Shown: positions 1 to 64,000 of the stretch, in pieces | Position numbering within the stretch: the first letter of the stretch is position 1 | Layout of the letters: each line of letters begins with the position of its first letter | Assembly: GCA_964016885.1 (NCBI GenBank) | Contig: OZ024763.1 | Location: 9,548,001 to 9,612,000 of the forward strand | Reading direction: 5' to 3' | Origin: Eledone cirrhosa | Lineage: Eukaryota | Length of the DNA stretch: 64,000 bases | Made by a program: the position numbers and the translations under genes | Notes under the pieces: model-generated | The model's input: only the letters and a program-made list of their open reading frames with translations | What the model was told of the DNA's origin: nothing | The model's database searches: none

Positions 1-14
1 TGGTTTTATCACAA

Positions 15-121
15 TAATTGTTTCTACTTTTGGCGCAAGGCCAGCCATATACCAGTGAATTACTGGTACTTTATTTTATCGACCCCGTAAGGATGAAAGG
101 CAAAGTTAACCTCGGCGGGAT
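15..121 (-). mobile_element. MetaSINE-like SINE, 3' part
   Basis: Reverse complement contains GAGGTTAACTTTGCCTTTCATCCTTACGGGGTCGATAAAATAAAGTACCAGT, the same block as the fuller copies at 25440 and 55945. Confidence 0.8.
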
Positions 122-393
122 TATCACAATAATGACAACTAAAACTTTAAAAATTGATCGAAGAATTCACGAGTATTTGAAAAGGTCTTTCATACACACA
201 TACTTTGCAGATAAACAGTCTTCAGAAAGTTTTCCAAACTCCATGCAGAATAAATAACTCGTGGATTGGCGCGCGTGTTTATATGACTCTAATTATATAT
301 ATATATATATATAGGCGTGTGTTTATTATTATGTGTGTATATTTCTATATATGTATATATTATGTATCATGTATATATATATATATATTATGT

Positions 394-461
<68 letters not shown>

Positions 462-653
462 CGTGTATGTGTGTGTGTACATTAGAAACATGTGAGTGCG
501 TAAGCAAGCAAATATATATATATATAAATGAAAGGTATAGAAAATATTGTAGCAAAAAGCTATATATATATATATATATAGTAAAAGGGATATTCAATAT
601 ATTGTATATATATATATAGTAAAGAAAATGAAAACAGGAAGAATGTCTCTTAC

Positions 654-881
654 TCGCCGTGCAATGGGTATATAATCACACAAAGGATCTTCATCATCTC
701 TGTCATACTTCAGTTTGGTAATGATGTGTTCCATGGACAAGTTCGGAGACAGTAATAGTGATGATGGTAGTGGTAGTGGAGGTGGTGATCGGTTGCTAGT
801 ATTGTCGTGGTCGCCGTCGTTGGCGACGATGACAGGGCCTAGCCGGGAACAATCCCAGACGTCTCTCGCCTCACTGGCCAT
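654..881 (-). CDS. Candidate coding exon of an unidentified host gene (76 codons, MASEARD...KLKYDRDDEDPLCDYIPIARR)
   Basis: Non-repetitive, CpG-retaining ORF starting at ATG 881 and followed in phase 0 by a CGA|GTAAGA donor (653-648). No family recognised. Confidence 0.4.
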
Positions 882-2467
882 CCTATCAACCTATTCTCTC
901 CTCCCTTATGTGTGTATATCTATATATATATGTGTGTGTGTGTGTATGATATATTTGTGTATGTATGTCTCAAACTTCCCTCCTTCTCACTTAACCATCC
1001 CCTCCTCTTTCAACTACTCTCTCTTGTGTGTTTATATGTAAAATATCCCTCTCTCTCTCACTTAGCCATTTTCTCCCTTTTTCCTTCACTTCTATGTCTA
1101 TCATGTTTGAAAACAACTACAGAGAAATTTGCATCTCATCTTTCTCTTGTCTCACTTATATATGTCTGTCTATCTATTTTGTCTAACAACAGTCAAACTT
1201 CCCTCTCTATTGTCTGTCTCTCAGTTATCCTCACTATCTGTCTCTTTCTTTCTCTCACTTTCTCTCTTCTTTTATATGCCTGTCTATCTCCCACTAACAA
1301 CAAACTACAACAACAACAACAGTAAAACTTAGCCATCCCCTCTCTTGTCTCTCGTCAACAACAACTACTGCAATAGTCAAATTCTCTTCTCATTTAGCCA
1401 TTCCATCTCTCTATCTATATCTCTGTGTAACAACTACAACTACTGCAATAGTCAAATCTTCCCTATTAATATATCGAAATAAAGAAAAAGAAAATAGATT
1501 TCAAATATATCCACGGAATCACAACGAAAAGCCCAAAACTGTTTACTGGTTGGGTGCTGAGCTTGGATGGCTGGTAGGTACTTATTGCCAAAATATAAAA
1601 AAAATAAACAAAACAAAAGCAAAGTTTCAAAAACAAATTTTATACTACTACTACCACTACTACTACCACTACTGCTACTACATCAAGGGCATCTGCAGTG
1701 GTAGTAGTATTGATGGTGGTTTGGCTATAAAAAACTATGGTAGTTGTATTTGTGGTGTGTGGTAATGGTGATAGTTTGTTTATAATAACTATAGTAGTAG
1801 TAGTAGTAGCGCTGGTAACGGTTAAATTTTGTTTTTTACTTCCTAAATGACATACGGAGCCATTTATAATTTGGTTTGGGGGAGGGTGGGGGAGGAAATG
1901 AGCGTTGGAGGCGATGATTGTGGTGATAATGATGATGATGGTGGTGACGATGGTGGTGATGATGATGAAGATGGTGGTAATATATTTTCCGTAGTTTTCA
2001 CACATCCACTCACTCAGACACAACACATCCATTCACTCAGACACAAAACGATGACATGTGCGGGGGGGGGAGTGAAGGAGTGGAGAATAAGTGTGTAGAA
2101 CGTGGCGATAGAATGATGAAAGTGGTGAAGGAGGAGTAATGGTAGTGGTGGTGGAGGAGAAGAAAGAGGGAGATAACAGAAAAGGATGGAGGAGGGAGAG
2201 GAAAAGGGTGTGGTGTTTGAAGAACTAACGGATAAAAAGTTTTATGTTCGGTTTCGACGTAACGATCATACAGAGGAGGAAGGGGAGGCAGGAGTGTTAG
2301 GTGTGAGTGATAAGATATCGAAAGAGAGAGAAGGAGGGTTTAGTGTTAGTGTGATGGTGGTGTCTATATGACAGATGCTTTAGGAGGAAAAAAGATAGAA
2401 AAAGAAGATAACAGAACAAGGGAGCCAGCTATATAATAGCATGTGTATGTGTGTGTATATATATATA

Positions 2468-2575
2468 TTCGACAGCTAGATCCGAGCTCATGTGTGTGTG
2501 TATATATATACACACACATGAGCTCGGATCTAGCTGTCGAAACGGCCGGAGCTCAGCCGTCGGGGTCCTGAATTC
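2468..2575 (+). mobile_element. Truncated hammerhead-bearing PLE-type insert with fold-back
   Basis: Palindrome 2468-2541; the right arm reads ATGA-gctcggatctagctgtc-GAAACGGC-cggagctca-GCCGTC. Same family as 56577-56760. Confidence 0.65.
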
Positions 2576-2734
2576 TTTCACACACATATATATATAAGCA
2601 GAAGGAATATTCAATTTGTTGGTAATTCAACAAATATAAATGTTTATAACTGATTCAGAGCACTCGACAAGTTTTCTGGAGTATAATATTCAATGATATT
2701 AAATAAATGGAAACTATATTTATAAAACCATATT

Positions 2735-2795
2735 TATTCTATTATATATATTTCAAGGGTTCCAAAATTTTGGTACGCTATCATCAGATAAAATA
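2735..2795 (-). ncRNA. Type I hammerhead ribozyme motif
   Basis: Minus strand: tattttat CTGATGA [stem II] GAA ATATATAT A atagaata. Confidence 0.75.
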
Positions 2796-2984
2796 CGAAG
2801 TGTGTTTTATAAATTTTTGACATAACCAAGGAAAATATACCTTAACGGTTCAAGTTTTCCTTGACTATCCATGGAAAACTTGAACCGTTAAGGTATGTTT
2901 TCCTTGGTTATGTCAAAATTTATAAATACACTTCGTATTTTATCTGATGATAGATACCAAAATGTTAGTACCCTTGAAATATAT

Positions 2985-4094
2985 CATCATCATCATCATC
3001 AACGTTTAACGTCCGTGTTCCACGCTTGCATAGGTTTGGACGGGGGTAGTCCCGCTTGAGGCAAGAGTGATTGTCTTGCTCGCATAGGACTGTCTGGCAG
3101 GTTTTCTACAGTTGGATGCCCTTCCTAACACCAACCACATTTACAGTGTGGGTCTGGGAGGTTTTTACCGTGTTGCCTACACGGCCACATTACAGCGTGG
3201 ACTGTGTGTTTTTTTGTCGTGACACCTACACGATCTCATTTGTTTCGGCCTGGATGGCGCGGCACCACATAACTTTACATAGAACGGGGTGGTGTGGATG
3301 GGGTGGGGGTGGGACGGGGTGTAGTTTGTTAGAGATGCCTACTGGCTGTAGTAGGTTTTACTATGTATTTAGGTAAGGCGGGTCTTCTCTGTTACTGAGT
3401 ACCGCCAAAGGTCTCGGTCCATTGACAATTGTCTTGGAGAGGTGTAAGTGTGTGAGGTCGGAGTTTATCAGCTCGTCCCAGGTTTTTCTAGGTCTGCCTA
3501 TTCCGTGGCTACCGTCTATCTTTATTGCCCTGCACTTTGTTATACAGCTATCGACTTTCATGCGCATCACGTGTCCATACCAACGTAGCCTTCTCTCGAG
3601 TAAACAACATCTGATCCCTCTTATTTCTAATTTTTTCCTTAGTTCGTTTATGCTTTGCCGTTCACGTATATTACTGTTACACATCCAGCGGAGCATGCAA
3701 GCTTCGTTCCTCTCTAGTCTGCGTATATCCTCTGCACACAATGCCCAGGTCTCACTGCCATGCAACATTGCTGTTCGTATGCAGGCATCATACAACCTGC
3801 CTTTCATTTTTAGGGAGAACCCTTTAGCAGCTAATAGTGGTATAAGCTCTCTGAACTTTTTCCAACCAGTTCTGACTCTAGCTACTGTACTTTCAGAGCA
3901 CCCTCCCCAACTGCTGATTTTATCGCCCAGGTAACGGAAGCTGTCCACTATTTCTATAGAACCCTCTGCGCAATTGAAAGAGCTAGTATTTTGTGGGCAC
4001 TTGCTGCTACTTATTGCACCAGAGCACCGGCCACATGTAAAATCTATGTTCTTAGTTAGCTTACCTGTGATCCCACTACATCTTTTATGCACCC
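2985..4094 (-). mobile_element. RTE-clade LINE (subfamily A), 5'-truncated
   Basis: ORF 3361-4092 with VDSFRYLG, LHGSETW, RRLRWYGHVMRM, GRPRKTW; (GAT)n tail at 2985-3000. Confidence 0.92.
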
Positions 4095-4170
4095 ATAATA
4101 GAATAAATATGGTTTTATAAATATAGTTTCCATTTATTTAATATCATTGCATATATATATATATATATAT

Positions 4171-5471
4171 CTCAATGACTGAACTAGAGAAGAAATTCCA
4201 AACATGGAAGCATGGCCTAGAATCAAAAGGCCTTAAAGTTAACTTGTCTAAGACTAAAGTTCTAGTTTGTAGGAAGGAAAATAGGGCACCGGTCCCATCT
4301 GGGAAATGGCCATGCTCAGTGTGTAGGAAAGGAGTAGGCAGAAACTCCATTTTATGTCCCAAATGCAAAGTATGGGTGCATAAAAGATGTAGTGGGATCA
4401 CAGGTAAGCTAACTAAGAATATAGATTTTATATGTGGCCGGTGCGCTGGTGCAATAAGTAGCAGCAAGTGCCCACAGAATACTAGCTCATTCCATTGCAC
4501 AGATGGTTCTATAGAAATAGTGGACAGCTTCCGTTACCTGGGTGACAAAATCAGCAGTGGGGGAGGGTACTCTGAAAGTACAGTAGCTAGAGTCAGAACG
4601 GGATGGAAAAAGTTCAGAGAGCTTATAACACTATTGGCCGCTAAAGGGTTCTCTCTAAAAATGAAAGGCAGGCTGTATGATGCATGTATACGAACAGCAA
4701 TGTTACATGGCAGTGAGACCTGGGATTGTGTGCAGAGGATATACGCAGACTGGAGAGATACGAAGCTTGCATGCTCCGCTGGATGTATAATAGTAATATA
4801 CGTGAACGGCAAAGCATAAACAAACTAAGGGAGAAATTAGGAATAAGAGGGATCAGATGTTGTTTACTCGAGAGAAGACTACGTTGGTATGGTCACGTGA
4901 TGCGCATGAAAGACGACAGCTGTATAAAAAAGTGCAGGGCGATAAAAATAGACGGTAGCCACGGAGTAGGCAGACCCAGAAAAACCTGGAACGACTTGAT
5001 AAATTCCGACCTCACACACTTACACCTCTCCAAGACAATGTCACTGGACCGAGATCTTTGGCGCTACACAGTCATACAGAAGACCTGCCTTGGCTAAGTA
5101 CAAAGCGAAACCTACAGTCAGTAGGCACCTCTAACAAAATACTACCCCCACCCCATCCACACCACCCCCTTAAATGTGAAGTTATGTTGGTACCACAACA
5201 TCCAGTCCGAAACAAATGAGGTCGTGTAGGTGTCACGACAAAAAAAAAAACACACAGTCCACGCTGTAATGTGGCCGTGTAGGTAACACGGTAAAAACCT
5301 CCCAGTCCACACTGTAAATGTGGTTGGTGTTAGGAAGGGCATCCAGCCGTAGAAAACCCGCCAGACAGTCCTATACGAGCAGGACACGCAATCTTGCCTT
5401 AAGTGGGAAAACTCCTGTCCAAACCCATGCAAGCGTGGAAGATGGACGTTAAACGATGATGATGATGATGA
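4171..5471 (+). mobile_element. RTE-clade LINE (subfamily A), 5'-truncated, frameshifted
   Basis: ORFs 4175-4819 and 4726-5097: GLKVNLSKTKV, PHD-like CSVC..CPKC..HKRC..CGRC, RWYGHVMRM; (GAT)n tail followed by (TA)n. Confidence 0.93.
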
Positions 5472-5626
5472 TATATATATATATATATATATAGTACACT
5501 ATAAGCCTACACCCCTTCACCAGATGGGCATAAGTAGTCTTAATAATCACCACTTGAGGGCGGCCTCATGTCTCTGATTTTCAGCCCCATGGATTTTGTC
5601 TATTATATTCCTTTGTTGTATTTCGA

Positions 5627-5684
5627 ATACCTGATGATGTCACCGGATTCATACTGAACCCGGTCATTGAAATGACCATAGTAT
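5627..5684 (+). ncRNA. Type I hammerhead ribozyme motif in a short (TA)n-flanked insert (~5493-5735)
   Basis: atac CTGATGA [accgg/ccggt + ttca/tgaa stem II] GAA ATGACCAT A gtat. Confidence 0.75.
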
Positions 5685-5816
5685 AATAAACCTTTAAAAG
5701 AATTACACCAGTCCAGCCTCCTGTTATTTTATAATATATATATATATCCAGCGAACCTCAACCCGTGAGGTTGTCTTTATGCGGGTATGTCAATATTTAT
5801 TTATAAAACAAATTTG

Positions 5817-5882
5817 TATTTCATCTGATGAGAGTGCACCATAATTTGCCTTGGTTGCCCTTGAAATATATATAATAAAATA
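5817..5882 (+). ncRNA. Type I hammerhead ribozyme motif in insert ~5748-5925
   Basis: tatttcat CTGATGA ... GAA ATATATAT A ataaaata; downstream sequence matches the 2595-4150 family. Confidence 0.7.
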
Positions 5883-6267
5883 ATTATGGTTTTATAAATA
5901 TAGTTTCCATTTATTAATATATTGTATATATATATATATATTTGTACTGTCTCTCTATTTTTTGTTCCTGTCTAATATTTAACTATATATATTTATCACA
6001 GAAAAAAAGAGAATCAGTGTTGCGACAAATGGAATTTATTGGACATATTACAATCGTTTCTCTGGCGATCAGCTCGAGACACGATCGAAGTGATGATCGA
6101 ACCTGACTCTGAAAATCGCAAGGTCCTCAGATACGTATTGATTCTACGAAGCAGATTTTCCTTCTCTTTTTTTTCTGTGATATCATACTCTGCTCTATGA
6201 GAGCATCGAGTGCTCAAACGACCTACCGCAAACAGACACTTTAAGCATCCAATACCAATTATATATA

Positions 6268-7815
6268 TAATAATAATGATAATAATAATAATAATAATGA
6301 AAATATTGTGTTCAGTGCTCAGGTGCACTACAACTCATAGAAAGTGTATAGTACATAGGGTAATGTACAAACGTCAGGAAAATGAACAGAGCATGAGTCA
6401 TGATATATACATGTGTGCATGTGTATGGAAGGGGTACATCAGGTGTAGTTTTGGCAAATTTCGTGAAGCATGAGGGTTTTAAAGGATGCAGTGTCTCGGC
6501 AGCTAACAACTGACACAGGCAGTTGGTTCCATGCTTCAGCAACTCTAAGAGTGAAAAAATGTTTCCGAAAGTCATGGGAGCTGTGTTGTTTTCTGACTTT
6601 GTAGGCATGTCCACGTGTGTTAGACACATGGAGATCAAAAAGGTGCTCAGGGTTGTTGTTGGCGAGATGGTTAATAACTTTGTGGGTGTTTACCAAGTCC
6701 ATTGCCAGATGTCGGAGTATCAATGAATCCATGCCCAGGGAAGCAAGGCATTCAGAGTATGGTAGGTGTCTGATGGAGGGTATGCGCTTGGTTGCACGTC
6801 TCTGAACAGTTTCCAGGAGGTCAATGTTCTGAGCAAGATAGGGGTTCCAGACTGATGATGCGAATTCCAAGTGTGGTCGTACCATAGCTGTATACAGCTT
6901 TAAATAGATGGCTGGAGAGCGGCTAACAAAGGTCTTGCTGAGTGATGCCAAGATACCCTCGGCCTTCTTGACAATCTTAGAGATGTGCTTTGTCCAACGC
7001 AAATCGCTGCTGACAGTAATGCCCAGGTCTCGTTCACAAGAGGACTTCTTGATATCAGTGTTGTGGAGGGAGTATGTGGACACTGGGTTTTTCCTCCCAA
7101 AATGCATGGTGGTACACTTGTCCACAGCCAGCTTCGGTTGCCAGTCTGTGATCCATTGCTGCTTTGTGTCCAGGTCTGATTGTAGGAAAGAGTTGTAGAT
7201 TTCAGGATCAGTCCTTTTGATTTCAAGGTACAGCTTGATGTCATCTGCATATTTCAGTACCATGGTATTCTTTAAGTTGGCATCTATGTCATTAATATAT
7301 GCCACAAACAAAAGGGGACCAAGAACAGATTCCTGTGGTACACCAGATGACATCTCATATGGTGAAGAATGCTGTCCTAGAACCGTGTCTACCTCTTTTC
7401 GGCTGAGAATGAAGGATTTCAACCAGATAAAAAGATCATCCCTCACACCCATTGCAGAGAGTTTCGCCATAAGTCTTTTGTGTGGCACAGAATTAAAAGC
7501 CTTAGCAAAGTCAAGGTAAACAACATCCACCCATGAGCCACTGTCAGTGATCCGGGTAATGTCTTCAAGGAACTCGATAGGCTGATCACAGCAGCTGGAG
7601 TTAGGGATAAATCCAAATTGCGAGGGCCAGATGAGGCTGTGAGAGCTCCTGAAGTTCCAAAGTGTTTCTCTGACACAGGATTCCATCAGTTTGCCAATAC
7701 AGCTAGTAAGACTGACTGGACGATAGTTGACAGGTGATGTGCGGTCGCCCTTTTTGAACAGAGTAATGACACTGGCAGTTTTCCACTGCTCCAGAGTAGC
7801 ACCGTTGTTGAGACA
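6268..7815 (-). mobile_element. CR1-clade LINE, 5'-truncated, long open RT frame
   Basis: ORF 6439-7686 (415 aa): YLDFAKAF, SGVPQESVLGPLLF, KYADD, RPHLEFAS, TRGH..K..RKHFFTLRV..WNQLP; upstream NYRPVSLTS; (TTA)n tail at 6268-6300. Confidence 0.93.
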
Positions 7816-8057
7816 GTATATGTATATATATATGGAAAAGAATGAAATGAAATTTCATTTCTCACTCTTAGTACGGCTGATACTTAAATGTAAGTATATA
7901 TACATACATACATATATGTATACAGACGTACATACATATATGTATGTACGTCTGTATATGTATACATATATGTATGTACGTCTGTCAACATATATGATAT
8001 GTTGATTTAAAACTTCACCATTCACAAGTGTTTTTTAAGCTTCATATCATGTATCCC

Positions 8058-8125
8058 TATTTTATCTGATGAAAATGCAGATATCATCCCATGATATTTG
8101 TTTTTGAAATGCGCATAATAAAATA
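8058..8125 (+). ncRNA. Type I hammerhead ribozyme motif in insert ~7995-8165
   Basis: 8-bp stem I tattttat/ataaaata, CTGATGA, long stem II gcagatatca/tgatatttgt, GAA, perfect palindrome ATGCGCAT, AUA cleavage triplet. Confidence 0.82.
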
Positions 8126-8429
8126 CTTGGAACTCTTTTAACCATCTTTTGATCTTATATTATATATATATATATATAGATATATATATTAGAATATGTG
8201 TTTAAAATGCCGTAGTATCTAAAACATTTAAACATTAACTAAATGAGCTCTCTGGACTGGTGGGTAAAGTGTAGAAAAGTGTCAGTGAGTTTGAAGTTTC
8301 AGTTTTGTCGCTTCATCTAGATAGAGTGTGCATGTTTATACGTGTGTGTATGTTTGATAGTAACAAAAATCTTGATAAAATAAGTACCAAACTTGAAAAA
8401 ATTATACATAACAGGTGGGGTGGGGGTGC

Positions 8430-8630
8430 CCCAGCTTAATCACAGTCTAATAACTGAAACCAGTTAAACAAATAAGACAGTGTCCAGCATGGCCACAGTC
8501 TAATGACTGAAACTAATAAATGAGCAAGTGTTAAAGCAGTACCCCAGCATTGCCACAATTTAATGACAGGAACCACTAAATAAGTGTCAAAGCTGTGCTC
8601 CAGCATGGCCTCAGTCTAATGATTGAAAAG
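8430..8630 (+). repeat. Four diverged ~55-bp tandem units (cagcatggccacagtctaatgactgaaac), probably an amplified SINE tail
   Basis: Motif recurs at ~8432, 8486, 8546 and 8601. Confidence 0.6.
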
Positions 8631-9044
8631 AATAAAAGAATAAAAGAATAACCTGTATTATTTTTTCTAACCGCTCATGTCTTTGTCCGGTGTCAACTCC
8701 TGTAGAACACTCCATAAAACTTCCAAACTCAGTTACATCTGTTTTAAGGGTGTCTTCATCATGTACGCTCATCATCTTTCTAGGGTTTCTTTTTACTCGA
8801 TAAAATATTTCCACCCTTTTTCATGGGCTTCTTTTCGTTTCTTTTGGGGGGGGGGGATTAGGGGCTTTTTTAGGGAGTAGTTTTCGAGATTTTTACAAGG
8901 ACACAATGGCTCATTTTTTCTCTACTTTTTTCTTCTAATTCCATATTGTCCAGTCCACAAGAAAATAATAACCACACCTTCAAAACATTGTTTAGATTTG
9001 AATTATCTGAAACAGTTTGTCTGTGTGTCTGTGTGAGTATTTAT

Positions 9045-9096
<52 letters not shown>

Positions 9097-9857
9097 GAGA
9101 GAGAGGGAGAGAGAGAGAGAGAAGATGCAGTGTGTTTGTGTATGGGTATGAAAGAGGATGTATGTATGTATGTTGATGTGTGAAAGAGACCATGTATATA
9201 TGTAGTATGTGAAAGCATGTGTGTATGTGAGTGTGTGTGTGACAGCATGTGTGTATGTGAGTGTGTGTGTGTGAAAGCATGTGTGTATGTGAGTGTGTGT
9301 GTGTGTGACAGCATGTGTGTTGTGTGTGTCAGTGTATATATGTGACATTGGTTTGAAAAGTGTTGTATGTGTATGTGTGTGTCTCTGTATGCATGAGTAT
9401 ATGTGTATGTATGAATGTCAATGTGTAGATATCTGTATCTTTATAAGTGTGTGTATGTATATATGTATGCGTATATAAATCTATGTATAAAAATGTAGTT
9501 TCAAAGGTTTTTCTTAACAATATGATCGGGAGTAAAGGTTAAAAAGCATTATTAGAAATAGGTTAACTTTACCTTTCATCCTTATGGGGTCGATAAGATA
9601 CAGTACCAGTAATGTACTGGGTAATTGCTGGCCTTGTGCCAAAAGTAGAAACAATTATTAGAAATAGGGCGGTGAATGCCATTTTTTCCACAATATTAAA
9701 AAAATATTTTCTAATTATTGAAATTAGAATTATCGACAGCAGTGCTAAGTACAGTAATAAAGGAATACCTTCCACACTACACAGGTGTGTTGGTATGGGT
9801 GTGTATATGGGTGTGTGTATTTAATTATATTTCTATTATTCTCTCTCTCTCTTGCAT

Positions 9858-10316
9858 ACTCACACACACACAAACATATATACACACACACAAACATACA
9901 TATACACACACAAACATATATATACACACACATAAACATATACACACACACACACACAAACATATATATATATACACACACACAAACATATATATACACA
10001 CACACAAACATACATATACACACACACAAGCATATATACACACACAAACATACATATACACACACACAAACATATATATGCACACACACACAAACATATA
10101 TATGCACACACATAAACATATATACACACACACACAAACATATATATACACACACACAAACATATATATACACACACACAAACATATATACACACACACA
10201 CAAACATACATATACACACACACAAACATATATATGCACACACATAAACATATATACACACAAACATATATATACACACACACAAATATACATATACACA
10301 CACACAAGCATATACA
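9858..10316. repeat. Compound (CA)/(TA) minisatellite, ~20-bp unit cacacacaaacatatatata
   Basis: Direct inspection. Confidence 0.9.
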
Positions 10317-10469
10317 TGTAGGCTGTTCTTGAAAAGACCCGTCCAACCCATGCAAGCAGAATAAACCAGACGAAAAACATGATGATGATGTATGTGTGTA
10401 TGTATATATATATAAGAGAGAGAAAAAGGAGAGTAAAAGAAATAAGTTAGTGTGTAAGCTCATGATATT

Positions 10470-10692
10470 ATGAAGGATACAAGATTGCAGAGCGCTCAAA
10501 GTCGTTGGAAGCCATGGAGGGGGGGGGGGGGGGGCAGGAAGACCCGGGATGAGGTGATAAAAGCCGACCTTGCCCAATTGCAACTCTCAAAGGAGATAAC
10601 CGGGATCTCTGCCGATATGCAGTAATACAGAAGACCCAAATTCCCACGACCACAAGCAGAAGAATATGTACAGTAATCGATGATGATGATGA
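10470..10692 (+). mobile_element. RTE 3' fragment (subfamily C-like)
   Basis: Homologous to 30680-30830; (GAT)n tail. Confidence 0.65.
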
Positions 10693-10729
10693 TATATATA
10701 TACATACATATATATATACACATATAAAT

Positions 10730-10862
10730 ATCGACCTGATGTTCCGAATAAGGGGAAACAATTGTTCTCAGTAATAGTGAACTGTTGTGGAACTACTTCT
10801 ACCAAACTTGTCCCAAGTGCTCTACTACTACGGGTATAACCCACCAGTGTGCTACAACTATA
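10730..10862 (+). mobile_element. PLE terminal-repeat fragment with degenerate hammerhead (same family as 35636-35770)
   Basis: CTGATGT...GAAACAATTGTTCTC followed by the same downstream sequence as 35670-35770. Confidence 0.7.
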
Positions 10863-10863
10863 T

Positions 10864-11878
10864 ATCATCATCATCATCATCATCATTTTACGTCCGCTTT
10901 TCCCTGCTTGCAAGGGTGGGATGGGTCTTATTCAACACAGCATCTCTCCAATTGTCATGGTCCTTCGTCATCTTCTCCGTGAGCTTCAGCGATCTGAGAT
11001 CTGCTCTCACCACCTCCGCCCATGTTTTTCGTGGTCTACCGCTACCACGTCTTCCTTCAACCATCGGTCATCCTCCATGCGCATCACATGTCCATACCAC
11101 CTCAGTCTCCTCTCTCGCACACTACATTCTATCCCTCTCAGACACAGTTTCTCTCTCAACACACCCATGCTGGGTCGTTCACACACATTGACATTGCACA
11201 TCCAACGGAGCATGCTTGCTTCATTTCTCTCCAGCCGTCGCATATCCTCTGCAGTTGCTGCCCATGTCTCACTACCATGCAGCATCGCGCTCCTCACACA
11301 GGCATCATACAACCGGCCTTTCGTACGCAGGGAGAAACCTTTCTTTTTCAACAGAGGAAGCAGCTCCCTAAACTTCTTCCAACCCGTCCTTAATCTAGAT
11401 ACTATGGCCTCGGAACACCCTCCTCCCATGCTAATCTAATCTCCTAGGTACCGGAAGCTATCCACCACTTCTATAGCGCCCTCCTGCATCTGAAAAATGT
11501 GTCTATCAATGCGACTTCTACTGTCTAATTTCCCTGTACATCTACTGCATACATATTTCTCCCTACCTGTTAGTTTGCCTGCTATCCCACTACATCTCTT
11601 GTGTACCCAGGATCTGCATTGTGTGCATTTTATAGAATTTATGCCAGTTCCTTTTCTGCATATCGAACATGGCCATTTCCCTGATGGAATCAGAGTTTTG
11701 TCCTCTTTTCTACTCATCAACACTTTTGTCTTAGCTAGGTTCACTCTCAGTCCTCTTTATTCCAACTGCTGTTTCCATATTCAGAATTTATTCTCTAGCT
11801 CCTCTACTGATTCTGCTATAAGAACCAGATCGTCAGCATAGAGAAGTTCCCATGGACAGCCAGTCTTAAACTCCTCCC
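10864..11878 (-). mobile_element. RTE-clade LINE (subfamily B), 5'-truncated
   Basis: WELLYADDLVL, PHD-like finger, VDSFRYLG, RWYGHVMRM; (GAT)n tail. Confidence 0.92.
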
Positions 11879-11927
11879 GTCCCAGTGTATGAAGGCCAAA
11901 ACAATTATGAGCAACAAATATAATATA

Positions 11928-12157
11928 TATCATTCCACTGTAAAGTGGTCGTGGAGGTGCCATGGCAAAAAAGCACCCAGCCCACACTGTAAAGTGGACG
12001 TGTAGGCACCACGGAAAAAAGGCACCCAGCACTCACTGTAAATGAGGTTGGTCTTAGGAAGGGCATCCAGCTGTAGAAATCAAGCTAGAATCAGTTCCCG
12101 TCCCACCCTTCAAAGCAGGGAAAAGCGGACGTAAAATGATGATGATGATGATGATGA
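11928..12157 (+). mobile_element. 3' part of the CORE-type SINE
   Basis: Matches 36068-36298. Confidence 0.8.
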
Positions 12158-12173
12158 TATATATATTATATAT

Positions 12174-12877
12174 AGTAATAGTAATATACGTGAACGGCAA
12201 AGCATAAACGAACTAAGGGAAAAATTAGAAATAAGAGGGATCAGATGTTGTTTACTCGAGAGAAGACTACGTTGGTATGGTCACGTGATGCGCATGAAAG
12301 ACGACAGCTGTATAAAAAAGTGCAGGGCAATAAAGATAGACGGTAGCCACGGAGTAGGCAGACCCAGAAAAACCTGGGACGACCTGATAAATTCCGACCT
12401 CACACACTTACACCTTTCCAAGACAATGTCACTGGACCGAGATCTTTGGCGGTACTCAGTAATAGAGAAGACCCGCCTTGTCTAAATACAAAGTAAACCT
12501 ACTACAGTCAGTAGGCATCTCTAACAAAATACGTCCCCGTCACAACACCCCCACCCCATCCACACCGCCCCTTTCAATGTAAAGTTATGTTGGTGCCACA
12601 ACATCCAGGCCGAAACAAATGAGATCGTGTAGGTGTCACGACAAAAAAACACACAGTCCACGCTGTAATGTGGCCGTGTAGGCAACACGGTAAAAACCTC
12701 CCAGTCCCACACTGTAAATGTGGTTGGTGTTAGGAAGGGCATCCAGCCGTAGAAAACCCGCCAGACAGTCCTATACGAGCAAGACAACCACTCTTGCCTC
12801 AAGTGGGAAAACTCCCGTCCAAACCCATGCAAGCGTGGAATATGGACGTTAAACGATGATGATGATGATGATGATGA
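12174..12877 (+). mobile_element. RTE subfamily A 3' fragment
   Basis: Near-identical to 4790-5471; (GAT)n tail. Confidence 0.9.
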
Positions 12878-12947
12878 TATATATATATATATATATATCA
12901 TGACCTTGCACACACTCAGCCCCGTCTTTTTCTCTCTCATATATATA

Positions 12948-13331
12948 TCACCATCATCATTGTTTAATGTATATCTTCCACGCTTGCATGGGTTTAGATG
13001 GGAATTGTCCCACTTGAGGCAGAATTGGTTGTGTGGCTCGTATAGGACTCTCTGGTAGGTTTTCTACGGCTGGATGCCCTTCTTAACACCAACCACGTTT
13101 ACAGTGTGGATTGGGAGGTTTTTACTGTGTTACCTACAAGGCCGTATTACAGGGTGGAGTGTGTGTTTTTTTGTCGTGACACCTACACGACCTCATTTAT
13201 TTAGGACTGGATGTTGTGGTACCAACATAACTTTACAGAGAAAGCGGTGGTGTTGACGGGAGGGGGGGTATATTTGATTAAGAGGTGCCTACTGACTGTA
13301 AGTTTCGCTTTGTACATAGGCAAGGTGGGTT

Positions 13332-13338
<7 letters not shown>
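12948..13338 (-). mobile_element. RTE subfamily A 3' UTR fragment
   Basis: Reverse complement of the 12470-12877 region. Confidence 0.85.
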
Positions 13339-13670
<332 letters not shown>

Positions 13671-13949
13671 TTACCTTCCAGTGTTCTACCTCTCTCTCTC
13701 TATATATATATATGTACAGACACACACACACACACACATATATTATATTATATATAAATATTTACACAGACACATATATATGTATATGTGTGTATATATA
13801 TATAACATTCCATTCAATTGTAGGATAAAGAAAAGGAATATGAGACTGAAAAAAGAAACCAAGCAACAAAAATCTATTAAAATACTGGGACAAATACAAG
13901 ACAGAAGGGAAGACATGGAAGAGAAACACATTTTATGGTCGAGTTGGGG

Positions 13950-15383
13950 TGGTGTAGTGTAGTGTGGTGTAGTGTGGTGTGGTGTGGTGTGGTGTGGTGG
14001 TGTGGTGTGGTGTGGTGTGGTGTGGTGTGGTGTGGTGTGGTGTGGTGTAGTGTGGTGTAGTGTGGAGTGGTGTGGTGTGGTGTAGTGTAGTGTAGTATAG
14101 TGTAGTGTGGTGTAGTGTAGTGTAGTGTAGTGTGGTGTGGTGTGGTGTGGTGTGGTGTGGTGTGGTGTGGTGTGGTGTGGTGTAATATAGTGTAGTGTAG
14201 TTTGGTGTAATGTAGTGTAGTGTAGTGTGGTGTAGCATAGTGTGGTGTGGTGTGGTGTAGTGTAGTGTAGTGTGGTGTGGTGTGGTGTGGTGTGGTGTGG
14301 TGTGGTGTGGTGTGGTGTGGTGTGGTGTGGTGTAATATAGTGTAGTGTAGTTTGGTGTAATGTAGTGTAGTGTAGTGTGGTGTAGCATAGTGTGGTGTGG
14401 TGTGGTGTAGTGTAGTGTAGTGTGGTGTGGTGTGGTGTGGTGTGGTGTGGTGTGGCGTGGCGTGGCGTGGCGTGGCGTGGCGTGGCGTGGCATGGCGTAG
14501 TGTAGTGTGGTGTGGTCTAATGTAGTGTAGTGTGGTGTAGTGTAGTGTGGTGTAGTGTGGTGTAGTGTAGTGTGGTGTGGTGTAGTGTAATGTAGTGTAG
14601 TGTAGTGTAGTGTAGTGTGGTGTGGTGTGGTGTGATGGGGTGTGGTGTAGTGTAATGTAGTGTGGTGTAGTGTAATGTAGTGTAGTGTAGTGTGGTGTAG
14701 TGTAATGTAGTGTGGTGTAATGTAGTGTAGTGTAGTGTAGTATAGTGTAGTGTAGTGTAGTGTGGTGTAATGTAGTGTAGTGTAATGTAGTGTGGTGTAA
14801 TGTAGTGTAGTGTAGTGTGGTGTAGTGTGGTGTGGTGTAGCGTGGTGTGGTGTAGCGTGGTGTAGTGTAGTGTGGTATGGTGTGGTGCAGTGTAATGTAG
14901 GGTAGTGTGGTGTAGGGTAGTGTGGTGTAGCATAGTGTGGTGTAGTGTAATGTAGTGTGGTGTGGTGTAATGTAGTGTAGTGTGGTGTGGTGTAATGTAG
15001 TGTAGTGTAGTTGTGGTGTGGTGTAGCATAGTGTGGTGTAGTGTGGTGTGGTGTAATGTAGCGTAGTGTAGTGTGGTGTAGTGTGGTGTAGTGTGGTGTG
15101 GTGTGGTGTAGTGTGGTGTAGTGTGGTGTGGTGTAGTGTAATGTAATGTAGTGTGGTGTAATGTAGTGTAGTGTAGTGTAGTGTGGTGTGGTGTAATGTA
15201 GCGTAGTGTAGTGTGGTGTAGTGTGGTGTAGTGTGGTGTGGTGTAGTGTAATGTAATGTAGTGTGGTGTGGTGTAGTGTAATGTAATGTAGTGTGGTGTA
15301 ATGTAGTGTAGTGTGGTGTAGCGTGGTGTGGTGTAGTGTGGTGTAATATAGTGTAGTGTAGTGTGGTGTAGTGTGGGGTGGTG
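13950..15383. repeat. Pentanucleotide satellite (GTGTA/GTGTG)n, ~1.4 kb
   Basis: Direct inspection; it generates the spurious His/Thr/Tyr ORFs. Confidence 0.97.
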
Positions 15384-15594
15384 TATCCTTGGTGTCTCAC
15401 ATAAATACACATCTCTCCCACACATATTTACACAGTTTAGATATGCTGTAATAATCATCACCAAGTATATGTTATATCCTGGTGTGTCTATAAGGGGGTG
15501 GGGGTAGGGGGCTAGATGACTGGAGAGAATTGAAGTGAGCATACTCCGATGGATGTTTGATGTTAATGTGCCTGAATGATGGAGCACAGATGAG

Positions 15595-15730
15595 CATGTA
15601 TCTTTGTTTATTGTCACTCATAAACAGTTCACTTTCTTGACATTGCACATTATTCCAAGTACTATACATACACCTTTGATGAGTTGTAATGCACCTGAGC
15701 ACTGTACACAATAATTTCATTATTATTATA
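15595..15730 (+). mobile_element. CR1 3' UTR fragment (same family as 6268-7815)
   Basis: gagttgtaatgcacctgagcactgtacacaata + (TTA)n matches the reverse complement of 6290-6420. Confidence 0.75.
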
Positions 15731-16084
15731 AAAGCTAAGCATAAGATGAATCACGTAATATGCAAGACAGCTGACTGCACTGGTATCAAAACGTGATATG
15801 TATGGAGGACTACTATGGATAAAAACGTGCAGGAGTTCCCTGTGGAAGGAATGAGCAGTGAGGGAATACCATAGAAAACCTAGGTATAAATAGAATCAGA
15901 TGTAGTGTGCAAGAGAGAAAACTGCACTTGTACCGACTTGTGATGTGTATGGAGGACAACTGTGGAAGGAAGCTACTGCGGAGGAAGACTGAGGAAGATT
16001 TGGATAGAAGTGGTAAGAACTGATGTGAAAACACTTAATATGTTCTCAACACCAACTAAATAATGAAGTGTTGGGTATGTTATT

Positions 16085-16294
16085 GGATTGGCAGTATCGG
16101 TAGAGCATGAGTTCAAATCCTTCCGAGGTTAGCTTTGCCTTTCATCCTTATGGGGTCGATATAATAAAGTACCAGTAATGCACTGGCGTAATTGCTGACA
16201 TGGTGCCAAATGTATAAACAATTGTTAGATTCTTCCAATGTATTTATCATTTCCAAAAGGTTTAAGATTGCAATATTACTTATACTAGTCTACA

Positions 16295-16335
<41 letters not shown>

Positions 16336-17205
16336 TTATTGGATTGGCAGTATCGGAAGAGGTTCGGACGCCATGCTTTGACGCATTGCGTTACGGCCCT
16401 TTATGGTCTGAATTCAAATCCCACCGAGGTTAACTTTGCCTTTCATCCTTACGGAGTCGATAAAATAAAGTACCAGTAATACACTGGGTAATTGCTGGCC
16501 TTGTGCCAAAAGTAGAAACAATTATTATTAATATTATTATTATTATTATTATTGCAGGTGAAAACTGGGGGATCCAATGGTGTGGTTTGATGAGATATAA
16601 AAGGCAAGCAGGTGTAGTAAAGGAAGCTGAGAGAATGTAAGACAGAGGAAGAGAAGGTTATTGTTATTAGTATATGTATATATAGAGAGAGGGTTATATA
16701 ATATATATACCTATATATCTATGTTAACAAAAGACAGATAAAGGTAAATTCTTAAGTAAACTACTCAACATAATAGATGTTTGAATGGTGTCCCACTCAA
16801 CATGTCTGTCTATGAATGAATAATATTTCAGATACAACAAATCACGATATAAACACCAATGAAAATAGAATGGAAGAAAACTTCAAATATATTAAAAATA
16901 TTATGAGGGGTTCCAGATATTGTAAGGGTGTCCAGTGAGGATGTTAATGTGTAGCCTACCCCCACTTCACCCATTGCTTGTGTAGTTCTTACTTTAATTC
17001 TGTGCAGTAAGTTACGTTATGTCATAGAATACAACACTTTATATCATAGAATTGATATGTGGATTGGCAGAGGGTCACATGCCATGCTTTGCAGCAGTTA
17101 ACTTTGCAGTTAACTTTGCTTTTCATCCTTACGAGGTTGATAAAAGAAAGTACCAGTAATGACTGGGGTAATTGCTGGTCTTGTGCCAAAAGTAGAAACA
17201 ATTAT
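16085..17205 (+). mobile_element. Three MetaSINE-like copies (~16085-16225, 16340-16530, 17058-17205)
   Basis: ggattggcag head, B-box-like gagttcaaatcc, gcctttcatcctta..ggtcgata..aagtaccagt. Confidence 0.75.
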
Positions 17206-18374
17206 ATCAGAGAATACAAAACAACTGTGATTATTTTAACATACAGTTGACCTCTGCTTGTATAGTTCTAAATCTAATGTAGTGTCAAATACTAATAGCT
17301 CTTCTTCTCCTCCTCCCACTTATTCCTGATTCGTCATGGGGCAGAGTCCTCAAACACTCCTTCCAGCAGGTCCTGTCAGAAATAACCATTCTCCAGCTGA
17401 TCCGGCTGGATTCCCAAGCGTGACCAGCCAAGCTCATGGATGTTATCCAACCATCTTGCTCAGGGCCGACCTCTGGGTCTCCTACCTGTTTGTTTCACCC
17501 GTAAAATCTGTCCAGCGATTCTTTCCTGAGGCTACATGCTCTTACATGGTAAATGATGGTTAAAAGAATTAAAACACTCATAAAATGTTTAAAATAGCTC
17601 CATTACAAATGTTGAAATTATGTGAAAATGTCAATATGTATACTGAGACTAGTCTAGAGATTATTTACTGAAAAAGGTTGTAGATTGTGATCGTTTGCTT
17701 ATTCATGTGTGGCATGTTTATAGAGTGAAGGCAAATAGTTTTGTGGTTAGGGTGTTGGGTTCTGTTGGATGTGAGATGTCAACATAACATACATAAACAA
17801 TGAAACAAGGGTGAGACGAGAGAGAAAAAATTGATACAAAAGGATTCAGATGTAGTATGAGAAGACTGTGATGGTATGGATATGTGATGTGTATGTATGA
17901 TGATTGTGGGGTGAAGAAGTGTTTAGAGATCCTAGTGAGAGGAAGCTGCTGCAGAGGAAAACGGAGGAAAACTTGGGTAGAAGTGGTGAGAGCTGATCTT
18001 GAAATGCAGAACCTCAGAGAAGCAGAGAAGAGATAAAGAAGGGATGCAACAAGTGGAGAGGACCTATGCAACCCAAGCAAGACACTTTATTTCAAATCAT
18101 CACAGTCTACTCAGCTGGAAAAAATGAGTTGTAGCAACATTGTTGCTAAGTTGTATTGGCCTTTGCCTTTCTCTTGGACAACTTATATAGTGTATATATA
18201 GTGTATATATAGGGTATATATGAGTTGTGATGTCACTTGATGCCAAACTGTATTGGCCTTTGCCTTTCCCTTAGACAAGATAATATATAGTGTATACAGT
18301 ATATATCATCACCATCATCGTTTTTACATCTGTTTTTGCATGCTTGCATTAGTTGTACAAAATCCTTGCCAAGA

Positions 18375-19630
18375 TTGGTTGTCCCCCAAGACTTCTCAGG
18401 ATAGTTCAATCGTTTCATGCAGATTGAAAGTTATTGTTCAATTTGAGGGCTCTTTCTCAGAGGCATTTAACATATGTAGTGGTATGAAGCAGGGCTGTGT
18501 GTTAGCCTCCACCTTGTTTGGCATCTTTTTTGCACTTATGCTGAAACACGCATTTGGAACATCAACAGAAGGTGTTTACCTCTTCACCAGGTCAGATGGG
18601 AAGCTATTTAGTCAGTCAAAGCTGAAAGTGAAATCCAAGGTTCGCCAGGTACTCATCAGAGAAATGCTGTTTGCAGATGGCGGCACACTCTGAGGAGCAA
18701 ATGCAGCACCACATAGACAAACTCTCAATGGCTTGCCAGCAATTCAGCCTGACCATTAGTCTGAAGAAAACCAATGTACTGAGCCACGATGTCAAGCACC
18801 CCTACAATCACAATCAACAACTATGAACTGGCGGTAGTCTACAAATTTATCTACCTTGGCTCTACCATCACTGACAACCTCTCCTTGGACCCCAAGATCA
18901 GCAGGAGAGTTGGACGAGTAGCCTCCACATTTACCAGGCTGATGAAGTGAGTCTGAGAAAACTAACTGCAAACATCAAGATTTCTAACTACAAGGCATGT
19001 GGTCTCAGTACACTACTTTATGGTAGCAAGACATGGAACCTCTACTCCAGACAGGAACGGTGTCTCAATGTCTTCCACCTTCATAGCCTGTGACACATTT
19101 TGGACCGACCGACTCACCACTGAAATCCTCAACCATGCCAAGACACCCAGCCTATTCACCCTGCTCCAACAGCACCATCTGTGTTGACTCAGTCACATAC
19201 ATCATATGCCAGACAGGAAGATCCCAAAAGACATAATGTATGGGGAACTGGCTACTGGCACAAGAGTATGAGGGTGATCTCATCTTTGTTTCAAAGACGT
19301 CTGCAGGAGAGATATGAAGTCAATAGATCTGGACATCCAGAGATGGAAGTAGGTTGCTAATGATTTCCCACATTGGACAGAGGAACTGCACTAGGGATAG
19401 AATGAGGGGAAGAGAAACTGAAACTTGCCACCAAAGAAAAGCATGCTCAAAGAAAGGACAGTAGAGTAGCACAGGATGAGAACATCTTCAAATGGAGTCA
19501 CTGTATACATGACTGCCACTCCCATGAGGGCCTGTACATCCACAACAAATGTTGCACTGCCATCTGCAACTGGCACAAAATTCTCCAGGTGCAGATCTAT
19601 AGTCTTTTGAGATGACGGATGCCAATAGAA
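18375..19630 (+). mobile_element. BovB-like RTE LINE, decayed
   Basis: SGMKQGCVLASTLFGIFF, RSDGKLF, LFAD, YLGS, IPKDIMYGEL; many stops. Confidence 0.88.
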
Positions 19631-20908
19631 TATAATGTGAATGTGAATTGTAACATGACTGGCATGGAGCTGTATCCGCTGTTGCCTTTCCCTTGGACAA
19701 CATTGGTGACATGGAGAGAAGAGGCTGACATGCGTGGGTAACTACTGGTCATTCACAAAAACACCATGTCCAGATTTGCACCTCAGAGAAACTTTACAGA
19801 TGCAAACCTTTGAACAAACAAGTTACAAATTCTATAAAAAGAAGGAAAAATAAAACTACTTGACTTTTTCCTTTGCCACACCAGAGAAATTACCAAACCC
19901 TCTCAAACCATTCTAGCTCTTATGATAGAGAGCTGTGTAATTTAGTCCTTCCATTACCATATTTCTAACACTGTATTTGAATTAATTCATGAAGAGTTTC
20001 AAGGGGTGTCAATTTAATTGACATCCCCTTCAAATTACTGGCCTTGTGCCAAATATAGAAACAATTATTAAAATGATATTTTTAACATAACAAATAATTC
20101 ATATATCAATAAATGGCAGTGCTCAAGCATGGCCTCAGCCAGTTGACTAGAATAGGTAAAAGAGTAAAAGAACAATATAAAATTATGCTGGTAGATTATA
20201 ATTTAAATAAAAACCCTTTAAAATAATTTTTTTTATGAAACCAGAGACAGTTTGTTGCTAGTTGGGTATTGAAAGTGTTTATATTTATCTAAAGATCTTG
20301 CATCATATGTAAGAACACCAACTTAATAACGAGAAAGTTAGTTATATTACTAAAACCTTCCAAATTCTTGAGTTTTTTCAAAGGTATTTGAAAATATATA
20401 AGCAGTGTCTTTCATTAGAAATATGGTAATGAAAGGGATAAAGAGTTTATATATATTTTAAAACCTTTTATCATAATTTTATGTAAGAACCTTTGTTAAG
20501 TTCCAAACAACAACTTAATAATGAGAAAGTTAGTTATATTACTAAATCCCTCCAAATTGTTCATTTTCTTAGTGTGGTCAGAGCAAGAAAGGTAAAAAAC
20601 TAGGTTTATTAGATGAAATGTCAAAATCTAGATTTGTCAGATGAAATTATTTTGTGGAAGAATGGGGGCATAATTGGGGAAATGGGGCAAACAGTAAAGA
20701 GTACCAAATACTCGGGTGACAGCTTAGTCTGCAAACATGTATTGAGTTCTTAACTTTTTATATTTTGCTTGCTAAACACAATTACTACCCCCACCTCAAC
20801 CACCACTACAATATTATCAACCCCCAACCTGGTATATAACTGTCATACTTTTAACCAGGATAGATTGCCAGATCGCGTTTGAACTTGTTAAATTTTGTAA
20901 TTATATAT

Positions 20909-20940
<32 letters not shown>

Positions 20941-21005
20941 AGAGAGAGAGAGAGAGAGGGTGACGAAACATAAGTCAATTGCATGAACTCATAATCCTTT
21001 ATTTA

Positions 21006-21046
21006 CTGCTATATATATTTTGAATGGCTATGACCTCATCAGGCAG
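21006..21046 (-). ncRNA. Degenerate hammerhead (family of 37341-37393)
   Basis: ctgc CTGATGA ggtcatagccattc AAA ATATATAT A gcag; G12 is mutated. Confidence 0.55.
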
Positions 21047-21152
21047 TTAGTCAGTTCTTAGATATGCCAGCTCTGTGTTTATAGTGTTGATGGTATCAGA
21101 GCCTGTGTATATATATATATATATACACACATATATATACATATATATACAT

Positions 21153-21205
<53 letters not shown>

Positions 21206-21210
<5 letters not shown>

Positions 21211-21735
21211 GAGGTTGAACAGCTTGTCGGAAGTGTGATATCTGAGATAGATACCATGTTGTCAATCCTTGAAGGCCATGAAGAACACCATTGCGAAATA
21301 CAAGGTAGACAAAGTTGGTGCTGGTATATCACCTTACTCAACACCATTTTCAACCGAGATTGGCTCGGACAGTTTAACCATGCCTGCATGTCATTGTGGA
21401 AGAGCATGAGTATGTTCACAAACTCTTCAGGACAGCACAATCACTCCAAAATAACCCACAAAGACTTCCGGTTTACGATGTCAAATGCCTTGGTCAGATT
21501 GACAAAAAAGTTGGTATAAGTCCATGCGCTGCTCAATACATTTCTCTTGGTGTTGTTTGGCTGAAAAGACCATGTCAACAGTGCCTCAGCCATTCCTTAA
21601 GCCACATTAGTTTCAGGAAGTACCTCAACAGCAATGTGCTGTATCAATCTGTCCAACAATATCCTGCACAAGATCTTCCCAGCCACAGATAGCAGTGAGA
21701 TACCTCTGTAGTTGCCACAGTCATCTTTGGCTCCA
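21206..21735 (-). mobile_element. BovB-like RTE RT fragment
   Basis: GNYRGISLLSVAGKILCRILLDRL, FVNLTKAFD, KQGDIPAPTLF. Confidence 0.8.
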
Positions 21736-21791
21736 ATATTTACAACAACAGCATCAAAACAAACGCCAACACCAATATATATACATACATA

Positions 21792-22674
21792 TCTATATAT
21801 ATAAAACTGAGGATGTCTGTGTGTGTGTGAGTTTGAATCCCTAAAACTTGAGAACCACCCAACCGACTGTAATACTTATGTTTCAGGGAGTATTCTGAGC
21901 AAAAAAATTTCAAATTTTCAATGCCCTAGGGACCGCATTAGGCGATTTAACGATCTCTCTCTATAATTCTTAGTCTTTCTCTTTTTAGATAGATACATAC
22001 ATTTAACGTCGCACTCTTATATCTGTCTGTCTGCATTACGTCACTTCCCTGAGGATGTCTGTCTGTGTGTATGTGTCTGAGTTTGAATCCCTAAAACTCG
22101 AGAAGTACCCAACCGATGTTTTTCAAACTTTACATGTGTATTACTTATGTTTCAGGGAGTGTTATGCACATAAATTCAACATTTTGATCTCCTAGGGCCG
22201 ACATTAGGTAAAAAACTGCGTTTTTAAAGATTTTTAGGGTTTTTTTTAGGCGTTACGTCAGACCGATTTCCTTGAAATTGTAACTATGTATTAGTCAGTC
22301 TCTTCTTCATATCGTGAGCAAAAAAAATCCCATTTTTTTTATGGCCTAGGGCTCACATTAGGTGAAAAACTTCATTTTTTCAGCTTTTTAGGGCTTTTTG
22401 GAGGCATTACATCTAGCCGATTTTCCCGAAATTTCAAAGCATATTATGCACATAAAAAAATTTCATTTTCTTTATCCCCTAGGGCCCGCATTAGATGAAA
22501 ACCTGCATTTTTCCTGCTTCATCGAGGAAAATCTTAAAGATTATCCAGCCATCAGAGTATTCTGTTTATTTTCTTGACATATTGTCCAGGCATGCAGTTT
22601 TTCCACGATTAGGTCTGTTGGCGGCCCGCGTTCCAAAATACCTTATCCCGTGCAACGCTGGGTACCACTGCTAG
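21792..22674 (+). mobile_element. Non-autonomous Helitron
   Basis: A|TCTATATATATAAAA 5' end, subterminal hairpin cccgtgcaacgctggg, CTAG|T 3' end; internal subrepeats. Confidence 0.85.
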
Positions 22675-22702
22675 TATTTATATATATATATATACATACA
22701 TG

Positions 22703-22774
22703 TCCAAAGTGGTCTAGTGGTTAGGATTCCTCACTCTCACTGCGGCTGCCGGGTTTCGATTCCCCACTTGGGAA
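22703..22774 (+). pseudogene. tRNA-Glu(CTC) pseudogene
   Basis: 72 nt, TCCAAAGTGGTCTAGTGGTTAGGATT...CTCTCAC...TTCGATTCCC...GGGAA; mismatches in the acceptor, anticodon and T stems. Confidence 0.8.
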
Positions 22775-22805
22775 ATATTATAAATTGTATACATGCATAT
22801 ATATA

Positions 22806-22970
22806 TATCATCATCATCATCATCATTTTACGTCCGCTTTTCCCTGCTTGCAAGGGTGGGACGGGAACTGATTCTGGCTTGATTTCTACAGCTGGATGCC
22901 CTTACTAACACCAACCTCATTTACAGTGAGTGCTGGGTTCTTTTTTGCCGTGGTACCTCCACGACCACTA
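22806..22970 (-). mobile_element. CORE-type SINE 3' fragment
   Basis: Matches 48851-49005. Confidence 0.8.
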
Positions 22971-22980
22971 CATGCATATA

Positions 22981-23705
22981 TATATCAACTAGAAATTGAT
23001 TAACATATAAATAGACATATGAAACAATCACAGGGGATAATTTGTAAAAGTGTGTAAGCACACATAGCTAGGTAGGTAACTAAATAAAGTTTAACTAGAA
23101 CTTCAAAAATAGATACCTTATAATTTGATTAATCTTCCTCGTATATATTCCATTAAAGAAATATATTTCACCAATTAATCGATCGGTAAACGACAGAAGC
23201 CAGATCCTGGATTTTCATCAAGGAAGAGGTCCAACCATCTGTGTTTACGCATCAAGTTCAAATCAGCGACTGGCCAGTAACACTTGCTGTATCCACTAAA
23301 AATACACACATCATACCAGCTTCGTCCCAGTCGCTGATTTGAACTTGATGTGTAAACACAGATGGTTGGACCTCTTCCTTGTTGAAAATCCAGGATCTGG
23401 CTTCTGTCGTTTACCAATTGATTAATTGGTGAAATATATTTCTTTAATGGAATATATACGAGGAAGATTAATCAAATTATAAGGTATCTATTTTTGAAGT
23501 TCTAGTTAAACTTTATTTAGTTACCTACCTAGCTATGTGTGCTTACACACTCTTACAAATTATCCCCTGTGATTGTTTCATATGTCTATTTATATGTCAA
23601 TCAATTTCTAGTTGATATAAAATGCTCGAATCTACTCATTAGAATCTTGGAGCATATTTTACGGGTGATATGGCGCATGTCTATCTGGCATGACACCCTT
23701 AATTT
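22981..23705. mobile_element. PLE-type inverted-arm insert: ~293-bp arms (22981-23273 / 23327-23619) plus a tail on the right arm
   Basis: Near-perfect inverted repeat; the tail starts with an ATGCTC...GAGCAT hairpin; TTGATGA...GAAATATATTTC hammerhead-like relic. Confidence 0.75.
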
Positions 23706-23753
23706 AATTTGATTTAATTTAATTTAATTCAATTTATCTTAATTTTGGATATT

Positions 23754-23835
<82 letters not shown>

Positions 23836-23877
23836 CATATATATGTATATATGTATATATATATACATATATATATA

Positions 23878-24625
23878 CAAATTAACTGCAAAACCAGGAA
23901 TGTAGTATATAAGATGTATGGAGTGGCAGTATAGGAATAGGAACACAACCTATATAGGTGAGACAGCATAGGAGAAAGTTTAAATGAACACTGGCAAGAA
24001 CTCCAAGATGGGAAGAACTCATCAGTACTCCACCAACATGCCAAAATGGAACATAGGGACATACTAGAGAACATAGAAATAAAGATCATATCAACACAGA
24101 GAAAAGACGCAATGCTTAGACCAATTACAAAAGTGACAAACATGAACTCCAACCAAAATTAAACAGAAAACATATGTGGAATAGCAACAACATCACAACT
24201 AGTAATTAAGGACAAGATAAAGACATACAGGGACACACAAGAACCAGACTAACAAAACAAACCAGGCACACACAGATAGAACAAGCAAACAATGAGTGAC
24301 ATCATCATCATTTTACATCCACTTTTCCCTGCTTGCAAGGGTGGGACATATAAATAAATAAATAAAAACACAAACACACCCAGATATATCACATGTGCAA
24401 CCCAAATACACAGCACACAACACACAAAAACAAGATGGTGTAGGATAGAACAAAGGAAAGACACAAAATAACAAATTAGTCACCGAGGAGGTCACAGAAT
24501 GTGTGATAAAAGAGCTTTGACAATAAATATACAACTATCTGGTTATTAAACCAACAAACTGGAAATTTGTAATAAATGGAAGTGAAAATCAACAGGTGCA
24601 TTATTGGCAGCATGACCCTCCCAAA
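23878..24625 (+). mobile_element. Penelope-like element 3' part: decayed GIY-YIG endonuclease plus terminal repeat
   Basis: Translates with shifts as NCKTRNVVYK...TYIGET...LNEH...SSVLHQHAKMEH...PKLNRKHMWN; terminal repeat shared with 34950-35170. Confidence 0.8.
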
Positions 24626-24835
24626 GTATAACAACTTATTTATACCTCTCCCCCCTCTCTCTCTATAACCCCCTCATTTCTCATCTCTCCTTCTCCCCGT
24701 TTGATTTGTGGTTATATCTTACCTCCCCCCCAAAAAAAAAAAATTTTACTATGCAAATAGTATTCAGCTGGTAACAGCTACCTTTTGCGCTGAGAATACT
24801 CAAATTTTACGAATATTCATATATATATATATATA

Positions 24836-25015
24836 TATATAGAAAAGCTTCTACAGGACTAGAACTGTTTCATTTGTGAGAAATCATGATGATTTCTTAT
24901 GAATGAAACAGTTCTAGTCCTGTAGAAGCTTTTCTATATTAAAACATTTATACTGTGCTATGTATTGAGTACCTTACTTACTGTGGTTACCCCCGATTGA
25001 ACCCGGAATAACTTA
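24836..25015 (+). mobile_element. Fold-back PLE-type insert truncated inside the hammerhead core
   Basis: Palindrome 24836-24939; right arm TGATGA tttcttatgaat GAAAC agttcta GTC; tail with tact...gagta hairpin. Confidence 0.7.
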
Positions 25016-25039
25016 TATATATATATATATATATATATA

Positions 25040-25345
25040 CATAAACAATGAGTTATATGGTTTGTTGATTATCATTCAACATCAACAAAGTTAATTTTAT
25101 AACAGATTTGAAGCACTCTACAAGATTTATCTGGAGTACAATATTAATAAATGGAAAATATCTTTATAATACTATTAACGATTAACGAGCTTATACTATA
25201 AAGTCTACGCTAAGATATGTCAATATCTTAACACCAAATATTCTATTCTATCTGATGAACGCACACTAAAATGTTGTGTCTTTGAAATACGTATAATAAA
25301 ATAAATATGGTATTATAAAGATATTTCCCATGTATTAATATTGTT
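25040..25345. mobile_element. PLE-type insert with inverted, tail-bearing arm
   Basis: 25138-25172 is the reverse complement of 25310-25344; hammerhead at 25244-25303. Confidence 0.8.
25244..25303 (+). ncRNA. Type I hammerhead ribozyme motif
   Basis: tattctat CTGATGA ... GAA ATACGTAT A ataaaata (perfect palindrome in helix III). Confidence 0.75.
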
Positions 25346-25439
25346 TATATACATATATATATATATTTGAAAAAAGGAAAAGAATGCCTTCACTTGTAGT
25401 TCTAAAAAATTTGATTTAATTTTATAATATTATAATATT

Positions 25440-25630
25440 ACGGTGGATTGGCAGTATTAGTAGAGGGTCGGACGCCATGCTTTGACGTATAGAGTTACGG
25501 CCCTTGCCATTCTGAGTTCAAATCCCGCTAAGGTTAACTTTGCCTTTCATCCTTACGGGGTCGATAAAATAAAGTACCAGTAATGCACTGGGCAATTGCT
25601 GGCCTTGTGCCTAACGTAGAAACAATTATA
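25440..25630 (+). mobile_element. MetaSINE-like SINE, near full length
   Basis: tRNA-like head with GAGTTCAAATCCC, Meta-type central block, aaacaattat tail. Confidence 0.85.
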
Positions 25631-26121
25631 ATATTATGTGTTGGTAGATCTAGTAAGTTCTTCGTTAACTTCAGTGGGAAGAATTTTAAAGATTCCTGGT
25701 TAACTTTCTTGGAGAACTTTCTCGCATTCGTCGGTGACGATTGTCAAACTGAGATCAGGTTATGTTGTGATGTGCGACTCTATATATAATAGATTTGGAT
25801 GTGTTTGGGGGGTGGGGGGGTGTTAATGAGTGTGGGAGTGAAGGACTGTTGATGAAGATTTAAAGGAATTAAAGTAGACACACACACACATACATATATA
25901 CACAGAAAATGGTGAATGGTGACAGCAAGATAATGGGTTGGGAGTGCTGTTGGATGTTTTTTTAAAGAGTGTTTAAGAAAGGGGCTGTAAAAGTGCCCTC
26001 CTGCTAGTTCCATTTAAATAAATGACCTTTGATGAATATGATGGCACAATGTTTTTCAAATTCGTTTCTTATAGCTGAATCAACTCTCTGAATCAATTCA
26101 GCTATAAAAAACGAATTGGAA

Positions 26122-27330
26122 AAAAAGCCTTCAACAGAGTGCCCTGTGCTATAATCTGGTGGGCTCTTAGAAAACTAGAAGTAGATGAATGGCTTGTGAA
26201 AGCTGTACAAGCCATGTATAGGGGAGCAGTCAGAAAAGTTAGGGTTAACAATGACTATAGCAAATAATTTATCATACAGGTTGGTGTCCACCAGGGCTCT
26301 GTTCTTAGACCTCTCCTGTTTATTATAGTATTGCAGGCTATAACAGAAGAGTTTAAGGCCAGATGCCCATGGGAACTTCTGTATGTGGATGATTTTACAC
26401 TTATAGCTGAATCTATGGCAGAACTAAAGAGGAAATTCCAAACATAGAAGCAGGGATTAGAAAGAAAGGGTCTCAATGTCAACCTGACAAAGACTAAGGT
26501 CCTCATAAGTAGACAAGAAAACAGAGCCCAGATTCCCTCATGGAAATGGCCTTGCTCAGTATGTAGGAAAGGTGTAGGTAGGAACTCCATCCTCTGCCCC
26601 AAATACAAACTATGGGTACACAAGAGATGTAGTGGGATCTCAGGAAGCTTAGTTAAAAATATAAGCTATACATGTAGCAGCTGCACCGGGACAGGAAGCA
26701 GCAAATGGCCATAGGAAACAAGCACTACCAAACTCTGGGAGGGCTCTGTAGAAACATTAACAGCTTTTGCTACCTAGGTGACCGAATTAGCAACGGCAAA
26801 GCATAAACGAATTGAGAGAGAGACTGAGCATAAGAGGAATCAAATGCTGTGTGCAGGAGAGGAGGTTGCGTTGGTATGGACACGTGATGCGCATGAAGGA
26901 TGACAGCTGCATAAAAAGGTGCAGAGCACTAGAAGTCAATGGAAGCCTTGAAGTGGGGAGACCTAAGAACACCTGGGATGAGTTGATAAAAGGCAATGAC
27001 ACAGAACCATGACCTCTGGCGTCCTGCAATAATACAGAAGACCCGACTTCCCACGGGTACAAGCTGAAGCTGAAGCATATGGATAATATACCCCCACCAC
27101 CTCCCACTGCAAAGTGGTTGTGTAGGTGCCATGGAAAAAAAAGCACCCAGCACTCATTGTAAATGAGGTTGGTGTTAGGAAGGGCATCCAGCTGTAGAAA
27201 TCAAGCCAAAATCAGTTCCCATATGAGCAAGACAAGGTCACCTGACCTGGCAGTGCCCACAACAGGATAACCCGTCCAACCCATGCTAACATGGAAGAAT
27301 GGACGTAAAACGGTGATGATGATGATGATT
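26122..27330 (+). mobile_element. RTE-clade LINE (subfamily C) with internal deletion
   Basis: VGVHQGSVL.PLLF, WELLYVDD, PHD remnant, RWYGHVMRM; (GAT)n tail. Confidence 0.88.
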
Positions 27331-27362
<32 letters not shown>

Positions 27363-27849
27363 TATATACACACACACACACATATATATATATATTATAT
27401 ATATATATATCATTGTTTCGCCTTGATGAATGAGAAATTTAGGAAATGTAAGTCAAGATAAAGCCAGGCATACACCAACCATTCAGTGTTTTCTGGGATT
27501 ATTTTAGATATGGTTTATCTCACCTGTTTACAATAGGTACACATAGTATCAAAACCCCAGCTTATGTGGGGTTTACATTGACTAATCTGGGGTATTACAT
27601 ACTAATAAGTCCAGATCAAACAACAACAGCAGCAGCAACAACAACAACAACAGCCTGTGTGAGATGCCCGATGCTGCATGGTAGTGAGACATGGGCAGCA
27701 ACTGTGGTGAGAGTTGATCTCAGATCGCTGAAGCTCTCAGAGAAATGATGAAGGAGCGTGACAAATGGATGGATGCTGTGCTGAAAAGGACCCGTCCCAC
27801 CCTTGCATGCAAGGAAAAGCAGACGTAAAATGATGATGTTGATGATGAT

Positions 27850-28984
27850 TCATTATATATATATAAAATTCTTTGTCCCTCTGTCTGTCTTTTCCTTATG
27901 GCTTGACCAAATCAAATCAAATTAGACCCCAGGATTAACAACATGTAATTCTTATTTTCATTTGGATTAAAACAATACATTTTATCTAAAATAATCTACT
28001 ATAGTCAACTCTAAGGAAACAACATTTTATAACACGACGACGACGTCGCGTTTTGTATCTGAGCGTGTGTGTTTGTGAGTGTGCGTGAGTGTGTGTGTTT
28101 GTGAGTGTGTATGTGTTTGTGAGTGTGTGTGTTTGTGAGTGTGTGTGTTTGTGAGTCTGTGTGTTTGTGCGTTCGTTACACCTTAGTAAGTTACATACAT
28201 ACACATCTCCACGTAAATACATAATCTGATACAGAGAATTAAACATACAGATATCTACACATACATATACATATGTGATGACTGACAAGTATATGTGTGT
28301 GTGAGTATACATACATTTCTTTGATGACTGACATAATGAAACGCTGTATGAATGTATGTCTGTGTGTGTTATTTATAAGTGTATGTTTGTGTGAATGTAA
28401 GTGTGTCTGTTTATATTTATATTCTCATACTGTTAAATTAGCAGTTAATATATTTGCTTATATTTGGTTAATTTTCACTGCATACAAAAATAGAGATTAA
28501 TACATGTTTCTTTTGGATGTTGATACTTATTTGTTTACAATATTGAAAAAAAATGTCTTTATTCCCCAAATTTCTCTCATACCTACAACTGTTACATTTG
28601 AATTTAAGAGGCTTCAGTCTCCAGTCAACCTAACTTTTGTTATTTCAATTAACAACTCTCAGGGTCAATCCCTCAAGGTAGTTGGACTTGATCACTCTAC
28701 TACATGTTTCTCCCACGGTCAACTCTATATTGATTGCTCAGCAACAATTTATTAATTTGGACACCAACAAAATATTACACAATGAATATTATTTACCCTG
28801 AAGTGCTTCAAGTTTGACAGATTTTCATTTCTAAATTCTATTATCATTACAATTTTGATATTTAAAAAAAATAAAATATAGCTATTTTGAAATAATTATG
28901 AGGAAAAAAATATCTTCATATTTATTGTTTACTAATCTGAAAAAGAACAGCAGTAACCCGGGTAATGCCGGGTCGTTCAGCTAG
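27850..28984 (+). mobile_element. Helitron derivative with Pif1-like helicase C-terminal fragment
   Basis: 28504-28755 FIPQISLIP..FEFKRLQSPV...INNSQGQSL.VVGLD....FSHGQLY; 3' hairpin acccggg..ccgggt then CTAG|T. Confidence 0.88.
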
Positions 28985-29024
28985 TATACAATATATATGT
29001 ACAATATATACATTATATATACAC

Positions 29025-29996
29025 AATAAGCACTATAAAATTCTGGGAAGGTTCAGTAGAAGCAGTAGACAGCTTCTGCTACCTGGGTGACCAAATTAGC
29101 AGCGGAGGTGGGTGTTCTGAAAGTGCAGTAGCCAGAGAAAGAACGAGATGGAAGAAGTTCAGGGAGCTAGTACTGCTGCTAGCTACTAAAGGTTTTTCCC
29201 TCAAAATGAAAGGCAGACTGTATGATGCATATGAACAGCAATATTGTATGGTAGTGAGATTTGGGGGCTGGTGCAGAAGACTTGTGTAGATTGGAAAGGA
29301 ATGAAGCCTGTATGCTCTGATGGATGTGTAATAGTAATATATGTGAACGGCAAAGCATAAATGAAGTAAGAGAGAAACTAGGCATAAGAGGAATCAGATG
29401 CAGTGTGCAGGAGAGGAGGTTGCGTTGGTATGGACATGTGATGCATACGAAGGATCACAGCTGCATAAAAAGGTGCAGAGCACTCATAGTCGATGGAAGA
29501 CTTGAGATGAGGTGAGAAAAGCTAACTTTGTTCGATTGCACCTCTCAAAGAAAATGATATAGGACTGAGATCTCTGGCGTTATGCAGTAATTCAGAAGAC
29601 CTGCTTTCCCATGGGCTGAAGCTGAAGCATACATGTAGTATGCACCACCCCCGCCTTCACCCCACCCTCCCATACATCTCCCACGAAGACAGGTTGACGC
29701 ATACATCTAGTGAAGCTTTCAGCCCACACTGTTAAGTTGTTGTGATGGTGACATGACAAAAAGCACTCAGCCTACACTGTAAAGTGGTTGTGTAGGTGTT
29801 ACAACAAAAAGCACCCGGTACTCACTGTAAATGTGGTTGTCATTCGGAAGGGCATCCCGCTGTAGAAACCAAGCCAAAATTAGTTCTGTAGGAGAAAGAT
29901 AAGGTCATCTGACCTGCCATTGTTCACAACCAGACAACTTGTTTAACCCATGCTAGTGTGGAAAAATGGATGTTAAACGATGATGATGATGATGAT
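29025..29996 (+). mobile_element. RTE subfamily C 3' part
   Basis: VDSFCYLGD, RWYGHV; 3' UTR with ~45-bp subrepeats; (GAT)n tail. Confidence 0.85.
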
Positions 29997-30091
29997 ATAT
30001 TATATACACTATATCAATACACATACACTGTATGTATATATAATATACACTATCTCCATTACATATACACTATATATACATTATGTACACT

Positions 30092-31128
30092 ATCATCATC
30101 ATCATCATCGTTGTTTAATATCCACCTTCCAGGCTAGCATGGGTTCGACGAGTTGTCCCATTTGAGGCGGTAGTAGCTCCTTGTCCAGTTCTTAGTCTGG
30201 CTACTGCACATTCACAACACCCTCCTCCACTGCTGATTACATCACCCAAGAAATGGAAATTGTCAACTATTTCTACAGATCCGTCAGGGCATTTGAAGGA
30301 GCTAATATCCTGTGGACACCTGCCACTTACTGCAGCTGAGCATCGGCTGCATATCCTATGTTCCTTGATAGCCTACCAGTGATCTCACTACATATTTTAT
30401 GTACCCATAGCTTACATTTGGGATATAGAATAGAATATCTACCTACTCCTTCCCTGCATATTGAGCAAGGCCATTTGCCAGTGGGGATCTGGGCCCTATT
30501 TTCCTTTCTACATACTAGGATATATATACACTATATACATTACACATACACTATATATATTATATACACTATAAATGTTTTGCAAGAGAAAGGCAACACG
30601 ATACAGTGTGTCACCTGTGTTACTACAACTCAGTTTTTTTTCCAGAAGTGATAGGAACAATGACAGGAGATAAAACGAGCAATGGGGAGACCCAAGATGA
30701 CCTGGGATGAAGTGATAAAAGCCGACCTTACCCAATTACACCTCTCAAAGGCGATGACACACGACCGTGACCACTGGCGTCACGCAGTAATACAGAGTAC
30801 CCGACCTCCCATGGGTACAAGCTGAAGCATATAGACAATATGCCCCCACACCCCCCACCGCAAGGTGGTCGTGGAGGTGCCACGGCAAAAAAGCACCCAG
30901 CCCACACTGTAAAGTGGACGTGTAGGCGCCACGAAAAAGCACCCAGCACTCACTGTAAATGAGGTTGGTGTTAGGAAGGGCATCCAGCTGTAGAAATCAA
31001 GCCAAATCAGTTCCTGTATGAGCAAGGCATGGTCAGTCGACCAGACACTGCCCACAACAGGACAACCCGTCTAACCCATGCTAGCGTGGAAGAACGGACG
31101 TAAAACGGTGATGATGATGATGATGATG
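30092..31128. mobile_element. RTE fragments (minus ~30092-30520; plus ~30660-31128)
   Basis: PHD-region homology on the minus strand; subfamily C 3' end with (GAT)n on the plus strand. Confidence 0.75.
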
Positions 31129-33074
31129 AATGTGCAATAAAGTGTCTTACCGTAGAACACAATATGCCGCCTACTTCAGGACTTAAACCCAACCTTACAA
31201 TCATGGGCTGAACACACTAACTGCTTAACTAAACATCTTCAATGATATCAGAAAATGTCAACTGTAAACTAACAAACTGAAGCAGGTCAGTTAAGACTTT
31301 AAAATAATGGAAGATATCAGAGTTTTCTCCCTTACATTAGCTGATAGACATGATTTGGTGGGCGAATGGAGTATTGCTGAGAGAGAGGATTTGCAGAGGA
31401 TGATGGGATTAGAGCCAGTGATGAATGTTGTGAAGAGAAATGGAATGAGAAGGTTGGGTCATGTGTTGAGGAAGGATGAATATGACTCGGTGAGATGAGT
31501 AGGAGCAATAGAACCAGTGATGAATGTTGTAAAGTGAAATGGAATAAGATGGTTGGGTCATGTGTTGAGGAATTTTGAAAGTGACTGCATTTGTGGAGAT
31601 TGATAGAATGAAATGGTTGGGTCATGTGTTGAGCAAGGATGAAAGAATGAGAGAAATGATGGGAATTAATATTAATGGAAGTAAAGGATGAGGAAGACTA
31701 ATAAAAACATGGCTAGGGATAATGGAGGAGGAAATGAAAGCTAGGGGATGATGCAGATAATAGGGGGGGGGGGGCATGTCATGCGGCTCATAGAGCTAAA
31801 GCCTTCTTTAGGAGGGAAAATAGCCTTAAAATGCTTCTTGTATTGAGAGGTCATGGGGTAGTTTTTGAGGTAATGTTTTACAACTGGATACCTTGCCTGG
31901 CCCTAACTCTTTCAGTCACATATTATGACACACAAGGATACAGTGTACCCATTTAGGGATACAGTGTACCCATTCTGAACCAAATAGATGCAATATCAGA
32001 TATCCTTTGTGAAATAACATTAAAAATGTAACAAAAAGTAATTATTTTTGTCATAATTAATGATTTAGCAGGAAATATCTAAAAATGTTATAGTATCTTT
32101 ACTAGTAATATTAGTAAAGACTTCAATTTTTTGTCATTCAGTCATAGTGATATTTGATACTTTTCAAGAATGTATTGGTAATGTGGTTTGTTAATTCAAA
32201 TGAGTATATGATATTGACTAGTTAACAGATTATTGTGAAAATTTGCAATATTAGACTAAACACTTTACTTTTTCATGTGATGAAGTCATTGTGATGTTCA
32301 GAACTTTTCAAGAATGTCTTGCTAATGCAGATTCATACAGTACAAGATGTTAAGAATTAACATTGCATTTGGAACATAACTTCATAAAGAAACCTTTACA
32401 TAAAATTATATTGGAAGCTTTTTTTCTTTAGATATAAACACTTTAAGATATACAATTTTGTATTGTAAAATTAGAGGCAGTTTCAGGTGGGATGATGTCA
32501 ATAGGGTTAAACCGTTTGATACAATATGTCTAATAAAGGACCCTGCATATGATTAATAATAAAAAATTTGGAAAAATTTAATAATATAACTATCTCCTCT
32601 TTATTAATCTGGTGTCTGGAACATAAATTGTCAAGGCTCTTCCATAAATTATGTAGACAATTATGTAGACAATTATAAATAACTGAAAAGAAATAGCTTT
32701 GTATTGTAGAACGAGGGGCAGTTCAGGTCATTTGGTGAACTTACAAATGAAGATGAACTTACCTGAAAAATTGAAGTTTTACTGATTGTCACTATTGGTT
32801 ATGTTGTGGCAAGAGAAATAGTATAGTAATAGTTAAATAGACACAAGTGTTTATGTTTGACTGGTAGCAATGTTTCAGTCTATCAACGAAGCTTGTCACT
32901 GCTTGTTCTTACAAAATTAAGAAGCATGTGTAATTAAATCTCAAAAAGCCCGTCTACTTTACATGCAGAGTCACTTATAAAACATCATATATTTAAATTC
33001 TAATACATATTGCAGACAAGCTTCTCAGATTAATTATTTAATTTGAAAATAAATTTATGATGATGATCATCATT

Positions 33075-33255
33075 GGCAGTATCGGTAGAGGGTCGGATGC
33101 CATGCTTTCCAGCATAGTTACGTCCCTTAACGATCTGAGTTCAAATCCCACTGAGGTTGACTTTGCCTTTCATCCTTACGGGGGTCGATAAAATAAAGTA
33201 CCAGTAATATACTGAGTAATTGCTGGCCTTGTGCCAAAAAGTAGAAACAATTATT
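33075..33255 (+). mobile_element. MetaSINE-like SINE
   Basis: Same blocks as 25440-25630. Confidence 0.8.
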
Positions 33256-34030
33256 ATCATCACCATCATGGTTTTATATCTATCTTTCCTCCTGACATAT
33301 TGGATAAGTTGTCATAGTCTGTGACTATGCAGATCAAGAGACCACATCTTGCTGATATGATCAGTTTTTGACTTGGTTCTCTATGGCTTACATAAACCAT
33401 ATTATTTTGTTGTGGCAACAGTATGACCATCTTACAGGGTGGACTGTGTGCTTTTTTGTAGTGGCATCAACACGACCCCTTACAGGGTGGATACAGTGCT
33501 TTTTGTCATGACACCAAAACTACCTCCTTATACTGTTGACTGGGTTGTTTTTGTTTTGTTTTTTTGTTATGGCACCGGCCCTACCGCTTTCCAGAGTGTA
33601 CTGCATGCATTTTATCATGGCATCAACACTACCACCTTACAAGGTACATTTTGTTGTGGCACTAACATTACCACTTTACAGAGTGTACCAGGTGCATTAT
33701 ATCGTGGCATGAACAATAGAAAGGTGGTCATATGCTCGGCGAGAATGAAGAATCCTCTCCACCCTGAAATGATCTCCATAATTAAATTTTAGAAATCCCA
33801 TCATTTTCACACATAAAATCAAATAAATTAAAATTCATATGCAAATTGAGACAAATATTTTAAATTAATCATTGTTAAATTGAATAGGAAATTATTGATA
33901 TATACAAATATTTCTGATCATCATTATTGTTTTATGTCCAGTGTTTATGGTAGCATTTGTTGGATAGGTTACCACAACCTGAGTCAGGTTTTCTACAGCC
34001 CGATGTCCTTCCGAACATGAACCCACTAAG

Positions 34031-34187
34031 TTACTGAGGGATGTATTCTTTACACAGGACATGAACAAATGTCACCCCTTGTGTGCATATGTGTGTGTGT
34101 GTGGTGTATATATATACACACACTCACATATGCACACAAGGGGTGACATTTGTTCATGTCCTGTGTAAAGAATACATTCCTCAGTAA
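34031..34187. repeat. Palindrome with ~77-bp arms centred on (TG)n(TA)n(CA)n
   Basis: ttactgagg...tgtgtgcatatg / catatgcacaca...cctcagtaa. Confidence 0.9.
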
Positions 34188-34189
34188 TT

Positions 34190-34940
34190 TTTTTCAATGC
34201 TAACATGGATTTAACATTGTCCTGTTGTGAGAAATACCAGGTCAGGTGACCATGTCTTGCTCATACAGAACTGATGTTGGCCTGGTTTCCACAGTTGGAT
34301 TCCCTGCCTAACGCCAACTAGATTTACAGTGCTTTTTGTTGTGACATCTACACAACCACTTTACTGTCTGGGCTAGGTGCTTTTTGTTGTGACACCTACA
34401 TGACTACTTTACTCTGTGGGCTGGGTGCTTTTTGTCGTGACACCTACACAACCACTTTACAGTGTGGGCTGGGTGTTTTTTGTCGTGTTGCCATCACGAA
34501 CACTTTACAGTGGGGTGGTGCATACTATATGTATGCTTCAGCCTTTGCCCATGGGAATGTGGGTCTTCTGTATTACTGAATAATACCAGAGATCTTGGTC
34601 CTATGTCATTGTCTTTGAGACGTGCAATTGTACAATGTCAGCTTTTATTACATCAACCCCAGTCTCCCATCGAGTGTTATACAGCTGTCATCTTTCATAC
34701 ACATTACATGTCCGTACCAATGCAATCTGCTCTCCCGCATGCAGCATCTGATTCCTCTTATGCCTAGTTTCTCTCTCAGTTCGTTTAAGCTTTGCTGTTG
34801 CTGTATATTACTATTACATATCCATTGGAACTTCATTTCTTTCCAATCTTCGTTAGTCTTCTGCACACCCACTCCCACTGTTAAACTTCCTGAGTGCCCA
34901 TAGTTTACATTTGGGACAGAGGATGGAATTTCTACCTGTT
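34190..34940 (-). mobile_element. RTE subfamily C decayed 3' part
   Basis: LREKLGIRGIRCC..RLHWYGHV; 3' UTR subrepeats. Confidence 0.8.
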
Positions 34941-34949
34941 GTGTGTTTA

Positions 34950-35172
34950 CAACACACAAAAACAAGATGGTGTAGGACAGAACAAAGGAGAAATACACAA
35001 AATAAAAACCTAGTCACTGAGGAGGTCACAGAATGTGTGACGAAAGAGCTTTGACAATATATAAACAACCTTCTGGTTATCGAACCAACCAACCGGAAAT
35101 TTGTAATAAATTAAAGTGAAAACCAACTGGTGCGTGTGTTCTTATTGGCAACATGACCCTTCCAAAGTATAA
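34950..35172 (+). mobile_element. PLE terminal repeat with minimal hammerhead (35013-35055)
   Basis: gtca CTGAGGA g gtcaca/tgtgac GAA A GAGC T T tgac; paralogue at 24420-24630 lies behind a GIY-YIG fragment. Confidence 0.72.
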
Positions 35173-35277
35173 GAATGTGTGTGTATATATATATATATGT
35201 TTGTATGTATATGTATGGGGATAGATATGTGCATGTGGGTGTGTATACACACATATATGTGTGTATCATCATCATCA

Positions 35278-35766
35278 TCATGGAAAGGCATCACTAAGTC
35301 CAAGCCATACGCAAGGGGTAATCCATCTTGTGGACTATGTATTGATGAACGAATAAATATTCTAAAGAGATTACGCAATAGCGATTGCCTAAACTGAAGG
35401 AATGAATTCTTCACACGTTGTCCACACGTCTGGAAACACCTCTTACATAACTACAAAGCTCCGGATTGAATTACAACATCCTAATTTTCATATCAACTAG
35501 AAACTTTCGGACTTTCGCAGTTATCTCCCTTACGCCTCTTGCACGCAATTTAGTATTGCCTGAGTGAAGTGACTGTTTCTGCACATGTGCGTTCATACGG
35601 GTGTCCTTCCTGTTCTGTATAACCATGTCCATTATGAGCTGAGGATCTGCTAAGGTGAAACAATTGTTCTCGGTTGGTGAACTAACTGTTGTGTAACCAC
35701 TTCTACCTAACTCGTCCCATAGACTGAGTGCTCTACCACTACGGATATTACCTTCCAGTGTTCTAC

Positions 35767-35770
<4 letters not shown>
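35278..35770 (+). mobile_element. Penelope-like element (Naiad-like) 3' end: GIY-YIG C-terminus, hammerhead and tail
   Basis: WKGITKSKPY...CGLCIDERINI...LN*RNEFFTRCPH.WKHLL, then gag CTGAGGA..GAAACAATTGTT ctc (35636-35671); ends in (TA)n. Confidence 0.8.
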
Positions 35771-35816
<46 letters not shown>

Positions 35817-35908
35817 TATTTTGCAATTAATTAAAAGCATTTTGAAGACCTTACGCTATTGTTTTAAAGTAGTGACTATGTCACTTACTTCTTTTTTCAA
35901 CAAACAAA

Positions 35909-36298
35909 GGCACATGGCTTAGTGGTTAGAGCATTGGCCTTGCAATCGAAAGGTTGTGAGTTCAATTCTCAGACCGGGCGATGTGTTGTTTCTTTGAGCA
36001 AGACACTTTATTTCACATTGCTCTAGTTTACTCAGCTGCAGAAATGAGATGATGGGGACTGGGGTCCCTATCATTCCACTGCAAAGTGGTCGTGGAGGTG
36101 CCACGGCAAAAAAGCACCCAGCCCACACTGTAAAGTGGACGTGTAGGCACCACGGAAAAAAAGGACCCAGCACTCACTGTAAATGACGTTGGTGTCAGGA
36201 AGGGCATCCAGCTGTAGAAATCAAGCCAGAATCAGTTCCCGTCCTACCCTTGCAAGCGGGGAAAAGAGGACGTAAAACTGATGATGATGATGATGATG
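35909..36298 (+). mobile_element. Full-length tRNA-derived CORE-type SINE with RTE-derived tail
   Basis: A box TGGCTTAGTGG, B box GAGTTCAATTC, CORE-like ttgagcaagacactt, RTE-like 3' end + (GAT)n; interrupts the hammerhead repeat at caaag|ggag. Confidence 0.88.
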
Positions 36299-36307
36299 AA
36301 AGGGAGA

Positions 36308-36355
36308 TAAGCTGACAGATCTCCGTTTCATACTGTTGGTATTCCTCAGAGCTTA
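36308..36355 (-). ncRNA. Type I hammerhead ribozyme motif
   Basis: taagct CTGAGGA ataccaacagtat GAAAC ggagatct GTC agctta. Confidence 0.8.
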
Positions 36356-36449
36356 GCACTCCCCTTGTTTCTGGAAAATTATTAATGTTGGATTCTTATA
36401 GAATTCCAGTAATAATCAGGAACTAATCAGGAAATAATAAGGGGAGTAC

Positions 36450-36495
36450 TAAGCTCTGAGGAATACCAACAATATGAAACAGATCTGTCAGGTTA
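36450..36495 (+). ncRNA. Type I hammerhead ribozyme motif
   Basis: taagct CTGAGGA ataccaacaatat GAAAC agatct GTC aggtta. Confidence 0.72.
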
Positions 36496-36765
36496 TCTCC
36501 CTTTGTTTGTTGAAAAAAGAGGTAAGTAACATAGTCACTACTTTAAAACAATAGCGTAAGGTCTTCAAAATGCTTTTAATTAAGCATACAGTGTATTGCA
36601 AAATACACTGTATATACATTCATATATATATCGCTATTTCAGAGCACCAATTCTAATTTTCAATTTTTGCTGGACCAGCAACCGCTCTGTATAATCAGTT
36701 CCTGATTATTACTGGAATTCTATAAGAATCCAACATTCATAATTTTCAACAAACAAGGGGAGTGC

Positions 36766-36813
36766 TAAGCTCTGAGGAATACTAACAGTATGAAACAGCG
36801 ATCTGTCAGCTTA
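36766..36813 (+). ncRNA. Type I hammerhead ribozyme, apparently intact; predicted cleavage after 36807
   Basis: Stem I taagct/agctta (6 bp), CTGAGGA, stem II atact/agtat (5 bp), GAA, stem III acag/ctgt (4 bp), GUC triplet. Confidence 0.88.
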
Positions 36814-36929
36814 TCTCCCTTTATTTGTTGAAAAAAGAAGTAAGTCACTACTTTAAAACAATAGCGTAAGGTCGTGAAAATAAGCTATAAAATATATTTA
36901 ATCAACAGCCACGAAATTTAGCACATAAA

Positions 36930-37150
<221 letters not shown>

Positions 37151-37340
37151 CAATATGTGTAAGTCAAACATTTTATTGGCTGTGATCTCATCAGGCAGTA
37201 AGAATTAATGTAGAAAAAACATGCTGATTCCAGTTCCTTTGAGGACTAACAACACACCCAGGAGTGGACATATTGATGAATTAACAGGGTAGAACACATT
37301 ACAACACCATGTTTACCTGTTTTTTCTACATTAATGCTTA

Positions 37341-37393
37341 CTGCCTGATGAGGTCACAGCCAATAATGGCTGTCACTGAAATATATATAGCAG
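37341..37393 (+). ncRNA. Type I hammerhead ribozyme motif in an inverted-arm insert (~37173-37420)
   Basis: ctgc CTGATGA [acagcca/tggctgt] GAA ATATATAT A gcag; 37173-37221 is the reverse complement of 37318-37365. Confidence 0.82.
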
Positions 37394-37523
37394 AGAATTA
37401 GAATAAACAAAGCTAACTTTAACATGTTTGACATACATAGAGTAAACAAACCAGCCTGCGTTCTTCGTTGAGTATTCCAACTTGCATACTGAGGTGTCGG
37501 TAAACAACCAACACATGCTCAAA

Positions 37524-37593
<70 letters not shown>

Positions 37594-37724
37594 TGAATGA
37601 CTACTGCCATAGTCAACATTGGTTGACTGCACCAATACCGCATGCACACACATTTGGTTGAGTATTTCAATTGCACGCACATGGCAGACAAGGAAGGCCA
37701 CACATTGTTCCCTTCCCCGACATA

Positions 37725-39262
37725 TCTCTTGATGACATTCCCAGAAAATCCATGGTCACTTGCAAAAGATTTCCATGAGTCAGAAGGAACAATCAGTAAT
37801 ATTATCCACGATGACATCAGATATAAGTCTTATGTGATGAGGAAAGGTCAATTTATGTCAGAAAAAGGAAAAGAAAATCGCTTAATCAGATCTAAAATCT
37901 CTTAAACAAACATAAAAATCCAGCAGAAGATGATGAGATTTGGTTTTTCTCAGATGAAAAAAACTTTGAAGAAATGACAGATGATTATGTGCAGACCCTT
38001 CTGAAGTTCCAACAGTTGTGCACACAAAATTTCCTGCAACTGTCATTGTTTTGGGGGTTGTCAGCAATGAAGAACATGTAATGCCTCCTTACTTCTTTCC
38101 ACAAGGCCTTAGAGTTAACTCTGCTTCCTACATTGAGGTCTTGGAAACAGTTGTTAAGACCTGGATAGACAATGTGTGTAATGGAAGGCCTTATGTGTTT
38201 CAGCAAGACATTGCACCATCACACAAGACTCATGGATGGCTGAAAATGTTCATAATCATATAACCCCTAATATTTGGCCTCCTAACTCCCCAGATCTCAA
38301 TCCATTGGATGACTACGTGTGTAGCATTGTTGACAGAGAGGTCAATGAGCACTCCCATAATACCAAAGATTATTTGAAAGCTGCCATAGTCAGAGTAATG
38401 TCCAATATGAACCAGGACCATTTAAATCGAGCATGTAGACGATTTTGATCTTGCATAGACACAGTTATTGAAGCTGAAGGTGGCTTTATTGAATAAAATT
38501 ATAAAAAAGATAATTTATATTTATGCTTATAGCATTTTTCAATAATTAAGTTATTATCTGTTAGCTTTCTCTATATAACTATATAAAATTCTTTGTCTGT
38601 CTGTATGTCTTTTCCTTATGCATTCCCAACTGGCTCGACCAAATCAAATCCAATTTTACAAGGTAATAGTATTAGACCCCATGAGTAACAACATATAATT
38701 TTTATTTTCAGTTGGATTAAAACAATATAGCACTTTATCTAAAATATTCTAATATAGACTATAAGTAAACAGATATTTTATAACACGGCAACGCTATCAC
38801 ATTTTGGATATGAGTGTGTAAGTGTCTGTGTTTGCAATTTCGTTATGTATGTTAGGCCTTAGTAAGTTACATACACACACATCTTCACATAAATACTTAA
38901 TCAGATACACAGAGAATTAAACATGATTCAGATGCTGGTTTAAACACACACAGAATCCATTTTTACCAATGGACAGTTATATGTAGGTTGTTCACGAGTA
39001 GAAACACCTAGAAATCTTCATATACTATGCACGAATGGTAAAACGAAGAATCTGGTGTATCTGGAATATATTCTTTTCTGGATTTATTTTTTGTAACAAA
39101 CACGCACCACAGTCTTGCCTCATACTGTAAACCAGACATCCAATGGAGTCATTTTCTCTTCCACCTGTCTTCTCTAACTGTTTACCTAGGCAAAGGTGGG
39201 TACGTCAGCTAGTTATATATAGAAACATAAATCTGTCCTCAAATACATTATGTACCCTGTGT
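37725..39262 (+). mobile_element. Tc1/mariner (probably DD37D/maT-like) transposase relic, interrupted by a Helitron
   Basis: SLAKDF..SEGTI..IIHDDIRYKSY, FSDEK, PYVFQQD.APSH, WPPNSPDLNPLD; TIR-like ...accctgt at 39254-39260. Confidence 0.85.
38568..39212 (+). mobile_element. Non-autonomous Helitron (family of 27850-28984)
   Basis: Same 5' sequence tatataaaattctttgtc...; 3' ...tcagCTAG|T. Confidence 0.8.
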
Positions 39263-39718
39263 ATATATATATAAGTATATATATACAAATGGAAGTACAG
39301 CATAATCGAGGCTCGAGCCGCAGCTAAGCCAACGAATGCAATCAGAAAGTGCAGCCAAGCACTCGATAAGGTATAAAACCTTAGAGTAATAACATTAGGT
39401 TTAAAGGGCTTTGCAAATTGAAGATAGCGACCGGTAATTCAGCCGCGGGGACCGTAGCAACGAAAGAACTGACTCGCAAGAAAAAATACATACACATATA
39501 TATATATGACAGTATATATAATTATATATATATATATAAACAAGGGCATTAATGGAAAAATTATACTTCTTTCATAAAAAACTACATTTATTCCCTTCCA
39601 TATGTTTCAAAAGAAATGTGGCCTCCAATCATTCGAAATTTGGTAAAATGTTTTTCTTATAGTCGTGACCATCAATAAATTTAGATATATGTAGCTATAT
39701 AGTCATGTCTATATATAG

Positions 39719-39766
<48 letters not shown>

Positions 39767-39850
39767 CTATGTAGTCATGTCTATATATAGGTGTGTGTAT
39801 ATATATATATATATAGCTATATAGTCATGTTTATAAATAGGAGTATATTT

Positions 39851-41676
39851 ATCATCATCATCATCATCATCATTCTACGTCCGCTCTTCCCTGCTTGCAA
39901 GGGTGTGACGTGTCTTATTCAACACAGCATCTCTCCATTTGTCACGGTCCTTCGTCATCTCCTCCATGAGATTTAGTGATCTGAGGTCTGTTCTCACCAC
40001 CTCCGCCCATGTTTATCGTGGTCTACCTCTACCACGTCTTCCTTCAACTGGCATTTCCTCGCACTTCTTCACCCATCGGTCATCCTCCATGCGCATCACA
40101 TGTCCATACCACTTCAGTCTCCTCTCTCGCACACTACATTCTATCCCTCTCAGACACAGTTTCTCTCTCAACACATTCATGCTGGGTCGTTCACGCACAT
40201 TGACACTGCACATCCAACGGAGCATGCTTGCTTCATTTCTCTCTAGCCATCGCATATCCTCTGCAGTTGCTGCCCATGTCTCACTACCATGCAGTATCGC
40301 GCTCCTCACACAGGCATCATATAACCGGCCTTTCGTATGCAAGGAGAAACCGTTCTTCGTCAGTAGAGGAAGCAGCTCCCTAAACTTCTTCCAACCCGTC
40401 CTTATTCTAGATACTATGGCCTCGGAACACCCCCCTTCGATGCTAATCTGATCTCCTCTATAGCACCCGCCTGCATTTGAAAAATGTGTCTATCAATGCG
40501 ACTTCTACTGTTTAATTTCCCTGTACATCTACTGCATATATATTTCTCCCTACCTGTTAGTTTGCCTGCTATTCCGCTACATCTCTTGTGTACCCAGGAT
40601 CTGCATTGTGTGCATTTTATAGAATTTATGCCAGTTCCTTTTCTACATATCAAACATGGCCATTTCCCTGACGGAATCAGAGTTTTGTCCTCTTTTCTAC
40701 TCATCAACACTTTTGTCTTAGCTAGGTTCACTCTCAGTCCTCTTGATTCCAACTGCTGTTTCCATAGCCAGAATTTATTCTCTAGCTCCTCTACTGATTC
40801 TGCTATAAGAACCAGATCGTCAGCATAGAGGAGTTCCCATGGGAAGCCAGTCTTAAACTCCTCTGTTATGGCTTGGAGGACTATAATGAACAAAAGTGGG
40901 CTGAGGACCGAACCTTGATGTACTCCTACTTGTATCTGGAATTCCTCACTAAACTCCATTCCTACCCCGTCTTTACTGACAGTACCTCTGTACAAAGTTT
41001 GCACTGTCCTCACAAGCCATTCCTCAACACCTAGTTTCCTTAGGGACCACCAGATGACAGATCGGGGTACCCTATCAAAGGCCTTCTCTAGGTCAACAAA
41101 GGCTAAGTATAGTGGCTTCTCTAAGAACCTCTCTTGTAGTTGTCTCACTAAAAAGAGGGCATCTGTTGTACTTTTCTCAGGCACAAAACCAAACTGCATC
41201 TCATCTAATTTGACCCTTTCTCTAATTAGTTGTGCTAATATCCTTTCTGCCACTTTCATAACCTGATCCACCAGTTTTATACCCCTATAATTCCTCCTCT
41301 CCAGAGCATCCCCTTTACCTTTGTAGCAATTTATGAGAATACTGCTGCACCAGTTTTTGGGTATGACACCACCATATATAGCCTGATTGATGATGCGTGC
41401 AACCAGTTTAGTGCCTACGACCCCTGATGCCTTCAGCATCTCAGCAACTATCCCCGATGGTTCAGCAGCCTTACCATTTTTCATTTCCTTAATCACCTCT
41501 TCGACCCTATATTCGTCAATCTCAATAGCTGTTCCCTCTGTCGGATCTACTGAGGGTAATTTCTCTCTCTCCCATTCATTCTCCAAATTCATCAGTCTCT
41601 CATAATGGCATTTCCAGGCCTCTTTTTTCTGATCATTCGTGACACTAAGTACACCGGCATCATTCCGGACACATTT

Positions 41677-41678
<2 letters not shown>
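39851..41678 (-). mobile_element. RTE-clade LINE (subfamily B), longest copy
   Basis: ORF 40414-41592: NYRGIKL, QFGF, FVDLEKAFDRV, GVHQGSVLSPLLF, LLYADD, PHD finger; (GAT)n tail. Confidence 0.95.
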
Positions 41679-41717
<39 letters not shown>

Positions 41718-43124
41718 CTATATAGCCATGTTTATAAATAGGTGTATATATATATATATATAGCTATATAGCCATGTTTATAAATAGGTGTATATATATA
41801 GCCATGTCCACCTATAAAGTTAGATATATTCTCCTCGGAGAGATAGATAGTCTGTGGTGAATTTTGTCACTGAAATATCGAGATTACATTTAGGTGAGAT
41901 GTATATAAATCATCCGTCTTAAGTACAGAGTTTGTTTCGATAGAAAAACATTTTTTTAGAGTTTTGTATTTTTCCTGTTGTTTGTATGTTGTCATCTTAC
42001 TAGCAGAGGAATGTCCTGAAAGTGTTTGTTGTTGTAGTATAGTTTCTATGTAAACAAGAGCAACAAAGAGTACAGGATGTTTCATACTCTTGCCCTTTAA
42101 GAGTGGTAAAACAACCATACCACCTACATAGATTTTAAACAAAAACAAACCAAAGCAACAACAACAAAAAGATTGTGGCATAATTAAGGTGTTGTTAAAG
42201 CCATTAATTAATGATGAATATTAAAGGAAAATAACAACAAAAATTAAACAAACAAAAAATGTTGTTTGTCTAGAATTGAGTGATGAGAGTAAAAATAAAT
42301 GGCAGGAAAAACAAATGCTAGAGACGGATATGGTGCTGGATAATTTTAGATTACTTGAAATAATTAACCCTTTCATCACTATATTTCATCATTATCAGTT
42401 TACATCTGTTTCTTCAGTTGTGTCAAGGGCACAACAATCTCCTTAATACTGGTGTCATGATAAAATGTACCTAGTATACTATGTAATATGGTTGGTGTTA
42501 GGAAGGGTATCCTCCCATATAAAACCATGCCAAAGAAAGGGTTAAGAGGGCTCTTCAGTTGTGTCATTGGCACAACAACTTCCATAGTGCTGGTGCCATG
42601 ACACCCAGTACACTCTATAAATTGCAGGAATATATTTAAGCAAGATATGAGCCTCGTAGCCTATCTGTGAGGACAGAAGCTTTGGTGAAGCTCCAACATG
42701 GTGTGTCAGGACCTGTCCAAATCCTGCTAGTTTTTACTTTTTCAAAATAATAGAAAATAAGATAAGATAGAATAAACTAAAACCCATTTCCGGCTGCATG
42801 TTATAACCCATAAATATTTAATATTTTCCAACAATTTGCAAATATTTTTGGTTGATAAAATCCATGCCTACTCGTTAATATAAAACAGGTTTCCGATCTA
42901 TAATTAATATATAAATGATCTATATATTATTTCATAACTATTTGTTCAATTTATAAGTAGCTTCATGGCTGTATTAATTTCAATAATGTTGTCAGTAAAT
43001 GTGCATGATTAATTTTACTGTATACTGTGTAGTGATGTGCTGCTTTATGTATCTCTCTCTCTATGTATGTATATATATATATATGAAAATATCTGTACAC
43101 ACACACAGACGCATATATATATAT

Positions 43125-43700
43125 ATACAGGGGTTCTGTCAATAAAGTGAGAGTAGGAATGGAGTTTATTGAGGAATTTCAGATAGAAATAGGTGTACAT
43201 CAGGGTTCGGTCCTCAGCCCACTCTTGTTCATTATAGTCCTCCAGGCCATAACAGAGGAATTTAAGACTGGATGCTCATAGGAACTTCTTTATGCTGATG
43301 ATCTGGTTCTTATAGCAGAATCAGTAGAGGAACTAGAGAATAAATTCTGGCTCTGGAAACAGCAGTTGGAATCAAGAGGACTGAGAGTGAACCTAGCTAA
43401 GACAAAAGTGTTGATGAGTAGAAAAGAGGACAAAACTCTGCTTCCATCAGGGAAATGGCCATGTTCGATATGTAAGAAAGGAACTGGCATAAATTCCATA
43501 AAATGTACACAATGCAGATCTTGGGTACACAAGAGATGAAGTGGGATAGCAGGCAAACTAACAGGTAGGGAGAAATATGTATGCAGTAGATGTACAGGGA
43601 AAGTTGGCTGTAGAAATCACAGTGGTAGACATTTTTCCAATGCAGGTGGGTTCTATAGAAGTGGTTGATAGCTTCCGGTACCTAGGTGATCAGATTAACA
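43125..43700 (+). mobile_element. RTE subfamily B internal fragment
   Basis: GVHQGSVLSPLLF, LLYADD, PHD region; both ends abut (TA)n. Confidence 0.88.
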
Positions 43701-43731
43701 TAAGTATATATATATATATAAGTATATATAA

Positions 43732-43784
<53 letters not shown>

Positions 43785-43837
43785 TATATAATTATATATA
43801 TATATAAGTATATAATTATATATATATATAATGCCAG

Positions 43838-43983
43838 TGACATGTACAGGTACTTAAGGTTCATTGGGTTATTCACCCCAACCCATTCAGTCTGTCATAC
43901 AATTAAAAAGATGTTTAATTGTATGACAGACTGAATGAGTTGGATTGAATAACCCAATGAACGTTAAGAAGCTGTATATGTCA
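43838..43983. repeat. Diverged palindrome, ~70-bp arms, next to (TA)n
   Basis: ...ttcagtctgtcatacaattaaa / tttaattgtatgacagactgaa... Confidence 0.85.
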
Positions 43984-44032
43984 GTGCTGTAACTATACTT
44001 AACTTGTCCTATGAACTGAGTTTTTATTTATA

Positions 44033-45613
44033 TCTAATATATATTTGTGAAATGGGCGGTGGTTGAAATTCAGATGTGCACGGTCGGACTGACATGAAAA
44101 TTTACACACCTATGTAAAAAGTGCCAAGGAAGCAAATAGACGAGGTTTCAAATCTCTAACTTGAAAAATGTGGTCCCTGGGGCCCCAAAACTATCGCGTT
44201 CGGTGAGTTATTTCCCCCTGTTCTAATACTTTTGTCTTATTTACAATTTCATACAAATAAAGCAGTAAAATCCCGTAGTAAGACCTAAAAAAATGGTTAG
44301 ATACACCATGACACACCATGCATCACGGTGGAGTAGAAAAGCAGACTCAGAACATGGCGTTGTGTGAGGGTGACTTGCAGCCCAATATTCCAGGGGGGGG
44401 GGGGGGGGGGGGGGGGGCAAAAGAAAAAAAAGAAGAAGAAATGTGAGAGCTGGAGTCCTATCAAATATGTAGGTTGTGTCTTAAATTGAAGGTTTAGTAG
44501 AAACAATTCATGTATAGTTTTGTACTTTTCTTTTTGTCATTCATATATAAACAAATCTACTATATAAATTGGAAGAGGTCGGACGTTGTATACGGAGGTG
44601 TAGTTGGATAAACGTTGAAAGGGCTTGGTGGAATGCAACAAAAATTTACACAGTTATGCAGAATGACCCGAGGAGGCGTTGGGTCGACTTTCAAGCTACA
44701 AGCTTCCATGGTTATGGAGAAAATCGATGAAACAGGAATTTCTCATTCAAATTGAACTGAGAGTAATCTGTGAACGCAGAAGTAAATATTTCGAGAAACA
44801 TTGCAACCGAACGAAAACAGGAAGACGATATTTTGGTTCGTGAAGACGTTCCCTGGCAATGAACGGGAAAAAAACAAGGATAATACGTCGTTATGTGGAG
44901 CGTGAAGAACAATTTCATGCAAAGACAAGACCAAGTTTATGGTATAAATGGAGTCGTTAGACTAATATTCTATTTAAAATAACAGAATGATTTCCAGACC
45001 CGGAGTTTAATAATGATGTAAATAAAATTGAAAACGAAAATGACAGAGGTTATTAAAATAGTAAAAGTAAATAGTGAAGATTTAGGCCAGTACATACGTA
45101 TGCCCCGACGGACATACGCATACATACGCACACACAAATACACCCCCCCCCCCACACACACACACAAGAACGCGCGTATGTATAAACCTTATGCATTTCT
45201 ACAGTATTTTCACCAAACTTAAGACATAGGTTACTTATGTACTCCGGATGGTCATGGGCACTGTCATTTTTCCAGATATTGATTATAGGGCCCCCAGGCA
45301 GATAACCACTTTAACCACTTCCTTGGAGTCGACTGAAGCACTGCAGTGCAATGCAACAAAACGTCATAACTTCTGGAGTTCGCAACCGATTTTTACAAAA
45401 CTTGACACATGGACTACGTTTGTCCTACAGATGAATGTGAACTCTCAGAATTGGCACATATTGGGTAGGGGACCCCTGGGGGCAGGAACCCCCTTTTGGG
45501 AAAAGCCGATGATTTTGTAAAAGTATAGTTTTCGAAGCAGCACTGAAGTATTGACATAAATGGTATACACAACTGCTATTTAATATCCGAGCAATGCCGG
45601 GTACCTCTGCTAG
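44033..45613 (+). mobile_element. Non-autonomous Helitron
   Basis: A|TCTAATATATA start; subterminal ccgagcaatgccgg and ...tgCTAG end. Confidence 0.7.
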
Positions 45614-46235
45614 CATATATATATGATGTGTATGTGTATATCTATGCCTGTGTATATATATACCGAGACTAAGGATGTGTGATGGTAGTCACAAACTTTT
45701 AAAAATTCATAGGGAGGCTGTCAAATGTTTTTCATATACAACCTGTTTACATGTACATATATATATATATATATACAATATACCCCCTCCATATGTACAT
45801 ATATATCATCATCATCACTCATTTTTCCCCGCTAGCATGAAATCAATAATTAATACCCAATCAATAAATGTGCTACTGTCAGTAAATCTATAAGTAGTTA
45901 ACATAACATAAATCTATATTACAATACTTAGTAACAACAACAAAAAACCGGTCAATTAAAAAGTACTAGTTTAGAACTGGGGTTGAAGTAATCCACTGTG
46001 TTCAGACCTGAAGAGGTATGGGTTCTAACAATTTTAAATATCACAATGGTACCATAACATTTTCAGTTTTCTGACAAATAAATTTTGTTCAATAATTGCT
46101 AATTCAATTACAACATATTTCTTAACCCTTCACTCATATCTCTAAATATACGAAAGAATCAATCATATTTCCAAAGGATTGAGCAAATTTCTAATTTTGA
46201 ATGTATGTGAAATAAAGTGTCTTGCTCAAGGAAAC

Positions 46236-46507
46236 AACACATCAATTCTCAGACCAGGTGATGTGTTGTTTCCTGGAGCAAGACACTTTATTTCACATTG
46301 CTCCAGTTTACTCAGCTGTAGAAATGAGATGATAGGGATTGGGGTCCCTATCATTCCACTGCAAAGTGGAGGTGCCATGGCAAAAAAGCACCCAGCACTC
46401 ACTGTAAATGAGGTTGGTGTTAGTAAGGGCATCCAGCTGAAGAAATCAAACCAGAATCAGTTCCCGTCCCACCCTTGCAAGCAGGGAAAAAGCGGACGTA
46501 AAATGAA

Positions 46508-46546
<39 letters not shown>
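46236..46546 (+). mobile_element. CORE-type SINE, 5'-truncated with a short 5' inversion (46205-46242)
   Basis: tgtgaaataaagtgtcttgctc..gaaacaacacatc is the reverse complement of 46260-46298. Confidence 0.8.
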
Positions 46547-46864
46547 TTAGCTTAATGTCAGCTGCTTCAATGTAGATTTTTTTTTATTATTATGAAAAAT
46601 AGTCAAAGAAGTTGGGCATATAGATATGGTGGGAAAAGCTGGACAGTATTACCTCTTTTAATCTGTAGGGCTTACATGCCTAACTAGTTTGACTATTCTT
46701 CATAGTAAAATAAAACCCTGTGCCTGAATTCAGGGATGGTTTGCCAGGGAATGGCTTGCCATTACAATAACACTGAATTGGTGAACCATCTCTGAATCAA
46801 ATCTATCCTCTATTCTCTGTTTGTGTTTTTTGTAATCCTATTATCTTAAATAACTAATTCTGTA

Positions 46865-46980
46865 AACCACACCTGATGAAATCATCTAAGTCTTGCATCA
46901 TCATCGGATGATGAAACTAGGTTTTCACAACATTAAAACTTTAGAATTTCCAGTCAGGCTTTCCGTTATTTTTATATGAA
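46865..46980 (+). ncRNA. Degenerate hammerhead (family of 5627-5684)
   Basis: CTGATGA aatcatct..ggatgat GAAAC tag GTT; downstream ccagtcaggctttccgttattttta resembles 5708-5732; stem I does not pair. Confidence 0.45.
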
Positions 46981-47111
46981 TACTTAATTCGGTTCCTACA
47001 CTAGCCACTAGTTCCTACGATGGATGATTTGCATGATATCGAGTGCTTTAATTTATCACATCATGGTTTACTAACCAGTTCTACCCATTGGTAAACCACA
47101 CAACATAAATG

Positions 47112-47155
<44 letters not shown>

Positions 47156-47157
<2 letters not shown>

Positions 47158-47408
47158 AAAGTTATATTTAAATTGTTGGGTTACAACTAGTAAATATTTA
47201 TAACTGATATAAAAGCACTCGACAAATATTTGGAGTATATTTACAATATTAAATAAATGCAAGTAGATGTTGTTACGGTATGTCGAATCTATTTATCTAT
47301 AAAACTGTTTATATTGTATTTTGTCTGAGGAAGGCATAGCATATTGTTAATATGATATCCCTGAAATATATATAATGAAATATAGTTTCCATTTATTTAA
47401 TATTGTAT
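47156..47408. mobile_element. PLE-type insert with hammerhead (47317-47382, +) and inverted tail-bearing arm
   Basis: tattttgt CTGAGGA .. GAA ATATATAT A atgaaata; tacaatattaaataaatg / catttatttaatattgta inverted pair. Confidence 0.78.
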
Positions 47409-47439
47409 ATATATATATATATATATTAATATATATAAT

Positions 47440-47655
47440 AGTAATAATAATAAATGTGAAGACTAAAATCCAAAGAGTGCTCGATAAGGATAAATATATA
47501 TCAAATATATAAGAACCATAGAGCAAATATTTATTAAAATAACAGATTAAAGTTTAAGCAAAAAAAAAATCGCTGCTTTCACCCTTAATGGGATCTTCTG
47601 AAGGGTGAAAGCAGTGATCCTTTGCTTAAACTTTAATCTGTTATTTTAATAAATA
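47440..47655. mobile_element. PLE-type inverted-arm insert (second copy at 56365-56570)
   Basis: 47528-47586 is inverted at 47601-47654; tail hairpin tgctc...gagca; core reads CAGAAGA tccc..aggg t GAAA. Confidence 0.65.
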
Positions 47656-48850
47656 AATACATATATATATCATTGGACGTTAAACAATAATGATGATCAT
47701 GATGATGATCATCATCATCGTTTAACATCAATTTTCCATGCTAGGATAGGTAGGACAGTCTGTCCCTTTGTGAGAGATCAGGTCAGAGGACCATGTTTTG
47801 CTCACACAGAACTGATTTTGGCTTGGTTTTTATGGCTGGATGTCCTTCCTAACACATTTACAGTGTGTACTTGTCATAATACCTACAAGACCACTTTACT
47901 GTGTGGGCTGGGCGCTATTTGTCATGTCGCCAACACATATATATATATATAATAAAATGTGGAGAGGAAGCACATGAGTTAGGATATATATATATATATA
48001 TATATGAAACAGGGAGAAAGAAACGATTATGAGGAAGAAAAATATATTTTTTTCCTTTTTTTGTTTCTCTCTCTCTTTTTTCTGAGTTAGAAAATGATTA
48101 AAACGAAATGTTTTACTTTGTGTGAAGTGTTAAGGTATTAGTTGATTTATTTATTATTTAACAATGGCATTTATTTATCTATTTATATATTTAATTATTG
48201 TCTATTACCGGTTTCAGCATTTATATACATTATCAAATGATAGTGAAATGTATTAGTGTGGTGTCGCACATGTTAAACAGAAGGTGCAGAAAGAATAATG
48301 TTGATGAATAAATAATTTATGTAACATCAGCATCTTTATTAATGTTATTATTATTATTACAATATATATATATATATATATATATATGTACGTAAACCTG
48401 ATATAAAATAAATTGGAGCAATGAGTGTGTAAAAATTTCCATAAAATTATAAGAATTTCGAAGCTGTAAAACAGCCAGATGCTATTATGAAAAGCCAGGG
48501 GTTGGGTTAAAATATAACCTCTTATGAATGGAAGGATGGACAGAACAATCAAAGAAGAAAAAGCAAAAGAGAGAGAAAAGGAAAGGAATAGAGCGTAAAG
48601 CATATGATGAGAGATGAGAGAGGTATATAGAGAAGAAATGAGAGCGATGTAGCATAAAATTTGACACGGAATGTTCCATCACTCTCTTTCTTCTCTCTAT
48701 ACCTCTCCCGTCTCTTATCATATGCTTTACATTCTATTCCTTTTGTTCTCTCTCTCTTTTCTTTTCTGACTGTCCTTCTGGTCGTAAGATGTTATATTTT
48801 AACACGACCCCTCACTATTGAGATTCCAACAATTTTATGAAAATGTGTAT

Positions 48851-49182
48851 ATCATCATCATCATTTTACGTCCGCTTTTCCCTGCTTGCAGGGGTGGGAC
48901 GGGAACTGATTCTGGCTTGATTTCTACAGCTGGATGCCCTTCCTAACACCAACCTCATTTACAGTGAGTGCTGGGTGCTTTTTTGCCGTGACACCTCCAC
49001 GACCACTTTGCAGTGGAATGATAGGGACCCCAGTCCCTATCATCTCATTTCTACAGCTGAGTAAACTGGAGCAATGTGAAATAAAGTGTCTTGCTCAAGG
49101 AAACAACACATCACTCGGTCTGAGAATTGAACTCACAACCTTTCGATTGCAAGGCCAATGCTCTAACCACTAAGCCATGTGT
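48851..49182 (-). mobile_element. Full-length CORE-type SINE
   Basis: Reverse complement of 35909-36298, lacking one subrepeat. Confidence 0.88.
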
Positions 49183-49197
49183 CTCCATGTATGTACA

Positions 49198-49363
49198 CAG
49201 TGAAATCCCGTTGTAACAAAATTCACGGGGTATAAAAAATTCTTTATAATGAGATTGACTGAAACAAATTGAGCATTTGTTTATTATCTATGGGGATTGA
49301 AAAAAATTTCGTTATACTGAAAAATTCGTTATAATGGTATTCATTATAACGGAATTTTACCTG
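49198..49363. mobile_element. Tc1/mariner-pogo-type MITE
   Basis: Imperfect TIRs CAGTGAAATCCCGTTGTAAC / TTATAACGGAATTTTACCTG, TA on the right flank. Confidence 0.6.
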
Positions 49364-50063
49364 TATATATATAAACGTGGTAGGTGTTAGGAAGGGCATC
49401 CAGCTGTAAAAATCCCAGCCAAAATATAGTTCCGTCTAAGCCAGGAACGGTGCAGCCAACTGGCCAGACTTGTATCAAAATATGGACAACCCGTTTAACC
49501 CATGCAAGCGTGGAAAAAATAGACATTAAATGATGATGATGATCGTAATAGAGTAAATGAAAGTGGAACAGGAAAGGATCATATAAGCGTTCTTCCTTTC
49601 ATTCGATTCCGTTGTAAGTACATAAAGCACATAACTATTTGACGTATATGCTACCACAGACAATATCACTAGCAAAATGTTTATAATTACACTTAATTTT
49701 AAATATTATTATTTTTGTGATGGAAAAAGGTGGATTGGTAGTATCGGTAGAGCATCAGACACCATGCTTTGCAGCATAGAGTTATGGCCCTTTACGTTAT
49801 GAGTTCAAATCCCGCCGAGGTTAACTTTGCCTTTCATCGTTATAGATTATTACTTTTGCTATGCATAGAGATTTTCATTCCCGTTTAAATTTCTCTCTAA
49901 CCACATTTTACTTCTTACACTTTCCTTAAAATGCTTAAATTCACACATTCACCTTTAACTATGCAACTCACTTTCTTTTATTTTTCTCATGTTATCTTTC
50001 ACTCTTCGAATGCTTACCTATGTATTATCTTAACGAGACTAATTAACTCAATTAATTGATCTA

Positions 50064-50172
50064 TATTTTCTGATATGAGGGAAATGTTTTTGCGCTATAT
50101 ATTAATGGACTGATTAATTAATTCATTTGACTGGTACTGCATCTATCCTTATTGAAACGATTGTAGAAATAT
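50064..50172 (+). ncRNA. Degenerate hammerhead
   Basis: tttt CTGAT(--) atgagg...ccttatt GAAAC gatt GTA gaaa; appears to lack two core nucleotides. Confidence 0.4.
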
Positions 50173-50244
50173 ATGATTGTAATTGAATAACTACGTCGGT
50201 ATTCCTTCTGCATTGCTTATATATAAATAAATATATATATATTA

Positions 50245-51000
50245 ACCTAATAATCCTGGCCATCCTAATGTTTCTGCCTGTAACTGCTCCACCAAAATCA
50301 TCTCACGATACCTCAATACCCTCCTCGCCCCCATAGTCACCAACCTCCCCACCCACATCCATGACACTAATCATGCCCTTAGACTTTTCAACTCCTTCTC
50401 CTTCTCTCCTGGCCCCTCTCACCTTCTCTTCACCCTTGACATTACCTCTCTCTATACCATCATCTCTCACAATGATGGCTGCCACTTTTTATACCTATAC
50501 CCTACCCCTTACCCTAGCACTTCCACTCTTCTCTGTTTTGCTGATGGGTTTTCCTTTAATGGAGGATTTTATCAGCAAGTCTCTGGGGTAGCCGTGGGAA
50601 CCAGTATGGATCCGAACTATGGCAGCTTGTTTGTTGGCTATGTTGAGTACCAGATCTTTTACCATTACACTGGATCTACATTGACGACTGTATCGGCACC
50701 ACCACTCTCTCCCTTGAACAGCTCGACTGCTTTCTCTGTTATATTCAGTCTTTTCATCCCACTCCTACCTTCCCCACCTCTGTCTCCGATTCTTCTGTCC
50801 AATTTCTCAACATCTTTTTCTCTCTATTGATCACACTCACCACACCCTCTCTACTTCCATCTTCTACAAACCCACTGACTCCCACTCCTACCTCAACTTC
50901 ACTTCCTCCCACCTCACTCCCAATTTTTCCTGTTGGCTCTGCAGCCATGACCATGTTTTTGACATCCAGTTTCAACACATGGCTTCTCGCTTCATCCAGT
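50245..51000 (+). mobile_element. Penelope-like reverse transcriptase fragment, decayed
   Basis: NNPGHPNVS, FTLDITSLYT.I.HNDG, QVSGVAVGTSMDPNY.SLFVGYVE, YIDDC, FYKPTDSHSYLNFTSSH. Confidence 0.85.
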
Positions 51001-51082
51001 TAAACTAATATATTTCTTCCATACATGGAAGAAATATATTAGTTTAACGCTTGAAATACACACACATACATATATATGTTTT

Positions 51083-51301
51083 GGTACTTCTTTCGAAATG
51101 CTCTTTTTCCTTTTTGTTGTTGTTGATTTTTTTTGTTTATCTCGCCCATATTGAAAAACTCACACAGACATATATACACATATATATATGTATATATGTC
51201 TGTGTGTGTGTGCATGTGTGATTTTCAATATGGGCAAGATAAACAAAAAAAATCAACAACAACAAAAAAAAGGAAAAAGAGACCATTTCGAAAGAAGTAC
51301 C
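51083..51301. repeat. Palindrome with ~75-bp arms around a (CA)/(TA)/(TG) core
   Basis: ggtacttctttcgaaatg...cccatattgaaaa / ttttcaatatggg...catttcgaaagaagtacc. Confidence 0.9.
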
Positions 51302-52179
51302 TTCCGATATTTTTTCACGTATGAGCTACATACACTTGCTCCCATGCGACTCAAATTGCTTAGAAATGCAGTGAACCAGTAATCATTTTAGCATGGGGGA
51401 TCCTGTAATCTACGACACTTTGTACACTAATTGTATTATAAAACTAACCGAGGCATAACTTTAAATCCGTGTCCCTCACTGCTACCGACTTTGTTTCCTC
51501 ATGATTTAATAATTGTTTCTACTTTTGGCACAAGGCCAGCAATTACCCAGTGCATTACTGGTACTTTATTTTATCGACCCCGTAAGGATGAAAGGCAAAG
51601 TAAACCTTAATGTATAATTTGTAATACGATTTTACGGAGATATATTTTCTACGATAAAGATGACGATTATACTGACAAAATTTTAAAATATTTTTTTTTT
51701 TGTGGAAATTATTATTTTATTTTTCGTAACTCATCATTGTAGAATTGATATTACCGTTCCAGCTGCATTAACAAATCCCCCAGTTTATGTTTAACCTACT
51801 ACAGACACAAATCGAAAGTATTCAGTAAATAATGGAAGTATTTAAAAAGAAATTCCCTCTCTTTTTCAAAGATTTGTCCACTTTAAAAATGTCATTAAAA
51901 TACACTTTACCCGAAAGCTTAGGGCCTCGACCATGGGTTAATATGACCCCAAAACCAATGAAAGGGTGACCGAATCCTTTGGTGATTAAATTATTCCTAC
52001 ATAAGCCTTAATACAATGTCGAGTGACAAATTATTATTATAATTATTTCCATATTAATTTAACAATCTCTGCAGGTAAATTCTGAGGTAAACCCACGTCG
52101 ACATTTAATCTTCTTCTTTTATTCCCCCACATATTCCTGAGAGAGTTGTGGGGGCAGAGTCCTCAAACACTCCCTCCCA

Positions 52180-52390
52180 TTCTGATAGTCGGAAGCTTGT
52201 GAGTATCCTGACTCCCACCTGTGCAGTCATTTCTGGCACCACACCTGAATAGTGAAATTTCCATCTTCCATCCAAAGCTACAGTGTCAAAGCCACGGAAC
52301 TTTGTTGAGGAAACCCGACTATATCTAGCTGGTAGCATCTAGCCTCCTCCACTAGTTCCTGCTTACCTGTAAGAGTTCAAAATGTTATCT
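52180..52390 (-). mobile_element. RTE-type AP-endonuclease N-terminal fragment
   Basis: QELVEEARCYQLDIVG.SSTK.RG..TV.LDGRWKFHYSGV....AQVGV. Confidence 0.7.
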
Positions 52391-53519
52391 TTTACAACTG
52401 TAGCAGAGCTACTTGTTTGGCGTGTATCAATAATCTATCCAGGCATGATTTGGCTAAAGTCAAACAAATCGTAAGCCGAGTATGGATATATATCAACTTC
52501 AGCCATCTCAAAGGTTTTCCTGCTTCTTTGGTAAAAACTAGCCTCTTGCTGCTTTGGACTATGAAAGGTAAACACGCTATTATGTAATGGTGAGATTTTC
52601 ACTTTGGCCTGTCGTTCTCCTTAGACCAGGCCTTCGTACTTCTTGGTTCTTAATTTTGTTTGTATCTTTTTGAATGGCATGCCTGCTTAACTTTTGTAAT
52701 CAGTTGTAAATAAAACTTGTAAAAATATTATCGGGTGTTATAATGTTTTTACTCACCTGATCAATGAAACAATTGTTAATACTGTAAATAAAACCCTTTT
52801 TATACAGCCGACCGTGTTATTCTTCACTCTTTCACTACTATATATATATATATTTAATACAATAACAGAGATAGTTTAAAGCTAAACTCTGACTGGTAAC
52901 CATCTCACTCAACAAACATTAGGTTATATTAAAATATAGACCCAATTTAAGTGTTTGGGGTGCTAACAATATGTATAATGTGGAAAAACCAGTTGTATTA
53001 TTTTATGAGATATAATTAAAGTTAAAGTATATCTCTCTTTCCAAACAATTGTTTCATTAAAGTTTTCTACAAGTTTGGGAGAATGTTTCCAGTTTATGTA
53101 GAAGCCTAATATATATTCATGTAAGAATATATTTAGGTGGGCACTTATAAATCATCAGTGGAAGCCCATTAAACATTGATATAAGAAAACAATTTCTTAC
53201 CGCTGTCAAAATCATGTCCATAAAGTTGGTCTCTCTCACCTCGAATGACCGCCAAATTTGAAATTCCAGCAGTTTTTGACTGAGGAAGTATCATAGCGAC
53301 ACGAAGCGGGAAGGGGAGACAACCCACGAAATGAGGAAAAAAAATAATATACACGCGGGTTAATTAGTTTTTTTGAAAACATTATCAATCCAACGTGTTT
53401 AAGAACTCAATTGAAAATAAAAAAATAAATATATGCTTGTATAAATTACACACGCATATAGATATTTTCTTAGGCTAAATCAGAATATATATATATGTGT
53501 GTGTGTGTGTGTGTATGTG

Positions 53520-53803
53520 TAGATGGTGAGTAATATTGTAGAACAATAAAACTATGCATATATCAGATAAGTAGCACTCAAAGTTGGTAGAACTGGAGTA
53601 TATATAATAAAGAAGAAATTAAAATATGTAGACTTAGCTCTTTCCTGTAAACAAGTGCTATTATGCCTCATATCATTGTACCTTATTTTATCTGATGAGA
53701 ACACAATTTTTGTCCCAGGATGATTTTGTATTTGAAATACGCATAATAAAATATATGGAACTCTTTTAACCATCTTTTAATTTCTTCTTTATTATATATA
53801 TAT
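53520..53803. mobile_element. PLE-type insert with hammerhead (53684-53753, +) and inverted tail-bearing arm
   Basis: tattttat CTGATGA .. GAA ATACGCAT A ataaaata; same family as 8058; tatataataaagaagaaattaaaa is inverted at 53775-53800. Confidence 0.8.
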
Positions 53804-53809
53804 ATGATG

Positions 53810-54277
53810 GACTCTCACGTTGATTTCGATGTAAGAGGATCCGTACAACCTATTCAGTTTGGATGTTTATGTTGGACATGGCATTTTTTACTTGGAAACA
53901 AGGGTGAGGTTTACTGGATAATGTTGCTGGCATGTTTGATAATGCTTTTCTCCTCCCTCTTGCTTCTTGTAGGTGATGGATACAACCGGACTTGAAATTC
54001 TTGATCCCATTATGATATACAGATCGCCAGTTCTTCCACTACAAGGCTACTTGCTCAAATGTCTCATAAGATATATTGGTTGCTGAACGATTACTCTTCA
54101 GTTTGTCTTTGTACAACGGCCTTCCAGCATTTCTTTATCCACCATCAAGCTGGCTGTAACATGATGACTTTTAGTATTCTTTTGTCACTCATTCTGATGA
54201 CATGGCCAACCCAGCGTACTTGTGATTTCATAAGAAAGGTTTCAATGCCTCCAATCTTGCACTTAGTGAAAAGGTCA
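53810..54277 (-). mobile_element. BovB-like RTE 3' fragment
   Basis: GIETFLMKSQVRWVGHVIRMSDKRILK. Confidence 0.75.
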
Positions 54278-55815
54278 GTATGTATATATATGTGTGAAAG
54301 TATGTATATATGTGTGAATGTATGTATATATGTGTGAATGTATGTATATATGTGGGAAAGTATGTATATATGTGTATATGTGTGAATGTATGTATATATG
54401 TGTGAATGTATGTATATATGTGTGAATGTATGTATATATGTGTGAATGTATGTATATATGTGTATTTGTGTGAATGTATGTATATATGTGTGAAAGTATA
54501 TATATATGTGTGAATGTATGTATATATGTGTGAAAGTATGTATATATGTGTGAATGTATGTATATATGTGTGAATGTATGTATATATGTGTGAAAGTATA
54601 TATATATGTGTGAATGTATGTATATATGTGTGAAAGTATGTATATATGTATGAATGTATGTATATATGTGTGAATGTATGTATATATGTGTGAATGTATG
54701 TATATATGTGTGAATGTGTGTATATATGTGTGAATGTGTGTATATATGTGTGAATGTATGTATATATGTGTGAAAGTATGTATATATGTGTGAAAGTATG
54801 TATATATGTGTGAATGTGTGTATATATGTGTGAATGTGTGTATATATGTGTGAATGTGTGTATATATGTGTGAAAGTATATATATATGTGTGAATGTGTG
54901 TATATATGTGTGAATGTGTGTATATATGTGTGAATGTATGTATATATGTGTGAATGTATGTATATATGTGTGAATGTATGTATATATGTGTGAAAGTATG
55001 TATATATGTGTGAATGTATGTATATATGTGTGAATGTATGTATATATGTGTGAATGTGTGTATATATGTGTGAATGTATGTATATATGTGTGAAAGTATG
55101 TATATATGTGTGAAAGTATGTATATATGTGTGAATGTGTGTATATATGTGTGAATGTGTGTATATATGTGTGAATGTGTGTATATATGTGTGAATGTGTG
55201 TATATATGTGTGAATGTGTGTATATATGTGTGAATGTGTGTATATATGTGTGAATGTGTGTATATATGTGTGAATGTATGTATATATGTGTGATTGTGTG
55301 TATATATGTGTGAATGTGTGTATATATGTGTGAATGTGTGTATATGTGTGAATGTGTGTATATATGTGTGAATGTATGTATATATGTGTGAATGTGTGTA
55401 TATATGTGTGAATGTGTGTATATGTGTGAATGTGTGTATATATGTGTGAATGTATGTATATATGTGTGAATGTGTGTATATATGTGTGAATGTGTGTATA
55501 TATGTGTGAATGTGTGTATATATGTGTGAATGTGTGTATATATGTGTGAATGTGTGTATATATGTGTGAATGTATGTATATATGTGTGAATGTATGTATA
55601 TATGTGTGAATGTGTGTATATATGTGTGAATGTATGTATATATGTGTGAATGTGTGTATATATGTGTGAATGTGTGTATATATGTGTGAATGTGTGTATA
55701 TATGTGTGAATGTATGTATATATGTGTGAATGTGTGTATATATGTGTGAATGTGTGTATATATGTGTGAATGTGTGTATATATGTGTGAAAGTATGTATA
55801 TATGTGTGAATGTGT
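54278..55815. repeat. 20-bp minisatellite (gtatgtatatatgtgtgaat), ~77 units
   Basis: Direct inspection; source of the 536/551-aa spurious ORFs. Confidence 0.97.
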
Positions 55816-55944
55816 GCGACGATATACCAGAAGTGCAACTTTGAAAAGAAGTCAATTTGAAATTATTTATTTTTACGAAATTATTTTTGTTTACGAAGTT
55901 TAGTAGATAAATTATGTAATATTCATTCATTATTTATTCAAAGT

Positions 55945-56125
55945 GAGGGGCGGTGGATTGGCAGAGGGTCGGACGCCATGCTTTGACGTGTAGAGTTACG
56001 GCCCTTGCCATTCTGAGTTCAAATCCCGCCAAGGTTAACTTTGCCTTTCATCCTTACGGGGTCGATAAAATAAAGTACCAGTCATGCACTGGGTAATTGC
56101 TGGCCTTGTGCCTAACGTAAAAACA
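55945..56125 (+). mobile_element. MetaSINE-like SINE with 16-bp target-site duplication, inside a Helitron-like 5' end
   Basis: TSD attatttattcaaagt at 55929-55944 and 56126-56141. Confidence 0.9.
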
Positions 56126-56576
56126 ATTATTTATTCAAAGTAATCCAATTTATTTTACTAACGGGATTAAAAGAAATAAACCGTACGCAATTCCACAGAC
56201 CTTCCTTTATTATAGTTTAGATTGAAGGGACAGGCGGGGTGGAATTGGAAAAAATATTTTGAGAGAAAAATAAAGTTAGCTGTCTCTAATACTTAGACTC
56301 CTCCAATACGGATTTTGGCTTAAATTTATTATTATTATTATTATTATTATTATCATTATATATAGTTTCAGAAGATCCCGTTAAGGGTGAAAGCAGCGAT
56401 TCTTTGCTTAAACTTTAATCCGTTATTTTAATATATAAATATATATCGTATAGTAATAATAATAAATTTGAAGACTAAAATCCAAAGAGGGCTCGATAAG
56501 GATAAATATATATCAAATATATAAGAACCGTAGAGCAAATACGTTATTAATCTGTTATTTTAATAAATATATATAT

Positions 56577-56767
56577 ATAGGAACGAGTAGGACCCCGACG
56601 GCTGAGCTCAAGCCGTTTCGACGGCTAATTCCAGAATTAGCCGTCGAAACGGCTTGAGCTCAGCCGTCGGGGTCCTACTCGTTCCTATTACCCACTCTAC
56701 TACCCTAAGTATTCAGTACTTTGGTGCGTTATGGTCCACCTGGTTCCTTACCACATTTCCTTCGTTA
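56577..56767. mobile_element. Perfect 55-bp-arm palindrome plus tail; hammerhead 3' half
   Basis: Arms 56577-56631 / 56634-56688; GAAACGGCT-tgagctc-AGCCGTC; family of 2468-2575. Confidence 0.75.
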
Positions 56768-56816
56768 TATATATATATATATGAAAAATGGCGTGCTGCG
56801 TTGTTGCAAATGGGAT

Positions 56817-57100
56817 ACATATGAATAAAATTAGAGCAAGAAGACAGGACTGTCCGTCATCAGTGATCTTCCAGCCATCATCGGTATTTCTTTGCATTAA
56901 AAACCATATACCTTACCATCCCTGTTTGTTTACATGTCTCGCTTTCTCCACCCAATTCTTTTAGTCCCAATAACTTTTTTTTAGTTATTGCTCGCACCTG
57001 CCTGAGGTATATGGTTTTTAATGCGAAGAAATACCGATGGTGGCTGGAAGATCACTGATGACGGACAGTCCTGTCTTCTTGCTCTAATTTTATACATATA
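56817..57100. repeat. Inverted repeat, ~95-bp arms with ~90-bp spacer, between (TA)n tracts
   Basis: 56817-56912 versus 57004-57100. Confidence 0.85.
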
Positions 57101-57425
57101 TATATATACAAATTCTACTCATAAGATATTGGTCATTTGATCAACCGAAGTACTATAGTAAAAGGTACTTGCCCCCCTGGGGTGCCATACAGAAAGATTG
57201 AACCCGGATTCAACAGTCACGTCTGTTATATTTTAAACTTTTGTTTGAAAACTGTTTTCTTTCAATCATTTCTAATTTAGGAGTAAGGATATTAAAAAAA
57301 AAATACTGCTAACTTTTGTGAGTGATTTTAATTCCACAAATGTTTGTAAACAAGTTTCAACAGTAATTGTTTTTTTGTCGATAACATTTAAATATTTAAA
57401 TTAGATATATATATATAAAGTATAC

Positions 57426-57548
57426 AATAATTGTGTCTACTTTTGGCACAAGGCCATCAATTACCCCAGTACATTACTGGTACTTTATTTTATCGACCCC
57501 GTAAGGATGAAAGGCAAAGTTAACCTCGGCGGGATTTGAACTCAGACT
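57426..57548 (-). mobile_element. MetaSINE-like SINE fragment
   Basis: Same central block; further pieces at 9560, 49730, 51505 and 63078. Confidence 0.8.
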
Positions 57549-57835
57549 GTAAACTCAAGTCTACAATAATTCAAATATAAGAAAAAAAAAGAGAAAAATA
57601 AAGACGGAAATAACGTAGGAATAAATTAAACAAACAAGATAAAGCAATTATTTTAACATGTTTTCTATAATTCTCAACACTTCAATGTATTTCTATGTTC
57701 TCTCTCTCATTTTTTTCTGAAATTGTTTGATTAGTTAATTAATTAATTAAATAATAGATAGAGGAAGGTGCGGGGGTGAGTCGATAAGTAAATTTTGGTT
57801 ATTAATCGTTAAAAATGATTAATTAGTTGACTTAC

Positions 57836-57996
57836 CCGGTCACTGGCGGACAGGTGAGAGAGAGAATATACGTATATTTGTTTGTATATAAAAGAAGACG
57901 ATTGAAGAGTTTTTAAAATATTATTTTTGCAGACGACAAATTTCCTCCGTCTTCGTCGACAACAATAACGAGGGGGGGAGGAGCAAGTCACGTGAC
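57836..57996 (-). promoter_or_regulatory. Candidate promoter and non-coding first exon of a minus-strand gene
   Basis: CpG-retaining unique DNA; perfect E-box palindrome GTCACGTGAC at 57987-57996; consensus donor CGG|GTAAGT at 57836/57835. Confidence 0.45.
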
Positions 57997-58957
57997 AACT
58001 AGGAGTTTGACAGTGTGAGGGAGAGGAGAGTAAGGGGAGGTAGTATGAGGATTCTTATGAGTGGGAGCAGGAAGAAAGAAAAAAAGAGAGGAAGTGCGGA
58101 GTAGGAGAGAAGAGGGAAGTGTGTTAGTAAGTGAAGTTTAGTGAGTGAGAGGAGGAGGAGAAAGAAAGCCGGTGGAGAGTATAAGGGAGAAGGAAGAGGA
58201 GGGATGGTGAGGTAGTAAGTGTGCTGTGGTGAGTGAAAGTAGGAGGAGAAAGAGGGAGAGAAATCAGAGGAGGAATAGTATGGAAGTAAGTGAATAATTC
58301 TGAATGGGAGTGAGAGTGACAATATGGAAGAAGAGAAGGATGAGGAAGGCGGGACGGAAATGGAGACAGAAGCAGACGACAATAGTAGGAAAATAAACTT
58401 TAAACATTCTATAAATTAATTAATTAAATGAATAAAACAATATTAAAAAAATTGTAAGGGAGAGGTGACCAATGTACGGGAGTAGGAGGAAGAATGAGAA
58501 AATCAGACAAAACTAAACAAGACAAAACAAAACGAAAAGAGAAAAATGGAAGGGCAGGAGACGGACGGAAATTCGATTAAAGGGTCAGCCTTGTCACAGT
58601 GTCACACTGAATCTCTCTGACAATTACATTAAAGATACACGTGTCTGTGGAATGCTCAGTCACCTGCACTACAACACAAGATAGACAGTACCTTTAATTT
58701 ATTTGAAGGGACAACCCTGTCACACACACACATTGTGTCACACTGAATCTTCCTGAGGATTACATTAAAGGTTCATGTGTCTGAGGAATGCTCAGTCACT
58801 TGCCCGTTGATCGAACAGTTGGAACACTCATCGAAACCCATGGAGGTCCACCGCAGTCCTTTTTTTTTTTTTTTACAAAGGAACTATATTTTTGCTAGTT
58901 CACCTCTCCATAGTACTCTTAACTTTCGATTATTTACTTATTGACCTCATTAAACAT

Positions 58958-59225
58958 ATCGTCACCACCATCATCGTTATCATTGTCATCATCACCAATT
59001 CATTCATCATTGCCGCTACCGTCATTATCACCACCACCACTTCCATCACCACCACTATCACCGCCTCCACTTCCACCACTGCCACCACTTCTATCACCAC
59101 CACCACCATCACCGTCACCATTTCCATCACCGCCTCCACTTCCATCACCACCGTCACCACTTCCATCACAGCCACCACCACCATGACCGTCACCATTTCC
59201 ATCACCACCTCCACTTCCACCACTT
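58958..59225. repeat. (CAC/CAT)n trinucleotide-like repeat
   Basis: Direct inspection. Confidence 0.9.
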
Positions 59226-60173
59226 CACATTACACGCTGCTTGCTTCTAACATTTAAAGTTGTTTTTTCTTCTTCTAACCATCAAGCTTGGACATGCTGC
59301 CGACTTAGACGTAAGAACTCACCGCACGTTCTCTCAATATTTCGAATCAATGACATTGTACACTTGTGCCATCAATACTTCTTTCTAGCATTGGCCAGCA
59401 ATTTGGGGGAAGGAGAAAATCGATAATATTGACCCAGTACATAACTGATACTTTATTTTATCGGCTAGACAGCAATAGCGTTTAATGTATGAGTATATAA
59501 TTTTGAAGTTCAGGATTAGCATGCCATATATACCAGAATTACAGGATAGATGACCAATCATACAGTCGGAAAAATATGTTTTGATAAATTTATGGTTTAA
59601 ATAAGATAAACCTTATACTTTATGTCGATTATTGGTATGATGTGATTAAAGATAAAAATGATGTTTTAATAATTTATTTCTAGAATATAAATGAATGTGC
59701 AAATGACATACAAGATTAAAAATATAAATAACTTTGGAGAAATAACTATTGTGGCAAATGTAGGTTTAGAACGCAAGGAAGCTGTTAAAATAGCAAGATA
59801 CGGTTAATGTCGATGTCGGGTATAATTTCAGCGGTTAGAAGTATGTTGGCCTGCATAAGTGAGAGGAAGAAACGAGAAAAGGAATACAATGGAATAAAAG
59901 CTGATGAGAGTATTTAAATGTTTGTGAGATCTCCTTTCGCCCATTTTATTCCTTTTCATTTAAACGAGGCTATAAGTTTAAAATGTAATTATGAAGAAAT
60001 AATAGAGAAATGATACAGACCATCTCCCGCGATGTACAGCCATATGACATTTATCTAATTATTTCTTTTAGCCTGTAGAAATTGACTAGACAAATAATTA
60101 ACTACACGGAGTTAGGTACAAAATAGAAGTTTGATATATATATATAATATGTATGTATATATATATATATATA

Positions 60174-61253
60174 TCATCATCATCATCTTCTTCGTTTAAC
60201 GTCCATCACGCTAGCCCTTCCTAACACCAACCACATTTACAGTGTCGAACTGGGAACTTTTTACCGTGTTACCTACACGACCACATTACAGGGTGGGCTG
60301 TGTGGTTTTTGTCGTGACACCGACACGATCTCGATCTCATTATCTCATTTATTTGGACTGGATATTGTGGTACCAACTTTACAGAGAAAGGGTGGTGTTG
60401 GTGGGAGTGGGAGGATGGAGTAGGGGTAGTGGATTAGGGTGTATTTTTGGTTAAGAGGTGCCTACTGACTGTAGGTTTCGATTTGTACATAGACAAGGCG
60501 GGTCTTCTGTATTACTGCGTAGCGCCAAAGATCTCGGCCCAGTGACATTGTCTTAGAGAGGTGCAAGTGTGTAAGGTCTGAATTTATCAGATCGTCCCAG
60601 GTTTTTCTGGGTCTATCTACTCCGTAACTACCATCAATTTTGATCGCCCTGCACTTTTTTTATGCAGCTGTCGTCTTTCATTCGCATCACATGACCATAC
60701 CAACGTAATCACCTCTCAAGTAAACAGCATATGATCCCTCTTATTCCTAATTTCTCACTTAGTTCATTTATGCTTTGCCGTTCACGTATATTACTATCAC
60801 ACATCCAACGGAGCATGCATGCTTCGTTCCTTTCCAATCTGTGCAGGTCCTCTGCACGTAATGCCCATGTTTCACTGCCATGTAGCATTGCTGTTCGTAT
60901 ACAGGCATCATACAATCTGCATTTCATTTTTAGAGAGAAACCTTTTGTGGCCAACATCGGTATAAGCTCACTGAACTTTTTCCATCCCGTTCTGACTCTG
61001 GCTACTGTACTTTCAGAACACCCTCCACCACTGCTGATTTTGTCACCCAGGTAACAGAAAATGTCCACTATTTCTATAGAACCATCTGGGCAATAGAAGG
61101 AGCTAGTATCCTGTGGGCACTTGCTACTTATTGCACCTGAGCATCGGCCACATATAAAGTCTACGTTCTTAGATAGTTTACCTGTGATCCCACTACATCT
61201 TTTATGTACCCATACTTTGCATTTGGGACATAATATGGAATTTCTACCTACTC

Positions 61254-61255
<2 letters not shown>
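60174..61255 (-). mobile_element. RTE subfamily A, 5'-truncated
   Basis: ORF 60709-61068 and PHD region; (GAT)n tail. Confidence 0.9.
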
Positions 61256-61299
<44 letters not shown>

Positions 61300-61491
61300 C
61301 CATGGGCCCAGCAGTATGTGTCAATAATTGTCACAAGTGTAGTGTTTGTACCAGAGTTTTCAAGTCGCTGGCTGGACTAAAAAGTCACACTCGTTCAGTG
61401 CATCGGTAAGGGTTCTCCTACATGGATATAAAGTAGTGGCCGTACTCGAAAACGAGTTGGCAGCCACCATATATATATATATATATATATA

Positions 61492-63002
61492 TATTGAGAT
61501 TGATGAATATAGGGTCCAAGAGGCAGTTAAGGAAATGAAAAATGGTAAGGCCGCTGTACCATCGGGGATAGTTGCTGAGATGCTGAAGGCATGAGGAGAA
61601 GTAGACACTAAACTGGTTGCACGCATCGTCAATCAGGCTATATATGGTGGTATCATACCCCAAGACTGGTGCAGCAGTATTCTCATAAATTGCTACAAAG
61701 GTAAAGGGGATGCTTTGGAGAGGAGCAATTATAGGGGCATAAAACTGATGGATCAGGTTATGAAAGTGGCAGAGAGAATATTAGCGCAACTAATTAGAGA
61801 AAGGATCAAATTAGATGAGATGCAGTTTGGTTTTGTGCCTGGGAATAGTACTACAGACAACTACACGAGAGGTTCTTAGAGAAGAATAAGCCACTGTACT
61901 CAGCTTTTGTTGACCTAGAGAAGGCCTTTGAAAGAGTACCCCGATGTGTTATCTGGTGGTCCCTAAGGAAACTAGGTGTTGAGGAAGGGCTTGTGGGGAC
62001 AGTGCAAGCTTTGTACAGAGGTGCTGTCAGTAAAGTGAGGGTAGGAATGGAGTTTAGTGAGGAATTCCAGGTAGTCCTCCAAGCCATAACAGAAGAGTTT
62101 AAGACTGGCTGCCCATGGGAACTTCTCTATGCTGATGATCTGGTTCTTATAGCAGAATCAGTAGAGGAGCTAGAGAAGAAATTTTGGCTATGGAAACAAG
62201 GAACTGGCATAAATTCTATAAAATGTAGATAATGCAGATCTTGGTTACAAAAGAGATGTAGTGGGATAGCAGGCAAACTAACAGGTAGGGAAAAATACGT
62301 ATGCACTAGATGTACAGGGAAATTTGACAGTAGAAGTCGCATTGATAGACACATTTTTCAAATGTAGGTAGGTTCTATAGAAGTGGTTGATAGCTTCCGG
62401 TACCTAGGTGATCAGATTAGCATGGGAGGAGGGTGTTCCGAGGCCATAGTATCTAGAATAAGGATGGGTTGGAAGAAGTTTAGGGAACTGCTTCCTCTGT
62501 TGACAAAGAAAGGTTTCTCCCTGCGTACGAAATGCCGGTTATATTTATGCCTGTGTCAGATGCGCGATGCTGCATGGTAGTGAGACATGGGCAGCAACTG
62601 CAGAGGATATGCGACGGCTGCAGAGAAATGAAGCAAGCATGCTCCGTTGGATGTGTAATGTCAATGTGCGTGAGCGACCGAGCATGGATGTGTTGAGAGA
62701 GAAACTGTGTCTGAGAGGGATAGAATGTAGTGTGCGGGAGAGAAGACGGTAATGGTATGGACATGTGACATGCATGGAGGATGACCGCTGAGTAAAGAAG
62801 TGCCAAGAAATGCCAGTTGAAGGAAGACGCAGTAGAGGAAGACCACGAAAAACATGGGCGGAGTTGGTGAGAGTAGACCTCAGATTGCTGAAGTTCACGG
62901 AGATGACGAAGGACTGTGACAAGTGGAGAGATGCTGTGCTGAATAGGACCCGTCCCACCCTTGCAAGCAGGGAAATGCGGACGTATGATGATGATGATGA
63001 TG
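61492..63002 (+). mobile_element. RTE subfamily B, 5'-truncated with deletions
   Basis: EMKNGKAA, NYRGIKL, FVDLEKAF, LLYADD, GRPRKTW; (GAT)n tail. Confidence 0.92.
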
Positions 63003-63077
63003 TTCCTACTATTTTCTTTTTCTGTGATGTCCCCTTTCCTTTATTCATTGTAAACCTCACTCTGTCTTTAATGTGAT

Positions 63078-63285
63078 GGGCCATTGTGGTTGGGTAGCGC
63101 GTCGGATAACATGCTTTGCAGCATATAGTTACGTCCATTTATGTTCGATTTGAAATCCCACCGAAGTAAGCTTTCTCTTTCATCCTTACGGGGTCAATAA
63201 AATAAAGTACCAGTAACTCACTGGGGTTGATATAATCGACTTGCCTTCAAATTGCTGGCCTTGCGCTAAATGTAGAAGCAGTTAT
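63078..63285 (+). mobile_element. Older MetaSINE-like SINE
   Basis: tttcatccttacggggtcaataaaataaagtaccagt. Confidence 0.7.
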
Positions 63286-63845
63286 ATTTATTCTCGTCAC
63301 TGTCTATCGGATTTCCAAGTTACGGGCATCACCACGTTACCATAGTTACAGAAGGCGCGTAAATTTCAATACAGATTCTTCTAGTTTGACAAGATATGTA
63401 GATAATCTTTCTCACTCTCTTTTTCTCGCACACACACGCGTGCTCTCACTTCTTTCCCCCACTCTCTTGCACACTCACACTTGTCTCTGGCTCTTTCCAT
63501 CTCTTTGTCTAATTCCTCCTCTCTCTGATTTCCTTTCTCTCTCTCCATCTCTCTGTCTTTCCCTATCTTTGTCTCCCTTTTTCCCTTCCATCACTCACTC
63601 ACACCCTTTCATTCACTCCTGTTCACATCGTCTGCTTGTACACTCACAAACCATCTCTTTCTTCCTCTCACTCTATTCCCCCCCCCCCCCCCTCCATCGC
63701 TGCATGTCTATGTTTGTCTGTTTCCACATACAAAACGCTTTCTCTCTCTGATCCTCCGTCTCTTCTCTCTACCTTTCTTACAATCTCTCTTCTCTAGTTT
63801 TTCTTCTCTCTCGTCTTCATAAGATCCACTTCCACACACACACGC

Positions 63846-63904
<59 letters not shown>

Positions 63905-64000
63905 GCTTTGTCTTTCTCCCTGTCTGCATTTTTCTTTCTCCTCTCAGTCTCTCACCCTTTCTATCTACTTTCCCCTGTGTCTCTCTAGTATATCTTTCAC

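Follow-up and report, generated by a model that had tools for sequence, protein, structure and literature searches.

The elements analyzed here are Penelope-like elements (PLEs), for which Craig et al. 2021 (PMC8557442) named the origin of the tail and of the inverted ends as an open question. In the available text of Frangieh et al. 2024 (PMC11167929), the Poseidon element PAc of Anolis carolinensis initiates internally at two adjacent sites; its targets are AT-rich, with cleavage and extension of both strands, a need for RNA on the 3' side of the start and a predicted dimer, and the RNA needed by one protein was narrowed no further than the first 172 nt of the ORF. In the printed PAc template a short GGC..GCC unit can be seen by eye twice, ~41 nt apart, which goes unremarked in the same available text. 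Minimal type I hammerheads of PLEs and non-LTR retrozymes are treated in the available parts of three further reports (PMC4209133; PMC7229834; bioRxiv 10.64898/2026.07.22.740005).

Truncated Penelope-like ends in the window

The window, a stretch of 64,000 nt from Eledone cirrhosa (contig OZ024763.1, positions 9,548,001 to 9,612,000), contains inserts that are truncated ends of PLEs, as an earlier note made from its sequence had proposed. In particular, insert H encodes the C-terminal tip of a Hydra-clade GIY-YIG endonuclease (35275..35469, + strand, with one in-frame stop), in which CxxC and CxH flank the conserved E and N, and a profile of 48 relatives matches 35275-35454 (E 2.7e-13). No ORF remnant was detected in any other insert of the window, and the reverse transcriptase part (RWK, DKT, CxCX5C linker) was not found surviving in the window's Hydra-clade inserts. 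The alignment consensus of relatives found by way of H carries RWK, ADKT and CNCRxKxxC, and many of these contigs are ~2.5 kb long, Hydra-clade elements being shorter than 3 kb. These relatives were found by a full protein scan, a word-indexed search with the 61-residue tip having matched nothing; a search of viral contigs for relatives returned none. Many of the outside contigs probably come from shared hosts, and one assembly supplies four. Near a PLE reverse transcriptase remnant (50246-51003) the pattern and descriptor scans matched neither hammerhead nor hairpin, and the remnant was not assigned to these inserts.

By pattern scan, putative hammerhead ribozymes are present in A, B, C, D and J; core words are found in H and O, are decayed in G and E, are reduced to half in K, and are absent from F and from the - strand of I by the same pattern and core-word scan. 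No Rfam hammerhead is among the window's matches listed (150 of 196), of which only a tRNA-like match at 22703 is above its own gathering score. A Naiad/Chlamys PLE (N-terminal endonuclease, C-terminal reverse transcriptase, no canonical hammerhead) was rejected as the source, since in H the endonuclease end is followed by a hammerhead core. (TA)n abuts both ends of the inserts, and does so family-wide for E; thus the idea that only the short arm ends in (TA)n was mistaken. Inverted, 5'-truncated copies with a one-sided tail are seen in B, C, D, E, F, G, J and K.

A twin bulged hairpin

The nine hairpin stretches reported in the earlier note all exist at their coordinates, while the loose motif offered for them does not by itself exceed chance in the window (25 matches versus a mean of 15.3 and a maximum of 26 in 50 shuffles). 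In Hydra-clade PLEs the hairpin takes the form of a bulged stem, RCUC-Y...R-UH-GAGY-RCU. Among 92 outside loci selected by protein alone, the hammerhead cut precedes hairpin 1 by 33-57 nt, and 55-83 nt separate the latter from a second copy ahead of the ORF. Outside the window, then, the hammerhead cut is followed by hairpin 1 and hairpin 2, each with a UA-rich foot before it, and next by the ORF, and element ends map to the two feet. Strict hairpins numbered two in 17 of the 21 intact 5' ends of protein-selected loci, one in three and none in one, against an ORF background of 29 per 174,659 nt. A stricter descriptor, trained on the outside loci, matched six times in the window against an expectation of 0.07, each time at the tail of an insert (A, B, C, E, I and 6187-6211). 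The hairpins of D and G carry point changes, that of H a 1-nt bulge, and that of F matches the descriptor poorly.

The motif is also visible in the Hydra consensi of Craig et al. 2021 (PMC8557442), namely those of coral, sea cucumber and copepod, though the words "hairpin" and "stem-loop" are absent from the main text of that paper; no clear hairpin was found in the consensi Hydra-1_Obim and Hydra-1_Amil. Matches to the 3' words of the motif in the available part of the Craig supplement fell in Hydra UTRs in four of seven cases and in Naiad/Chlamys records in three; for the latter the partner strand was not seen in that part, where line breaks may hide some. At the Rfam gathering score, 19 loci containing hairpins gave no match at all, to a hammerhead or to any other family.

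That the hairpin crosses families with real covariation, as the earlier note held, was borne out by 94 hairpins from 51 of 70 families, counted with anchored scripts because MAFFT misaligned hairpins with variable loops. The inner pair, which lay outside the selection criteria, is Watson-Crick in 92 of the 94 (65 C-G, 27 U-A), while permutation gave a mean of 54 and a maximum of 70. Its C-G/U-A exchange requires six double switches on a quick tree of 37 rows, five of them forced by strong branches, and hairpins 1 and 2 of the same element differ at this pair in 9 of 17 elements. Moreover, the first bulge base is U in 94/94 hairpins and a U stands five bases past the stem in 59/60. Of the stem covariation proposed earlier, the exchange of A-U for G-C one position further in is genuinely compensatory, and the fifth pair (Y with R) is not conserved, being unpaired in the outside loci; the T at 47478 is private to the window sequence, ~93% of reads carrying G.

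At upper pairs 2 and 3, G-U exceeds A-C by 6:1 and 9:4 respectively, favouring the RNA-sense strand. This strand test is weak, however, since either strand can form the stem (mean pairing 0.92 versus 0.89) and upper pair 4 shows the reverse trend (A-C over G-U, 12:5).

Element ends and hairpin feet

An inverted pair whose short arm ends just 5' of the hairpin, the geometry described in the earlier note, was recovered within one insertion at six of its nine sites: 25113 (B), 47215 (C), 53574 (D), 47478 (E), 23622 (F) and 24950 (G). At these six the last shared base lies ~0-10 nt before the stem, distances being given as ranges because the aligner extends into TA letters. At 35710 (H) and 39359 (I) the hairpin has no short arm in the window, as had been implied. 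At 2660 (A), insert A's own inverted arm lacks the short end, which is found only in a separate 83% copy (5783-5924).

The long arm of A (2597..2865, -) holds a hammerhead core at 2787 with the cut at ~2743, an exact hairpin (2662..2682, -) and an 86-nt run to (TA)n at 2586-2596; its inverted arm (2870..2984, +) meets an RTE-LINE at 2984, still within stem III of the hammerhead, which accounts for the missing short end. In the A-related copy (5748..5924, +; hammerhead 5825-5874) a short end is present, (TA)n beginning a few nt before the expected hairpin start. Insert J (5994..6259, both strands), overlooked in the first reading, has a short arm on the - strand (hammerhead 6130-6049) that departs 4 nt ahead of the stem, and a long arm on the + strand with an exact hairpin at 6187-6211 and a tail to (TA)n at 6260. 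An H-related tail at 10736..10859 (+) has a decayed hammerhead core and a shortened hairpin.

Insert F (22981..23753, both strands) has inverted arms of 98% identity and a GCUC/GAGC hairpin at 23624-23653 (+), without the Y-R pair, the UH bulge or a hammerhead core in the arm; four short words gave no match to the Naiad consensi of the Craig supplement. In G (24842..25013, both strands) the short arm is on - and the long arm on +, the latter with a decayed hammerhead core (24886) and a mutated hairpin (24952-24971) followed by the tail to (TA)n. Insert B (25040..25344, both strands) has an exact hairpin (25137-25115) in its - long arm, and its + arm (hammerhead 25252-25295) ends in (TA)n at the hairpin foot. 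The non-coding end of H (35639..35769, +) runs from a hammerhead core at 35639 through a variant hairpin (35710-35729) to (TA)n at 35770. Insert I (39286..39415, -) has an exact hairpin (39387-39361) and a 102-nt run to (TA)n, and no matching short arm was found in the window.

Insert O (46873..47114, +) begins with a hammerhead core at 46873 and has a decayed hairpin (at 46998, ending at 47044) and a tail to (TA)n at 47115. Insert C (47156..47405, both strands) combines a - long arm with an exact hairpin (47236-47217) and a + arm with a hammerhead (47325-47374) and a short end in (TA)n. In E (47438..47655, both strands) the long arm is on - (hairpin 47524-47479) and the short arm on +, with a family-wide end point at 47527; a second member of this family, E2 (56367..56566, both strands), has a short arm on +, an inverted tail with its hairpin at 56536-56491 and a second short end. 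Insert D (53520..53792, both strands) carries in its - long arm a hairpin with a broken inner pair (53599-53576), and its + arm (hammerhead 53692-53745) ends at the hairpin foot; this short end recurs in a D-related copy at 8024-8173. Insert K (56580..56765, both strands), also overlooked before, has a - short arm and a + long arm with the 3' hammerhead half, a hairpin with one change (56694-56717) and a tail to (TA)n. Inverted pairs without the hairpin lie at 56783-57103, 37150-37527 and 35814-36890.

Beyond the window, 28 of 35 scorable ends fall at -2 to 8 nt on the 5' side of the next hairpin (1 or 2) and four lie >16 nt from a hairpin. This count omits ends past the last known hairpin (L012, L058) and includes two rows that resemble TA-run alignments, one far (L089 4322) and one near (L089 +7854). 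As the earlier note held, the short arm ends at a sharp, UA-rich point directly 5' of the hairpin. For family E, 2,365 and 2,526 reads (~2,400 per run) and 122 and three contigs of the same species pass from the element into (TA)n at position 47527, which is 2 nt short of the stem. The short end of family C was left out of the read counts as it lies inside a masked stretch (47396-47461), and a read pile at 47171 was dropped as a RAD cut site (AATT word, mixed flanks with agreement 0.34, coincident molecule ends).

Hairpin 1 is kept in 25 of 40 downstream hammerhead copies, the remaining 15 being mostly TA-rich from 30-55 nt past the cut. Among seven head-to-head outside pairs, six join one short and one long end, and in the other (L082 1211/5020) both are short. 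Twelve to 13 outside long ends lie within ~4 nt of hairpin 2 while the outside RNA continues into the ORF, which makes the long end a second internal site. The tail is then a single unit bounded by two sites that hairpins mark, its length of ~55-100 nt matching the two-hairpin spacing. Several tails in the window (81-102 nt) are longer than the outside spacing of 55-83 nt. Since the window has no intact 5' end, hairpin 2 is not seen there for any family, and its presumed role is carried over from relatives. TA microhomology is found at most outside ends, and UA-rich words number 62 in the 320 nt of the feet versus 55 in 1,432 nt elsewhere; the feet being the densest UA sites, primer annealing shares credit for end placement.

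Proposed start-site choice, rival explanations and known systems

We consider it fairly probable that in Hydra-clade PLEs the twin hairpins between hammerhead and ORF, with ends a few bases 5' of either, each serve as an RNA dock that positions the reverse transcriptase; a positioning role is the likely and best reading of these patterns. Extrapolating from Frangieh et al. 2024, the ends would be reverse-transcription start sites on uncut tandem or circularised RNA: the endonuclease would nick (TA)n, the DNA 3' end would anneal to UA letters at a foot, and copying would leave the hairpin behind and move in the 5' direction. Initiation at foot 1 would give a short arm without the hairpin, and initiation at foot 2 would copy hairpin 1 as the tail. 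Inverted inserts would result from priming of both target strands, one per foot, and joining of the two 5'-truncated cDNAs; the one-short-one-long rule would reflect two protein molecules per RNA, which is the weakest step. A bolder version, in which two RT-endonuclease molecules on the twin hairpins of one RNA prime both (TA)n strands at once and so fix the one-short-one-long inverted ends, the same rule of a doubled signal sets all PLE tails and the ~25-nt hairpin is a portable internal-start signal for a telomerase-related enzyme, is tentative and rather doubtful.

Alternatively the hairpin might act as DNA, the GIY-YIG endonuclease recognising it in a single-stranded or tandem intermediate and cutting the TA-rich foot, so that the ends are resolution cuts and not starts. 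Craig et al. 2021 ascribe the tail to endonuclease-mediated resolution, the Penelope tail is needed for endonuclease recognition (as cited in the available text of Frangieh et al. 2024), and the stem folds on either strand. However, in that text the genomic ends of Poseidon coincide with in vitro reverse-transcription start sites, and here the sense strand has a G-U excess and foreign (TA)n follows both ends, which priming fits better than cutting; we thus regard action as DNA as unlikely. Annealing of (TA)n to UA-rich words might also set the ends alone, for which the ~5x denser words at the feet and the TA microhomology speak. Yet 55 of the 117 UA-rich words lie away from the feet where only 4/35 ends do, foot ends at L008, L016, L046 and L054 have no (TA)n after them, and the same offset recurs at both hairpins across unalignable families, so that annealing alone is improbable, as is the associated idea that the hairpins are neighbours with another job (packaging, hammerhead folding, translation or RNA stability).

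The earlier note had read the hairpin as a telomerase-like template boundary, with the long arm started from the true RNA 3' end, in keeping with the sister-group relation of PLE and telomerase reverse transcriptases and with a short end that adjoins the hairpin. This version is very improbable and already conflicts with the evidence from DNA: the hairpin lies 3' of the start, hairpin 1 is copied through and intact within long arms, and long ends stop before hairpin 2 although the RNA of the same families runs on into hairpin 2 and the ORF.

If the hairpins do position the reverse transcriptase, this would explain the odd one-sided tail of Hydra-group PLEs. A short, invariant, covarying and doubled motif that predicts both ends in ~50 families makes point-mutation experiments possible, and with the hairpin as a simple marker Hydra-clade ends can be annotated and their non-coding stubs oriented. 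The hairpin may also be of use as a small signal in tools for insertion into (TA)n, and as PLE enzymes are closest to telomerase, it would provide a minimal model of how RNA directs the choice of a start site. No description of the twin motif that marks both ends was found in the available PLE literature on the Hydra clade, Poseidon and hammerheads; that copying can begin internally, at two sites on either side of the tail, had been published from in vitro work on the Poseidon of Anolis (Frangieh et al. 2024, PMC11167929).

As in the Hydra clade of Craig et al. 2021 (PMC8557442), the elements have a C-terminal endonuclease with CxxC/CxH around E and N, a canonical hammerhead, (TA)n targets and inverted 5'-truncated copies with a one-sided tail; that tail was described as 30-40 bp and due to endonuclease resolution, whereas here it is ~55-100 nt and reflects two-hairpin spacing. 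As for PAc in the available text (PMC11167929), the tail would be the sequence between start sites. PAc, however, belongs to another clade with another motif, its start lying in an AC-rich stem-loop inside the ORF without target homology, whereas the Hydra-clade sites belong to the 5' UTR, where UA-rich feet that match (TA)n precede a motif that is repeated and covaries. The hammerhead lies on the sense strand in a pseudo-LTR as in type I hammerhead systems, for which a circular or multimeric template has been proposed, and the available text of those reports (PMC4209133; PMC7229834; bioRxiv 10.64898/2026.07.22.740005) describes no downstream hairpin. The window inserts are truncated ends, unlike tandem retrozyme arrays. 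Elsewhere, the telomerase template boundary element stops copying from a position 5' of the template, LINE 3' stem-loops lie 5' of the start, and the hepadnaviral epsilon is bulged and templates within its bulge in a protein-primed reaction. The Hydra hairpin resembles all three as a small stem-loop adjoining a start of reverse transcription, in its case a proposed one, and differs from them in its position 3' of that start, in remaining uncopied at site 1 and in being present twice.

Hydra-clade ends in the window

Via a pattern scan, type I hammerhead motifs were located upstream of the hairpin, in the same sense, in five of the inserts read as truncated Penelope-like element (PLE) ends (A, B, C, D and J); a core-word scan found cores, some of them decayed, in H, O, G, E and K and none in F. 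Insert H retained 61 codons bearing CxxC, E, N and CxH, which is the motif of the Hydra clade, a clade that also targets (TA)n according to the available text of Craig et al. (PMC8557442). With the tip of H as query, 94 proteins were matched, one of them a 658-residue reverse transcriptase-endonuclease protein, and a profile of 48 relatives had H as its sole match in the window (E 2.7e-13). Because of this endonuclease motif and profile match, H is, at the sequence level, a Hydra-clade end; the non-coding inserts are assigned solely from their hammerhead, hairpin and target, and F is given no clade placement. In both window copies of family E, the repeat family of insert E (56369 and 47562-47600), the hammerhead-like core read CAGAAGA, not CUGAAGA, with stem III not clear; this family may be spreading with a dead ribozyme. 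A decayed PLE-type reverse-transcriptase remnant at 50246-51003 was unmatched by the Hydra profile and, over its first 145 residues, by Pfam.

The window is animal DNA, AT-rich (37% GC) and dense in (TA)n runs and RTE-LINE pieces. All nine hairpin stretches of the earlier note were present in it. A short arm leaving ~0-10 nt before the stem in inverted pairs was confirmed for six of them (B-G, at 25113, 47215, 53574, 47478, 23622 and 24950 respectively) and not for A, whose own partner arm was truncated within its hammerhead, or for H and I, which were without a short arm. The (TA)n ending, previously ascribed to one arm alone, terminated both. The loose stem pattern first proposed was near chance (25 matches; chance mean 15.3, maximum 26), whereas a stricter pattern from the outside loci matched six times versus 0.07 expected, every time at an insert tail, including J at 6187, absent from the earlier note. 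Allowing one deviation gave 10 matches versus 2.3 expected, the additions being inserts K and E2, 46998 (a decayed site) and 28694, with which no insert was associated.

The Hydra-type hairpin was absent from three window inverted pairs (56783-57103, 37150-37527 and 35814-36890). The first had a one-sided tail of 40 nt and probably belongs to a different PLE clade, one whose tail is of the classic 30-40 nt; in the last, an end bearing a hammerhead was present three times, two of these with an identical stop point, broken up by a tRNA-headed SINE/RTE piece and with no hairpin tail seen. Other repeats included inverted RTE-LINE pairs at 2979-5478 (with a central (TA)n run between the arms) and 40457-43659 (arms of 1.1 kb and 0.5 kb, ~90%), smaller fold-backs around microsatellites (34047-34171, 7902-7981 and 43831-43990) and tRNA-derived SINE heads at 22703-22774, 35915-35972 and 49120-49177 (Rfam tRNA matches, one above gathering score).

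Twin hairpins in outside loci

The protein profile retrieved 78 metagenome loci (from the best 80 of 497 confirmed) and 15 genome-bin loci; with L093 dropped (22% identity), 92 were used, forming 70 families at <80% nucleotide identity with hosts partly shared (L082, L083, L088 and L089 are from a single assembly). The Hydra-clade PLEs of L079-L092, which are flanked by (TA)n and come from contigs filed as bacterial genome bins, most likely lie in animal host DNA within those bins. A hammerhead preceded the ORF in 21 loci, of which 17 carried two strict hairpins, three one and one none, the ORF-interior background being 29 matches in 174,659 nt. In L080, with a single strict hairpin, the other copy was a compensatory GCAC/GUGC variant. 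Hairpin 1 started 33-57 nt past the predicted hammerhead cut and hairpin 2, known from outside loci and not from the window's own families, 55-83 nt past hairpin 1. Among published consensi, as far as available, the motif came after the hammerhead in Hydra-2_Amil and Hydra-2_Ajap and, carrying one mismatch, in Hydra-1_Crog; Hydra-1_Ajap opened with two copies, and in Hydra-1_Amil and Hydra-1_Obim the motif was not clear.

Stem covariation across families was borne out: in 94 distinct hairpins from 51 families, chosen solely by a 4-bp outer stem with CU behind, the inner pair was Watson-Crick in 92 (65 C-G, 27 U-A; permutation maximum 70) and switched six times over a quick 37-row protein tree, these figures being counts and permutation, not R-scape statistics. 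Moreover, the inner pair differed between hairpins 1 and 2 in 9/17 elements, and the two-base bulge began with U in all 94. Most window families (A, B, C, D, H, I and J) had ACUC/GAGU followed by GCU; nearly all outside families (L001-L089) had GCUC/GAGC followed by ACU. This difference is a compensatory swap at the level of the lineage, and the unpaired base that follows the stem changes along with it. The outermost pair claimed earlier is not conserved, because the window's T at 47478 was private when set against reads.

Where element ends fall

By criteria set in advance of counting and applied throughout (a minimum of 60 nt, 88% identity, with contig ends and run-on copies excluded), 35 ends in 25 outside loci were placed: 28 fell within -2 to 8 nt 5' of the next hairpin, three at 9-16 nt and four farther. 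Ends beyond the last known hairpin, such as the exceptions L012 and L058, fall outside this count. Since 12 near ends carried hairpin 1 behind and stopped ahead of hairpin 2 (L008 being a thirteenth by position), and 6/7 outside head-to-head pairs, judged by eye, combined one short and one long arm (1/7 was short-short), the tail is, on these mapped ends, the stretch bounded by the feet of the two hairpins. Although taken earlier for the RNA terminus, the long end is not one, because the same families run on into hairpin 2 and the ORF. A few arms ended within the hammerhead instead (window 2468-2541 and 2984; L033 2571; L023 2762), only 2984 near the predicted cut, and are possibly a minor third class.

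In this species, a family-wide test with public reads aligned to 47156-47600 (depth ~6,000-7,000) placed the family E exit into (TA)n at 47527, 2 nt from the stem, in 2,365 and 2,526 RAD reads, counts that may include duplicates, as well as in 122 third-run contigs and three contigs under another organism label. No other family E position appeared among the loose ends listed for the two runs of reads (24 rows out of 699 in all).

Proposed mechanism and comparison with Anolis Poseidon

According to the available text of Frangieh et al. (PMC11167929), Anolis Poseidon begins reverse transcription internally at two sites with the tail between them, its genomic ends agree with these starts, each target strand is cut and extended, and hammerhead cutting is not needed in vitro. 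By carry-over, the hairpin feet would be start sites, where UA words anneal the (TA)n primer; the invariant unpaired letters would point to recognition by protein. With the feet no more than 30-130 nt behind the hammerhead cut, the template would have to be either tandem RNA left uncut or a circle; a circular or tandem template was proposed by Cervera and de la Pena, in the portion available. We regard it as fairly probable that the hairpins position the reverse transcriptase at such starts on such a template.

The hairpin might instead be recognised at the DNA level, a reading that we think unlikely and that draws on the weakness of the strand test for RNA sense; or microhomology alone might set the ends, an improbable reading that draws on the feet being the richest UA sites (62 UA words in 320 nt versus 55 in 1,432 nt elsewhere). 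The suggestion that the hairpin is a telomerase-like template boundary is contradicted by the geometry.

The clade and the outline of the mechanism are already known; the conserved RNA motif is apparently undescribed. No twin hairpin was described in the available text of the literature searched (PMC11167929, PMC8557442, PMC4209133, PMC7229834 and bioRxiv 10.64898/2026.07.22.740005; subscription papers and Repbase notes were outside the scope), nor did one emerge from Rfam among the rows listed for the window or in 19 hairpin-bearing loci. The motif predicts both element ends, and the tail question becomes testable by point mutation. In the methods text of PMC11167929, the template of the Anolis Poseidon element PAc contains, by eye, a short GGC..GCC unit followed by an AC-rich stretch twice, ~41 nt apart, a spacing close to the stated PAc tail length.
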